A DNA stretch of 63,417 nt from Chiloscyllium plagiosum (taxonomy: Eukaryota): positions 16,760,115 through 16,823,531 of the forward strand of contig NC_057719.1 in the NCBI RefSeq assembly GCF_004010195.1, read 5' to 3'. The notes below the pieces were generated by a model that ran no database searches, had not been told where the DNA came from, and was given only the letters and a program-made list of their open reading frames with translations. Position numbers and translations under genes: made by a program. This document shows positions 1 through 63,417 of this stretch, piece by piece; position 1 is the stretch's first letter, and every line of letters starts with the position of its first letter.

Positions 1-1790
1 GTTAGGGTTTCTGGCTGTGTTTGGTCTGCTTGTCATGGTTTGTTCTTGAGGAATCTGCGCACTGTATTTTTTGAGTATCCGTTCTTCTCGAATAAGTTGT
101 ATAGGTGGTTCTCCTCTGTTTTCCGAAGTTCGTCTGTGCTGCAGTGTGTGGTGGCTCGTTGGAATAGTGTTCTGATACAGCTTCGTTTGTGTGTGTTGGG
201 ATGGTTGCTGGTGTAGTTAAGTATTTGGTCAGTGTTTGTCGGTTTTCTGTATACGCAGTTTTGTAGTTCGCCATTGTCCATTCTTTCGACTGTGACGTCT
301 AGGAATGCGAGTTTGTTGTCGGTTTCTTCCTCATTGGTGAACCTTATGCCTGTGAGAGTGTTGTTGATTATGTTAAATGTCTCTTCTATTTTGTTTTGTT
401 TTGTGATGACAAAGGTGTCATCTACATAGCGGACCCAGATTTTTGGTTTGATGGTTGGTAGGGCTGTTTGTTCTGGTCTTTGCATTACTGCTTCTGCTAT
501 GAATCCTGATAGCGGAGATCCCACGGGTGTGCCGTTGGTTTGTTTGTAGACTATGTTGTTGAAGGTGAAGTGGGTGGTGAGGCACAGGTCCACTAGCTTC
601 ATGATGTTTTCGTTGGTAATGTGATTGATGGTGGTTGGTGTGTGTGTGTGATGGTCTCTTCTAAAAGTGTGGTAAGTGTTTCCTTTGCCAGGTCGATGTT
701 GATGGAGGTGAACAGTGCTGTTACGTCGAATGAGATCACTTCTTCGTCTTCCTCTATTTTGGTGTTTTTGATGATTTTTAGGAATTCCTGGGTGAAGTGG
801 ATGGAGTGCTGTGACTCTTCTACTAGGTACTTCAGTCTTGCGTGTAGTTCTTCGACCAGTCTGTAAGTTGGTGTTCCGGGGAGTAAGACTATAGGTCTGA
901 GGGGGGCTCCTGGTTTATGGATTTTTGGTAGTCCGTAGAATCGTGGGGTGTTGGTCCCGTTGGGTTTCATTTTCTGGAATTCCGTCTTGTTTAATTGTCC
1001 GGAATTGTGATATTTTCTTAGGAGATGTGTAATTTTGTTTCCTAGTTGTGGGGTCGGGTCTAGCGCCACCTGTTGGTAGGTGTTGGTGTTTGCGAGTAAT
1101 GCGTTGGCTTTCTCTATGTAGTCCCTTCTGTTCAGGATAACTGTGAGCCGACCTTTGTCTGCAGGTAATATAACGATGTTTTTGTCTTTTTTGAGGTTTT
1201 CCAAGGCTTTCTTTTCTTGTGTGTTCAGTTTGTTTCCTTCCCTCTTTTGGCTCAGAGTAGATGCAACTGTCTGTCTGATCATTTGCTGTGTTTCTTCCGT
1301 GAGTTTGTTGTCCATCAATGTGGTTTCTAATGCCGCTAGGAAATCCTTCTTGTCAGCATCTCGGTAATTGAAATTTAATCCTTTTACTAGTACCACTTTT
1401 TGTGTGTCTGATAGGGTCCGATCTGATAAGTTCTTTATCCATGCCCCTGTGTTATCGTTTTGTCTTTGTTTGTCAAGTTTTTTCTTCAGGTTCCAATTTT
1501 TCTTTATCTGTGTTTGTCGTTGTTTGGTGTTTATGGCTTGTTCTACCGCGTCTGTCCATTCTTGATTTGTTGCTTGTTTGAATAACGGTTTTTGGCGCAC
1601 AATTTGCCGGTTGATTAGTTCTCAGAGCATTCTGCGGCCGTTTTGTTCTGTTAAACTTCTGGCTTGAGGTGTTTTTATCGGCGGTTTATATTGGAGACAT
1701 TTTGGCCTCATGAATGGTCTCTCCAGAATGCTGATAGGGCTAGGGAGGGAAATATACCACTATTGGTGGGGCCTGTTTGTAGTCCAGTAC
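1..1790 (-). mobile_element. Penelope-like retroelement (RT; Poseidon-type architecture likely), 5'-degenerate, runs off the window edge
   Basis: ORFs 599-1600 and 33-602 carry PLE RT motifs: ILPADKG, PRFYGLPKIHKPGAPLRPIV, ISFDVTALFTSI, GTPVGSPLS, WVRYVDD, FLDV, VYRKPTNTD..Y.S.HP. One frameshift at the (TG)6 run 639-650. Confidence 0.92.
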
Positions 1791-1979
1791 ATCTATTTTT
1801 CAGAACTGGATTTGAAGCATTAACGCTGCTCCTGTCTCCATTGACACTGGCAGATCAGCATTTTCTGATTTCTTTCAGATTTCCAGCGTCCGCAGTATTT
1901 TGCTTTTATTTGAATTTGCACACATTTGGTTCCTGATTCAAGGTTCTCTCTCTGTATTGTGTAATACCATCAACTAAAA

Positions 1980-2940
1980 ATAATCACCCTCCAACATTTC
2001 CTAGTTTCCTGTCCTTCTTAAATGTCATGGATCCTTCAAAATTCAGGTCCCAATCCTGCAGCCATATCTTTTTAGTGGCCACCAGATCCTAATTTCTCAT
2101 TTCTATTTGCACTTTTCATTAGTATTGTGTCAAAGCTACATACATTCAGATTTAGAGCCTTTAGCCTTACCTTTTACTGGATTTAAAACTATAGCCTCAT
2201 ATGTTAGTTGACTCTTTGATTTGCAGATTCCATCCTTTTGTGTTTTGGAAAGCCTGTCTGTCATTTCCAGTATTAATGGCTCTCTTTGGCCTAGACTTTA
2301 TTCTTTGATATACCACATTTTCCCAAATTGGATCTCTTATCCTGACTGTTCATTTTTAAATCTTCTCTTGTTCTGCAGTTGGCAAGGACACTGATCCCAG
2401 CAAGGTTCAATCGGATACCTTTTCATCAATAAAGGTTCCACTTTCCCCCCACACTTGTGCCAGTGCCCAATGAACAGCAACCACCTCCCACCCCCCAACC
2501 CCACTTGTCCACCACCACACATAGGATTTGCACTCTGCAAAGTTTGCACGTGACTCAGGCAATGATGCACGGATTGTCACATTTGATATCTTGCATAATT
2601 TGGTGCCTTGCTTCTCTTACTGACTATGTAGAACCCTCTTATTTTGTCCTGCCTCAGTTATTTGTACCGACATAGACCACATCAAGATTCTCCTCTCCAG
2701 CCCTGAGCAAATATCTCAAAACTTGGTAATGAGAAGACATCACAGTCTTTTGGACTCATTTTTTTTGCTGGAGAGAATTGTATCAATCCCCCTCACTATC
2801 CTGTTCCCCCTGATACCACTTACCCATCATTCCCATTTTGAATGGCTTCCTGTACACAGTCCCATGGTCCATTCGCTGATCCACCTTGCAGACTCATTCT
2901 CATCTAGATAAACTAAAGAACCTTAAACCTGTTGTTTAAC
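1980..2940 (-). mobile_element. Old degenerate CR1-like LINE fragment (ORF1/endonuclease region)
   Basis: Weak reverse-complement resemblance to the CR1 5' region seen at 38.5-39.8 kb; no open frame. Confidence 0.4.
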
Positions 2941-3439
2941 TGCCAAGACCCTGCTGCTCTCTGGATCACCTACCTGTTAACTAATAATCCTCATCTCTCT
3001 GGACTACCATTCATTCTTTGGATTTGAACTTAATGACCATCAGTTCTCCAATTTTGTCCAGCCAAAAGCTAGTCAAGCCTCTGGTACATCACACAATTGT
3101 TATTCTTAAGGGGAACACAGAGGATGTAATAGCCCAAGCAACAATGGGTGCAGAAACTTAGATTCATTAATTGGCAATGGTCAAAACGCATGGCTTTAAT
3201 TTTAAAATGACTTTCTGAACTTGGGAGCAAAATCTGAAGCATTTCAGAAGTTTAAATTGCCAGCAGTGAGTTATCTTGCAATAATTGAATTTATCAGTGC
3301 TACGCTTAACACATTTTAAATTACTTGGGAGAAGGAAGGAAGAGAATGGTAGAAAACACCGAGTTAAAGGTCATTCTTCCACAACTATTGGTAGTTCCTG
3401 CACTTGTTTACTGGCTACAGAGGCCATTTTTAAGAGTCA

Positions 3440-3575
3440 GATGGACAGCACAGAAAACAGACCCGTTGGTTCAGCTTGTCCATGCTGTCCAGATATCCTA
3501 AATTAATCTTGTTCCATTTGCCAGCATTGGGCCCAATCCCTCTAAACCCTTCCATTTCATTTATCTATCCAGAAA
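3440..3575 (-). mobile_element. CR1/HER1-like LINE 3' tail fragment
   Basis: 'acagcacagaaaacagaccc...ccctctaaacccttcc' matches the reverse complement of the CR1 3' ends at 11.8-11.96 kb and 42.85-42.98 kb. Confidence 0.75.
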
Positions 3576-3754
3576 ATAAAAGAGAGTAAAAGATGGGCTC
3601 CAACCACGGAAAATAGCAACTCTCACTTTAGTGCTACATCTTTATGTTATATCGCCTCTTTGTTCTTCCAACCAAAATGCATCAGTACGTATCCCTCTAC
3701 ATTAAATTTCATTTGCAACGTGCTAGTCCATTCCATTGTCCTTATACACTTCAC

Positions 3755-3955
3755 TGGGGTTCAGTTGGCTGGATAGCTGACTTGCAATAAAAAGTGACAC
3801 CAACAGCATGCTCAATACTCACATTAGGAGAGGCCATCATGAAGGCCCTGCCTTCTTAACCTTATTCCTCATCTGAAGCACGGCGACTCTCGGGTTAAAT
3901 TCATTTTGAGTCGTCTCTCCTAAATGAGACAGCGGACCTGTAGTGCTACAGTCAC
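3755..3955 (+). mobile_element. tRNA-derived SINE, degenerate, inserted in an old CR1 fragment
   Basis: Box-A-like head 'ggggttcagttggctgg' and a SINE-sized body; CR1-like sequence continues on both flanks (3640-3750 and 3960-4060). Confidence 0.5.
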
Positions 3956-4372
3956 CATTACACTCTCTTGGAGGTTCATCACTGACCTTCTTATATTCAC
4001 TATGCTGCTGAACTTCATGTCATCACTAAATTTTGAAGATGGGCCCAAGCAGATCATCAATACCCAGCAATGAATTCAGGTTCAGGTTCCCCTTCCACTC
4101 ATAGCTTCAAGATGGGCTTCTAGTCATACACTGACCACCACTGTTGCCCCTATGTGGGAACAAGGGGAAGCTAGATGCTAACAAGGCGAACAAAAAATTT
4201 GAAAGTGAATTAAGCTAAGAATCACTCCTTGTCACATCTGCTGTTTCTTATTGTTTCTAAAGTAGAGTTGATTTGAATGAAGAAAAATGAAGAGCAATCG
4301 TAACTGCTCATCCTTACCACCTTCACAGTACCAAAACGCCCCCTGCTGTATTGAAGTACACATTACAAAGTG

Positions 4373-4690
4373 TCATGATTTGGAGATGCCACTGTTGGAC
4401 TGGGGTGCACAAAGTTAAAAATCACACAACACCAGGTTATAGTCCAACAGGTTTAATTGGAAGCACACTAGCTTTCAGAGTGCCACTCCATCAGGTGTTG
4501 GTGGAGGACACAATTCTAAGGCACAGAATTTATAGCAAAAATTTACGGTGTGATGTAACTGAAGTTATACATTGAAAAATACCTTGATTGTGAACATGTT
4601 GTTTTTCATCTGTTCGAATACCATGATAGTTTCACTTCTTTCATGTGTAAATCACAAACTTTTTTTAAAAAGTTGCATTCTCAGGTTTGC
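4373..4690. mobile_element. Penelope-related terminal-repeat fragment (family 'GATTTGGAGATGCC'), single arm
   Basis: Near-identical to the left arm of 13110-13316; decayed hammerhead-like core on the minus strand near 4465-4497. Confidence 0.75.
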
Positions 4691-5654
4691 TATGGATCCC
4701 TGTTTGAAACCAGGTTAGGAACAAAATAATGGGAGAGCGTGCAGCATCTGACTTTTTCTTCAGATTGTTGGTTGTTTCTTTTCATTGGTCTTTTTGTTTT
4801 ATTAGGATGCAGATGGAATTATTTTGATAAATTGGGACCAAAATCAAGCCAGCTCTCCCAGAAGCAATAACAAAATGATGAATACTGGTAATCAGCAATA
4901 AAATGTAGAAAACATTGGAAATGCAGCAATATCCGAGACAGAACTATGGAATTATAAGGCAAGAGGTTACTTAATCTGTCATCATGTTATCACATCTTCG
5001 AAAGGCTCCTTAATTTAGTCCTGTAACTCTGATTTAGCCTTATTCAAGATCAAAGATTTGTTTTTTGGGGAAAAAAAAATCTGCTCTAGGTAATATAACA
5101 CAAGAATTTCGCTATCAGTTCTCCTGATCCACACAATGCATTGAGGAATAACTTGCAGACACAAACCAGAGATTTTCCATTCTGGGATGTTTTTGGGAAA
5201 TAAATAAAGAGCTTGCTGAAGATTCTCCAATCTCTGTTGTCTCATTGGGAGCACACATTAAGAAGTTCTGCAAACCAAAGAGTAGTTTACCACTCACTCA
5301 TATCCCCTCCCACATTATCCTCTTAATGTGTGGCAGGATGAAAACTCCCTGGTACTCTTGGCTTTCAAATTTTGTTTGCCCTGCCATTAACTGAAAACCT
5401 ATAATCACACAAGGGGCACAACTAAAAAGTTTAACGGAAAATAAGTTATAAAACTAAGTGACTGAATTGCTGCCAGCACCCACTACAAAGTGTATCTTGT
5501 ATATGTGGTAAGACACACCTTTGGACACTGTAACTGAGTGATTAACAGCTATTATAGTCATATTGCTGATACACAAAGCTTGTCTTCCAGATTTAGGATT
5601 AAATCAATGATGCCCAAAGATGGACTTTCCAAATCCAATGTTACAATGTATGCA

Positions 5655-6160
5655 TATCATGAGAGTAGTGCAGTGCTGAAGGAGACCATTCAGCCCATCA
5701 TTTCTGTACTGGTTCAAAGAAGCAATTCACTTAGTCCCATTCTCCTCCATGTAATGTTGCTCATTCTTCCTTTTCAAATAAGAGTCTAAAGTCGTTTTGA
5801 ATGCCTCTATTCTCAGCCTCCATCACATTTTCAGGCAGTGCATTCCAGACCCTAAACACTTGATGCATGGAAAAATTTTTCTCTTACGTCAGTTTGATTC
5901 TTTTGCCAATTACTTCTAAATGTGCTCTCTTGTTCTCAATCCTTTCACGTGTATGAACACTTTGCCCTATCAAGACTCATCTACTTCTATTGGATCCTTC
6001 TCAGCCTCATTTTCCAAGGAAAATAGTCCCTGGAAGCATTTTTGTAAATTTCTTCCCTCCTCTGTCCAAATAAATTCACATCCTTCCTACAATGTGGTGC
6101 TCAGAATTGCATTCATTATTCCAGCTGTAGCTGAACTGATGGCTTATACTAGTAACCGAC
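5655..6160 (-). mobile_element. Old CR1 3' fragment
   Basis: 'ggagaccattcagcccatc...tcaggcagtgcattccagaccct' is the reverse complement of a typical CR1 3' end. Confidence 0.6.
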
Positions 6161-7635
6161 AATAACTTGAATATCTTTATGCTGATCAGCAACAATGCTG
6201 AATGCACACCAAGTGCTTCAGTAACAAATGATTCAAATTGCAGTAGTGCTGAATTAGGTGCAGCTTTGTGTTGTCAGCTCGTTTTTGGCTTGAGAGTGTC
6301 CATAGTTATTTTAGAGGATTTTATTTGGATCAGCATGCTGGACCAGATCTGAACGCAAAGTCTCAGGAGCCTGGGTCCAAGAAGCAGCCAACACATATTC
6401 CTTGGAAATTACGAGCGGTGTTTTAGGCAAGAAAATATGCAAGCACTGGTACCCACGGAGCTGCATCCAACAAAAACCAGTAATTTCTACAAAGGAGGTT
6501 CTGGCAGGATGGAGTAAACAGCAAGAGAATCCAAAAATGAAACAGTGAATTTAAGTGACTGTGTTCTTGGGAAAATATCTTTTTTTTAGATTGGAGATGC
6601 ATTCAGTTTGGATATGTCCTACATCAGCTGCTTAATTCTCTTTCTTACCAGATTGGTTATGTCCAGCAGTGTGCAGATTAGTAGTTCATGACTTAATGAT
6701 TAGACCCAATGATTAGATATTCCAAACTTACATTAAACCTCACATACAGGTGAGGAACAATGAAAGGACTTTTCGTGAAAAAGGATAAATTGGCTCCAAT
6801 ATCAAATTTATTAGGCTGTAATTAGCCACTAAATGTACAATACTCTGGACAATGCCCAGCTCACAGTACAACCTCATATGTTACATTCAGGCTTTGACAC
6901 TTTTTGGAAAAATAAACTTAATTCTACCTATAGACAAATCGTCTACGGAGAAAGAGTAAATTACAAAGAATTCTCAAGTTATACAGACAACTGGAAAAAT
7001 AGAGGATCTAAACTAATGAAATAAACAGACCAGTTTAAAATTCAATTGTCCAGGTGGAATGCTCCAACTGAAACTTAAAAGCATGAATCTTGTCAGTGTA
7101 CATCTGAGATACTGACTGGAACAATCACTTGATCAGCATAAATCAATGAACTGTAATAATTTGACCAGCATAAACCAATGCACTGCTGCATTGTACTTGT
7201 AAAAGTTAGTACTAAGTTCATATACAATTATAATCTTTTTGAACACTCGTATATATTACCAAGGAAACAGTCCTAACTGCAGCAGCAGTGGTGCAGGCCT
7301 GTTTTCTCCAACCAGGAGCCAAAGTTCACAGCCAAGGCTATCTTGCCTAGACATTATTTTTTAGTCTTTCCATTGAAAGACAATTTTGAGGTTGGAAAAG
7401 CAGCAGTTCTGGGAATATAAACAACTTAATAAAGTAACAAGAGATCAATTCCACCTCTTCAAGGTAACAAATCAATCCACATAAAAATAAAACATGCCAA
7501 CTAGTTGTGTTTACAAACAGGGTGATAAAATGAAAATGTAACCTGATGGTTTAACAGTTAGAGCCAGCGTTCATGCAGTTTGTACAACCGGTTCAACAAC
7601 TAGAGTATGACAACTGGCTTCAGCTTCCTTGCACT

Positions 7636-7658
7636 GGGGGGGGTGGGGGGGGGGGGGG
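7636..7658 (+). repeat. Poly-G tract (one T interruption), G-quadruplex-capable
   Basis: Run of about 22 G seen directly. Confidence 0.9.
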
Positions 7659-8742
7659 TAATTATAGAGAGCGAGAGCACGTCCGACAGAGAGTGAGCAT
7701 GACAGCGAGAAAGATTTTGGCAAATCATGATAAGTGGCCACAATTGAATGGGTTTGACGACCTCCAAGGGACAACAGTTACTGACACCATCCGGGGTAAT
7801 ATGCTCACTGAAGGAACAAACCAAAATCTCTGCCTCAGCACAGAAATAGAGGGGTGGGGACCAATGATGGGAAGTGCAAGAATCACCACAGCTCACCTGT
7901 ACCTAAACTACCATGTCCAAACCAATACCTTCCCTCCAGTCAGACGATTCTAACTTGAAACATGAAGTTAGTGACGAAAGAGTTAATTTTACAATAGATA
8001 CAATGGTAAGAGAGAAGCCACACAAGAGTTGAAGTTTAAATTAATCGACGTATGATGCTAAGTATTGTTGACGACGTTAGATCCTTGAATTAAACATTTG
8101 CAGTTTGAGACAGGACAGAGCTCACATAACTGGCTTCACAAATTCTCCACTGGAACATGAAGAGGAAAATCTATAGTGTTGGACTGTTTGCTGGCTTTTG
8201 ATCACTTCTCAAGCCTTGATGATGTGCTCTCCCAAATGAGATAACAATATATAGTGATAACTCTCTCTAGCTTAAAATCTACCAGCACTAATTATCTGAG
8301 CTGATGGATGAGAAATAACCAATGAGAGCAAAGAAAGAACATGTTTACTACTGCTATCTTTATAAGGCAAGAGCACAAATATTCAAAAAAACTTTCTTAC
8401 TTGCTCTCAAGTAACAGCAATATTTAATAGAGATTAGTAATCTGTAGTGGAAGTCACTACAATCAAAGTCAATTCAAATCATATCTTCCACAGCCCATCA
8501 GCACCCACATTAAAAACAAACCCCATCACAGGTCAAAGTATGAACCTAGGGTCCCAACTTTCCTTTAACTTATTCTTTATCTTGCCCAACAACCCAAGAT
8601 ACCTGAGCTATCAACATCAGCACAAGTTCTAATTGTGATACACTAAGCCAAAAAAGCAGAAAAGAGAAAAGCAGAGGAAAGCTTCTGCAACATATTATGA
8701 AACCTCTGGTCACTGATTTCACTTGACTGTTTCAAGGGCAGG

Positions 8743-8748
8743 TTTATT
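8743..8748 (-). promoter_or_regulatory. CCNK: Candidate proximal CCNK polyadenylation signal (AATAAA)
   Basis: First AATAAA seen on the minus strand after the stop codon, about 310 nt downstream; ATTAAA at 8423-8428 is an alternative. Confidence 0.45.
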
Positions 8749-9053
8749 TTAACTGCAGACAATAGCAGCAGGAGCATATTTGGCTGGGATGGAGAGGGGC
8801 AGAAATGTGGTTAAACACAAAAGATGAGGCATCAGTGCAAAAGGAAAAAGTCTTCTTCATTCACCTGCACCTCAAAACGACAGCGTATGACAGAAAATAA
8901 AACGTAAATAGTATATACATCTGTTCAATAATTTGCATCTGCAACAACCACCACTCAAATGTGGGACATAAGACGATCAAAACCATTTTGAGCCACCCCA
9001 AACCTTCTGACAAGCCAAATTACAGTTGACAATTACCAAAGTCCAAACATCCA

Positions 9054-9637
9054 TTACCTCAACCAACCTCGAGTTAGCCCGGCCACAGGTGGCATGCCTG
9101 GTGGCGGCGGCGGTGGTCCAGGAGGTTGCCCCCCAGGCGGTACTGTGGGGGGAGGGTAACTGGTTGGCGGAAGACCCAGTGCCGGTGGAGGTGGCACCGT
9201 ATGAGCAGGGGGAATTCGGGGAGGGGGCAGGTAAGTAGGATTGTACCCTGGCGGGGGATATCCTGGATTAGGAGGGGGGATGTTGGGTGGATAATTTGTG
9301 GGAGGAGGCACAGATGGATTGGGGTACACGTGCGGATGGTAAGGGACATGAGTTGGAGGTCCATAAGATGGCATGCTTCCATACGAGGGTCCGTCAGTCT
9401 TCATCATAGACTGCAGACTCTGGAAGCCTTCCCCAGACATGTAGGAGCTTGTTGTTGACATCCCCATTATGTAAGCAGCAGATGGTGGAGGCCGTTGAGG
9501 AATCTGTGGCTGTTGGTGTACAGTAGGAGGATGAAGAGGTGGTGGGATGGAAGGTTTTGCCACTTCCGAGGCATTTCCTGTTGGAGGTGGTTCACTTTCT
9601 ATGATGCTGGTCCCTGTACTTATGGATGGTTTGCGTT
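9054..9637 (-). CDS. CCNK: CCNK last coding exon (proline-rich C-terminus, stop TAA at 9054-9056)
   Basis: Acceptor TTTCAATTTGTAG|AA; encodes (E)RKPSIS...[29 protein letters not shown]...GLTRGWLR*. Confidence 0.96.
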
Positions 9638-12600
9638 CTACAAATTGAAAAAAAAGAGCACATTTTAACCAAGTACATAACAAATGTGGAACAATTTCAC
9701 ATTGGAACAAAGCAAGCAACAATCCCTTGTTCTTGGGAGCAATGGGAGCAGAAAAGTGGAGGCAAGTCTCAGAAGGCAGCAGAAATGGATATAAACAAAA
9801 ATAGATGAGGGCAATCAATCAGGTCAGACAACCGATAGGTACTCTCAACCGTGAATACAATTTAGGGGTGGTACCAAATCATGATCAGTGCATCACACCT
9901 TAGCAAGAAATTTGGGTAGATGGAAAAGGAGGCATTTGAGAAATAAAAAGGGGTTTTGAACTACTGCAGTCAAGGCAGCAGCTCACAGCCACATTCTCAA
10001 GAGCAATTAGGAACCAGCATTAAATGCTAGCCTAGTCAGCAGTGCCCAAGTAGCATGAGAGAATAAAAATAAGACAGTCTGTCTTTGAAAATGGTTGTGT
10101 TAAGGCTGAACCTTACTTTGCCTTCACCCTCATATACTATTTAATAGACAATAGGTGCAGGAGTAGGCCATTCAGCCCTTCGAGCCTGCACCACCATTCA
10201 ATATAAAGTGGAAATATGTTTCCTACTGCCAGAGTGTCCAATCCTTTCATAATCTTATACGTCTCAATCAGATCCCCTCTCAGTCTTCGAAACTCAAGGG
10301 TATACAAGCCCAGTCGCTCCAGTCTTTCAGCGTAAGGTAATCCCGCCATTCCAGGAATTGACCTCGTGAACCTACGCTGCACTCCCTCAATAGCCAGAAT
10401 GTCTTTAATAACTGGAGCTGAAACACAGGCTGACCTTTTCCACTTGCATTGACTCAGGATAATTGTGATCACAAAGCAGTATGTGAATCTGCCTCCTTCC
10501 AGCTTCCCATCCAAGTTCCTGGCTAACTGAGCTAACTAACTTCCCTTTACTGTACTCTAACGAGGGAGTTAAACCTGATCAGATAATACCCTAGTGAGAT
10601 CAATCATTTTTGCATTCCTCATTTTCACCATCTTTATTAGTTTGATACAATTACAGTATAGTTTCATGGGTTTAGTCTTTTTGGATACCAGGGGTATCTA
10701 AACAACATCTCAAGCCAGGAAAATCCTACGGTAAACCTATTTTGACTGATTTTACCTCAAATGGTATAACAGTGGATTTTAACATCTTTAGACAGGTGAC
10801 TGAATGAACAGCCAAATATCCATTACCATGCTCCTTTCTGAAACAATGGAGGCACATTAGGGCAGCTTCAGATTTTATGATGGCCATATTGGCACCACAA
10901 AGCTGTCACAGCCAAAGGAACTATGGTTCAGGAAAAATGATTTACTTGGAAATTTGGGAACAGAGGTAGAAACAAAAAAACGTGATACAGCATAATCATT
11001 TAGGTAGGCTTCTAGCTCACTAAGCATTAAAAACCAGAGACATAATCTTTGGTTCTAAAAGTAAGATTTCCTCGAATGTGGAAAGTTAATTATACCGGGG
11101 AGAGTAGTCAAAGACAAAATGGTATGAAAATAATCGGTGACAAGGAATTGAAGAAGGTTACCTCAGATTACATCACAATCTTGATTAGATGGGCCAATGG
11201 CTGAGGATTGGCAGATGGGAGTTTAATTTAGATAAATGCAAGGTGCTGCATTTTGGGAAAGCAAATCTTAGCAGGACTTATACGCTTAATGGTAAGGTCC
11301 TAGGAAGTGCTGCTGAACAAAGACCTTGGAGAGCAGGTCAATAGCTCCTTGAAAGTAGAGTTGCAGGTACATAGGACAGTGGTGGTGGTGTTTGGTATGC
11401 TTTCCTTTATTGCCCAGATTATTGAGTACAGGATTTGGGAGATCATGTAGTGGCTAGGATATTGTGAAACTTGAAAGGGTTCAGAAAAGATTTACAAGGA
11501 TGTTGCCAGGGTTGGAGGGTTTGAGCTATACGGAGAAGCTGAATAGGCTGGGGCTGTTTTCCTTGGAGCGATGAAGCCTCAGGGATGACCTCTGATGTTT
11601 ATAAAATCATGAGGGGCATGGATAGGATAAATAGACAAAGTCATTTCCCTGGGGTAGGGGAGTCCAGAACTTGAGGGCATAGGTTTAAGGTAAGAGAGGA
11701 AAGATATAAAAGGGACCTAAGGGTCAGCTTTTTCATGCAGAGGGTGGTGTGTGTATGGAATGAGCTGCCAGAGGAAGTGGTGGAGGCTGGTACAATTGCA
11801 ATATTTACAAGGCATTAGGATGGACATATGAATAGAATGGATTTAGAAGGATATAGGCCAAGTGCTGGCAAATGGGACTAAATTAGGTTGGGTATTCTGG
11901 TCAGCATGTTTGGATTGGACCGAAGGATCTATTGCCACGCTGTACATCTCTATGACTATGTAATTATGGTACTTTTTAATGATCCGTTGCGAAATGCAAA
12001 TGTTGCTAGGCAACTTCAAATGTGTAGAACGTCTTGTCTTCAAGTGGGTTAAAAACAAATGCAGTTTTCCCTTTATCTTAAATTAACATCAAGGCAATAG
12101 GCCAATATTCTTATTTAAAATCAAAATGACCTCTGCATTTCAGTTGAATGTAATTAGAACATGCAATACAGGATAAAGTCCATACTAACAATAAAACATG
12201 ACTGTTTGCACATACAAAGTGAAGCAATGGACTACAGCAAACCTCTTGCAAACATGATCCATTTTAGTTGATGCTCATCTTCTTAGAAGAGATTAGGAAT
12301 GAGCGAAGGATGGCAAGGAATGCCCACATCGGAAATACAGAAATGACATGAATTTCCTCATGAAAACTCGAGGGGAGTTATGAAACACAAACCCAAAACA
12401 TTTCACAGGTAGTGAATAAATTTTGAGTTGTAGTGATTGCATTAACCTTATGATAGTGTAACATCACACCCTCCCCATCGGCAGTAGCAGAAAAGTTAAA
12501 ATGACCATTTCAGATGTTGAAGTTAGGAGTCATACAAAATAGTCCAAACTTATTTGCCTGCATACAAACTGTAACTGCATTGTTATTAATTCAGGTCTTC

Positions 12601-15600
12601 CAATGGAAGAAACTTTGTGCTCACTCTATCCATTCTTGTCTGCTCTCAAAAATACCCAATGATAATAAGCCACAACAGGCCATCACATTAAATAAATCCA
12701 ACTGTGAAACAGCTAATAAATGGCTAATAAATCAAATAAATAAAAAATACAGATGCACTTACTGCTTTATTGGAGGATCAGTGCATGCAATTTACTGGCA
12801 GAAATTTTAAAAAGCTCACCTGGAGGAGGGTGAGTAGTTGGCGGCAATACTGGGTGTGGGGTTTCCAGTTTGGGAATTTTGGGAGGCTGTAGCTCTGTTG
12901 GAGGTGAGAAACATACAGATTTCAGATATTTACAGAAACAAATATACGAGAAATATAAATACACATATTTTAAATGGGGAGTTCTACAAAATATAAAATC
13001 ATAAAAACTGCCAGGTTAAAACGCAAATGTTCATGGATGGCTTTCAGGGAGGTAAAATCAGCTCCTTATCCATCTATGCCTATATGAGAAGTTAAACCAC
13101 ACAGATATTCATGATTTGGAGATGCCGGTGTTGGACTGGGGTGCACAAAGTTAAAAATCACACAACACCAGGTTATAGTCCAACAGGTTTAATTGGAAGC
13201 ACACTAGCTTTCGGAGTGCCGCTGACAACCACCTGGTGAAGGAGTGTCGCTCCGAAAGCTAGTGCTTCCAATTAAACCTGTTGGACTATATCCTGGTGTT
13301 GTGTGATTTTTAACTTCACACAAATATTGACCTTTTATGAGCTCTGAATCAGGCAGGCCAATCCACTCATTTACAAACAATTATGGTGGCTATTGACCTG
13401 GAAACAGTAAGGAAAACTTACAATTGTAAAAATTATAAATTTCACAGACATTGAGAATTTTGAGAAGATTAGCAGCTAAGGTTGAGGTTCTGGATGTAGG
13501 TTTGCTCGCTGAGCTGAATGGTTCATTTCCAGACGTTTCGTCACCCTACTAGGTAACATCTTCAGTGGGTCTCCAGGCAAAGATGTTACCTAGTAGGGTG
13601 ACGAAATGTCTGGAAATTTTGAGAATGCTTGAAAAGGACTTAAGAGTTTGTAGAACTTGCAGTCTTCTTGGTTAATATGAAATACTGATGCATGAAAACA
13701 TTTCATATTTTCTACGTAACGTAGAAACCTTTGACCTGTAAGCAGTGCCATCAAGGAAAACTGCACATTAAAGAGTTGCAGGTACAAAGGAGCGCTAACT
13801 CTAGGAGACCACAGGCAATTAGAATATCAAATGCAGACATAAAAAGAGAGAAAATAAGAACAAAACAATCAACACACCATATCCTTCCAAAAGAAGAAAT
13901 AGATTTCTCTCAGAAAATGAGATTGTACTTGGCCAAAAATGATACAAGGATACTTGAAAGCAAACACAAGCAGGCGGAGAAGGTTATGCTACCGTGAAGT
14001 TGTAAGACAGTTCAGAGATCTAAACAGCTGGCTCATAATTGGCCAAACTGAACTAGACAGTTACTGGCTCTTGGTGTAGTTACTCCATCAGGTCTGTTAC
14101 AATCACAGAAGAGTGTGCTGCTGAGAATGCGGTTGTTGTATAGGACTCGTGACCTAATCTGTTTGATAAAGAACAGTCCCATATTGTGGCACTCCGTAAT
14201 TATGTATTGTTATATTTGTACAGGGAGTAAATGGGGGTGCTTGTGGTCTTGCAAAATGTAACTTTATCATGTTGACTATTTAATGCAAAATATACTTTTT
14301 ATTTAAAATTATTTGGCTGTTAATTCATGTTAAATTTATAGGAATTCTGGTTTGCATTTACATAATGAAACTTATTTGGCAAATTTCTATGAGGGATCAC
14401 TTGGCAAAGTTACTGTCCTGTGCAAGAAAGAGACACAGACATAACTATGGGTACTATTACTACAAAGCAGGATGCGCAACAAAGGTTAAAGCCTAAAAAA
14501 CGTTACCGGTTGTCTTGCCATCTTCCTTTGGCGAAGCCACCTAATTATGGAAGAAGCAAATATAAAAAAGTTAAAACTCAACATGACAACGTGGTAGAAC
14601 TTTGAGTGGAATAAAACAGTATCATTGTATGCTTTACTTTGTTATCAGCCCGCACCTTTAATCACAAAGAATATATCTTGACCAGAAATGATAATATATT
14701 TATATTGTTTGACTTACTGCAGGGCGCTTAATCTGCCGAGGTGGTGTTGACTGAGGTGAAAGTTTTTTGGTTTGCTGCACCTGCAGTGGTGGTATCGGTT
14801 GCTCCAAACTTGGTATTGTTGGCAGTTGTGGCTGGGGTGCCTGGGGCATCTGTTGTTGACCCTGGGAATAAAGGTCCAGTATCTGATGGCAGATGTCTAT
14901 GCAAGACCAAAAGAGCATCAGTCATTTTAACTGTAGAGAAACATATAGTCAAGGATATAGCTTTTATATAACAGATCAAGGTAGAAAACCAATCTAAGTT
15001 TGGAAAACGTAAAGCAACTGCATTGGGTTATCAAGTTGAGGCATCTTAATTTTATAATTACAATAGTTTCATTCCATATAAAGGAACATCAATTAAATGA
15101 TCAATCCTTCGAATCCTAACTGAAGCACTGGATTAGTTTATTGAGACTAAAAATCACTACTATTACATAAATTATACCAGGTTTAAGTTTTTCTTCCCTC
15201 CACCCTGTTTCAAGTTTAGGTTTATATCTTAACCCTTACAGTCTAAAAGAGCAATTGCATGTTGTAAAACAAACACAAGGTTGGCAAAATGATAACTTTT
15301 CCCAGAACATAAATGAAGATCTACATCAAACTATTCTTATTAAATTCAAAAAGCATTTTTTAAATAAAAAAACCTTTAAAAAAAGTTTTAGAAACATACA
15401 AGCAAATGTGTGTGCAACACATCACATTTTGAAGAGATACTGTCAACATTGCCTTAGTGATCTGCACTGTTTACTGTACCTTCCAGTAGTTCCACAGGCA
15501 CGTCCTGTACAAACTGTTCCCACCACCTTCTGTAAATGGGCTTAGCTGACCACTCTTGGATTTCAAATTTGCACAGCCTACCAGCGAGGTACATCACAGC

Positions 15601-18600
15601 CACAGCAATGATCTCTGGCTCCCACTGCAGACAAAGCATGGTGCACAGGCTACAAGACAAAAAGCACATTAGGATAAGAAAAAGGCTCACAGACATATCC
15701 TTTATAAGTCTTAAAATATATCCATTTAATGCCCAAATAGGCTTTTACATTTTTATTTTACAGTAGATTTAAAAAAACAATTATCTTACCTATCATTTAC
15801 AAACGTCCAAGCCATTTGCACCAGCTTTTGAAGTTTATTTTTGTCACCTGCAGAAAGAGAAAATTGGACTAACATTATGTGTAACCTCTAAGTTCAAAAC
15901 CTATGAATTAAAAAAGAAAAGGAGAGTTAAGACTAAGATCTTAAGTTTTCCTATTACATTTTAAAACTGTACCTACTGGCATTGAAGTGCAATTGACCTG
16001 CATTATTCTCACATTGCATTTGAAAGCTTTCCAACCTTTAAGGTATTAACAGAATCTTTGCCTTGATTTGCCAAAGCCCAAAGGCTGATCATTTAATTTA
16101 GGGTGCCCAAGCTTTCTGGCTCCTGATATCCCGTGGAGCCTCCAGCATACCTATAAAATTAATGTCCCCATTAATCTGCATATGTCTCAAGGTGGTGATA
16201 TTTTACCTTGGCATTCAGATTTAGAAATTGCCTTTACTTCTAAAAATATTACTCTTCAAAATTCCAGGTTACAAAAAAAGTATTTTGGGACAAACTAAAT
16301 AATTAGAAGTAGAAATAGAATTATGCTAAGCTTTGAATGTCAGATTTTTAGGTCATAATCATGTGACTCAGGCTGCAGGTTAGACACCCTGCTTCAAATG
16401 CTGAAATGTAGTATGTGCTATGTTTAGAAGCATGCGCATAACGTGCATTTCTTAGAAAACAGTAGTTCATGATTTATGTTCATGGCAGAAGATTTACCAC
16501 CACCAGCTCCTAACCCCAATCTATGTAACTTGTAAATGCACAAGGCCAGATACTTAGCCATGAAGATTGTAGGTTTGGCCCCTGATCTGTTTATGCCAAC
16601 AAGTAAAAGAAATAAAACAACCAGTAAATATAGCCACAAACTCCAGTTTTTTTTCTATTATGTAAAATAGGAGGGGTGAGAGACAGGGTGGGGAAAATAG
16701 AGATGTAACAACTGAGGTGACTTGCTCATGACCTTGACCCTGAGAGTGTGTACATAAGAAAAAAGAAAAAAAGGAGTGGGCTATTTGGCTGCACGAGCCT
16801 GCAGTGCAATTTACTAAGCTCATGTCTTATTTTATACCTTGATCTACTTTCCCATATGCTTTAATGTCCAAACATTAACTGAGCTCAATCTTAAACATGT
16901 TTCATAACAGAGCACAACTGTATGGGGTGGGGAAATACAAACATAAACACCTTAGCGAGTTTTGAGAAGATTTGTAACTCAGCTTGAGCTTTTGGATGTA
17001 GGTTTGCTCGTTGAGCTGGAAGGTTCATGAACCTTCATCCAGCAAACCTACATCCAGAAACACCTTTGAGACAAGGAATCTCTTCTCATTTTTGTCCTAA
17101 ATACCTGTCCTGAGACACTGGCCACTAGTTTCGCACTCTGAGACAGTGAGGTCTGCAGATGCTGGAGATCAGAGTTGAGAGTGTATTGCTGGAAAAGCAT
17201 AGCAGGTCAGACAGCATCTGAAGAGCAGGAAAATCGATGTTTCAGGCCAGAGCCCTTCCTGGTGCAGGTCTCTGGCCCAAAATGTCAATTTTCCTGCTCC
17301 TCGGACGCTGTCTGACCTGCTCTGCGTTTCCAGCAACACACACACACACAACTCTAGTTTTGCACTCTCCAGCCTGGGTAAACAACAATTGCGCATCTAT
17401 CCCGTCAAGCCTGTTATGAACCTGAAATTTTTCAATAATTAATTAAATAGCTAAATAACATGGAATTTCAATTCCTATCCATACTCAAATAACACTGTTT
17501 GAGTTGACAGAATGGACACTGGCCAAACAGAAGGGTTGAGTCCCCAAGAAAATGTGTCCCAGCAAGAACCAAATTAAAACCTTACAAGGAAGTGGAGGAA
17601 TAACCACAAGTGAACCACACACAGATACAGTTAAAGAACCAAGACAACGTGAAATTTGGTGGAGTTGTGAATAATGAAGAAGGTTATCCAAGAGTACAAT
17701 GGGATATACATCAGTTGGAAAGCTGGGCAGAGAAATGGCAGATGGATTTTAATTGCAAGCTTTGATTCTATATAGACAATTAAATAATCAAAAGATTAAA
17801 TGCAATGGCTCAAACATTGGTGTAGTGATCATGCATAACCTGGTAAGTCTTTGGGTTTGGCAAACCTTAGCAATTTCAAATATAGCTCATACCAAACAAC
17901 AAAGCAGTGCTTCCCAAACCTTTTCCCAGTGACCTGACTCAAGGCTCGAAAATTGTCTGTCCCTTTGGTGAAAACAGACATGGGGGGGGGCTTCACCCAT
18001 GAGATGAGACGGGATGCAGCAGAAAATGTGAGATAGCCAAGGGGAGTGGGGAGAAGCTCCACAGCGGCCATTATTGTTTCAATTTAGAACAAATTTCAGC
18101 TCATGCCTCCACTAGGGGAAGCCCTGCCACTGACTAGATATGATAATCCTGGAATGCAATTGTAGAGAAATTGCTTGCAATGGTGAAACTAGCAAAACTC
18201 ACTATCAGGAATTTTAAAAATTCAGAAGCACAATACATTAAAATAAGTTCTCTCAGCACTATTGAAAGAGCAAGCCAGGTGCAGTTTATTTTTCATGGCT
18301 TTTTGTATCTGATTTGAATGTGCATTCGCGAAGTGAAATACACATTGGGAGGACAACATGCTGAAACACTGATGGGTTGCGGAGTTAACATGCACAGCTT
18401 ACTTCTTATAAATACATTACAGACTATCATGTGCGTTGTATGTGTCTGCATGCATAACATTTATATACCCCCATCACTACAGCAGTGCATAAATCACTAA
18501 TCCTTTAGTGTGAACATTTAACATTGTATAGCAAGCAGCATTGTCAACATCAACATGTACAAGTCAAACAAACCACTATTAGAAATGTTTATCGTACAAC

Positions 18601-21600
18601 AAATTCAGAAGTGAACAAGGCTAGAATTAAGTTGAGATTCAGGCGATTATTTTAATTCAAACTAGACCTGGGACTTCTTTTAATTCAATCAATACTAATT
18701 TAGCAATGGAACATCTCTTGAAAATTTAAAGATTTAAAATCCAGGATTGTCACCCCACATTTTGTACAAAATTGATTTGGACTTAAAAAGAGAGAGTAGT
18801 TGTGGAGGTGTGTTTTTCTGACTGGAGATCTGTGATCAGTAGTGTTCTGCAAAGATCAGTGCCAAGACATTGGTTATATAAAAATGATTTGGATGAAAAT
18901 GTAGATGGTCTGATAAGTAAGCTTGCAGACAAGAAAATTGGTGGAGCCGTGGATAGTGAAGAAGGTTGACAAAGGATACACTAGGACATAGATCAGTTCA
19001 AAGGTTGGGGTGGAGAAATGGCAGATGGAGCTTAATCTGGACAAGTGTAAGGTGATGCATTTCGGGAGGTAAATTTCAAGAGGAAAGTATACACTAAGTG
19101 GCAGGATACTTAGGAGCATTGATATAAAGAAGGATCTTTGTGCAACACAAGTGGATAAGGTGGCATGCTTACTTTCATCAATAGTGGCAAAGAGTATAAA
19201 AGTTAGCCTATCATGTTGCAGCTGTATAAAACTTTAATTCAGTAAAATTTGGAGTATTACTGCAGTTCTGGCCAACACCCTATAGGAAGGATGTGGAGGC
19301 TTTGGAAGGTGCGAAAAATGATGTCGCCTATATTGGAGTTTATTATCTACAAAGGAAAAATTGGTCAAACATGGATTGTTTTTGCTAGAGCACTGGAGGT
19401 TGAGGGGTAACCTGATAGAAGTATATAAAGTGAGAGGCATGGATGGGGTGGATAGTCAGATCCTTTTACCCAGTATTGAAATGTCAAAATCTAGGGGGCA
19501 TAGGTATAAGTGAGAGTGGGAAAGTTTAAGAGATGTGCAAGGAAGATTTCTTTTCTACATAGAAGCTTGGAATGTGTTGCTCGGGGGAGATGGTAGATGT
19601 GGATACGATAGCAACGTTTAAGAGGCATTTAGACAGACACTTGAATAGGCAGGGAATAGAGGGGTATGGACCATGTACAGGCAGATGGGATTAGTTTTGA
19701 ATATCATGGTTTGTTCAGACATGGTGGGCCAAAAGACCTGTTCCTGAGTTGTACTGTTCTATGTACACTGTTACAATTACTATCTTCAGAAACATGGTAT
19801 TCAAGGGATAGCTGTTTCAGTTTTGTTTGAAATATGCTTTCCATTCTAATCAGTGTTTAAAAACAAAACTGACAAACTATAAATTGAAATTACAGAGATT
19901 CTGCATAAACATTTAATTCCAGTACCTTTAAGCTGTTTAGCATACTTAAGCAAGAACTGATAGGGATGTTCAACCTGCAAGTCAAATTTAATTGTCTGTA
20001 ACAAAATCCTCTCCAGTACCATGACTTCTTCCTAATTTAAAAACAAGATGAAAAGAAACACAATAAGTAAAAACATGGATACTCTGTTTTAAAATTATAG
20101 TATGGTAATGACATGCATGCTTAGGACTACATTATTCCTTTTCATATAGCGTTTTACTGCTAAACAGCATATCTGTTCTGAAACTATTTGATTTAACATT
20201 ACTGTACAAATGAGAAAAATAGGAGTATGTTATTTGGCCCCATGAGCCGGCTCCACCACAGATTAGTATTTATTTTTAAAACAAACTATGCCCAAAAATA
20301 GAATCACAGAAATGAATATACAATCAAATTTGCAGATGACACAAATATATATGGGAGAGCAAGCAGTAGTAGGATGACAACAAGTCTGCAGAGTGCCATA
20401 GATAGGTCAAGTGTGTGGGCAAAAACTAGGCAGATGGAATATAATAAGAAAACAGGAGGCTATGCAGTTTAGTGGGAAGAGAAGAGCAGAGTATTATTTG
20501 AATGGGGAAAGACTTCAGAAACCTGCAGAAGGGGATTCAGCTGTCTTGTGTCAGAGTCAAAGAAAGCTAGCATACAAGTTCAGCCATTAATAAGCAAGTC
20601 AAATGGATTGCAAATCTATATTTCAAAGGGAATGGAATAAAATAGGGAGATCTTGCTAAAACCATACAAAGCATTAGTCAGACCACACCTGAAATGCTGT
20701 GAACAGTTTTGATAATCTTATCTAAGCAAAGTTTAATGGCACTGGAGTAGTCCAGTTGATTCCATGAATAGAAGCATCTTCTTGTGAGGAAAGGTTGAAT
20801 AGGTGGGGCTTGCACTCAATGGAGTTCAGAAGAATTAATCATTGAAACATAGGTTTATAAATGGGAATGACATGGTAAATGCAGAGAGGTTGCTTTCCCT
20901 TGTGGGAGAGTCTAGGACTAAAGCACATAATCTCAGAAAGTAGTGAATCTGTGGAATTCTTTACTATAGAAGATTTTCAGGGCCAGTTAATTAAATGCAT
21001 TTAAGACAGCGATAGACAGATTTTTAATCATTAAGGGAATCAAGGGTTTCAGGGATAAGGCAATAAAGTGGATTTGAGGATTATCAGATCAGCCATGATT
21101 TCACTGAAAGATGAAGCAGACTCCATGGGTTGAATCACTTACTTCTGTTCCGACATCATATGTTCTTATAGAGGAAGATAAAATATAGTACGTTCTTGTC
21201 ATGTTATTGCAATATTTGGACAATGGAGTAAACAGACTAAGAACAGTTTCTCTAAACCAAATGCATACAGAAAATGTCTGCTTCACTGGACATACTGAAC
21301 AGAGTTGCCTTTTTCAGAAATTCATTTACAATACAATGCCTGAATGAATTGGCCATCCATTCAACATGATCTATCCCACAGACAAAATAAAAAAGGTTTC
21401 AGGCTTTGCTGGATTGCTTGTACATCCAGTCAAGCTGAGCACAAAATGTCCCATTGCTGTTTTTAAAAGTTTGCTGTTCTTTTTAAACTTTTGTTTTGCA
21501 TTTCTCTGCTTACCTATAGTGAAGTTATTTGTTCCAGCAGTAACTTTGCTTTTGACATTAATAGAGTCCAAGTACCAATCAACAGTATGAACAGTCTGTC

Positions 21601-24600
21601 ACTGCAAAGTGGGAGGGCCACATTTATCTTTAAGCATCACTGCAGAAGCGGCTACAGAACAATGAGTTGAGCGAAACAAACTCTCATACACAAAAGAAAT
21701 GTTCTGGATCCTATTCTGCAAAGTGTGGTCTTCTATTTTTCCACTCTCCTCTTTTCCTTTTCAAAATAAGCTTGTGGACCAGATCAAAAGGAGCACTTGG
21801 ACTGAATTTGCAGATGTACAATATCCTCTTAAGAAAAATAAGTGCAAAGATATTTAGCTCGAGAACAACTTCAATTCAGTAAAGATAAAAGTAGGTTTAC
21901 ACTGTTCCATCAAGGAACACTCAATATTAGTCAATCACACTTAGAATAAAATTATCTTTGCTTACACCAACACTTTTTTTACTCCACGAAATATTGTTGG
22001 GGGACCTGAATGATTCTATGCTACAGAAGAGAACACCAATATAGCTCAATTTTTCTAGTACTTAAAACATCTTTCCTCTTAGAAGGGTGGTAGACAACTG
22101 GAACATTCTGCCTGAAAGGGCAATAGAGGCAGAAACTCCCACCACATTGAAAAAGTGCTTGCGTGTCTACTTGAAGAGCCGTGACCTGCATAGAAATGGA
22201 TCAAGAGCAGGAAGGGGAGTTGATACTGGGTAGCTCTTTGTCAATTAGCATAGACATAATGTGCTGAATAACCTCCTTGTGTTGTACTTTTTTTTAATGA
22301 CTCACCACATTGCTCATATATGTATTTTGAAAAACTACAATTAGCAATAACCTTGGGATCATCTCCAAACTGTGAAAACTGTACATCATTCAGCAAACTT
22401 CGAGCGGTTTTAATGATGTCTTTACACTTTTTAGGAGTCTCTTCTACTTTCCCAGCCAGGAAGAGGCAGCAGGCTCCTGTAACCTAAAAAATAAAAAAAA
22501 AGTTAAATTCTAAAAATACATCAATTTAAGGTCTAGGAGCTTTACGCGATACCTAATATTAATTGATTTGGAAAGAGTACCTCAACAAGACAATATTCTA
22601 TCAGCGGGTATTGGCCTTATGCATCCAATCAGAACACAATGAAATTTTGTTACAAAATTTCTTTTAACATACTAGTGCTGTTTACGGACAGAGGCTGCAA
22701 ACTGCAGAATTTTTAAAAAATGTTGTTTGCTTTTTTATTTTCCCATATCAAGCCCTTTCTTCAACTGAACAGTAAATTATTCAACCTGTGGCAATATTAC
22801 TCTATAACTAGTGTCTCAGACAATGTTACTGATACTGGTGGAGTTTGCACTTATAGCGACAAACTGCCTGGCCTGTCAGAGTACAAATCAATGCAGAATA
22901 TTGCTTTGAATGATACAAACAACAGACAAGTACAACCAGACAAGAAAACCAGTGTGTACAGAGAGACTCTACAATACCAACATGGATAATATTTCAACCT
23001 TAATTTCCATCCTAAAATTACAATGAAAGGGTTCTCTATAGCTTGTTTTAGATTTGTCATAAGATGTATACTTTAAGTGGGTGGAAGAGAAACCTTAAAA
23101 CATATTGTTTACATAGTTCAAGTCTCAAGGATTCATACTATTGCTTGGAGTTTGTCAGTTGTTTCAGAATCTGTGGCTCTTATCAACATGGTTTTAGTTA
23201 TTGATTGGCTCTCATCACCTCAAGATGATGGTAATCTCTGGTGGACAACTTAACATCATACACAACACTGCTGTCCACATCAACCTTCACACCAAGTGCT
23301 GCCCACCTGTCACCCTAATGCTTGCTCAGCCATGACAGCTATTGGCTAAGCAGATGCCTAGATTTAAAATGCTCCCCCTTGAAAAAAAAAATCAAACTAC
23401 CTTAGCCCCAAATTGTCTGCTCCATTCAGTTCTGGTGTCCCTGATTTAAATATGTTCACCTTTAGTGTTCATGCCTCAGCTCCACACCCGGGTATTCTCT
23501 TTCCAAACTTTTACCTCTCCTTCACTCTTCAAAATGTTCCTAAAATGCTACCTGTTATGCCAAGCTTCTCATTCACAGCACTAATATCACCACACGTTGC
23601 TTGGTTTGAAAGTTTGTTTTATAGTGTGCTTGTGTAATGCCATTAATTACTTCAACAGAAGTTTATTGTTGTTCAGGAAAATATAACAAAGCAATGGAGC
23701 AATGCTATCGTCACATTAGTTTCATTTGGAATGACGGTCAGTACTTACATATCGTGGAAATTGCTTGAAGGAATGAAACATATAGAAACGATGAAAATAT
23801 ATTATTCCTGTGGCCAGTGTGTCATAATGTCTGTAGTTTTGGTTAAAGAAATATTCAGTTTGTTATGACTTCTCTCAGCAACTGTGAACAAAGCTGAAAG
23901 ATAGGAATGGGATTGTGGTGCAATGAGGATACATAACATACCTATGAGAGAGGCGATGCTTCTTCACAAGTACTATTACAACAAATAACTGGATGTTGAT
24001 TTCATTGTCAACACTGGAGGTTTTACACTTTAGATCTCCTTGGCCTGTTCTACACATTTCCAGACCAGTTCATCTCGCAGTCACACAGATGGAAAATTCT
24101 ATGTTCAATCCCTGAATTGTGCTGACAAAAATCATTGATTTTTCCTTTCTATTTTGTTAGTGGGAAGAAAATTAAACTTTGAAGTAAGGCACATATCCAA
24201 AGGGCACAACCCAAATTTTGGCAGCTTAGTATTTACTCTGGACTCTCAGTTTTGATGATAGGACACCCGAAATGTTAACTTTGTTCCTCTCTCAAAAGAG
24301 TTCAGATCTGTGGAGCATTTCCAGCATTTTATGTTATTAAGGAACTAGGCACCGAGATTTGGATCAAACATATCTCATTATCAGTTGTAATAATCCCATG
24401 TAAATTTACTCAATGTGCTCAATTTACAAAGAATCAAAAGTATTTTCTATAAGTTCCTGACAACAAGAACAACAATCTGTTGGCGAGGAAAGCATCCTGT
24501 TTCTCAGTCCTCCCCATCCACGCCTCAATTAAGGAATTTTGAAGAAGAAATTTTAAAAGGATACAGCCCCAAACGTGTTCCCACATCAAATATAAACCTG

Positions 24601-24761
24601 GCACCCTCCCGACGGTAGCGTGCCTCTGTTGCTGGATCAAGTCCTTCAAGTTGTGATGGGGTGTGGGCCAGATCCTTTTTGTCCCAATACCAGCATGGCT
24701 TCCTGAGGTCTGCATTTGCCAGTGCTGTAGTTGGGGTGGAGTTCTCCTTATTTTCCTTCAT
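9054..24761 (-). CDS. CCNK: Cyclin K, spliced CDS (10 coding exons, 1617 nt, 538 aa)
   Basis: Exons 24565-24761, 23749-23830, 22352-22483, 19926-20031, 15790-15847, 15480-15649, 14718-14896, 14507-14540, 12820-12894 and 9054-9637 join in frame, all GT-AG. The protein (MKENKENS...[54 protein letters not shown]...) with a proline-rich tail matches vertebrate cyclin K. Confidence 0.98.
9960..10070 (+). mobile_element. Old LINE/SINE shared 3' tail fragment
   Basis: 'ctcaagagcaattagg...taaatgctagcctagtcagcagtgccca' recurs degenerately at 35350-35430 and 60530-60600. Confidence 0.55.
10140..10405 (-). mobile_element. Young CR1 3' fragment with an internal deletion of about 250 nt
   Basis: Near-identical to 46998-47197 and 47447-47510 of the young CR1; encodes [52 protein letters not shown]. 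Confidence 0.9.
11135..11960 (+). mobile_element. CR1 (HER1-like) LINE, 5'-truncated, in CCNK intron 10
   Basis: Degenerate WQMEFN.DKC.VLHFG and [19 protein letters not shown] motifs; 3' tail 'gtacatctctatgactatg'. Confidence 0.9.
12820..12894 (-). CDS. CCNK: CCNK exon 10 (75 nt)
   Basis: CAACAG|AG ... CCA G|GTGAGC; encodes (E)[24 protein letters not shown]. Confidence 0.95.
13110..13316. mobile_element. Penelope-related fold-back element with 12-bp TSD
   Basis: Arms are reverse complements; TSD CACACAGATATT (13098-13109) / CACACAAATATT (13317-13328); hammerhead-like core CAC-CTGGTGA-A-GGAGT-GTC-GCTCC-GAAA-GCTA-GTG with a mutated A6. Confidence 0.85.
13459..13618. mobile_element. Penelope-related fold-back element with 8-bp TSD
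   Basis: 13524-13562 is inverted at 13580-13617; TSD TTGAGAAT (13451-13458 and 13619-13626). Confidence 0.8.
13529..13568 (-). ncRNA. Minimal type-I hammerhead ribozyme motif (CCNK-sense, intron 9)
   Basis: Minus strand reads CCA-CTGAAGA-T-GTTACC-TAGTAG-GGTGAC-GAAA-CG-TC-TGG: intact CUGANGA and GAAA core, stem II, 3-bp stem I (CCA/TGG), GUC cleavage triplet. Confidence 0.7.
14507..14540 (-). CDS. CCNK: CCNK exon 9 (34-nt micro-exon)
   Basis: CTTCCATAATTAG|GTG GCT TCG CCA AAG GAA GAT GGC AAG ACA ACC G|GTAACG = [11 protein letters not shown], homologous to human VVSPKEENKAA; needed to keep the frame. Confidence 0.92.
14718..14896 (-). CDS. CCNK: CCNK exon 8 (179 nt)
   Basis: GCATAG|AC ... 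GCA|GTAAGT; encodes (D)[18 protein letters not shown]...PPRQIKRPA. Confidence 0.95.
15480..15649 (-). CDS. CCNK: CCNK exon 7 (170 nt)
   Basis: CTTGTAG|C ... GAA G|GTACAG; encodes [33 protein letters not shown]...VELLE. Confidence 0.97.
15790..15847 (-). CDS. CCNK: CCNK exon 6 (58 nt)
   Basis: CTGCAG|GT ... GAT AG|GTAAGA; encodes (G)[18 protein letters not shown](S). Confidence 0.97.
16954..17057. mobile_element. Miniature fold-back element (same family as 13459) with 9-bp TSD, inside an old CR1
   Basis: 'ggatgtaggtttgct..gaaggttca|tgaaccttc..agcaaacctacatcc'; TSD AAACACCTT at 16945-16953 and 17058-17066. Confidence 0.8.
17140..17353. mobile_element. Penelope-related fold-back element (family 'GTGAGGTCTGCAGATGCTGGAG') with 15-bp TSD
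   Basis: Inverted arms; TSD CTAGTTTCGCACTCT (17125-17139) / CTAGTTTTGCACTCT (17354-17368). Confidence 0.85.
17905..18126. mobile_element. Possible hAT-type MITE remnant
   Basis: Ends CAGTGCTTCCC... and ...GGGAAGCCCTG form a 10/11 inverted match resembling Charlie-type TIRs; no 8-bp TSD seen. Confidence 0.35.
18790..19765 (+). mobile_element. CR1 LINE, 5'-truncated and degenerate
   Basis: Degenerate RT C-terminal motifs (W...TSG.PQGS, KWQME.N.DKC.VMHFG); tail 'gtactgttctatgt'. Confidence 0.85.
19926..20031 (-). CDS. CCNK: CCNK exon 5 (106 nt)
   Basis: AATTAG|GAA ... AAA G|GTACTG; encodes [35 protein letters not shown]. Confidence 0.97.
20325..21170 (+). mobile_element. Old CR1 LINE 3' portion
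   Basis: KFADDT-like start; 3' UTR 'atcagatcagccatgat...cttacttctgttcc'. Confidence 0.8.
22352..22483 (-). CDS. CCNK: CCNK exon 4 (132 nt)
   Basis: TTTTTAG|GTT ... AAG|GTTATT; encodes [44 protein letters not shown]. Confidence 0.97.
23749..23830 (-). CDS. CCNK: CCNK exon 3 (82 nt)
   Basis: CTACAG|A ... TAT|GTAAGT; encodes (L)[27 protein letters not shown]. Confidence 0.97.
23831..24564 (-). other. CCNK: U12-type (minor spliceosome) GT-AG intron, CCNK intron 2, 734 bp
   Basis: Donor GTATCCTTTT; branch-point motif TTCTTTAAC at 23842-23850, about 10 nt before the AG; no polypyrimidine tract. Confidence 0.93.
24565..24761 (-). CDS. CCNK: CCNK exon 2 coding part (exon 24565-24765; ATG at 24759-24761)
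   Basis: TTTTCTGATTCCAG|GTAA ATG AAG GAA AAT AAG; encodes MKENKENS...DVGTRLG(L). Confidence 0.97.
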
Positions 24762-26595
24762 TTACCTGGAATCAGAAAACAAACTTTGACTTAGAAGTTC
24801 AATTGCCAAACATATAATTGGTATCACAAATAGTACTGCAGGGGGAAAATTAGAAATTGCTGGAAAAGCTCAGCAGCACTTGTGGAAAAATGACCCTTCT
24901 GCTTTATCTCCACAGATGCTGCCAAACCTGGAGTTTTTCCAGCAATTTCTGTTTTTGTTTGATCTCCAGCACCAGCAGTTTTGCTTTTTTTTTAATACTG
25001 CAGGGATTTTTTTTTGTAGATAATATGATCAAATTGCACAAAACTAGATCCTCCAGAAACCACACCGAAGTTGGCACAAGGGTCAACACTTCAAGTTCAA
25101 AACAATTTCTTGTTCTGTAAGAAAAATAGATTTCAATGCTGCATGATTTACAAATAGGAGTTGATTCTGTAGTTCAAAGGGTAGTTTAAAGTAACAGTGC
25201 AACATGGCCTCAGTGAATAGCAGCTGATGTTCACCATGCCAGTCTCCATTTTCTATTGGCTTGGAAAATGTTGCCAAAATTATTAATAATATCAAGTAAA
25301 AGCACTTAGAGACAATAAGAAATAAGTCTTTAAAAATAAATGCTGATTTGCTTTGAGCCCATCTCAAATTGCTGGTATAGACAGATTCCACCTGGACATG
25401 GAAACAACCTTGGCCTCATCACTCAACTCTGATGCTTTGACAAAAAGAATCCAAGTGTAAGAACTAAGGTCAACTGTATGTATGCTTGCGCTACAAAATT
25501 GAAATCATGGTCAACAATTTAAATTCTGCATTCAAAATAAATGGCATGACAAAAAATGAGTTTGCCAACTTTAACTTTATTTATTAATTTAAGTTAAGTG
25601 AAAGACATGATTATTTTGACAAATCTGTGATATCATGCTACAGAATGCTGACGTTATATTCCAGATTAAGTGGTTCAGAGAAAGCCCACAATCTTTGTTT
25701 TATTATTTAAACTGAGGGAGAAACTCATCAAAGATCACAGGAAAATAGTCTCCGTTATAAACTGTTAGTCCATTTGTTAACTTCAGCAAATTAAGTGGTC
25801 TCACACTTAAATCCCTTCCAGAACTTTGTGGAATTGCGGGGATTTGAACACTTGGGGATATTATTTGGTATCATCAGTTCCTTGGCACTGACTGCATCCA
25901 CCCCTCTCAGTGAGTGTATAGTTTCTGTTCCCAGTGCTGTCCCAAAGACTGCACATTTCCAACTTAATGTTGACGATCATCACTGACTGCTGGAACCCTT
26001 CTTTAGGTCATTGCCACCCTCAGACTCCATTACTCAACGCTCACCTTGCTAGCCTATGTTTCACGTATCATAACTGGTTAATCGAAAACAGCATTCTCTC
26101 CCCCACCATGTTCCATTTAACCAATCTTTGCAAACCTGCATTCTTGACATTTTGCAAACTCAAACTTGATATTTTCGTTTTCTATGACTAACTATGTGAC
26201 AACCAAACTTTAAGCTTCTCTCCATTACGTCAGAATCATCCCTTGCTGCCTTTCTAAATTCATTAGGCCATATAAGCATACCCCTATCCCCACAATGCTT
26301 CTGCTTTCCACCAACTCTGGTTTCTGTTCCTTTGAATTTCAGGAATATACTACTACCCTCGGCTCCTAAGAGCTTTGTAATTCCTTTCCTGAAACAACCA
26401 TCTATGTCACTATGTTAACGGTCCCAAATAAAAGCAGAAAAGACGACTGAGTCATGGAGATAAGGGAAGTGCCAAGATCTTGGTTAGTGTTGAAACATAA
26501 TTCCTCTCTCATTGAGCAGGATACTATTACAACAATCATCAGTATGTTTTATGGAATGACAAAGAAAAACAGATAAAGGGCTAGAACCTGAAATG

Positions 26596-27766
26596 AGATT
26601 GTGTTGCTGGAAACGCGCAGCAGGTCAGGCAGCATCGAGGAGCAGGAAAATCAACGTTTTGGGCCAGAGCCCGTCATAATCATAGAGATATACAGCACGG
26701 AAACCGACCCTTCGGTCCAACTTGTCCATGCTGACCAGATATCCCACCTGTCAGCGCATGGCCTATATCCCTCCAAACCCTTCCTATTCATATACCCATT
26801 CAAATCCCTCTTAAATGTTGCAATTGTACCAGCCTCCACCACTTCCTCTGGCAGCTCATTCCATACATGCACCATACGTTGCGTGAAAAAGTTGCCCCTT
26901 AGGTCTCTTTTATATCTTCCCCCTCTCACCCCAAACCTATGCACCCTCTAGTTCTGGACTCCGACACCACAGGGAAAAGATTTTGTCTATTTATCCTATC
27001 CATGCCCCTCAATTTTGTAAACCTCGATAAAGGTCACCTCTCGGCCTCCGACGCTCCAGGGAAAACAGCCCCAGCCTGTTCAGCCTCCCCCTGGAGCTCA
27101 AATCCTCCAACCCTGGCAACGTCCTTGTAAATCTTTTCTGAACCCTTTCAAATTTCACAACATCTTTCCGATAGAAAGGAGACCAGAACTGCACGCAACA
27201 TACCAACAGCAGCCTAACCAATGCCCTGTACAGAAACAACATGACCTCCCAACTCCTGTACTCAATACTCTTACCAATAAAGGAAAACATACCAAACATG
27301 TCCTTCACTATCCTATCTCCCTGCGACTCCACTTTCAAGGAACTATGATCCTGCACTCCAAGGTCTTTTTGTTCAGCAAAACTCCCTCGGACCTTATCAT
27401 TAAGTGTATAAGTCCTGCTAAGATTTGCTTTCCCAAAATACAGCACCTCACATTTATCTGAATTAAACTCCATCTGCCACTCCTCAGCCCATTGGCTCAT
27501 CTAATTAAGATCCTGTTGTAATCTGAGGTAACCTTCTTCGCTGTCCACTACATCTCCAATTTTGGGGTCATCTGCAAACTTACTAACTGTACGCTCACAT
27601 CCAAATCATTTATACGAATGATGAAAAATAGGGGCCATCAGAAATCAGAAGGGCTCCGGCCCAAAACATCGATTTTCCTGCTCCTTGGATGCTGCCTGAC
27701 CAGTTGTGCTTTTTCAGTAACACACTAACTCTGATCGCCAGCATCTGCAGACCTCACTGTCTCCTA
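26596..27766. mobile_element. Penelope-related fold-back element split by a CR1 insertion
   Basis: Left arm 26601-26672 and right arm 27648-27765 are reverse complements; flanked by a CTGAAATG direct repeat (26588-26595 and 27771-27778). Confidence 0.8.
26673..27640 (-). mobile_element. CR1 (HER1-like) LINE, 5'-truncated, in CCNK intron 1
   Basis: ORFs 27009-27500 (WAEEWQMEFNSDKCEVLYFG...LERRRPRGDL) and 26651-26944 ([22 protein letters not shown]). Confidence 0.93.
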
Positions 27767-28177
27767 TAAACTGAAATGTTAACTCAGTTTCCAGTTTCAC
27801 AGATAATGCCAACCCTGTTGAGTATTTGCAACATTTTCTGCTTTCATTTCAGAAAGTGAAAGAGAATTGTGGAGATTTACGAAGGGAGATCCACAGCTTT
27901 GGGTCTAAACAATAGAAGGAGCAGTTACCATTAGCAGAACAACTTAACTCAGGATGCTCAATGGATGATGATTGGAGTGTCAAGATCCTGGAACTCTGTA
28001 AAGCTGGATGGTGTTAAGAGATAGGGAAACAATGCAGAAACATCATTCTTTCATTTTTCAAATGGCAAGTGCGCTCCAACAGTCTACCAAGTCACTACCT
28101 TACGACACATGCTCAAGTGGAAAGTGTTGTGAACATCAAGTGTGAAAAACTTAATGCTGAACAATTTACTGTACTAC

Positions 28178-28716
28178 TGTCGTCCCGCTTCCCCCTCAGT
28201 CAAAGCAAAACACTCCGAGACATAGTATAGTTTTACCTTCATCTTTATTCCAGGCCCTGTAGGAAGAGAATGATCGCCCCATGCGCGCAAGAACGCGAGT
28301 TCTCGGTCTTCTCTCAAGAAGTTTCTTAATGAATTATATAGTCATTTTACAAGGAGGAGCATCCAGATAAGGCAACAGACGTATTAATTGGGTGACCAAT
28401 ACAATCAACGAATATCAAGGTCAGAGACCAAGCCCTTAACAAGGTTAAGACCATTCATTGTATAATAGTAAACTGGCTTCATACTGGATACTTTTCCCCC
28501 TGTTAACTGACCTTTCATACTGAATGCTTCCAATATTGTTAAATGGCTCTCCATAATGACTGCTTTTCCACCTTGTTAACCTATTATCCTTGCCTCCAGC
28601 ACCCCATTGTTAACTATTTCTTATCTGATGTGAGTCATGCTCAACTGAACCTCTTGTTTCACAAAACTGTGAACTTAACTCTTTCCCTGCCTGCTTATAC
28701 CCTATACACATTCTCA
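28178..28716 (-). mobile_element. Solo LTR (539 bp), ERV- or Gypsy-type
   Basis: TG...CA termini; perfect 4-bp TSD CTAC (28174-28177 and 28717-28720). On the minus strand: U3 with repeated GTTAACA motifs, TATATAA (28334-28340), AATAAA (28244-28249) and a GT-rich U5. Confidence 0.75.
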
Positions 28717-28912
28717 CTACTAAGAAGTACTCCATTGATCAAAGTGTCACCACCATAAAACGGAGGCCTTTTTGCATGTTCATGTACGAAGATCCAAAGA
28801 TACTAACAAAGAGTATTACGGGTGTCCCGGTGAATGTTTAGCATTTAAAACATTGAAAACTGATTGGAATTCTCTCCAATCTTTGCATGGCCATACTGTG
28901 TTACCACAGTGG

Positions 28913-29452
28913 TTAAGATGTGGAGAAGTCGGTGTTGGACTGGGGTGGACACGGTTAAAAATCAGACAACACCCATGTTATAGTCCAACAGGTTTATTTG
29001 GAAGCACTAGTTTTTTTTAGATTAGATTAGATTACTTACAGTGTGAAAACAGGTCCTTCGGCCCAACAAGTCCACACCAACCCTCTGAAGAGCAAGCCAC
29101 CCAGACCCATTCCCCTATACTTAGCCCTTCACCTAACACTACAGGCAATTTAGCATGGCCAATTCACTTAACCTGCACATTTTTAAACTGTGGGAGGAAA
29201 CCAGAGCACCCGGTGGAAACCCACGCAGACACGGGGAGAACGTGCAAACTCCACACACAGATTTGCCTCGGGTCTCTGGCACTGTGAGGTAGCAGTGCTA
29301 ACCACTGTGCCACCGTGGAGCGCTACTCCATCAGGTAGTGGTGGAGCAAGACCATAAGACACAGAATTTATAGCAAAAGATCTGAAGGAGCAGCGCTCCA
29401 AAAGCTAATGCTTCCAAGTAAACCTGTTGAACTATATTTTTTAAAACCTTGT
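28913..29452. mobile_element. Penelope-related fold-back element with 9-bp TSD, interrupted by a SINE
   Basis: TSD CCACAGTGG (28904-28912 and 29453-29461); arm sequence shared with the 13110 family. Confidence 0.8.
29017..29316 (-). mobile_element. HE1/V-SINE-like tRNA-derived SINE
   Basis: Head ACGGTGGCACAGTGGTTAGCACTGCT (box A), V-domain-like centre, CR1-like tail ending (AATCT)n. Confidence 0.88.
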
Positions 29453-29504
29453 CCACAGTGGACATGTACTTTTAATCAACCTGTTCAGGAGTGTTATGAC
29501 ACAC

Positions 29505-29625
29505 AAAAGTAAAGTACCACACATGCTCAAAATCTAAAACAAACAGAATGTTGAAGAAACTCAGCAGGTTTGGCAGCATCTGTGGAGAGAGAAATAGAGT
29601 CAACGTTGAGTCAAAACATTAACCA
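29505..29625. mobile_element. Short Penelope-related terminal fragment with 13-bp TSD, inside a SINE
   Basis: TSD TGTTATGACACAC (29492-29504 and 29626-29638); the host SINE continues at 29639-29705 and resembles 52085-52160. Confidence 0.7.
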
Positions 29626-29969
29626 TGTTATGACACACCTCTGAAGCTGGGAGGACTTGAACCCAGGCCTTCAGGCCCAGAGGTAAGGTCATTTCCACAA
29701 GAGCCCATCACAGTTTATATATTTGAAAGTAATTTCTGAAGTAATTGGCTATAAAATATATTACTTTCTACAAAAGAGGTTCCAACCAAAAGATGCCCAA
29801 ATTGATCTTCAAAATAAAAAATAACTTCACAGTTTTTCTACACAATTAATCAGTGTTACGAGTTATCAGATTTCCTCAATGACACAACAGCAGCAGTTTA
29901 TACCATCTGGAGGGCAGCACTCACCCCAAACAGCCCCAGATGTTCACACAAAGCTTCCTTAAAACAAAG

Positions 29970-30745
29970 TTAAATATCACACAACATCAAGTTATTAGTC
30001 CAACAGGTTTATTTGGAATCACTAGCTTTTGAAGTGTTGCTTCTTCATTGGGTGGTCGTGGAGCAGCATCATAAGACACAGACTTTATAGCAACAGAAAT
30101 GCAGTGTCATGGAATGTAATATTAAACAAATTTAGCTCAAGTCTTTTATCTTTTAGATTGACAATATTAGTTAAGATTTGGAGGTGCTGGTGTTGGACTG
30201 GGGCAGACAAAGTTAGAAATTAGAACACCAGGTTACAGTCCAACAGGTTTATTTGGAAGCACTAGTTTTCAGAGGGCAGCTGCTTCATCTGGTGGTTGTG
30301 GAGTATAAGCTTATAACATACAATTTATAGCAAAATATTACAGATTGATGAAACTGAAATTATATATTGAAAGACCTGGATTGTTTCTTAATGATGAAGC
30401 ATCTGAAGGAGCAGTGCTCTGAAAGCTAGTGCTTCCAAATAAACATGTTGGATTATAACCTGGTGCTGAGAATGCAACTTGAAAAAAGTTATGGGATTTA
30501 TATATCAAAGAACCAAAATTAACATGGCCATTCTAAAATATGACAGACTTAAGCTAAATTTGTTCGATATTACATTCCATGACACTGCAATCCTGTTGCT
30601 ATAACGTCTGTATCTTATGATGCTCCTCCACAACCATCTGATGAAGAAGATGTAGCAATTGCGAAACTAGTGATTCCAAACAAATCTGTTGGACTATAAC
30701 CTGGTGTTGTGTGATTTTTAACTCCACCGCAGTCCAACACCTGCG
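29970..30745. mobile_element. Nested fold-back-in-fold-back Penelope-related elements
   Basis: Outer arms ~29970-30165 and ~30470-30745; inner arms ~30170-30390 and ~30400-30465; all share 'agtccaacaggtttatttggaagcactag' or its reverse complement. Confidence 0.75.
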
Positions 30746-30999
30746 GTTAAATCAACGAAAAAGGAATTAGCGCTGGCTGCCCGGACAATGGCTCAAAAGT
30801 AAATTATCCACAGGACACGAAAGGATTTTTTGCAAATCGCATCTCTTTATTTTGGCCGGAGGCGGGGGGAGGGGTACATTGAACTTCAATGAAGTGAAGT
30901 ACAATCAGTAGGTGTGAAACTTCGATATAAACCCTACTACTGATCCCCGTCTCCTCAGAAGAGGCAGGAGGCCCGAAACAGCAGCCGGCTCCGCTTTCG

Positions 31000-31750
31000 T
31001 GGGAAGTGGAGGGGGGCGGGTGCAAATCACAGCCCAAAAGTGAACATAACTCCGGCGCAGCAATATGTGCCCGCCTCGCTGGCTCGCTCTCTTACCTCGG
31101 GCGGTGTTGAGGCCCGGCCTCACACTGCACCACGCTCGGTTCCACAATCAAACGAAAAACCTCCTTCTCTCCACGACCGCCCCGCTCAAGTCGCTTCCCC
31201 ACGAACAATCAATTAGTTCGGTCTCAAAAACTACAACGGGGAAGAGTACGAAGGCGGGCCGACAAACGGAACTACTCAGGATCTTCCTCCCCGACACCGG
31301 CACTTTCACTCCAAACTTCCCAAACGATTCAGACAGGGCGCCGCCATTTTGAACAGACCACCCCCACACGAACGACGGGAAAGTGCGCATGCGCAACTGT
31401 GTTCTTTCCTCCCCACCCCGGAGACCGGGTCCGTCGGGAACGTATCATGATTGACGGCCACCCCAAGCCTACTGAAAGCCGCCTTGGGAAGGCGGGCCCG
31501 GTGTCATTCGCCCAATCGGCGGTAACCGCGGAGGGGAAGGGGCGGAGTCAAGGGAAGAGGCGGGGCCGTTTTGACGGTTCAAACTGGATGGGTGGGGCGG
31601 CAGGCCAGTTGATTGACGATACTGAAGACCAATGGGCATGCGATCTCGCGATGGGTGACCAATCAAGGCAGCAAAGGATAGGTGCTTTGGAGCGCTATCA
31701 AGTTCGGTTGAGAGGCAGCATTCACGCTTGCCTGGCTGGAGTGTTTTTTT
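31000..31750. promoter_or_regulatory. CpG-rich bidirectional promoter CCNK/SETD3
   Basis: YY1 GCCGCCATTTT 31340-31350; perfect NRF1 palindrome TGCGCATGCGCA 31384-31395; CCAAT at 31512, 31629 and 31659; GC boxes at 31539, 31556 and 31594; near-BANP/ZBTB33 motif TCTCGCGAT at 31644. Confidence 0.9.
31096..31370 (-). other. CCNK: Probable CCNK non-coding exon 1 (TSS approximate)
   Basis: Strong donor CCGAG|GTAAGA at 31096/31095 inside the CpG island; YY1 motif near the 5' end. Confidence 0.7.
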
Positions 31751-31929
31751 TTCAATCTGCTCTGACTGCCGATTCATTTTCTCTTCATCGAACTACTGCG
31801 GTGTTCAGGTTACTCAGATGTTCTCTTCCTTCAGCTTATTTGTTTTTGTTACGATTGATTTCTGTCCGTGTAAAGCGCGTTTGGTTCCCAGCTTATTCTG
31901 CGCTGTTGTATCTAAGCATAAGGACATGA
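31690..31929 (+). other. SETD3: Probable SETD3 non-coding exon 1 (TSS approximate)
   Basis: First consensus-like donor on the plus strand after the promoter motifs: TGA|GTGAGT at 31929/31930. Confidence 0.55.
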
Positions 31930-32356
31930 GTGAGTGATGGAGCAGGCAGGGCCTACAGAGCCTTAACCCTTTATTTGGCCATTGCATACTTTTATTGTGC
32001 CAGGGATCATTTAAACCCTCTTCTTCTGCCACCATATTCAGAGTCAGACATTGGGCATATCAGGGTTAAAGTGTGAGGTTGAATCATGACTGAGTAGACA
32101 TGTTTTTATTGGCTTTTAAGCGAATTATTAGCAGTTTATTGCATATAAAACCATTTGGAAGAAGTAGACTCATGGAGAGAGTGATTCAGTTTTAAACGTG
32201 AATGGAGAGTGCCACTTACTGCACTGTCTGATGCAAAGCAAAGTATTAAGTTGTTATTTAAATTATGAACTCACGATTGGTGTGTAGTCATCTTGCTCCT
32301 GATCAAACGGTGCGGGGTACAAGTTCCATTAAAGGTACTTGAGACTTGACAATAAT

Positions 32357-33395
32357 TGTTGTGGTTCTGTTTGCCAAGCTGGAAATTTTTGTTGCAAACG
32401 TTTCGTCCCCTGTCTAGGTGACATCCTCAGTGCTTGGGAGCCTTCTATGAAGCACTTCTGTTGTGTTTCCTCTGGCATTTATAGTGGTCTGTCCCTGCCG
32501 TTTCCGGTTGTCAGTTTCAGCTGTCCGCTGTAGTGGCCGGTATATTGGGTCCAGGTTGATGTGTTTGTTGATGGAGTTTGTGGATAAGTGCCATGCTTCT
32601 AGGAATTCCCTGGCTGTTCTTTGTTTGGCTTGCCCTATAATGGTAGTGTTGTCCCAGTCAAATTCAGTTGCTTGTCGTCTGCGTGTGTGGCTACTAAGGA
32701 TAGCTGGTCGTGGCGTTTCGTGGCTAGTTGATGTTCATGGATGCGGATCGTTAGCTGTCTTCCTGTTTGTCGTATATAATATTTGTGCAATCCTTGCATG
32801 GGATTTTGTACACTACATTAGTTTTGCTCATGCTGGGTATCGGGTCCTTCGTTCTGGTGAGTTGGAAGGACCCGATACCCAGCATGAGCAAAACTAATGT
32901 GTACAAAATCCCATGCAAGGATTGCACAAAACACTATATAGGACAAACAGGAAGACAGCTAACGATCCGCGTCCATGAACATCAACTAGCCACGAAACGC
33001 CACGACCAGCTATCCTTAGTAGCCACACACGCAGACGACAAGCAACATGAATTCGACTGGGACAACACTACCATTATAGGGCAAGCCAAACAAAGAACAG
33101 CCAGGGAATTCCTAGAAGCATGGCACTAATCCACAAACTCCATAAACAAACACATCGACCTAGACCCAATATACCGGCCACTACAGCGGACAGCTGAAAC
33201 TGACAACCGGAAGCGGCAGGGACAGGCCACTATAAATGCCGGAGGAAACACCACAGAAGCGTGTCACAGGAGGCTCCCAAGCACTGAGGATGTCACCTAG
33301 ACAGGGGACGAAACGTTTGCAACAAAAATTTCCAGCTCGGCGAACAGAACCACAACAACGAGCACCCGAGCTACAAATCTTCACCCAAACTTTGA
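32357..33395. mobile_element. Penelope 3' end (GIY-YIG endonuclease plus pLTR) arranged as a ~1-kb palindrome with 13-bp TSD
   Basis: Arms 32357-32850 and 32865-33357 with a 14-nt spacer; the plus arm encodes VYKIPCKDCTKHYIGQTGR...R.HEH...AREFLEAWH; TSD ACTTGACAATAAT at 32344-32356 and 33396-33408. Confidence 0.93.
33281..33320 (+). ncRNA. Minimal hammerhead ribozyme motif in the pLTR (mirror copy at 32394-32433 on the minus strand)
   Basis: GCA-CTGAGGA-T-GTCACCT-AGAC-AGGGGAC-GAAA-CG-TT-TGC. Confidence 0.72.
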
Positions 33396-36300
33396 ACTTG
33401 ACAATAATCTGGCTAACACTCCGGTGCCAATAGAGATAGAGTGCTGCATACTTAGAGGTAAATTGTTTTGGATGAAAAATTTGTACTATTGCGGACAACA
33501 GAAAGGATGTTCTCCCTGGCCAATGTTTATCCATCAGGTAACAGCACAAACCAAATAATCTGTCTGTTAGCACATTGTTCTTTGTGGCGCAGTTTACTCT
33601 GAACAAATCAGTTGTTGTATTTCTTGCATGACAACTGTCCTTGTTGTTAGCTGTCCCATCATTCGAGATAATATCTATTCAGGCTCGTGAGTTTATGCCA
33701 TGGGTCTTTATGTGATTGAACAGACTGGTTCTTGACATGTAGGTCAAAGCACTTGTTGGATCAATTATTGCCATTTTAAGTCATTTTTAGAAAACCCTCA
33801 CAAATATTAACATGAATGCTACTGCACTTTAAGGAGAGCTTCGTAATGACTCTGAAGTGTTTTCGTTGGCCTCCACTGGAATAATTCTCATTTGAAAATT
33901 AAGGGGAGGTGAATTGATGGGGAGGTGATTTTGGGCCACAGTGGTTAGTCTACCAAAGTTAATTTTGCTGGGGCTTTGTCTGAATACTGGTGGACCTATT
34001 CCAATAGGACACTAGTGTTTTTGAGATGATTATTTTATTGAATCCAGAGGATGCACTTCTGTTTTGGCGGTACATAGGTCAAATGCCACGGCAAAACATG
34101 AGTGTTTCCAACATTGCAGTTAATGAACTAGTTTCTGTAAAGTGTTTTGAGATGTCTAGAAGCCCTGAATGATGCGTATATGTAAGTTTATTTTTAATGT
34201 TTGGTGGTCTATACTGCTCTGTGTCTTCTGAAGTGTTGACTGATGCAGCAGCCAACAACTTAATTTTAATTGGTTTTTAGTGGTGTAGGTTGATGGGGAA
34301 ATGTTTTTTTTGGATACCAGCAGACAATCCTTGATTTAGAGTAGTACTGTAACTTTACTGAAAATTACAGTATCTCTTGTTGGTAGTGATAATATTACAA
34401 TAAAGCGTTCAACTGATTATTTAGACCAGTCTAGACAACTGTTTATGTAGCATATATGTTGAGATATCTTCTCTGAAACATGCATGTGAAAGGGCTGCTG
34501 GACATATTATGATTAACTGAGCACTTTGTTTTCGTAGAACTACTGAGTATTCATAGACTTTGAAGGTGTTACTGTCTACTGTCTTACATTTTTGTAAGGG
34601 GTTGCCTAGATGTCTAGAATGATCAAAATACATCTGCAATTTGAATGGATGCAATCTCTTTTTCTATAACTAAACCCGATCCGTTGCTCGTGGTAAGCCA
34701 AAGAACAAACTGTATTTGAATCATAGGTATTTACTACACAGGAGATCACACGATTACAGTAGGTCAATGCCCTGTCTGAAAGCAGTCCAAAACAAATCCT
34801 TTTTTCTCCTGTGTATCATTTTAAAAAAAAATAACAATATGAGGTGTATTTGCTCTGATATTCCTGAAATAAATACTTGATTGGGATGTTATGGGTCATA
34901 GTAATAATTCAGGATTTTTAACTTTTTCCCAGATCATTGTAGGAGAGATTGCAAAACATGGCAGATGGGAAATGCTGAAACCTTGTTTTGAATTTGCAAA
35001 AGAGAAGTATCCAAGTGTGGGAGCTAGAAAAAGAAAATAAAAGAGCATTGTTTGTTTGAAAAGTTAAAACTTTCTTACAACTAGCTTAAATATGCTTAAT
35101 TTGGTTCAACGCTTACAGACTAATACACTTCATGCAAAGGTACAATGTTCTACGAGTGAATTTGTTTTTAAAAAGTGAGTCACGTGATGTAATTGGCATT
35201 GCTACTGGGAATATGAGTTTTAATTCATCCACAGAAGTTTGTGGAATTTAATTCTAGTTAATAAATCTGGTTCATTAGTGTCCCTTAGGGAGGGAAGTCT
35301 GCCGTCCTAACATTGTCTGGCTGTATTGTGACTTGACAGCCTACGGCAGGCCACTCAATTCAAAGACAGTTAGAAATGGAATACAAATGTTGGTCTTGTT
35401 GATAATGCTGACATCCGAAGAAATAATAAAGTAAAGAAAACAAAATTTTACAATATTGCCCAGACAGATGCTACAAGAAGAAACTGGCACTTATAAAGTG
35501 TTGTTTTCTCCTGAAGGATATCCCATAGTACTTCAAAGCTAATTATCTACTTTGGAAGTATAGTTAGTATTATAATATAGGATACATGCAGTCAGTTTAC
35601 ATACAGATAGGTTCTAAACATTTCCAAATAATCTGTTTTTAGCTGTGATAATGTGTGCTGCATCCAAGACTGAGTGTAAGTCATTCCAATGTGTAATGAT
35701 GTATCACTGAAAAATGCACAGCAATGACACGAAGTACACAACTTTTTGCAATGAATTATCTTGTTTTTACCATCATGTTTTAGCATTATATGTTTTAGTA
35801 AATGGCTGCTATTTACCAAGCATGGAAGTTCTTCATAACCAGATGATTGGTTACATCTGTTATGAACCCTTGATTCCAAATCTTGTGTATAAACAAGACA
35901 CAGCCCTGGCAACATTGCATATACTGGGTGTCCACAAAATAGGCATACAACGGAAGTGTTCACAGAATGTAACTTAGTTAAGGCAACACATAGTTTTGGA
36001 ATGTTTGTAAGGCACCAATCCAATTTCATGGTTCTGATGGCCATTGTAGATTGCTCTAGTTTTGACCTTATGGCTTATAGTTTTATTATTTTCTTGTCAT
36101 TGCTTTTTCATACAATACTTCTGTTTTCTACTTGGCCTACAGGATTATGTGGCTGATGAATTAAAAAAAAATGACAGGCTATTTGTTAGCTCAGAGTGAA
36201 TCCAACTTGTGACATGACAAAAGCTTTTCCTGCCACTCGAGAATAAATGCAGCTAATATGTTTGTGCAGCATGTTTGCACAATTAAAAATGCTGTTTTTT

Positions 36301-36480
36301 GGTTGAATATTTTGCACTTTATGGTAAGACCTTTTTGACTTTAAATGTTAGCTATGCAATTTGTTTCAATTTGGATTGTTACTTGCTGTTTTGGCAATAC
36401 TAGCGAACACTTGAAAAAAGCTGAGTAAAAAAGCGTTGTCTTTTGAAGCAAATAGAAACTTGTCACTTTGGTCTGCTCTA

Positions 36481-36804
36481 AGAATCATAGAATCTCTGCA
36501 GTGTGGAAAGAAACTCACTGAGTCTGCATTGACCTGACCTGCTAAGGATAGTCCAATGCAGATCCTCCCCCATGGCTCAGGGCACATTACTATGGCTAAT
36601 CCACCTTACCTCCACATCTCTGGACACAATGGGCAATTTCGCACAGCCAATCCACATGTATTTGGACTGTGGAAGTAAACCGATGCACCTGATGGAAACA
36701 CATGCAGACTCCACACAGACAGTCACCCAAGGCTGGAATTGAATTGAACCTGGCTTCCTGGTGCTGTGAGGCAGCAGTGCTAACCAGTGAGCCACTGTGC
36801 CGCC
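36481..36804 (-). mobile_element. HE1/V-SINE-like SINE
   Basis: Head GGCGGCACAGTGGCTCACTGGTTAGCACTGCTGCCTCACAGC, box-B-like GGTTCAATTC, tail ending in ATTCT repeats. Confidence 0.87.
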
Positions 36805-37459
36805 ATCTGGTGCGCTTCTGGCATCTTTAGGAGATTCGCTTTGGCATTACAATGGGACTGAGATTTGGCTGTGGTGTTGAGTAAGCATGATAATTTTTCC
36901 CACAAATGTCAGGCCCATACTGCAGGATTTCATCGGTGTTTAAAACAGTGGGAAGGAAAGGTTGTGTGCAGAGAAAATTAATGACTAGAAGATAGCTAAG
37001 CTTAAATTTTATATGTCTATTGAAAGTAGCAGGAAGAGAAGACCTTGCAAAAGAGTGCATTCAAGACGCTGCGTTTTGTTGTTGACAGGACTGTCAGACA
37101 ATACTGTAGTTTTCATACACTATTTACCCTGAGCCTTCACCACTCTTAAAAGTCTTTTTCTTCTCTTTCTCAATTTTATTTATTTCACCTTTATCTGTTG
37201 CATCTCTGAACTGTGCACTTTCATTTCTCAGTTCTGGCTATATTGCTCAACACTCATTTCCTAGAAAAAGCAGCTGTTTGGTGAGTAGGAATGGTGAGTA
37301 TATCTTATCTTTAAAGTAAAAGTAAGGTTTATGTTTATGTCTCTCGTCCTTTGTTTCCCAATTTTTTTTAATAAAAATTTGTTAGGTATAATATGACAAT
37401 GGCATTAAAAATGACAATAAAGGGTAAAGAGCTGGGAGACTGGTGTGGTTAGTTCAAAT

Positions 37460-38480
37460 AGAGTCATAGAGCTGTACAGCATGGAAACAGACCCTTCAGT
37501 CCAACTTGTCCATGCGGCCAGATAATTAATCTAGTCCCATTTAGTCCATATCCCTCTCAACCCTATCCCACCAAATGCCTTTTATATGTTGTAGTTGTTC
37601 CAGTCTCCACCACTTCCTCTGGCAGCTCATTCCATACACATACCACCCTCTGTATGAAAATATTGCCCGATAGGTTCCTTTTAAATCTTTCCTCTCTCAC
37701 CTTAAACCGATGCTTTCTAGTTCTGGACTACCTCCACTCCAGGGAAAAGATCTTGTCAATTCACCCCATCCGTGCCCCTCGTTATAAACCTCTATAAAGT
37801 TACCCTCCAACCTCTGACACTCCAGGGAAAGTAGCCTTGACCTATTCGGCCTCTCCCAATAGCTCAAACCCTCCAGCCCTTGTGAATCTTTTCTGAATCC
37901 TTTCAAGTTTCACAACATCCTTCCTACAGCAAGGAGACTAGAACTGAACACAGTGTTCTAAAAATGGCCAAACCAACTTCCTATACAGCCACAACATGAT
38001 CTCCCAACCCCTATACTCCATGCACTGACCAGTAAAGACTGGCATACCAAACACCTTTCTCACTGTCCTATCTACCTGTGACACCACTTTCAAGGAACTA
38101 TGAACCTGCACTACAAGGTCTCCTTGTTGAGCAAAACTCCTCAGGACCTTACCATTAAGTATATAAGTCCAACCCTGATTTGCCTTTCCAACTGCAGCGC
38201 CTTACATTTATCTAAATTAAACTTCATCTGCCATTCCTCAGCCCATTTGTCCACCAGATCAAGGTTCTGTAGTATTCTGAGGTAACCTTCTTTGCTGTCC
38301 ACTACACCACCAATTTTGGTGTCACCTGCAAACGTATTAGTCATATCTCCTTTATTCACATCCAGATCATTTATATGGAAGGTGAAAAGCGGTGGACCCA
38401 GCACCGATCCTTGTGGCACCCCATTGGTGACAGGCCTCCAGTCTGAATAGCAACTCTCCACCACCACCACCCTCTGTCTC
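37460..38480 (-). mobile_element. CR1 LINE, 5'-truncated
   Basis: Translates as [21 protein letters not shown]...INDLD...FAGDTKIGG...WQMKFNLDKC. Confidence 0.92.
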
Positions 38481-39814
38481 TTACATGTTGAATAAAATAT
38501 GATAGTAATAATAGATTTGCTCTCGTACAAGAGTTGCTGGTGGACACAAAAGTAATCCAGTGTGAACATATTTGCAGCATATGTTTGCAACTCGGGCATC
38601 TTCGGATCTGGGTTGAGGTCCTGGAGGCAGAGCTGCAGACTTTGCACCACATCAGGAAACAGGAAAGTAACCTGTATACTTGGGTCCAAGAGCCTGCCAC
38701 ACCCATCAGATCCTGTAATTCAGATTTGGAGTGATGACGGACAGGAGCACGTGACTGCAGGTGAGGCAGATATGGGACTCAAGGGGTAGTTTTGGTAGTC
38801 TTAGTTCCTGCATTTGTCTAGCAGTTACAAAATTCTTATTAACTGTACGAATGAGAGTGTGGAGTACAGGGAGCATTCCTGAACTGAGCATAGTACCACG
38901 ATACAGGGGAAGCATTCAAGTTGTTGGGAGGAGGCAATAGGGATATAATCATGATAGGGATGGTAGAACTAGGGGGATAGATGCTCTTCTCGGCAGATGT
39001 GAATGTTAGTCCCGAAAGCTATGTTGCCTGCCTGGTTCCAGGTTTAAGGACATCTCAGGATTAGAGAGGAACTTGGAGTGGGAAGTGAGGGATCCAGTTG
39101 ACATCGTCATCCACGGTGATATCAGTGACATTGCCATAGGACTGGCAAAGAGTTTCTGCTGAAAGAAGCAAAGCCTCAAAGATAAAAAGAAATACACTCA
39201 GGATTTCTACCTGAGCCATTGGCAAACTGACATAATAAAGTCAAGGAGTTAAAAGCACGGCTCAAAGATTGATGTAGGAGAAATGGATTTCAGTTGATTG
39301 GCTACTGAGTTAGGAGGAAGCTATTCTAGTGGAGCAGGGTTCACTTGAACCACGAAGGGATGAGGGTCCTGATGAATTGAATTAGTAGGACCATAGACAG
39401 CAAATTAAGCCAATGGGGCAAAAATCCTGGGGACCAGATACTTAGGCTTACAAAGCAAAAGCAGCTGGCATATTGCAGGGAAGTCATTTAGATTAATAAT
39501 ACCCAGAATGTGACACAAGGAACAGACCATGCCAACATAAACCAAGCAGCAAATACAGTGGGGAAACAATAACAAAAAGGCAAAATTCATGGTTCTTTAC
39601 TTAAAATAAAGGAATTAAGAGCAGAAAAAATGACTAATGGGTATGATGTTATAGACATGGTTACAAGGATTTCAAACTGGGAACGAAATATTCAGGCGTT
39701 ATATGACTTTTCAAAAGGACAGGCAGGAGGAAAAGAGTTGTGGGGTAGCTTTGTTAATACTGGATGGAATAAGGACAATTGTAAGAAATGCTCTTGGATC
39801 GGAAAATTTAGAAT

Positions 39815-40705
39815 CTGTATAACACTAAAGTCGGTGGAGTAGTGGACATTTTGGAAAAATGTTACAGGTTGCAGGGGGACTTGGATAAACTGCAGAATTG
39901 GGCTGAGAGGTGGCAAATGGAGTTCAATGCAGCCAAATGTGAGGTGATTCACTTTGGGAAGAATAACAGGAAGGCAGAGTACCGGGTCTATGGAAACATT
40001 CTTGGTAATATGGTTGTGCAGAGGGACCTTGGAGTCCATGTACATAGTTCCCTGAAAGTTGCCACCAGGTTGATAGTGCTGTGAAGAAGGCATACGGTAT
40101 GTTCGGATTCATTGGTAGTGAGATTGAGTTCCAGAGCAGCAATATCATGCTGCAACTATACAAAATGCTAGTGCGGCCGCAGTTGGAACATTGTGTATAG
40201 TCTGGTCGCTATATTTCGGGAAGGATGTGGAAGCATTGGAAAAGGTGCATAGGAGATTTACCAGGATGTTGCCTGGTCTGGAGGAAAGGTCTTTTATGAG
40301 GAAAGGCTGAGAGACTTGGGTCTGTTCTCATTGGAACGAAGAAGGCTGAGAAGGGATTTGATAGAGGCATACAAGATGATCGGAGGATTAGATAGGGTTG
40401 ATAATGAAAGTCTTTTTCCTAGGATGATGACGTCGGCTTGTATGAGGGGGCATAACTACAAATTGAGGGGTGATAGATTTAAGGCAGATGTCAGAGGCAG
40501 GTTCTTTACTTAGAGAGTGGTAAGCGTGTGGAATGCTCTATCTGCTAATGTAGTTAACTCAGCCACATTAGGGAGATTTAAACAATCCTTGGATAAGCAC
40601 ATGGATGATGATGGGATAGTGTAGGGGGATGAGCTGAGAATAGTTCACAGGTCAGTGCAATAATGAGGTCTGACGGACTTCTTCTGCGCTGTATTGTTCT
40701 ATGTA
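39815..40705 (+). mobile_element. Younger CR1 nested in the old CR1
   Basis: ORFs with LQGDLDKLQNWAERWQMEFNAAKCEVIHFG and LERRRLRRDLIEAYK; tail 'ctgtattgttctatgt'. Confidence 0.9.
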
Positions 40706-41630
40706 TGAGTGGAGGGAAGAAATAACAAGAGGAAGAAGACAATGTTTGGAGTACATTATAAGCCCCCTAATAACACCTACATGGTAGAACAGAGAATAAA
40801 TCAGGAGATAATGAGGAAGAATTTGAAGTGTACTTGGGACAGTTTCCTAAACCAGTGTGTTGTTTATCCAACTAATGATTAGCCTACTTTGGATCTGGCA
40901 ATTTGGAATAAGGCAGGCTTAATAAATGATCTCAGAGTTAAAAGGCCCCTTATGAAACAGTAACCATAACATGGTGGAATTTAGCATTCAGTTTAAGAGG
41001 AAGAAATTTTGGGTTGGAAATAATTGTGTTAAACTTAAGGGTAACTGTAAAGGATTTATGATAGAGGACACCTAATAACTTCCAAAAACATAAAATTATC
41101 AAGGACAAAATGGGGAGCTGTAATAAGTTCAGTAACTAACACCAGAGAAGTATTAAGGAAATTAATGGGGCTAACATCTGATAGGCCTTTTGGACCTGAA
41201 AGATTGTACCCTAGGATATGACAGTAAGTAGCTACAAAGATAATGGTATTAATCGTGCAGAAATCCTTAGATTCTGGAAAATCCAAGAGTGTCAGAAAAA
41301 TCCCATGTAACACCCTTATTCAGAAAGGGAAGGAGGAAAACTAGATATTTATAGACCAGTTCGCATAATATCATTGGGAATATTACAGAATCTATTATTC
41401 GGAGAATATCAAACAAAGGGGAAATCATGCTGGATAAATTTATTAGAATTTTTTGAGAAGGTAACAAATAGAATAAGGGGAACCAGTAGGAATAATGTAC
41501 TTGAATATCCAAAATGTGTTCAATAATGTACTGCACATAAGGCTACTTAATAAGATAAAAACACATAGTGTTAGAGGTAGTACATTTGCACAAATAAAAG
41601 ATTGGCTAGGAGATGAAGAGTTGGTAGAAG

Positions 41631-41903
41631 GGTTCAAAGTTTGGGAGAAGATTTGTAGCTCGGGTGCTTGTTGTTGTGGTTCTTTTCGCCGAGCTGGGAA
41701 TTTGTGTTGCAGACGTTTCGTCCCCTGTTTAGGTGACATCCTCAGTGCTTGGGAGCCTCCTGTGAAGCGCTTCTGTGATGTTTCCTCCGGCATTTATAGT
41801 GATGTGTATCTGCCGGAAGAAACATCACAGAAGCGCTTCACAGGAGGCTCCCAAGCACTGAGGATGTCACCGAGACAGGGGACGAAACGTCTGCAACACA
41901 AAT
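41631..41903. mobile_element. Penelope pLTR fold-back (same family as 32357) with 10-bp TSD
   Basis: Arms 41631-41800 and 41811-41903; TSD TTGGTAGAAG at 41621-41630 and 41904-41913. Confidence 0.92.
41855..41894 (+). ncRNA. Minimal hammerhead ribozyme motif with GUC triplet (mirror copy at 41709-41748 on the minus strand)
   Basis: GCA-CTGAGGA-T-GTCACC-GAGACA-GGGGAC-GAAA-CG-TC-TGC. Confidence 0.75.
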
Positions 41904-41974
41904 TTGGTAGAAGAGTGTCAACCTGTAATGGGGTTCCACAGGGACTGGTGCTTGGGCCACAATTATTTATAACA

Positions 41975-42982
41975 TGTGGCAGTGGAGTGCCATAAAGATC
42001 GGTGCTGGCTCCATGACTTTTTCATCATTTATATAAATGATTTGGATGTGAGCATAAGAGGTATAGTTAGTAAGTTTGTAGATGACACCAAAATTGGAGG
42101 TGGACAGCGAAGAAGGTTACCTCAGATTACAACGGTATCTTGATCAGATGGGCCAATGGGCTGTGGAGTGGCAGAGGAGTTTAATTCAGATAAATGCAAG
42201 ATGCTGCATTTTGGGAAAGCAAATCTTAGCAGGACTTATACGCTTAATGGTAAGGTCCTAGGGAGTGTTGCTGAACAAAGAGACCTTGGAGTGCAGGTTC
42301 ATAGCTCCTTGAAAGTGGAGTTGCAGATGGATAGGATAAAAAAGAAGGCATTTGGTGTGGTTTCCTTTATTGGTCAGAGTATTGAGTACAGGAGTTGGGA
42401 GGTCATGTTGTGGCACAGGACATTGGTTAGGCCACTGTTGGAATATTGCGTGCAATTCTGGTTTCCTTACTATTGGAAAGATGTTGTGAAGCGTGAAAGG
42501 GTTTAGAAAAGAGCTACAAGGATGTTGCCAGGGTTGGAGGATTTGAGCTATAGGGAGAGGCTGAACAGGCTGGAGCTGTTTTCCCTGGAGTGTCGGAAGC
42601 TGAGGGGTGACCTTAGAAGTTTATAAAATCATGAGGGGCATGCTTAGGATAAATAGACAAAATCTTTTCCCTGGGGTTAGGGAGCCCAAAACTAGAGGTG
42701 CATAGGTTTAGAGTGAGAGGGGAAAGATGTAAAAGAGACTAAAGAGGCAACTTTTTCACAAAGAGGTGGTACCTGTCTGGAATGAGCTGGCAGAGGAAGT
42801 GGTAGAGGCTAGTACAATTGCAACATTTAAAAGTCATCTGGATGGTATATGAATAGGACGGGTTTGGAGGGATATGGGCCGGGTGCTGGCAAGTGGGACT
42901 AGATTGGGTTGGGATATCTGGTCGGCATGGACAGGTTGGACCGAAGGGTCTGTTTCCGTGCTGTACATCTCTATGACTCTGT
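41975..42982 (+). mobile_element. CR1 (HER1-like) LINE nested in the old CR1
   Basis: ORF 42156-42506 with CR1 RT C-terminal motifs; tail 'gtacatctctatgactct'; the host RT resumes at 'ttaatgacttggat'. Confidence 0.9.
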
Positions 42983-43947
42983 GTTAATGACTTGGATGAG
43001 GGAAGTGAATACTATAGCCAAGGTTGCAGATGACATAGGTGGGAAGTCACAGTGTGAGGATAACAGAGTTTGCAGAGGGATACAGACAGATTAAGTGAGT
43101 AAGCAAAGACTTGTCAGATGAAATATAAAGTGAGAGAATTTGAGTTTGTACACCTCAGCATGAAGAGTAGCAGGAAATGGGAAAGGCAAACGAACTGTAG
43201 GCTTTTTTCAAAGGGAAAAGTGTATAAAAATAGGGAGGTTTTGCAAAAACTGTACACGGCAGTAGTCAGACTATGCCAGCAATACTACGAACAGTTTTGC
43301 TTAGCCGAAGGAAAGATCAACTTGCATTAGAGGCAACCGAAGTAGGTTCACCAGATTTATCTCGGTTATGGAGGGATTTTCTTATGAATAGATGTTGAGT
43401 AGGTTGAACCTGTAGTCATTGGAGTTTTGGTGAGAGAAGATCTTGTAGGACTCTTAGTGGGAATAATAAGACAGATGCTGAGTAGTTGTTTCCCATTGTG
43501 GGAGAGTCTAGGAACAGAGGTCATAAAGTTAGAGTTAATGGATCACCCAGTTCACACAAAAATGAGGAGAAATTTCTTTCTGCGGGTGGTCAATCTGTGG
43601 AATTCATTACCACAGAGAGCTGTTGAGGGTGGGTTGTTAAGTATATTCAATTCTGAGACAAATATTTAGTCAGTGAGGGAATGAATCTAGGATCATGGGG
43701 ATAAAGCATGAAAATGGAGGTGACGATTATCAGATCAGCCCTGACCTTAGTGAATAATGGAACAGACTCAGTGAACTGTGTGGTCTACTTCTGCTCCTGT
43801 GTCTTGTAGTTTTATGGATGAGGATTTCCACAGTCAAAGAGCTGAGGCAAGGACAGAATCTTTTAATGTTACAGGGAATACACTGTTTTGATGATTGTGT
43901 GTGTTTGTGATGAAGAACTCATCTTGGACAAGTATGACACTGTGCCT

Positions 43948-44255
43948 GGCAGCATGGTGGCTCAGTGGTAAACACTGCTGCCTCATAGTTCCAGGGACCC
44001 CGGTTCAATTCCACCCTCTGGCGACTGTCTGTGTGGACTTTGCACATTCTCCCCGAGTCTGTGTGAGTTTCCTCCTGGTGCTCCGGTTTTCTCCCGCAAT
44101 CCAAAGGCTTGCAGGTTAGGTGGATTGATCATGCTAAATTTCCCATAGTGTCCAAGGATGTGCAGATGAGGTGGATTAGCCATGGGAAATGCAGAGTTAC
44201 AAGGATCGGATAGGGGAGTAGGTCTGGGTGGGCTGCTCCTCAGCTGGTCGGTTTG
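43948..44255 (+). mobile_element. HE1/V-SINE-like SINE
   Basis: Head GGCAGCATGGTGGCTCAGTGGTAAACACTGCTGCCTCA with box B GGTTCAATTCC. Confidence 0.87.
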
Positions 44256-45100
44256 GTGTTTGTGACATGGACTGACAACAATGGCTTTGTTCTTCCCAAT
44301 AATTAATTGTTGTTAGGTTCTGTTCAACCAGATTTGATTTTGACTCCTTGCGTTACAGTTTACAAACTGTACTGTGTGTTTCATTGAGAGAATATGTGTG
44401 TACTTCCCATGTTAAACCGAAACCAAGTAAATGGATACAAACAGGGAAATAATACTTTCCTCCCCACAATCAAGAGTTTATTCTTGTCTGCTTTACCAAG
44501 ATTCTTTTGAAATAACATTTGATTTGATGAAAAATTGTTACTTTTAAAATTGTTTCGGATACAAGGAGAGTAAGGTAAGTAAAAATGCTGGAAAAACTCT
44601 GATCTGCCACCATTTGTAGAGAGAGAAACATTGTTAATGGTTTGAGCCCAATATGACTTCTCTTTAGAACGCAGACTAAGAATGATGTTTGGAAATTTTT
44701 TAAAAAGTTGACTGGAACATTTGAGCAAGAATCTGTGTAAGAGCTGATGTTCATTTTAGTCAGCTAATGCAGGGCAAAGTAATAGTGACTGAATGGACAT
44801 TTTATGAGCACGACAGTGTATATGGAGGTACTAAGAGGATGAGAAAACCAGAGAAGTAATATAAAATATTTTTTTTGTAAAGCAGCTAAAGATATTAAAG
44901 ATTAAGCATAATGTAAAGAAGCTGCTGTTCTTTTGAAATACTAACTCTGGAACTTTTCTGATCTGAAAGTCCATATTTGTAGAGAAAAGAAATGAGACAT
45001 GGGTATTGGAATAGGAATCTCCAATAGGGCGTAAGTCTCCGTTTTAAAAAGTGTTGGGCAAACGTTTTGTTCATGCAGCCAATGATGCAGGTCCAAACTA

Positions 45101-45789
45101 TAGGTAGTTGTTGGATAACGCGCATTCTGGCAGCGCAATCTGTCTATAACATCACTGAAGAATTAGGGAATGGTTTTATTTGAAAATGCTTGTCTCTGTT
45201 CGTAATAGCGTGATTCCAGTGGGGATCGGTTTGTGAGCTTTGTTCTGCACATGTGCTGATGTCCACACTGAAATCTTCACACCATTCTGCGCATGCACCG
45301 ATGTCTGCGCCGAAGACTTAGCTGCGTTCTGCACATGCGCAATGTCAGCGCTGGTCTTTGTGCCATTCTACACATGCGCAATGTCAGCGCTGGTCTTTGT
45401 GCTGTGCTGTACTGCACATGCGCAATGTCAGCGCTGGCCTTTGTGCCATTCTACACATGTGCAATGTCAACGCTGGTTTTCATGCTGTACTGCATATGTG
45501 CCAATGGCAGCTGCCAACAGAGCAGCTTTCTGTGAGAGATACTATACCGAGAGCAGCTTTCTTACATTTTTCAATTGTACTGTGTTAAATTTGCTTTTGT
45601 TTAATTAATAAATATAATTTCAACCTTCATTCAGGCTGTGCTATACTTTGTGTTAGACTTCGAAGTGTTTTTTGAGTGATTTTCTTTTTGCTGGGTTTGC
45701 CCCAGCCCCACCTTTCCCATAAGTCCCATTACTTATATTAAGCGAGGTTTTGCTGGAACACAACTGCGGCGTTATAGAAGAACCACCTG
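45101..45789. mobile_element. Tigger/pogo-like (Tc1-mariner) non-autonomous DNA transposon
   Basis: TA on both flanks; TIRs TAGGTAGTTGTTGGATAACGC and CAGGTGGTTCTTCTATAACGC (reverse complement) match at 16/21. Confidence 0.7.
45241..45505 (+). repeat. Minisatellite, ~40-bp unit, 6-7 copies
   Basis: Unit approximately TTCTGCACATGCGCAATGTCAGCGCTGGTCTTTGTGCCA. Confidence 0.9.
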
Positions 45790-46258
45790 TAATTGCATCC
45801 TTATAATGACATGACCCACTGGTTCTTTCGGCATGTTTCAATTTCCAAACATAAATGTTTGCTAAACATTTTTTTTGAAGATGGTATTCCTTTAAAGGGT
45901 GAATAGATCCTGGATATCTTAACCGTTCATTATTTCCATACTATTTTTTTCTTGGTGTGTTTGTACACACATGTTGCAGGAAAATCTTCAAGAAAATACA
46001 GGGAACATGATAATTTTCAGCAAAAGTCTGATCACTATCTGGGAGCACTGAAAAGGAGGTAAGCCAGGGCCTAGAGTTACCTTTGATTAAAGGAGCAAAG
46101 TATCCCTGAGAATTTTAAGGTAGAATATCAAGTCTTGTTATTGCATTCAAGTTCTGTTATTTCATCTTGTTACTGTCTTTTTAAGGCAAAATTTTCAAAA
46201 CTGATTTCATGCCTTGAGGTTTATATTTGTATATTGACTATGAATAAACTTTCATTTG

Positions 46259-47512
46259 GAATCTTGAATTTTTTGAGGATATAACTATGAAGTTGGACGA
46301 GGGAAATCCAGTAGATGTGGTGTACCTGGACTTTCAGAAAGCTTTTGATAAAGTCCCACACAGTAGGTTAGTGAGTAAAATTAGGGTGCACAGTATTGGG
46401 GGCAAAGTACTAGATTGGATTGAAAATTGGTTGGCTAATAGGAAACAAAGGGTAGTGATAAACGGCTCCATTTCGGAATGGCAGGCAGTGACCAGTGGGG
46501 TACCGCAGGGATCCGTGCTGGGACCACAGCTTTTTACAACATATGTTAATGATATAGAAGATGGTATCAGCAATAACATTAGCAAATTTGCTGATGATAC
46601 AAAGCTGGGTGGCAGGGTGAAAAGTGATGAGGATGTTAGGAGATTACAGGGTGACCCGGACTAGTTAGGTGAGTTGTCAGATGCATGGCAGATGCAGTTT
46701 AATGTGGGTAAATGTATGGTTATCCACTTTGGTAGCAAGAACAGGAAGGCAGATTTCTACCTCAATGGAATCAATTTAGGTAAAGGGGCAGTACAGAGAG
46801 ATTTGGGTGTTCTTGTACACCAGTCAATGAAGGCAAGCATGCAGGTACAGCAGGTAGTGAAGAAGGCTAATAGCATGCTGGCCTTCATAACAAGAGGAAT
46901 TGAGTACAGAAGCAAAGAGGTGCTTCTGCAGCCGTACAGGGCCCTGGTGAGACCACACCTGGAGTACTGTGTGCAGTTCTGGTCTCCAAATTTGAGGAAA
47001 GACATTCTGGCTATTGAGGGAGTGCAGCGTAGGTTCATGAGGTCAATTCCTGGAATGGCAGGATTACCATATACTGAAAGACTGAAGCGACTGGGCTTGT
47101 ATACCTTTGAGTTTCGAAGATTGAGAGGGGATCTGATTGAGACGTATAAGATTATGAAAGGATTGGACACTTTGGCAGTAGGAAATATATTTCCGCTGAT
47201 GGGTGAGTGCCGAACCAGAGGACACAGCTTAAAAATACGGGGTAGACCATTTAGGACAGAGCTCAGGAGAAACTTCTTCACCCAGAGAGTGGTGGCTGTG
47301 TGGAATGCTCTGCCACAGGGGGCAGTGGAGGCCCACTCTCTGGATTCATTTAAGAAGGAGTTGGATAGAGCTCTCAAACATAGTGGAATCAAGGGTTATG
47401 GAGATAAGGCAGGAACAGGATACTGATTAGCAATGATCAGCCATGATTATATTGAATGGCGGTGCAGGCTCGAAGGGCTGAATGGCCTACTCCTGCACCT
47501 ATTGTCTATTGT
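46259..47512 (+). mobile_element. Young CR1 LINE, 5'-truncated ORF2 RT with one premature stop
   Basis: ORFs 46287-46664 ([29 protein letters not shown]) and 46674-47426 are in the same frame, separated by TAG; tail (CTATTGT)2. Confidence 0.96.
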
Positions 47513-49309
47513 ATAAGTGCTTACATTTTGCAATTTGTTTGTTGCTCTATTTTAAGTTTTCAAGCTGTAGTCACTAAACTTTAAAAGATTTGTGGAGAAT
47601 GGAAACCGTGCCTGGCAATCCATGCTGACATCAGATTTCTCTCTTGCTTGATTATTTCTGTTACTGTTTATTAATTGTACATATTTCTGCATGGTTTGTT
47701 TTTCCCTTCAGTAACTTTGTCGATCTGAACTTGGGACAGGGGTTTACAATGTATTTACAATGATGCTTCTGCAGAGAAAAGCTTCCATTGTTTCTGAATT
47801 CAACCCAGACACGGTGATTGATGTTGAAATGATTTATTTGGAAATTCTAGCTGCTTTTGATTTTGTTGAACCTTTTTGCCATTGCTTTTCCTCCTCCCTA
47901 TCTAGATGATAAACTATAATCTAGCAAGGTGTTATGAGGAGGTGAACAGAATGATTAGCTCACCTGTATTTTTAAATGCCCCCTATGTCGGTCACAATAA
48001 ATTTTTACTTGAAACGTGGCCATCACACTTCAATTAAATTTAGTTAACTAGATCAAAAGCGAGGGACAACCAATTCCAAGATTTCCTTGAGTGACTGTGT
48101 AGTCTGTTAAACCCAGAAAGTGCTCCATCTATCACATTGACAACATATGCAATTACCTTAAAAGAAAGATAGTTGGGAGGGTTGTGTGTTTGTAAAGACA
48201 AAAAGATGTAGGCACTGGCAGCTAAAAGGTTTTAGAACCTTTGAATTGTGAGCGTGAAATCCAAGTTCTGCATTTTTTAAATTTTTTTGGACTATGGACT
48301 AAAAAAATCTTTTAAGCTGAGGAGCTTGCACAATGTATACAATGTGTAGTAAATATGCTTTTAAAACTTCAGCAATCTCTTTGCACAATGTTTCATTTTC
48401 CTGGAATGGTGTACACGTTTCTCTATAAATACACTGTTGAAGAAGGAATAAAACACCTTCAAAGACAATGGATAGAAAAATTCTGAGAAATAATCTAATC
48501 TGCATTTACCTGGTTGAAACAATGTATTTTCTGCCTTAAATTCAGTATTGATCTTTGAAAATAAACCTCAAGATTCTCCTGGTACTGGTTTGGCCGGTGT
48601 GATGGGGATGTGTAAAAATGGGAGTCTCTAATGGAGTCTGAATTATTTTTATCACAGCAAGTTAAGTGTAAGATGATCAGTTCCATTTTTACTTTTGGCC
48701 TATGACTATCTCCTAATAAACTGCCTCAATTTAGTTTCTATGTATCGGTACACCATATGACTGTGATCTACATAAATTACAGCTGTAATTGATCCTTACC
48801 TCATTCGTGCGTCATTTAAACCATAGAAAATATCATTGGAATTGAAAAAAGTCTCATTTTATGTTGGGAAATGTTTGAAGTTGGGCTGATTTAATTTTTG
48901 TAAGCTAAGTAGGAGTGACTTGTACAGCTTGACAAATCAAGTGGTTATTGTGAAAGCTAATGGGCAATTTTTAACTATGCTTCAGCTCTCTGTGAAGTTC
49001 TGTTTTATGCCAATCTACTATACTTGCTGGCTTGATGCCAGGATTTATGCAATGAAATAAGAAACTTGTGTGCAGTGTATCTGCTACTTTTGGAGGATTG
49101 ACCGAGCTGAACATGCATGGAAAGTGATCCCTCAACTCTCTACTGTCTTACAATTATTTTTGTCTGTTGAGAAGAGTTGGCTAGAGGCCCAGCTCTCATT
49201 TTGAATTTTGCTCTCAATTGAATAGTAACACTTTTTGGGCTTGCTTAGCTAGCTTCACTATGGCTGGTTTCACAACCTTTTAAATAAAGAGAGGAAAGAA
49301 CGTGAAAGG

Positions 49310-50222
49310 ATGTGAGTATAGGACATATGGTTAGTATGTTTGCAGATGACACCAAAACTCATGGTGTGGAAGACAGCAAAGAAGGTTACCTCAGAGTACA
49401 ACAAGCTCTTGATCAGATGGGCCAATGGCCGAGGTGTGTCAGATGGAGTTTAATTCAGAAAAATGTGAGGTGCTGCATTTTGGAAAGCCAAATCAGGGTA
49501 GGAATTATACATTCAATAGTAAGGCCATGGAGAGTGGTTGTTAAATAGAAAGATCTTGGGTGCAGGCTCACAGTTCCTTGAAAGTGGAATCCCAGGTAGA
49601 CAGAGTTTAGTACTTTTGCTTTTATTGGTCAGTACATTGACTATAGGAGTTGGGAGATCATGTTGGGCTATACAACACATTAGTCAGGCCACTTTTGGAA
49701 TATTGTGTTCAAATCTGGTCTCCCTGCCAAAGGAAAAGCATTGTGAAACTTGAAAGGTTTATAAAAGTTTTACAAGGATGTTGCCAGGATTGGGGAGTTT
49801 GAGCTATAGGGAGAAGCTGAAGAGGCTGGGGCAGTTTTCCCTGGAGCATTAGAGGCTGAGAAGTTTATAGAAACCTTATAGAAATTTATAAAATCATGAG
49901 GGGCATGGATAGGGTAAATAGACAAGGTCTTTTCTGTGTGGTGAGGGAATCAAAAACTGGAGGGCATAGTTTTAAGATGAGAGAGGAAAGACTTAAAAGG
50001 ACCGAAGGCGAAAATGTTTTCACGCAGAGGGTGGTGCATGCATGGATTGAGCAGCCAGAGGAAGTGGTGGAGGCTGGTACAATTAGAGCATTTAAAGGGT
50101 ATGTGGATGGGTATATGGAAAGAAAGGGTTCAGAGGGATATGGGCCACCTGCTAGCAAATGAGATGAGATCAGCATGGGTGAGTGACTGTTTCAATGCTG
50201 TGTACATCACTTTGATTCTGTG
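49310..50222 (+). mobile_element. CR1 LINE 3' portion
   Basis: FADDTK and FTQRVVHAW...PEEVVEAG motifs. Confidence 0.88.
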
Positions 50223-50775
50223 ACATTAACACATGACATCTCTTCTGACATATTTCTGTTTACAAAGGAAAGGCTTATTTTGCTGCCAATATTGTGTAAG
50301 GTTTACTTACACTCTGGAATTGATCCATATTGAAGCTTATATCTTTCCTGTTTTATCTTTTGTTTATCTGTTGACTGAAAGCACACAGGACTTTCACTGG
50401 TACTTAGAACAATGTATGGAACTTTGAACATTCAAGTGAACTGGGAAACATAATTACTGATGAGAACATTCCTCTTGCATTCTGATAAAAGTTAAATTTC
50501 TTTCTCTCTTGAGCAGCCAGTAATCGGGCAGATCATCATTGTTACAATATCTCTCTTACAATGTGCTGTATAAATTACAGTTGGAAATATTTGTAATCAA
50601 AACACTAAAAGTGTAGCTGGAAAATGCTGGTAACAGTTTGCAAAAGGATTTCAATTAGACCTTTAATATGAAAAATATAAATATTTTGAAAGAATGAGAA
50701 ACCTATATATGCAATTGTAACATTTTGGCAAATGTTTTATATATGTAACTTTTATTTGAGTAGATTATTTGCTTT

Positions 50776-50875
50776 GTGGCACAGTGGTGCCCTCTCTGCC
50801 CCTGGATAGGAGGCCTGGGTTCAAGTTCCACCTTTCTCCAGACACGTCTAATAACATCTCTGAACATGGATGATT
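50776..50875 (+). mobile_element. tRNA-derived SINE head (second family)
   Basis: TGGCACAGTGG (box A) and GGTTCAAGTTCC (box B); related copies on the minus strand at 29640-29705 and 52085-52160. Confidence 0.6.
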
Positions 50876-51644
50876 AAGAGAAACAAAATAAAAATAAACT
50901 CCTTTAGATTAGCTAGCACGTTATCCAAATGTTCAGTACAGTTGTGATGGGATGAAATAGATAGGAACCGATATTGATGAAATTCTGAAATTAAGCAAAA
51001 TAAAGCTATAAATGCACGCCATCAGTAAAGAAATAAGACAGGGTCCGATGGTTCAAATATGCAATTAACTCAAGTTGTTTATAGCCTTTACTGCTCTGAT
51101 TGTGATGAAGCAAGCAAGATCAACCGTAGAGAAATAAACTTGTTGAGTAAGTGTCATGAGCTTAAATTTGCAATGAATTCTTGTCATGCTCCTTTGCTCA
51201 ACAATTAGAAGGACCTAATCTTATTGTACAATGTGGTGTATGGGACAATCTTTTTGTGCCATGTTTGGTGGCAAATGCATTTTTGGGCTTATGCTTGGCA
51301 TTACCTCCTTCCCATCTTTCAGCTAATAAATACATCTTTCGATTTATATTTGCATCTCTCATAAGGTTCAATTTTGCAGCTCTTAAAATATATGTGTATA
51401 TGTTTATATAACTACATTATAAGTTGCTGCATGGGATCTAAAGGTAATAGGAGTTTTGCCAAGATGATGTGCAGAAATGTAATACATGTCCACACACAGC
51501 AGATCATGGTGACAAAGAAATGGGTGCCCCAGCAAAATGAATGAAATTTGAACTGGTTTGAAGTCAGAAGTTGTAGCATTTGCCAACTCCTCAAATAACT
51601 ATACTGCAATTAGGCGTTAATGAGAAACTGGTGAAAATGGAAGA

Positions 51645-51932
51645 GGGGCGGCTCAGTGGTTAGCACTGCTGCCTCACAGCACCAGGATCCCAGGTTCAAT
51701 TCCAGCCTCAGGCGACTGTGCAAATTCCACACAGACATTCTCTCCGTGTCTGCGTGGGTTTCCTTCCACAGTGCAAAGATGTGCAGGTTAGTTGGATTGC
51801 CATGCTAAATTGCCCATAGTGTTAGGTCATTAGTCAGAGGGAAATGGGCCTGGGTGTGTTACTCTTTGGAGGGTCGGTGTGGACTGGTTGGGCCGAAGGG
51901 CCTGTTTCCGCACTGTAGGGAATCTAATCTAA
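51645..51932 (+). mobile_element. HE1/V-SINE-like SINE
   Basis: Head GGCTCAGTGGTTAGCACTGCTGCCTCACAGC; tail AATCTAATCTAA. Confidence 0.88.
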
Positions 51933-52235
51933 AATCAGCCTTGAAGAAGATGTCCAAGACCAAATCTTCCATTAGAATATGGACAAGAAACATGCTTGAC
52001 CTTTGAGAAACATGCATCAGAATGAATGCTTAAAAACTTTTAGAATGGTTACAATGCAGTGTGTGTTTTTTTTATATAAACAAACCTGTTCACAGTTGCT
52101 ATCATACATCTCTGGAGCAGGTGGGACTTAAACCCAGGCCTGTTGGTCTGGGGTAGAGACATGTATAATATATATATTAAACTGTGTTCAAATCAGCAAA
52201 ATCAACAGAACTTGTAAATATCGAAAACAGCTTGC

Positions 52236-52317
52236 TGGCAGCAGTGGGATTCAAAGCCACGCCTCTGAGGAGACTGTAGTCTAAATTTAGCACCTCAGAC
52301 CACTCAACCATGCTACT
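52236..52317 (-). pseudogene. tRNA-Leu(UAG) pseudogene
   Basis: Minus strand AGTAGCATGGTTGAGTGGTCTGAGGTGCTAAATTTAGACTACAGTCTCCTCAGAGGCGTGGCTTTGAATCCCACTGCTGCCA aligns without gaps to vertebrate tRNA-Leu-TAG (82 nt, long variable arm); box B and stems are broken. Confidence 0.88.
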
Positions 52318-53005
52318 GATACGGCCACTTTAAGTGGGCCAAATCAAATTCTGAGTCCAGCACAAATTTCAGTCCAATGTCACTAGAAAACATAATGTGG
52401 TAGTAGAAGATCAAGATCACTCGGAGGCTACCAAAAGACCTCAGCGCCAAAATTATCAGTTGGCAGTGATTTTTCATTAGAATATGCATATACATTATGT
52501 CAAATTCACAACATGGATGAAATGTCTACAAACGTAAGTACACCCAGTACCTAAACATTCAAATCATAAAGAAACTTACTTGTTGTGGAGGTATGACCTT
52601 GAACCAAAAAACACCACATCCGATACAAAATGGGATCCTTGTGATGATACCAAAACCGAAGGGACTAGATGAATTTGAGAGAACCTATGACAGTGAATTT
52701 GATGTTTTTTTTTAAAACTTCATTATGATTATGGTTTAAAGCTATCCTAGCAGAATTATTTTGTTTAAATGCAACAAACAGATTGATTTTTAATTTGAAG
52801 TTGATTTTTAGTTCATATTTTTATGCTTCGGTACAAGTCAACCCCTGTTTATGGAAGGATTTTTCAAAGCTTCAAAGGTTGACTTGTATGGTGCAATCTG
52901 TTGTATTTCTCAGTTGTGTTTCCTGGATGGGTTTGTTGACCTTTTTCTATAAAACATCAATTATTACCACGTTTGGACAAACTGCTAACTGTTGTATATA
53001 ATATG

Positions 53006-53230
53006 GGAGAAAGTGAGGGCTGCAGATTCTGGAGATCAGAGACGAGAGTGTTGTGCTGGAAAAGCACAGCCAGTCAGACAGCATCTGAGGAGCAGGAGAA
53101 TGGAGGTTTTGAGCATAAACGTTTCATCAGAAATCAGTTTCCTAATGAAGAGCTGATGCTCAAACATCAATTCTCCTGCTCCACGGATGCTGTGTGTGCT
53201 GTGTGCTTTTGCAGCACCACACTCTCGACT
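53006..53230. mobile_element. Penelope-related fold-back element (17140 family) with 17-bp TSD
   Basis: Inverted arms; TSD CTGTTGTATATAATATG (52989-53005) / CTGTTGTATATTATATG (53231-53247). Confidence 0.85.
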
Positions 53231-54544
53231 CTGTTGTATATTATATGTTGATAAAATAGGATTCATTTTCAGAAAGAGAAGCTTGAGGAATAAAATTTGA
53301 CCAGTAAGTGTTAAGCTGGATCTTTGCAAATTGTGAGATACTGTGTGTTTCGTGGTAAGTTGTGTAAAACTATCTTTTTGTGGAGGCAATAATTGCTTCA
53401 ACAAATTCCAGAACTGTCTTGAGTTTATTTAACAATAATGTTAAGTTTGTATCAGCATTTGGGTTCTGAAAGAAAGTTGATACCCATTTGCTTGGATATA
53501 CCTGATCAGAACTTGCCTAGCTGCTGGAACGTGACATATAGCAGGCTGCTGTTTGGAGTTGAAGCACTACCTTATTCAGTATCTAAAAAATACACTTTTA
53601 AAACTTGTACATTTCTGTCAGAAACCTATTATTGGGATGAGGCATATCTTGTCAAATGACTTGACTGGCATTGACTTGAAATTATATGGCAAGGGAGTAA
53701 ACATTTGGTTGTACACTTCATTACATTGTTTTACTGATTTCCTATTTATTTTAGCTTTCTGCTCTGTTGTGTCCATGGTATTAATCTGCAACTGTTTTCA
53801 CAGTCTCCACCTGTTAACATCTTTAATCTGGTGTCTAGAAATTCTATTGTAATCTCCCTTTTGCTTATGACAATACCTTCTGTAGATGGTCACTTTGTTC
53901 TTTGCAGCATGTATATGAAGAATCGTTTATTGCCAAGCTTTCAATGATTTTCAGCATTAAGGCTCTTGATGATCTATTTCTTTAGTAACTTGGTCTTCCA
54001 TTTTTGCATCATCCTTCCTCTCCTTTTCGCCCCAACTAATGTCAGAGGGCTTTCGAGCTGTTTAATTAGAAGGCAGTGAGAAATTATGAAATAAGAGTTG
54101 ACATAAATAGTGAATCCCCTGCCCAGAAGTTGGTTCTGTTCATACCATAACTGTTGCCAATACCACAATGAAATCAGAGCCAGAAGTAGTGCAGTCTTTG
54201 CTGCTATCTTTCTCTCACTGTCCCACTGGTCGCCCAACTGACTGCCTCTCTCTCAGCCACTGAACACTTTCCATGTTGCTGGCACACCTCTTGACACTGG
54301 CATCTGAGGGTATCTCCTGCAGTTGCTGTGCCAGTAAATCCAGCCAACATAAAAAGGAATTCAAAAGTTTTCTACCAGCATATGAAGGGTAAGCCGGTAC
54401 TAAGAGGTGGAGTCAGACCGAGAGAATGATATGAACTTAGAAGCACAGGGTGAGGTTATAATACCTGATGAGCACTTCCTGTCCTTGTTTACCAAGAAAG
54501 AGGATGCTGATAAAATGTTTTTGATTCTGGCAGATTTAGATTGC

Positions 54545-55605
54545 TTGATTTGATTTATTGTCATGTGTACCCAAGTACAGTGAAAAGCTTTGTTTGCGAG
54601 CAGTTCAGGCAGTTCCTAGTAAGCAAGGACATACAGATCATAGGGTGAAAAGACTTGGACAAAGTAAGGCATAGAGGTTACACTGCACAGCACATGCACA
54701 AAGCAAGATCAACATTAACAAGATCAATATTATTTGGAGTTAGAGGGTACAGGTAAGAAATTCTTCTTGAATCTACTAGTGCATGTGTTCAAGCTTCTGC
54801 ATCTTTTCTCCCTGACAGGACAGGTTATAGGAGAGCATTACTGAGATGAGGTGAGTCTTTGATAATGTTGGCAGCCTTTCTGTGACGAGACATGTAAGTG
54901 GAGTCCATGGATGGGTGGTTGGCTTCCATGATGGTCTGGGCTGTGCACACCAACTTCTGTAGTTTCATACAGTCCTGGACAGAACAGTTGCCATCCTAGG
55001 CTGTTATGCACCTAGACAGTTTGCTTTCTATGGTGCATCTGTGAAAGTCGGTGAGGGTCCTATGGCCATGCTAAATTTCCTGAGCCACCTGAGGAAGAAG
55101 AGGCTTCTTGTTGTGCTGCCTTGTCTGTCACACCTCTGAAAATCCAGGATAGTTTGTCAGTTATCATCACTCCTAGGAACTTAACGCTCTTAACCTCCGC
55201 TCTGTTGATGTTAATGGGGGCGTGTACTCTTCCTTTCTTTTTGAAGGCAATAATCAGTTCTTTTGTTTTGCTGACATTGAGAGAGAGGTTGTTATCATTG
55301 CACCACATCACTGAGCCCTCTCTCTCCTTTCTGTATTCTGACTCATGGTTGTTTGATATCCGTCCTACCAGGTGGTGTCGTCAGCAAACTTGTAGATGGC
55401 ATTCATTTAGAATTTGGTTACACAGTCATGGGTGTACAGGGAGTACAGTAGGGGACTGAGAACACATCCTTGGGGAGGCTCCAGTATTTAGCGTTACCTG
55501 CAGTTGTCTATTTTTACTGACTGCGGTCTATGGGTCAGGAAGCCGAGGATCCAGTTGCAAAGGGTGGATCTGAGACCTGGGTCTTGAAGTTTTGAGATCA
55601 GGTCT
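54545..55605 (-). mobile_element. Rex1/Babar-type non-LTR retrotransposon 3' portion
   Basis: Translates as KL.D.GL..TLCNWIL.FLT.RPQSVKI and WCNDNNLSLNVSKTKELII...VKFLGV.I...LSW. Confidence 0.8.
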
Positions 55606-56091
55606 GACGTCAGGCATGGCTGCCCATTCTTTCCTGCCTTGGTTTTGTATTGTACAGAGCCTTTTGCTGAGTCCATCAGGCAGGATGCAAGCCTGAGAGG
55701 GATGACTCTTGCAGGCAACGGAAGCCTGCTGGTCCAAGCCTCCCTCTACACTGTTGATATCGCTGTTTTCTGCTCAGATCCATTGTCAGTGTACAGATTC
55801 ATGAACATCTGCGACCAGTTTGAATTTGCCTTGGGAGCTAAGGTAAATTGAGGTAAGAGAAAGGCCATGTTCTTTGGGAACTCAGTCGACCGATCCTTTA
55901 ACCCCCCTTTGCCGTCAGGCCAGATTACTTGAAAGTCCTGCGAAAATTATTCTGAAGAGCCAGAGTGTGTGCCAAAACTTGGGAGGAGTATATTGCCAAG
56001 GTGAGGCAGAAACTGGGCTTTTGGAAGCACCACACTCTCTCTCCGCTGTAGGTAAAAATCTGGTCATTAGGTGTGAGGTACTTTCTCTGTT

Positions 56092-57230
56092 AGAACATAG
56101 AACATTATAGCGCAGGACAGGCCCTTCGGCCCTCGATGTTGCGCCGCCCTGTCATACTAATCTGAAGCCCATCCCACCTACACTATTCCATGTATGTCCA
56201 TATGCCTGTCCAATGACGATTTAAATGCACTTAAACTTGACGAATCTACTAGCGTTGTAGGCAAAGCATTCCATACCCTTACTACTCTCTGAGTAAAGAA
56301 ACTACCTCTGACATCTGTCTTATACCTATCTCCCCTCATTTTAAAGTTGTGTCCTCTCGTGTTTGCCGTTCCATACTTGGAAAAAGGCTCACCCTGTCCA
56401 CCCTATCTAACCCTCTGATTATCTTGTATATCTCTATTAAGTCACCTCTCAACCTTCTTCTCTCTAACGAGAACAGCCTCAATGCCCTCCGCCTTTCCTC
56501 GTAAGTCATTCCTTCCATACCAGGCAACATCTCCTCTGCACTCTTTCCAAAGCTTCCACATCCTTCTTATAATGCGGTGACCAGAACTGTACACAATACT
56601 CTAAGTGTGGCCGTACCAGAGCTTTGTACAGCTGCAGCATAACCTCCTGGTTCCGGAACTCAATCCCTCTATTAATAAAGGCCAAAACACTGTATGCCTT
56701 CTTAACAACCCTGTCAATCTGGGTGGCAACTTTCAGGGATCTGTGTACATGGACACTGAGATCTCTCTGCTCATCTGCACTCCCAAGAGTCTTAGCATTA
56801 GCCCAGTACTTTGCATTCCGATTATTCCGTCCAAAGTGTATCCCTCTCACTTGTCCACATTAAACTCCATTTGCCTCCTCTCAGCCGAGCTCTGCATCCT
56901 ATCTGTGTTTCTCTGCAACCTACTACATCCTTTGTCACTATCCACAACTCCACCGACCTTATTGTCATCCGCAAATTTACTAACCTACCCTTCTAAGCCC
57001 TCATCCAGATCATTTATAAAAATGACGAACAGCAGTGGACCCAATACCGACCCTTGTGGTACACCACTAGTAACTGGACACCAAGATGAACATGTTCCAT
57101 CAACTACAACCCTCTATTTTCTTTCAGCAAGCCAATTATTGATCCAAACTGCAATGTCTCCCACAATCCCATTACTCTGCATTTTGTATAATAGCCTACT
57201 GTGGGGAACCTTATCGAACACCTTGCTGAA
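56092..57230 (-). mobile_element. CR1 LINE, 5'-truncated, fairly young
   Basis: Translates as [36 protein letters not shown]; tail (GTTCTAT)n. Confidence 0.92.
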
Positions 57231-57957
57231 CATGGTGCAGTTATGGCCCATTATTAGAACTTGCACCATTGCAGTCACAATCCAAAAATGTGTAGGTTAG
57301 ATGAATTGGCCATGCTAAATTGCCTGTGGTGTTAGGTGCGTTAGTCACGGGTAAATATAAGGTATATAGGGAATGGGTCTGGATGAGTTACTCTTCGGAG
57401 GGTCAGTGTGGACTTGTTGGGCTGAAGGACCTGTTTCCATACTGTAGGGAATCTAATTTAATCTAATCAAATCTAATTTGGAGGTCTAAGATGGACCATG
57501 TCTCACGTGTGCAAAGCTCTTGATAAGCAGGGGGAAGAATGTACCCTATGCTGCACTCATCCTGATGGTCACCATTGTGTGCGGCCGCATCAAGCTGCAT
57601 GTAAACCCTCAGTACACAAACACCGTGCCACTAAGTACTGAGGTTCTAACTGTACCCAGTGTTGAGAAGGATGGGACTGGCCTCTGCCCCTCAGAACACT
57701 CCAAGTAACCAAACAGTTCTGTATTGCCTATCCTTCGTGAAGAAATTTGCAAAGAAAAACACCTTTGACCACAAGTCCGTCAGGAAGTGGTCAGCATGTA
57801 GCATCCTCGAGACCCTGCGGGATAAGGAGAGAGTGGATACCTTCTGGTTGTTCCCTTAGCAGATTGTCAAAATCAAAGAATGCCGCATCACCTGAATCTT
57901 CCAAAAAGCACCAAGATATTGCTTGGCTAGTGGTGAGAAGGGCACGACCTAAATTTA

Positions 57958-58280
57958 GGGCAGCACGGTGGCACAGTGGTTAGCACTGCTGCCTCACAGC
58001 GCCAGAGACCCGAGTTCAATTCCTGCCTCGGGCAACTGTCTGTGTGGAGTTTGCACATTCTCCCCATGTCTGTGTGGGTTTCCTCCGGGTGCTCCGGTTT
58101 CCTCCCACAGTCCAAACATGTGCAGGTTAGGTGAATTGGCCATGCTAAATTGCCCCCCGTAGTGTTAGGTGAAGGGGTAAATGTAGGGGAATGGGTTTGG
58201 GTGGGTTGCTCCCTGAAGGGTCAGTGTGGACTTGTTGGGCCGAAGGGCCTGTTTCCACACTGTAAGTAATCTAATCTAAT
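57958..58280 (+). mobile_element. HE1/V-SINE-like SINE, full length, with 9-bp TSD
   Basis: Box A and box B present; tail (AATCT)n; TSD CTAAATTTA at 57949-57957 and 58281-58289. Confidence 0.9.
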
Positions 58281-58289
58281 CTAAATTTA

Positions 58290-59030
58290 TAGAGTCATAG
58301 AGCTGTACAGCATGGAAACAGACCCTTTGGTCCAACCGAATTTACTAAATAAATCTAGTCCCATTTAGCAGCATTTGGCCCATATCCCTCTTAAATTCTT
58401 CCTATTCATAAACCTATTCAGATGCTTATTAAATGTTGTAATTGTACCAGCCTCCATCAGTTCATCTGGCAGCTCATTCCATACACGCACCACCCTCTGC
58501 ATGAAAAAGTTGTCCTTTAGATCCCTTTTTCAATCTTTCCCTTCTCACGTTAAACCTATGCTCTCTAGTTTTGGACGCCCCCACCCCAGGGAAAAGGCCT
58601 TGTCTGTTTACCCTATCCATGCCCCTCATGATTCTATAAACCTTTGAGGTTACCCCTCAGTCTCCGACGCTCCAGTGAAAATAGCCCCATCCTATTCAGC
58701 CTGTCCCGATAGCTAAAACCCTTCAACCCTGAAGACTTCCTTCTAAATCTTTCCTGAACCCTTTCAAGTTTCACAACATCCTTCCTATAGCAGGGAGACC
58801 AGAATTGCACACAGTATTCCAATAGACTGTCTTGCAGAGATGCAACATTTTTTATTTCTATTTTCAATGCACTGATCAATAAAGACAAGCATATTAAATG
58901 CCTCCTTCACTATCCTGTCTACTGCGACTCTACTTTCACAGAACTGTGAACCTGCACTCCAAGGTCTCTTGCTCAGCAACCACTCTCCAAGGCCTTACTA
59001 TTAAGTGGAGAAGTCCTGCCCTGATTTGCC
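58290..59030 (-). mobile_element. CR1 (HER1-like) LINE 3' portion
   Basis: Translates as LEYCVQFWSPCYRKDVVKLERVQ...LFSLERRRLRG. Confidence 0.9.
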
Positions 59031-61785
59031 TATGAGGTTTTACGTCCTGACTCTCTGCAGCACTCGAAGCAGCTATGGGGTGAGAGACTGTCACACATCT
59101 TTTGCTAGAACGTGCCTACACAAAGGACGTCTGGAGAGAGATGCAGTCAAGGTTTGTCCCAAGCAACACCGTGATGTAGGACTCTGCTATTCCTCTTGAC
59201 GCGCATTGAGACAAACATTGACTGCGTCTGGAGGGCCATCAATTCATGAAAGATGCCCTTTGACTTGCCCGAAACTCGTTGGTATTCCAGAACAACCAAG
59301 TTGAACTTGACTGAGTATTGCAGACTGGCAGATTCCAAGAACCAGGACTATGTCCTGAGGGATGCACAAAAGCTTGGTGCAGCTTCCACCAAGGTGCAGT
59401 GGGGAAAAACCACCATCTAAGGTCTTTTTGCCAAAGTAACCTGGGGGTCCATTCAGTTATTGGGCCCTCTTGGTGCCTCAAATTTATGTAAATCTAATCT
59501 TGTGTAAGTAAGAAATGCCTTGGGTTTGTTTTGGTCTCCATATATGTAGACTGTACAGAATTGAACTGCTGTAGTGATTATGTATATAAAGACTTTTTAT
59601 GAATAAAGTACATTTTTTAAATAACAAAATATGACCCGTACAACATTCATTGTCACTGAATAATCTATGATTAGTAACATTCACATTTAATTAAGTTCCA
59701 GATAATGACCATCTGAGCAATGAGAATGTCTCACCCCTTCTCCTTGATATTTAACGGCATTATTATTAGATTTCCATTATCATAAGGGTTGCCAATATCC
59801 AGAAATTTGACTGGATCAGCCGCATAAACACTTTGATTCCAAGAACTGACAGGAGCTTAGATTATCTTGACGTAAGTGATTCACTCCCTCACTCCTCAAC
59901 CAACCACAAGGTGCAGGTCAGCAATGTGAAGAAATACCTTCCACTTACCTGGATGAGCACAGCTTTGACACCATTCCAGAAGCTCCACATCATGCAGGGT
60001 GAAGCACCTGATCTATCAACCATCTAAAATGTTCACTCCCTACATTTCCACTGAGAGTGGTGGGTGCTTGGAATGCTTTGCCAGCGGAGGCGATAGGGGC
60101 AGGCATGATATCATCATTTAAGATGTATCTAGACAGATACACGAATGGGCAGGGAACAGAAGGATATAGATCCTTAAAAAGTAGGATCAGCGCAGGTTTG
60201 GAAGGACCTATCTCTGTGTTGCAATTTTCTTTGTTTTTTTGCTCCAAAGCACTGGCAATAATCTGACCCACAAACTGGAAACTCACCAAAAATGTTTCAC
60301 TCGCACCCTTGAAACCCATGGCTTTGTCCCGAGAAAGCAAAGGCAAGACGTTAATGGGAAAAGTAACACCTACAAAATGCACGCCAAAGTGGCACACTAA
60401 CCTGACTAAGAAATGTATTGGGTTTTTTTAATCATTGGGTAAAAATTCTGGAAATCCTTCACTGACCTTATTGTGGGGAGTATCTTCACAAAAAGGAATT
60501 GCTGTGCTTCAAGAAGTCCTGTCACCACCATCTTCTCAAGGTCTGTTAGAATAAGGGACAAATGCTGACCATGCCAGTGATACCAACATTCTGTGAATGA
60601 ATTTAAACAAAGTTTGCCTTTTTGCTGGTTTTTCTTTCTTACTATTACAATTTTGTCTTGAAACATTTACTTATTTAAAAAAAACCTAGTAAGAGTTCCA
60701 TCTCGTTACTGCTTTCAAGATTGAATAGTCCAGCCTTTGAATGTAATGCAGACCTCTGTCACATCAAAGGAGCTTTTGGTTTTTTTTGTCTATATTCCAC
60801 ATTAAGAGTAAGGGTGTCATTCTCATCTTCAGTGACTAAAATCAGTGCTTAGTGCATAATCTGATGAAAACATTGCACAGTCTTAACAGTACCTCCTCTG
60901 GACTGTGCTCCACAGTTTTGGCTACATAGACGTACATTATGTTGGTTTGATGTTGCTGCTGTGTAACTGCTGGACATTTTAAGTTCTGTGGCTAGTCATC
61001 TCCTTAAACCACTTTTTTTTTAAGATTTACTTCGAGCTATTCATAAGTTCCATCTGTCACTCAATTATTCTTTCTCTGTTAATATTTCAGTTACTCTTAC
61101 TGAATTTCATTTCTCATAACTTGGTCCAGTTACATTTTGGCTGCTTTACTTTGGTAGGTTTTTGACCATTCTTGCCTCCAGTTTTTAATAATTTCAAAAT
61201 TACGCCAGTTTGCATCAAGCGATGAAGCCAGGTTGTTCATGTAAATTATAAGGAATACTGAAATAGATTTCTCTTGAGCCACTATTCTATTGTTCACCTT
61301 TTGGGTCTCCATCCCATTTCTCCTTGCAGGATTTGTGGTTGTATCTTACTCCCTTTAATGCAATTATGGTCGTGCTCATTTAACATTTACCTTCTATGAA
61401 TCCCTGCACATCGATCCCTTGCTCTGGAAGGCTAACATAATTTTTATATTCTTTCATTTATTACTTTGGTAGAAAGGCTTCTGGTAATAAATTACAACCG
61501 TGACCTTTCACCAGAATAATTAATAGTTTAATTTTTGAAGACTGTTGAATACTGACTGACTGCTTAACTTTGAGGTGAATTTTCAGCTTTAAGCTGCAGG
61601 TCTTCTTACACATTTATGGATTTACACAATAAGATAGACATAGTGCAACAGTAAGATGTTTGAAGCCTAACTTTCCTAAAAAAAAAGTATTGTAATAATT
61701 GACGGGATAACTGTGGCATACCATGACCTTTTCAGAGATTTATTTAATGTGAGATGTTTGTGCTGCTTTATTTTACAACAGAACA

Positions 61786-61888
61786 ATGGGCAAGAAAAGT
61801 AGAGTCAAAACACAGAAATCAGGAGGTGGAGCGACAGCAACAGTTTCTACGAAAGAAATAATGAACCTGATAACAGAATTGCTGCAAA
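61786..61888 (+). CDS. SETD3: SETD3 (actin-histidine N-methyltransferase) first coding exon; gene continues beyond the window
   Basis: TTTTACAACAG|AACA ATG; encodes MGKKSRVKTQKSGGGATATVSTKEIMNLITELLQ(K), then A|GTAAGT; matches the vertebrate SETD3 N-terminus. Missed by the ORF track. Confidence 0.96.
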
Positions 61889-62404
61889 GTAAGTATTCTT
61901 TGAATTGAATTAGAAATCTTGTAGTACAATATAATTTTAAGTTGTCATCATAGGTAGTTTTAATTTATCCCTAGGAGAAAAAAAAAGTTTAACAGTTTGC
62001 TTTGCACCTTGCCTGAGGTGTGACAATAGACTGCCTGTTCACTTTAACCTATTTTTCATCTGTACATAAAAGTTAGTTTCTCATGAGTTTGATTGTATTC
62101 AGGTGTAGGAAAATTGTTTGGAGATTCAGAATCATTTGACAAATGTAATCTTTTTGAAAAGCTGTGCCGCTAAGTTAATTTTCATAAATCAAAGAAAATT
62201 GTTGATTGAATTTCTGAGTACCAAATCTGGAAATGTATATTTGTACATTGAAGACGTGGATTTAAATAAAGGAAGTGAGGTAATGTCTTGGGTCAAGGAA
62301 ACCTAAAGCAGGCCACCAAAGATCAGATCCAGCAAGAAATAAGTTATTGAAGCCAAAAAAGATCTAAGATTAAAGGATGAACAGAATAATTTGCCTCTGT
62401 CCGA

Positions 62405-63417
62405 TCGCTATCCCTCTATTCTTTGTCTATTCATGCATCTGTCAAGATGCCTCTTAAGCTTTGCTCTTGTACTTGCCTCCACCACCTCCTCTGGCAGCAC
62501 ACCAGGCACTTTCCACCCTATTTGTAAAAAATAGAACTTGCCTGTCACATCTCCTTTAATCTTTCCCCCTTTTTTTACCTTAAACCTACATAGCATAATA
62601 ATTGACATTTCTACCCTTGGAAAAAGACTCTGACTATCCATGCTGCTCATAATTTTGTAAACTTCTATCTGGTCTCTCCTCATCCTTTGATGTTCAAGTG
62701 AAAATTTCTCCTCATAGCTAATATCCTCCAAACCAGGTAACCTCCGGTATAAACTGTTTCTGTTCCCTCTTTAAAGCCTCCTATATCCTTCAGATAGTAT
62801 GATGTCCAGAACTGTACTCAACATTCTAAATATGACCTAACTAAAGTTCTGTACACCTGCAACATGGCTTGCCAATTTTTGTACTCTGTGCCTTGACTGA
62901 TGAAGGTGTGTATGCCAAATGCCTTTTTGACCACCTTATCCACTTGTGTTGCCACTGTGGATTTGTACGCTGAGACCCTTTTGTATATTGATGTTCTTAA
63001 AGGTTCTGCCGTTTACTGTATACTTCACTCCTATGTGAGATCTCCTGAAATGCATCCCTTTGCATTTGTCCGGATTAAACTCCATCCAAATCTCCAGCTT
63101 ATCTGTATCCTCTGACAATTCTCCTTGCTATCCACAGCTTCTCCAATCTTTGTGTTGTCCACAAAACTACTAATCAGACCACTTATATTTTCCTCCAAAT
63201 AACTTTATATATACTACAAACAACATGAATTCTAGCACTGATCCTTGTGGAACACTACTAGTCACAGATCTCCAGTCAAAACAAAAACACCCTTACACTG
63301 CTACTTTCTCTCTTCCATGAATAAGCCACTTCTGTATCCATCTTAACAGCTCAGTGTGAATATCCTGTGACTTCATCTTTTGCATCAGCCAGCCATGAGG
63401 GACCTTGTCAAAGATGC
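62405..63417 (-). mobile_element. CR1 LINE, degenerate, runs off the window edge
   Basis: Translates with MEFNPDKCK.MHF and [13 protein letters not shown] motif near 63245. Confidence 0.88.

Follow-up and report, generated by a model that had tools for sequence, protein, structure and literature searches.

Inverted Penelope-like element stubs in a shark cyclin-K/SETD3 locus and their possible origin by priming from both target strands

Introduction

An adjacent, inverted, 5′-truncated copy together with a tail of 30–40 bp at one end is typical of Penelope-like elements (PLEs) (PMC8557442, PMC3846280), and the target-site duplications (TSDs) of rotifer PLEs measure 8–10 bp (PMC8557442, PMC3846280). 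The origin of these inverted structures is an acknowledged open question (PMC8557442). For Poseidon of Anolis carolinensis (PAc), the available text of PMC11167929 demonstrates cutting of both target strands in vitro, and locates the PAc starts at two sites that delimit the tail, 111–118 nt past the start of the ORF. In addition, opposite-strand hammerhead pairs 100–700 bp apart are recorded in metazoan PLEs in the accessible part of PMC4209133.

Here we describe a window of 63,417 nt from Chiloscyllium plagiosum, the cyclin-K/SETD3 locus of this shark, in which 12 head-to-head inverted insertions were found. The inverted-copy-plus-tail architecture is already published and is not new. Like the endonuclease-positive PLE units described before (PMC8557442, PMC3846280), the shark insertions have a head-to-head inverted copy, a tail at one end, strong 5′ truncation, TSDs and junction palindromes. 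In contrast to those units, nearly all shark copies consist of only 100–300 bp of end sequence, their TSDs reach 17 bp, and either arm can carry the loop. Features in common with PAc, as given in the available text (PMC11167929), are an ORF start in the hammerhead, an end about 110 nt inside the ORF, two ends bounding a tail, AT-rich flanks and, at the C terminus, a GIY-YIG domain. The hammerheads resemble the minimal ones of metazoan PLEs in having CUGANGA, a bulged base, a long stem II, GAAA, a two-base palindrome and a short stem I; however, the cores of one shark family (F4) are decayed in every window copy, and sharks are unmentioned in the accessible part of that paper (PMC4209133). Non-LTR retrozymes are likewise hammerhead-bearing, pLTR-derived and mostly non-coding, but they are tandem direct repeats of at least two hammerhead units (bioRxiv 10.64898/2026.07.22.740005), whereas the shark elements are solitary inverted pairs with TSDs. 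A search of openly available literature listed no paper that treats palindromes of shark PLEs or traces such palindromes to two-ended priming.

Results

Inventory of insertions and target-site duplications

The density of insertions is about one per 5 kb across several families, labelled F1–F5. All 11 insertions of a preliminary description of this DNA are present as inverted arm pairs, and a twelfth, at 24844–24992, had been overlooked (13-bp TSD, P 0.001). The parts are as follows.

13110–13316, unstranded: F1 insertion whose left arm (to ~13222) bears the tail and whose right, tail-less arm falls 38 nt short and includes the centre; a one-mismatch hammerhead core lies at 13233 (+); TSD 13098–13109 / 13317–13328
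13459–13618, unstranded: F2 insertion; tail arm left; intact minimal hammerhead at 13565, minus strand; short arm stops 66 nt before the end of the long arm; TSD TTGAGAAT, 13451–13458 / 13619–13626
16954–17057, unstranded: F2 insertion, 104 bp; short arm 39 nt short; TSD 16945–16953 / 17058–17066
17140–17353, unstranded: F4 insertion; tail arm left; centre from the tail-less arm; microhomology 3 nt (17256–17258); TSD 15 bp
24844–24992, unstranded: F5 (F4-related) insertion with the short arm on the left and the tail arm on the right; TSD of 13 bp, 24831–24843 / 24993–25005
26596–27767, unstranded: F4 insertion; tail-less arm 26596–26677, tail arm 27648–27767; TSD 11 bp
28913–29452, unstranded: F1 insertion; tail arm left, interrupted at ~29017–29318; TSD CCACAGTGG, 28904–28912 / 29453–29461
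29964–30746, unstranded: F1 outer pair; tail-less arm 29964–30171, tail-side arm 30466–30746; no convincing TSD
30172–30465, unstranded: inner F1 pair, from a different subfamily and nested in the outer one precisely where that folds; no TSD
32357–33395, unstranded: F3 insertion of 1039 bp with the tail-less arm on the left and the tail arm on the right; TSD 13 bp
41634–41903 (also called 41632), unstranded: F3 insertion with its tail arm on the left and a short arm that lacks 67 nt; two intact hammerheads; TSD 10–13 bp
53006–53230, unstranded: F4 insertion with the tail arm on the left and a centre that is near-symmetric; TSD of 17 bp
4374–4686, minus strand: one F1 arm by itself, tail included; neither an inverted partner nor a TSD was found
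1–1705, minus strand: RT reading frame of Penelope/Poseidon type, broken, from a family that is sister to F3; it continues past the edge of the window

The 26596 insertion interrupts an older F5-type end (flanks 26570–26595 and 27768–27850) in its hammerhead region, which is decayed, and a fragment of about 960 bp (26678–27640), which we take to be a LINE 3′ end from its repeated homology within the window, is placed exactly at the fold of the 26596 pair. The insert that splits the tail arm of 28913 (~29017–29318) is presumably a SINE; the short arm of this copy has lost 14 nt internally, and its end is at the usual inner site. The 32357 insertion is probably missing from a related species.

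The long TSDs claimed before were borne out: among the 12 inverted, 5′-truncated pairs, 10 have duplications of variable length (8–17 bp), nine of them beyond chance. Direct repeats at the boundaries measure 12 bp (13110), 9–12 bp (16954), 15 bp (17140), 11 bp (26596), 13 bp (32357), 10–13 bp (41632), 17 bp (53006) and 8–9 bp (13459), and these eight score P 0.0005–0.01 against a null of 2000 random boundary pairs. The perfect 9-bp pair of 28913 (28904/29453) was outside the set scored against this null, and the nested pair 29964/30172 gave no convincing TSD against random boundary pairs (P 0.10 and 0.66). Chance matching was rejected as the source of the TSDs.

Families and their relation to Penelope-like elements

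The retroelement origin and the PLE link that had been proposed are supported. The F2 and F3 arms are pieces of autonomous RT-endonuclease elements. The expected GIY-YIG coding sequence was found in both arms of 32357. By Pfam alone this match is weak (E 0.05); compared with shark proteins, the F3 endonuclease fragment is 92–95% identical, and some of these proteins have an RT domain. For F3, RT and C-terminal GIY-YIG occur in one ORF joined to the terminal repeat. F2 matches the end of the RT-endonuclease protein P0025 at 70% over 27 aa (E 7e-4), a weaker link than that of F3. No match above chance level was found for F1, F4 and F5 arms among 119 proteins, and no coding sequence could be tied to them; their PLE membership is suggested by architecture, and their origin may be Neptune-type. 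The label Poseidon-type for F3 would follow from the geometry of ATG, hammerhead and terminus in common with PAc.

The families are less distinct than the four dissimilar ones described at first, as F2 and F3 are 69% alike over 104–106 nt (E 4.5e-11), and F4 and the family of 24844 (F5) are 68–71% alike. In metagenomes, the 19-nt pattern of the F2/F3 end was found at one locus, otherwise without likeness to the window, and in viral contigs at none. No RNA holding 30750–33900 was listed. The insertions are very probably 3′ ends of PLEs, namely dead-on-arrival, 5′-truncated copies of several endonuclease-bearing families whose palindromes were built at insertion.

Two end positions

What had been described as a fixed terminus is the PLE tail end. 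In 9 of the 11 target-adjacent cases the inverted arm is short of the last 33–41 nt, which confines a 30–40 bp tail to one end; off the inner site are two short arms that end at 66–67 nt and one internal arm that ends at 55 nt. In reads and contigs from two species, F3 ends occur at exactly two positions, 39 nt apart, inside the start of the RT open reading frame. Loose ends on one F3 arm, with heterogeneous, AT-rich flanks, pile up at 33396 (135, 85 and 86 contigs; 52 reads), and a second pile lies at 33357–33359 (89 contigs in X1; 22 + 44 reads). Moreover, protein P0028 continues through the F3 terminus into the RT frame, so the fixed terminus lies inside the ORF of the next unit. A further pile at 33264 was rejected as an alignment edge arising from two private changes (33262–33263) and a subfamily variant. 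RNA reads showed a strand bias of about 8:1, which was left unused, as the reads come from many copies and A-rich priming is a possible cause.

Relative to the ATG in the hammerhead, the tail end of F3 lies at +107 nt and the tail-less end at +68 nt. On this comparison, the two ends match the pair of sites at which RT was seen to start in vitro in Anolis Poseidon, with the differences that F3 is placed by sequence and PAc by biochemistry, and that the available PAc text is silent on inverted insertions (PMC11167929).

Hammerheads

Our own minimal-hammerhead descriptor, run over the window, returned five perfect cores (four F3 arms, one F2 arm), one core with one mismatch and one with two (both F1). 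Five shuffled windows used as control gave no hits at 0–1 mismatch and 0–2 at two. Hence, a core in each family, as the preliminary description had it, applies to F2 and F3 (intact) and to F1 (near-intact), whereas for F4 it is only suggested by scattered parts: no core was found in the window copies of F4 even at two mismatches, and 16954 (F2) has none at all. Rfam gave no hammerhead family, and the palindromes yielded only sub-threshold microRNA hairpins. When 10 hammerhead regions were folded by energy, none had a z-score below −1.5, and energy was therefore not used as evidence. By hand count, 12 of the 23 F1–F4 arms stop within ~15 nt of the hammerhead core; F4 arms all end (6/6) between 8 nt before and 5 nt after it. 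The hammerhead would be the ordinary pLTR motif of these families, carried along.

Fold junctions

Fold points differ in every copy of a family, which answers the earlier question of whether they are copy-specific or shared. A DNA-transposon or MITE origin was rejected, with ends unequal by 33–67 nt, TSDs of 8–17 bp and copy-specific centres. Membership in the non-LTR retrozymes was also rejected: the elements are inverted pairs, and the sole direct juxtaposition lies inside the nested 29964–30746 unit. The related proposal, in which non-autonomous units of MITE-like or retrozyme kind would move as preformed hairpins, draws on the similar size of F4 copies (~205–225 bp minus the LINE), on the near-hammerhead ends of all six F4 arms, and on the lack of coding sequence for F1, F4 and F5 in the window. 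This proposal is nevertheless very improbable, because no two copies have exactly the same junction, the tail makes the two ends unequal, TSDs vary in length and no tandem monomers occur among these elements. Nor is there a high-depth common opposite-strand joint among the F3 joints listed; two such joints occur among 15 listed of 57, each in a single contig and at different places.

In 13110, 17140 and 32357, 3 of 9 informative copies, the unpaired centre is part of the tail-less arm; in six copies it is part of the tail arm, and in three it is near-symmetric. The centre is 14 nt in 32357 and 18 nt in 41634–41903, where it falls on the tail arm, with a 5-nt microhomology (41811–41815) in the latter. 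In 16954 it is the perfect palindrome TCATGA, downstream of where the absent hammerhead would be. The 17-nt centre of 13459 was assigned to the long arm without an independent reference. In two copies another retroelement sits exactly at the fold (the presumed LINE in 26596, the second PLE pair in 29964–30746).

Self-priming, as put forward for rotifer Penelope (PMC3846280), would have one cDNA or antisense template fold back and be copied; the endonuclease would resolve the hairpin and remove the tail from one arm, a step to which the tail has been attributed (PMC8557442), and later central deletions would shift the loop. The six tail-arm centres fit this, as do directly the junctions of 16954 and 41632, the latter with perfect snap-back geometry (5-nt stem, 18-nt loop), and subfamily and rare letters are common to both arms of one element. 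However, a copied arm cannot extend further inward than its template, so simple snap-back cannot make copies whose centre lies on the tail-less arm; moreover, the spacing of the tail-less end coincides with an in vitro RT start site. We consider this origin rather unlikely, though it is the first alternative to be kept in mind. Of the stereotyped fold-back integration suggested before, the making of the inversion at integration stands, whereas a single cDNA snapping back fails for the three tail-less-arm copies unless later deletions occurred.

The arms of 32357 are identical at 471 of 491 positions, each with a broken GIY-YIG coding sequence and an intact hammerhead. They agree at 15 of 16 family-polymorphic sites and have two rare letters in common (1% and 7% in the family), so one template, one source locus or gene conversion fits as well as two primings. 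An inter-arm indel in 13110 that matches copy 4374 was discarded as proof of two templates, as it lies in a TG repeat and is too weak.

Collapse of larger structures, in which a template jump or a deletion across the stem removed the middle of longer inverted insertions or of transcripts from inverted-pLTR source loci, would permit a centre on either arm and arms from one source, and microhomology is present at several junctions. Yet it leaves unexplained both why, at many loci whose flanks are fresh and unrelated, the tail-less end falls on a single fixed base and why 12 of the 23 arms stop near the hammerhead core, and we regard it as improbable.

Discussion

Tail-less-arm centres and retroelements placed exactly at the fold favour priming from both target strands. 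According to the scheme that we consider the most likely mechanism, at about an even chance, an element protein, probably a dimer, would nick both target strands 8–17 bp apart, a stagger suggested by the TSDs. Both 3′ ends would then prime reverse transcription on element RNA, from an outer internal start site to give the tail-bearing arm and, on the other strand, from an inner site ~35–40 nt upstream to give the tail-less arm. Both cDNAs may end prematurely, in many cases close to the hammerhead's 5′ edge, and the two 3′ ends would be joined head to head through 0–5 nt of microhomology. Occasionally, free cDNA ends may first prime another RNA, so that the fold would come to contain a LINE or another PLE pair that has no TSD.

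In LINE-1 twin priming, both target strands prime cDNA and produce a 5′ inversion flanked by a TSD, and the inverted part is mostly upstream, non-overlapping sequence. The inverted part of the shark elements, in contrast, duplicates the 3′ end and begins at a defined second site. Against two-ended priming, later central deletions could place the centre on either arm, and the mechanism is drawn from 12 elements and 15 of 57 joints. PLE stubs with palindromes made by two-strand priming are the best overall explanation, in which our confidence is slightly above even. More tentatively, PLE palindromes may be the genomic footprint of two-ended integration, with a dimeric RT-endonuclease, both staggered nicks, two internal RNA start sites and joined cDNA 3′ ends, where unjoined ends may capture a LINE (26678–27640) or a PLE pair (30172–30465) without a TSD.

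Annotation can mistake such stubs for MITEs or microRNA hairpins. Host introns also acquire long stems from them; 41634–41903 is predicted to fold with 90% of its bases paired, and these stems may be substrates as double-stranded RNA. In a genome with very many short copies, loop side, the two end positions and captured inserts can be counted, and two-ended priming and snap-back thus become separable without new biochemistry. If two-ended integration is true, it would be directly countable in shark genomes, with their very many copies.

Inverted insertions at the cyclin K/SETD3 locus

Every inverted insertion of the preliminary description was recovered by inverted-repeat searches of the window, together with an additional one at 24844-24992, and the elements, named here by their left starts, range from 104 to 1039 bp. 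Against a null of 2000 random boundary pairs, 9/12 two-armed elements tested have boundary duplications at P 0.0005-0.01 (13110, 13459, 16954, 17140, 24844, 26596, 32357, 41632 and 53006), while the nested pair 29964/30172 gave none in this test; 28913, which is not among these nine, has a perfect 9-bp duplication with its right end correctly placed. The insertions are real and well bounded. The DNA run X13, from a second species, contains a 731-nt contig at flank depth whose match to the right flank of 32357 starts at base 33396, where the duplication begins. The first 339 letters of this contig do not match the element, which is the pattern that an empty site in the second species would give. 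In run X1, the flank contig of 32357 begins within the element.

The window is vertebrate DNA with 40% GC, and its landmarks are as follows.

15463-15651, minus strand: cyclin K exon match (E 1.7e-31)
30800-31700: GC-rich stretch separating the exons of cyclin K and SETD3, which are divergent; palindromes 29964 and 32357 lie within 1 kb of it
45236-45511: tandem array in the SETD3-side region, units of roughly 33-40 nt
46250-47510 and others: numerous SINEs and 3′ fragments of LINEs, of which some contain long open frames
61786-61887, plus strand: SETD3 exon match (E 4e-11)

The inverted elements lie between these exons on either side of the GC-rich stretch and are most likely intronic. The stretch itself is probably a promoter common to both genes.

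Families, hammerheads and proteins

Terminal-repeat families of the inverted insertions
F1: 4374 (single arm), 13110, 28913, 29964, 30172
F2: 13459, 16954
F3: 32357, 41632
F4: 17140, 26596, 53006
F5: 24844 and several decayed single ends

F2 is related to F3 (69%, E 4.5e-11) and F4 to F5 (68-71%), so that the four dissimilar families first proposed become three groups. A minimal-hammerhead descriptor gave five perfect matches (four F3 arms and one F2 arm) and two imperfect ones, both in F1, with none in F4 arms and none at up to one mismatch in five shuffles. An intact or decayed core in each family, as first proposed, is a fair description, but the F4 core is a putative one assembled from parts spread over copies. 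Decayed single-armed F5-like ends with no clear inverted partner lie at 1830-1915, 24240-24340, 29524-29620 and 44580-44670. Moreover, the flanks of 26596 (26570-26595 and 27768-27850) look like the two parts of a single older, decayed F5-type end broken at its hammerhead, so that one Penelope-like element (PLE) would have landed in the ribozyme motif of another.

The suggested GIY-YIG link to PLEs holds for F3, because both arms of 32357 code for a broken GIY-YIG domain with relatives among 21/29 candidates (best 92-95% identical), several of which also have an RT domain. F2 has a weaker tie, as it matches an RT-endonuclease protein at its read-through end, and no tie to any of the fetched proteins was found for F1, F4 or F5. 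The element proteins have their nearest named relatives in carpet sharks. A broken Penelope-type RT frame with a YVDD motif at 1-1705 (minus strand), 77-78% identical to zebra-shark proteins, belongs to a sister family of F3 and is possibly the autonomous partner of F2. In addition, the fetched proteins P0001 and P0019, annotated shark isoforms of MAP3K7 and a 5′-nucleotidase-domain protein, end in F3 endonuclease sequence, which we read as exonised or mis-annotated PLE pieces.

The tail end of F3, described earlier as a fixed terminus, lies 107 nt after an ATG that overlaps the core of the hammerhead; for the tail-less end the distance is 68 nt. The fetched protein P0028 starts within the terminal repeat of F3 (91% to the 41632 arm across 53 aa) and runs through this terminus into an RT frame; therefore, the terminus is not a transcript end but a point inside the reading frame.

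Two end positions across copies

Four runs were aligned to a single F3 arm, 32865-33900 (16,350-31,408 contigs per DNA run), with a summed depth of ~100,000 times flank depth, which is not a copy number. Among the matches listed (24 rows of loose ends, another 1,379 lying beyond), ends with long, heterogeneous, AT-rich flanks pile up at 33396 (135, 85 and 86 contigs) and, with the same flank type, at 33357 (89 contigs, X1); RNA reads give the same two places, 33394-33396 (25+52) and 33358-33359 (22+44). In the window, 9/11 target-touching short arms fall short of the tail end by 33-41 nt. The other two, one copy in each Poseidon-type family (13459-13618 and 41634-41903), stop at 66-67 nt, which may reflect chance truncation or a third start site; for the internal arm of 30172 the distance is ~55 nt.

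In Anolis carolinensis Poseidon, as PMC11167929 describes, the ORF begins at stem II of the hammerhead, the 'tail' is bounded by two start sites, cleavage and extension occur on both strands, and the prediction is of a dimer. Reverse transcription starts there 111-118 nt into the ORF, compared with 107 and 68 nt after the ATG for the F3 ends.

Fold points and mechanism

No fold junction is common to two copies within a family, and 2/15 listed F3 joints (of 57) change strand, each in a single contig and at its own place. Propagation of the inverted pairs as units is highly improbable. The proposed MITE or retrozyme origin is likewise not supported; retrozymes are defined as tandem units in bioRxiv 10.64898/2026.07.22.740005, and the window elements are inverted pairs. 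By hand count, 12/23 F1-F4 arms stop no more than ~15 nt from the hammerhead core. All six F4 arms are among them, but no F3 arm is, and this clustering suggests that template RNA starts, or RT stalls, near the core. Junction microhomology is 5 nt in 41632, 3 nt in 17140, 1 nt in 13110 and absent in 32357; the 16954 junction is a central palindrome.

Six copies have their unpaired centre on the tail arm: 13459 and 24844 (both assigned without an independent upstream reference), 28913, 29964, 30172 and 41632. In 13110, 17140 and 32357 it is part of the tail-less arm, as the protein frame confirms for 32357, and the centres of 16954, 26596 and 53006 are near-symmetric. A snap-back cDNA must own the loop and be the longer arm at the outer end, and therefore the three copies with the centre on the tail-less arm need later deletion or two-sided priming; we consider snap-back with endonuclease resolution doubtful. 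Priming of cDNA from both sides of the target has, in our judgement, about an even chance. The 32357 arms agree at 15/16 family-polymorphic sites and have two rare letters in common, which counts against two independent templates, but such agreement would also arise from gene conversion or from a single source locus. Collapse of larger structures seems improbable.

Two folds hold other retroelements: a LINE fragment lies exactly at that of 26596, its 3′ end adjoining the left arm, and the 30172 pair, without TSD, exactly at that of 29964. Both agree with priming of another RNA by free cDNA ends, and later insertion into the hairpin tip is a possible alternative.

In earlier studies, PLEs often have an inverted 5′-truncated copy adjoining the 5′ end and a frequent 30-40 bp tail at one end (PMC8557442). 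Inverted pLTRs flanked by TSDs of 8-10 bp have palindromes at their junctions and sometimes a 31-bp tail, with self-priming on an antisense template as proposed origin (PMC3846280). The minimal hammerhead was defined with mention of opposite-strand pairs 100-700 bp apart (PMC4209133). Stereotyped integration is supported, yet largely published, and the window elements are a fresh instance of a known architecture. Our literature search, with most subscription papers outside its coverage, found no paper ascribing PLE inversions to two-ended priming or describing them in sharks. The remaining interest lies in a refined mechanism that can be put to the test, and it rests on 12 copies.
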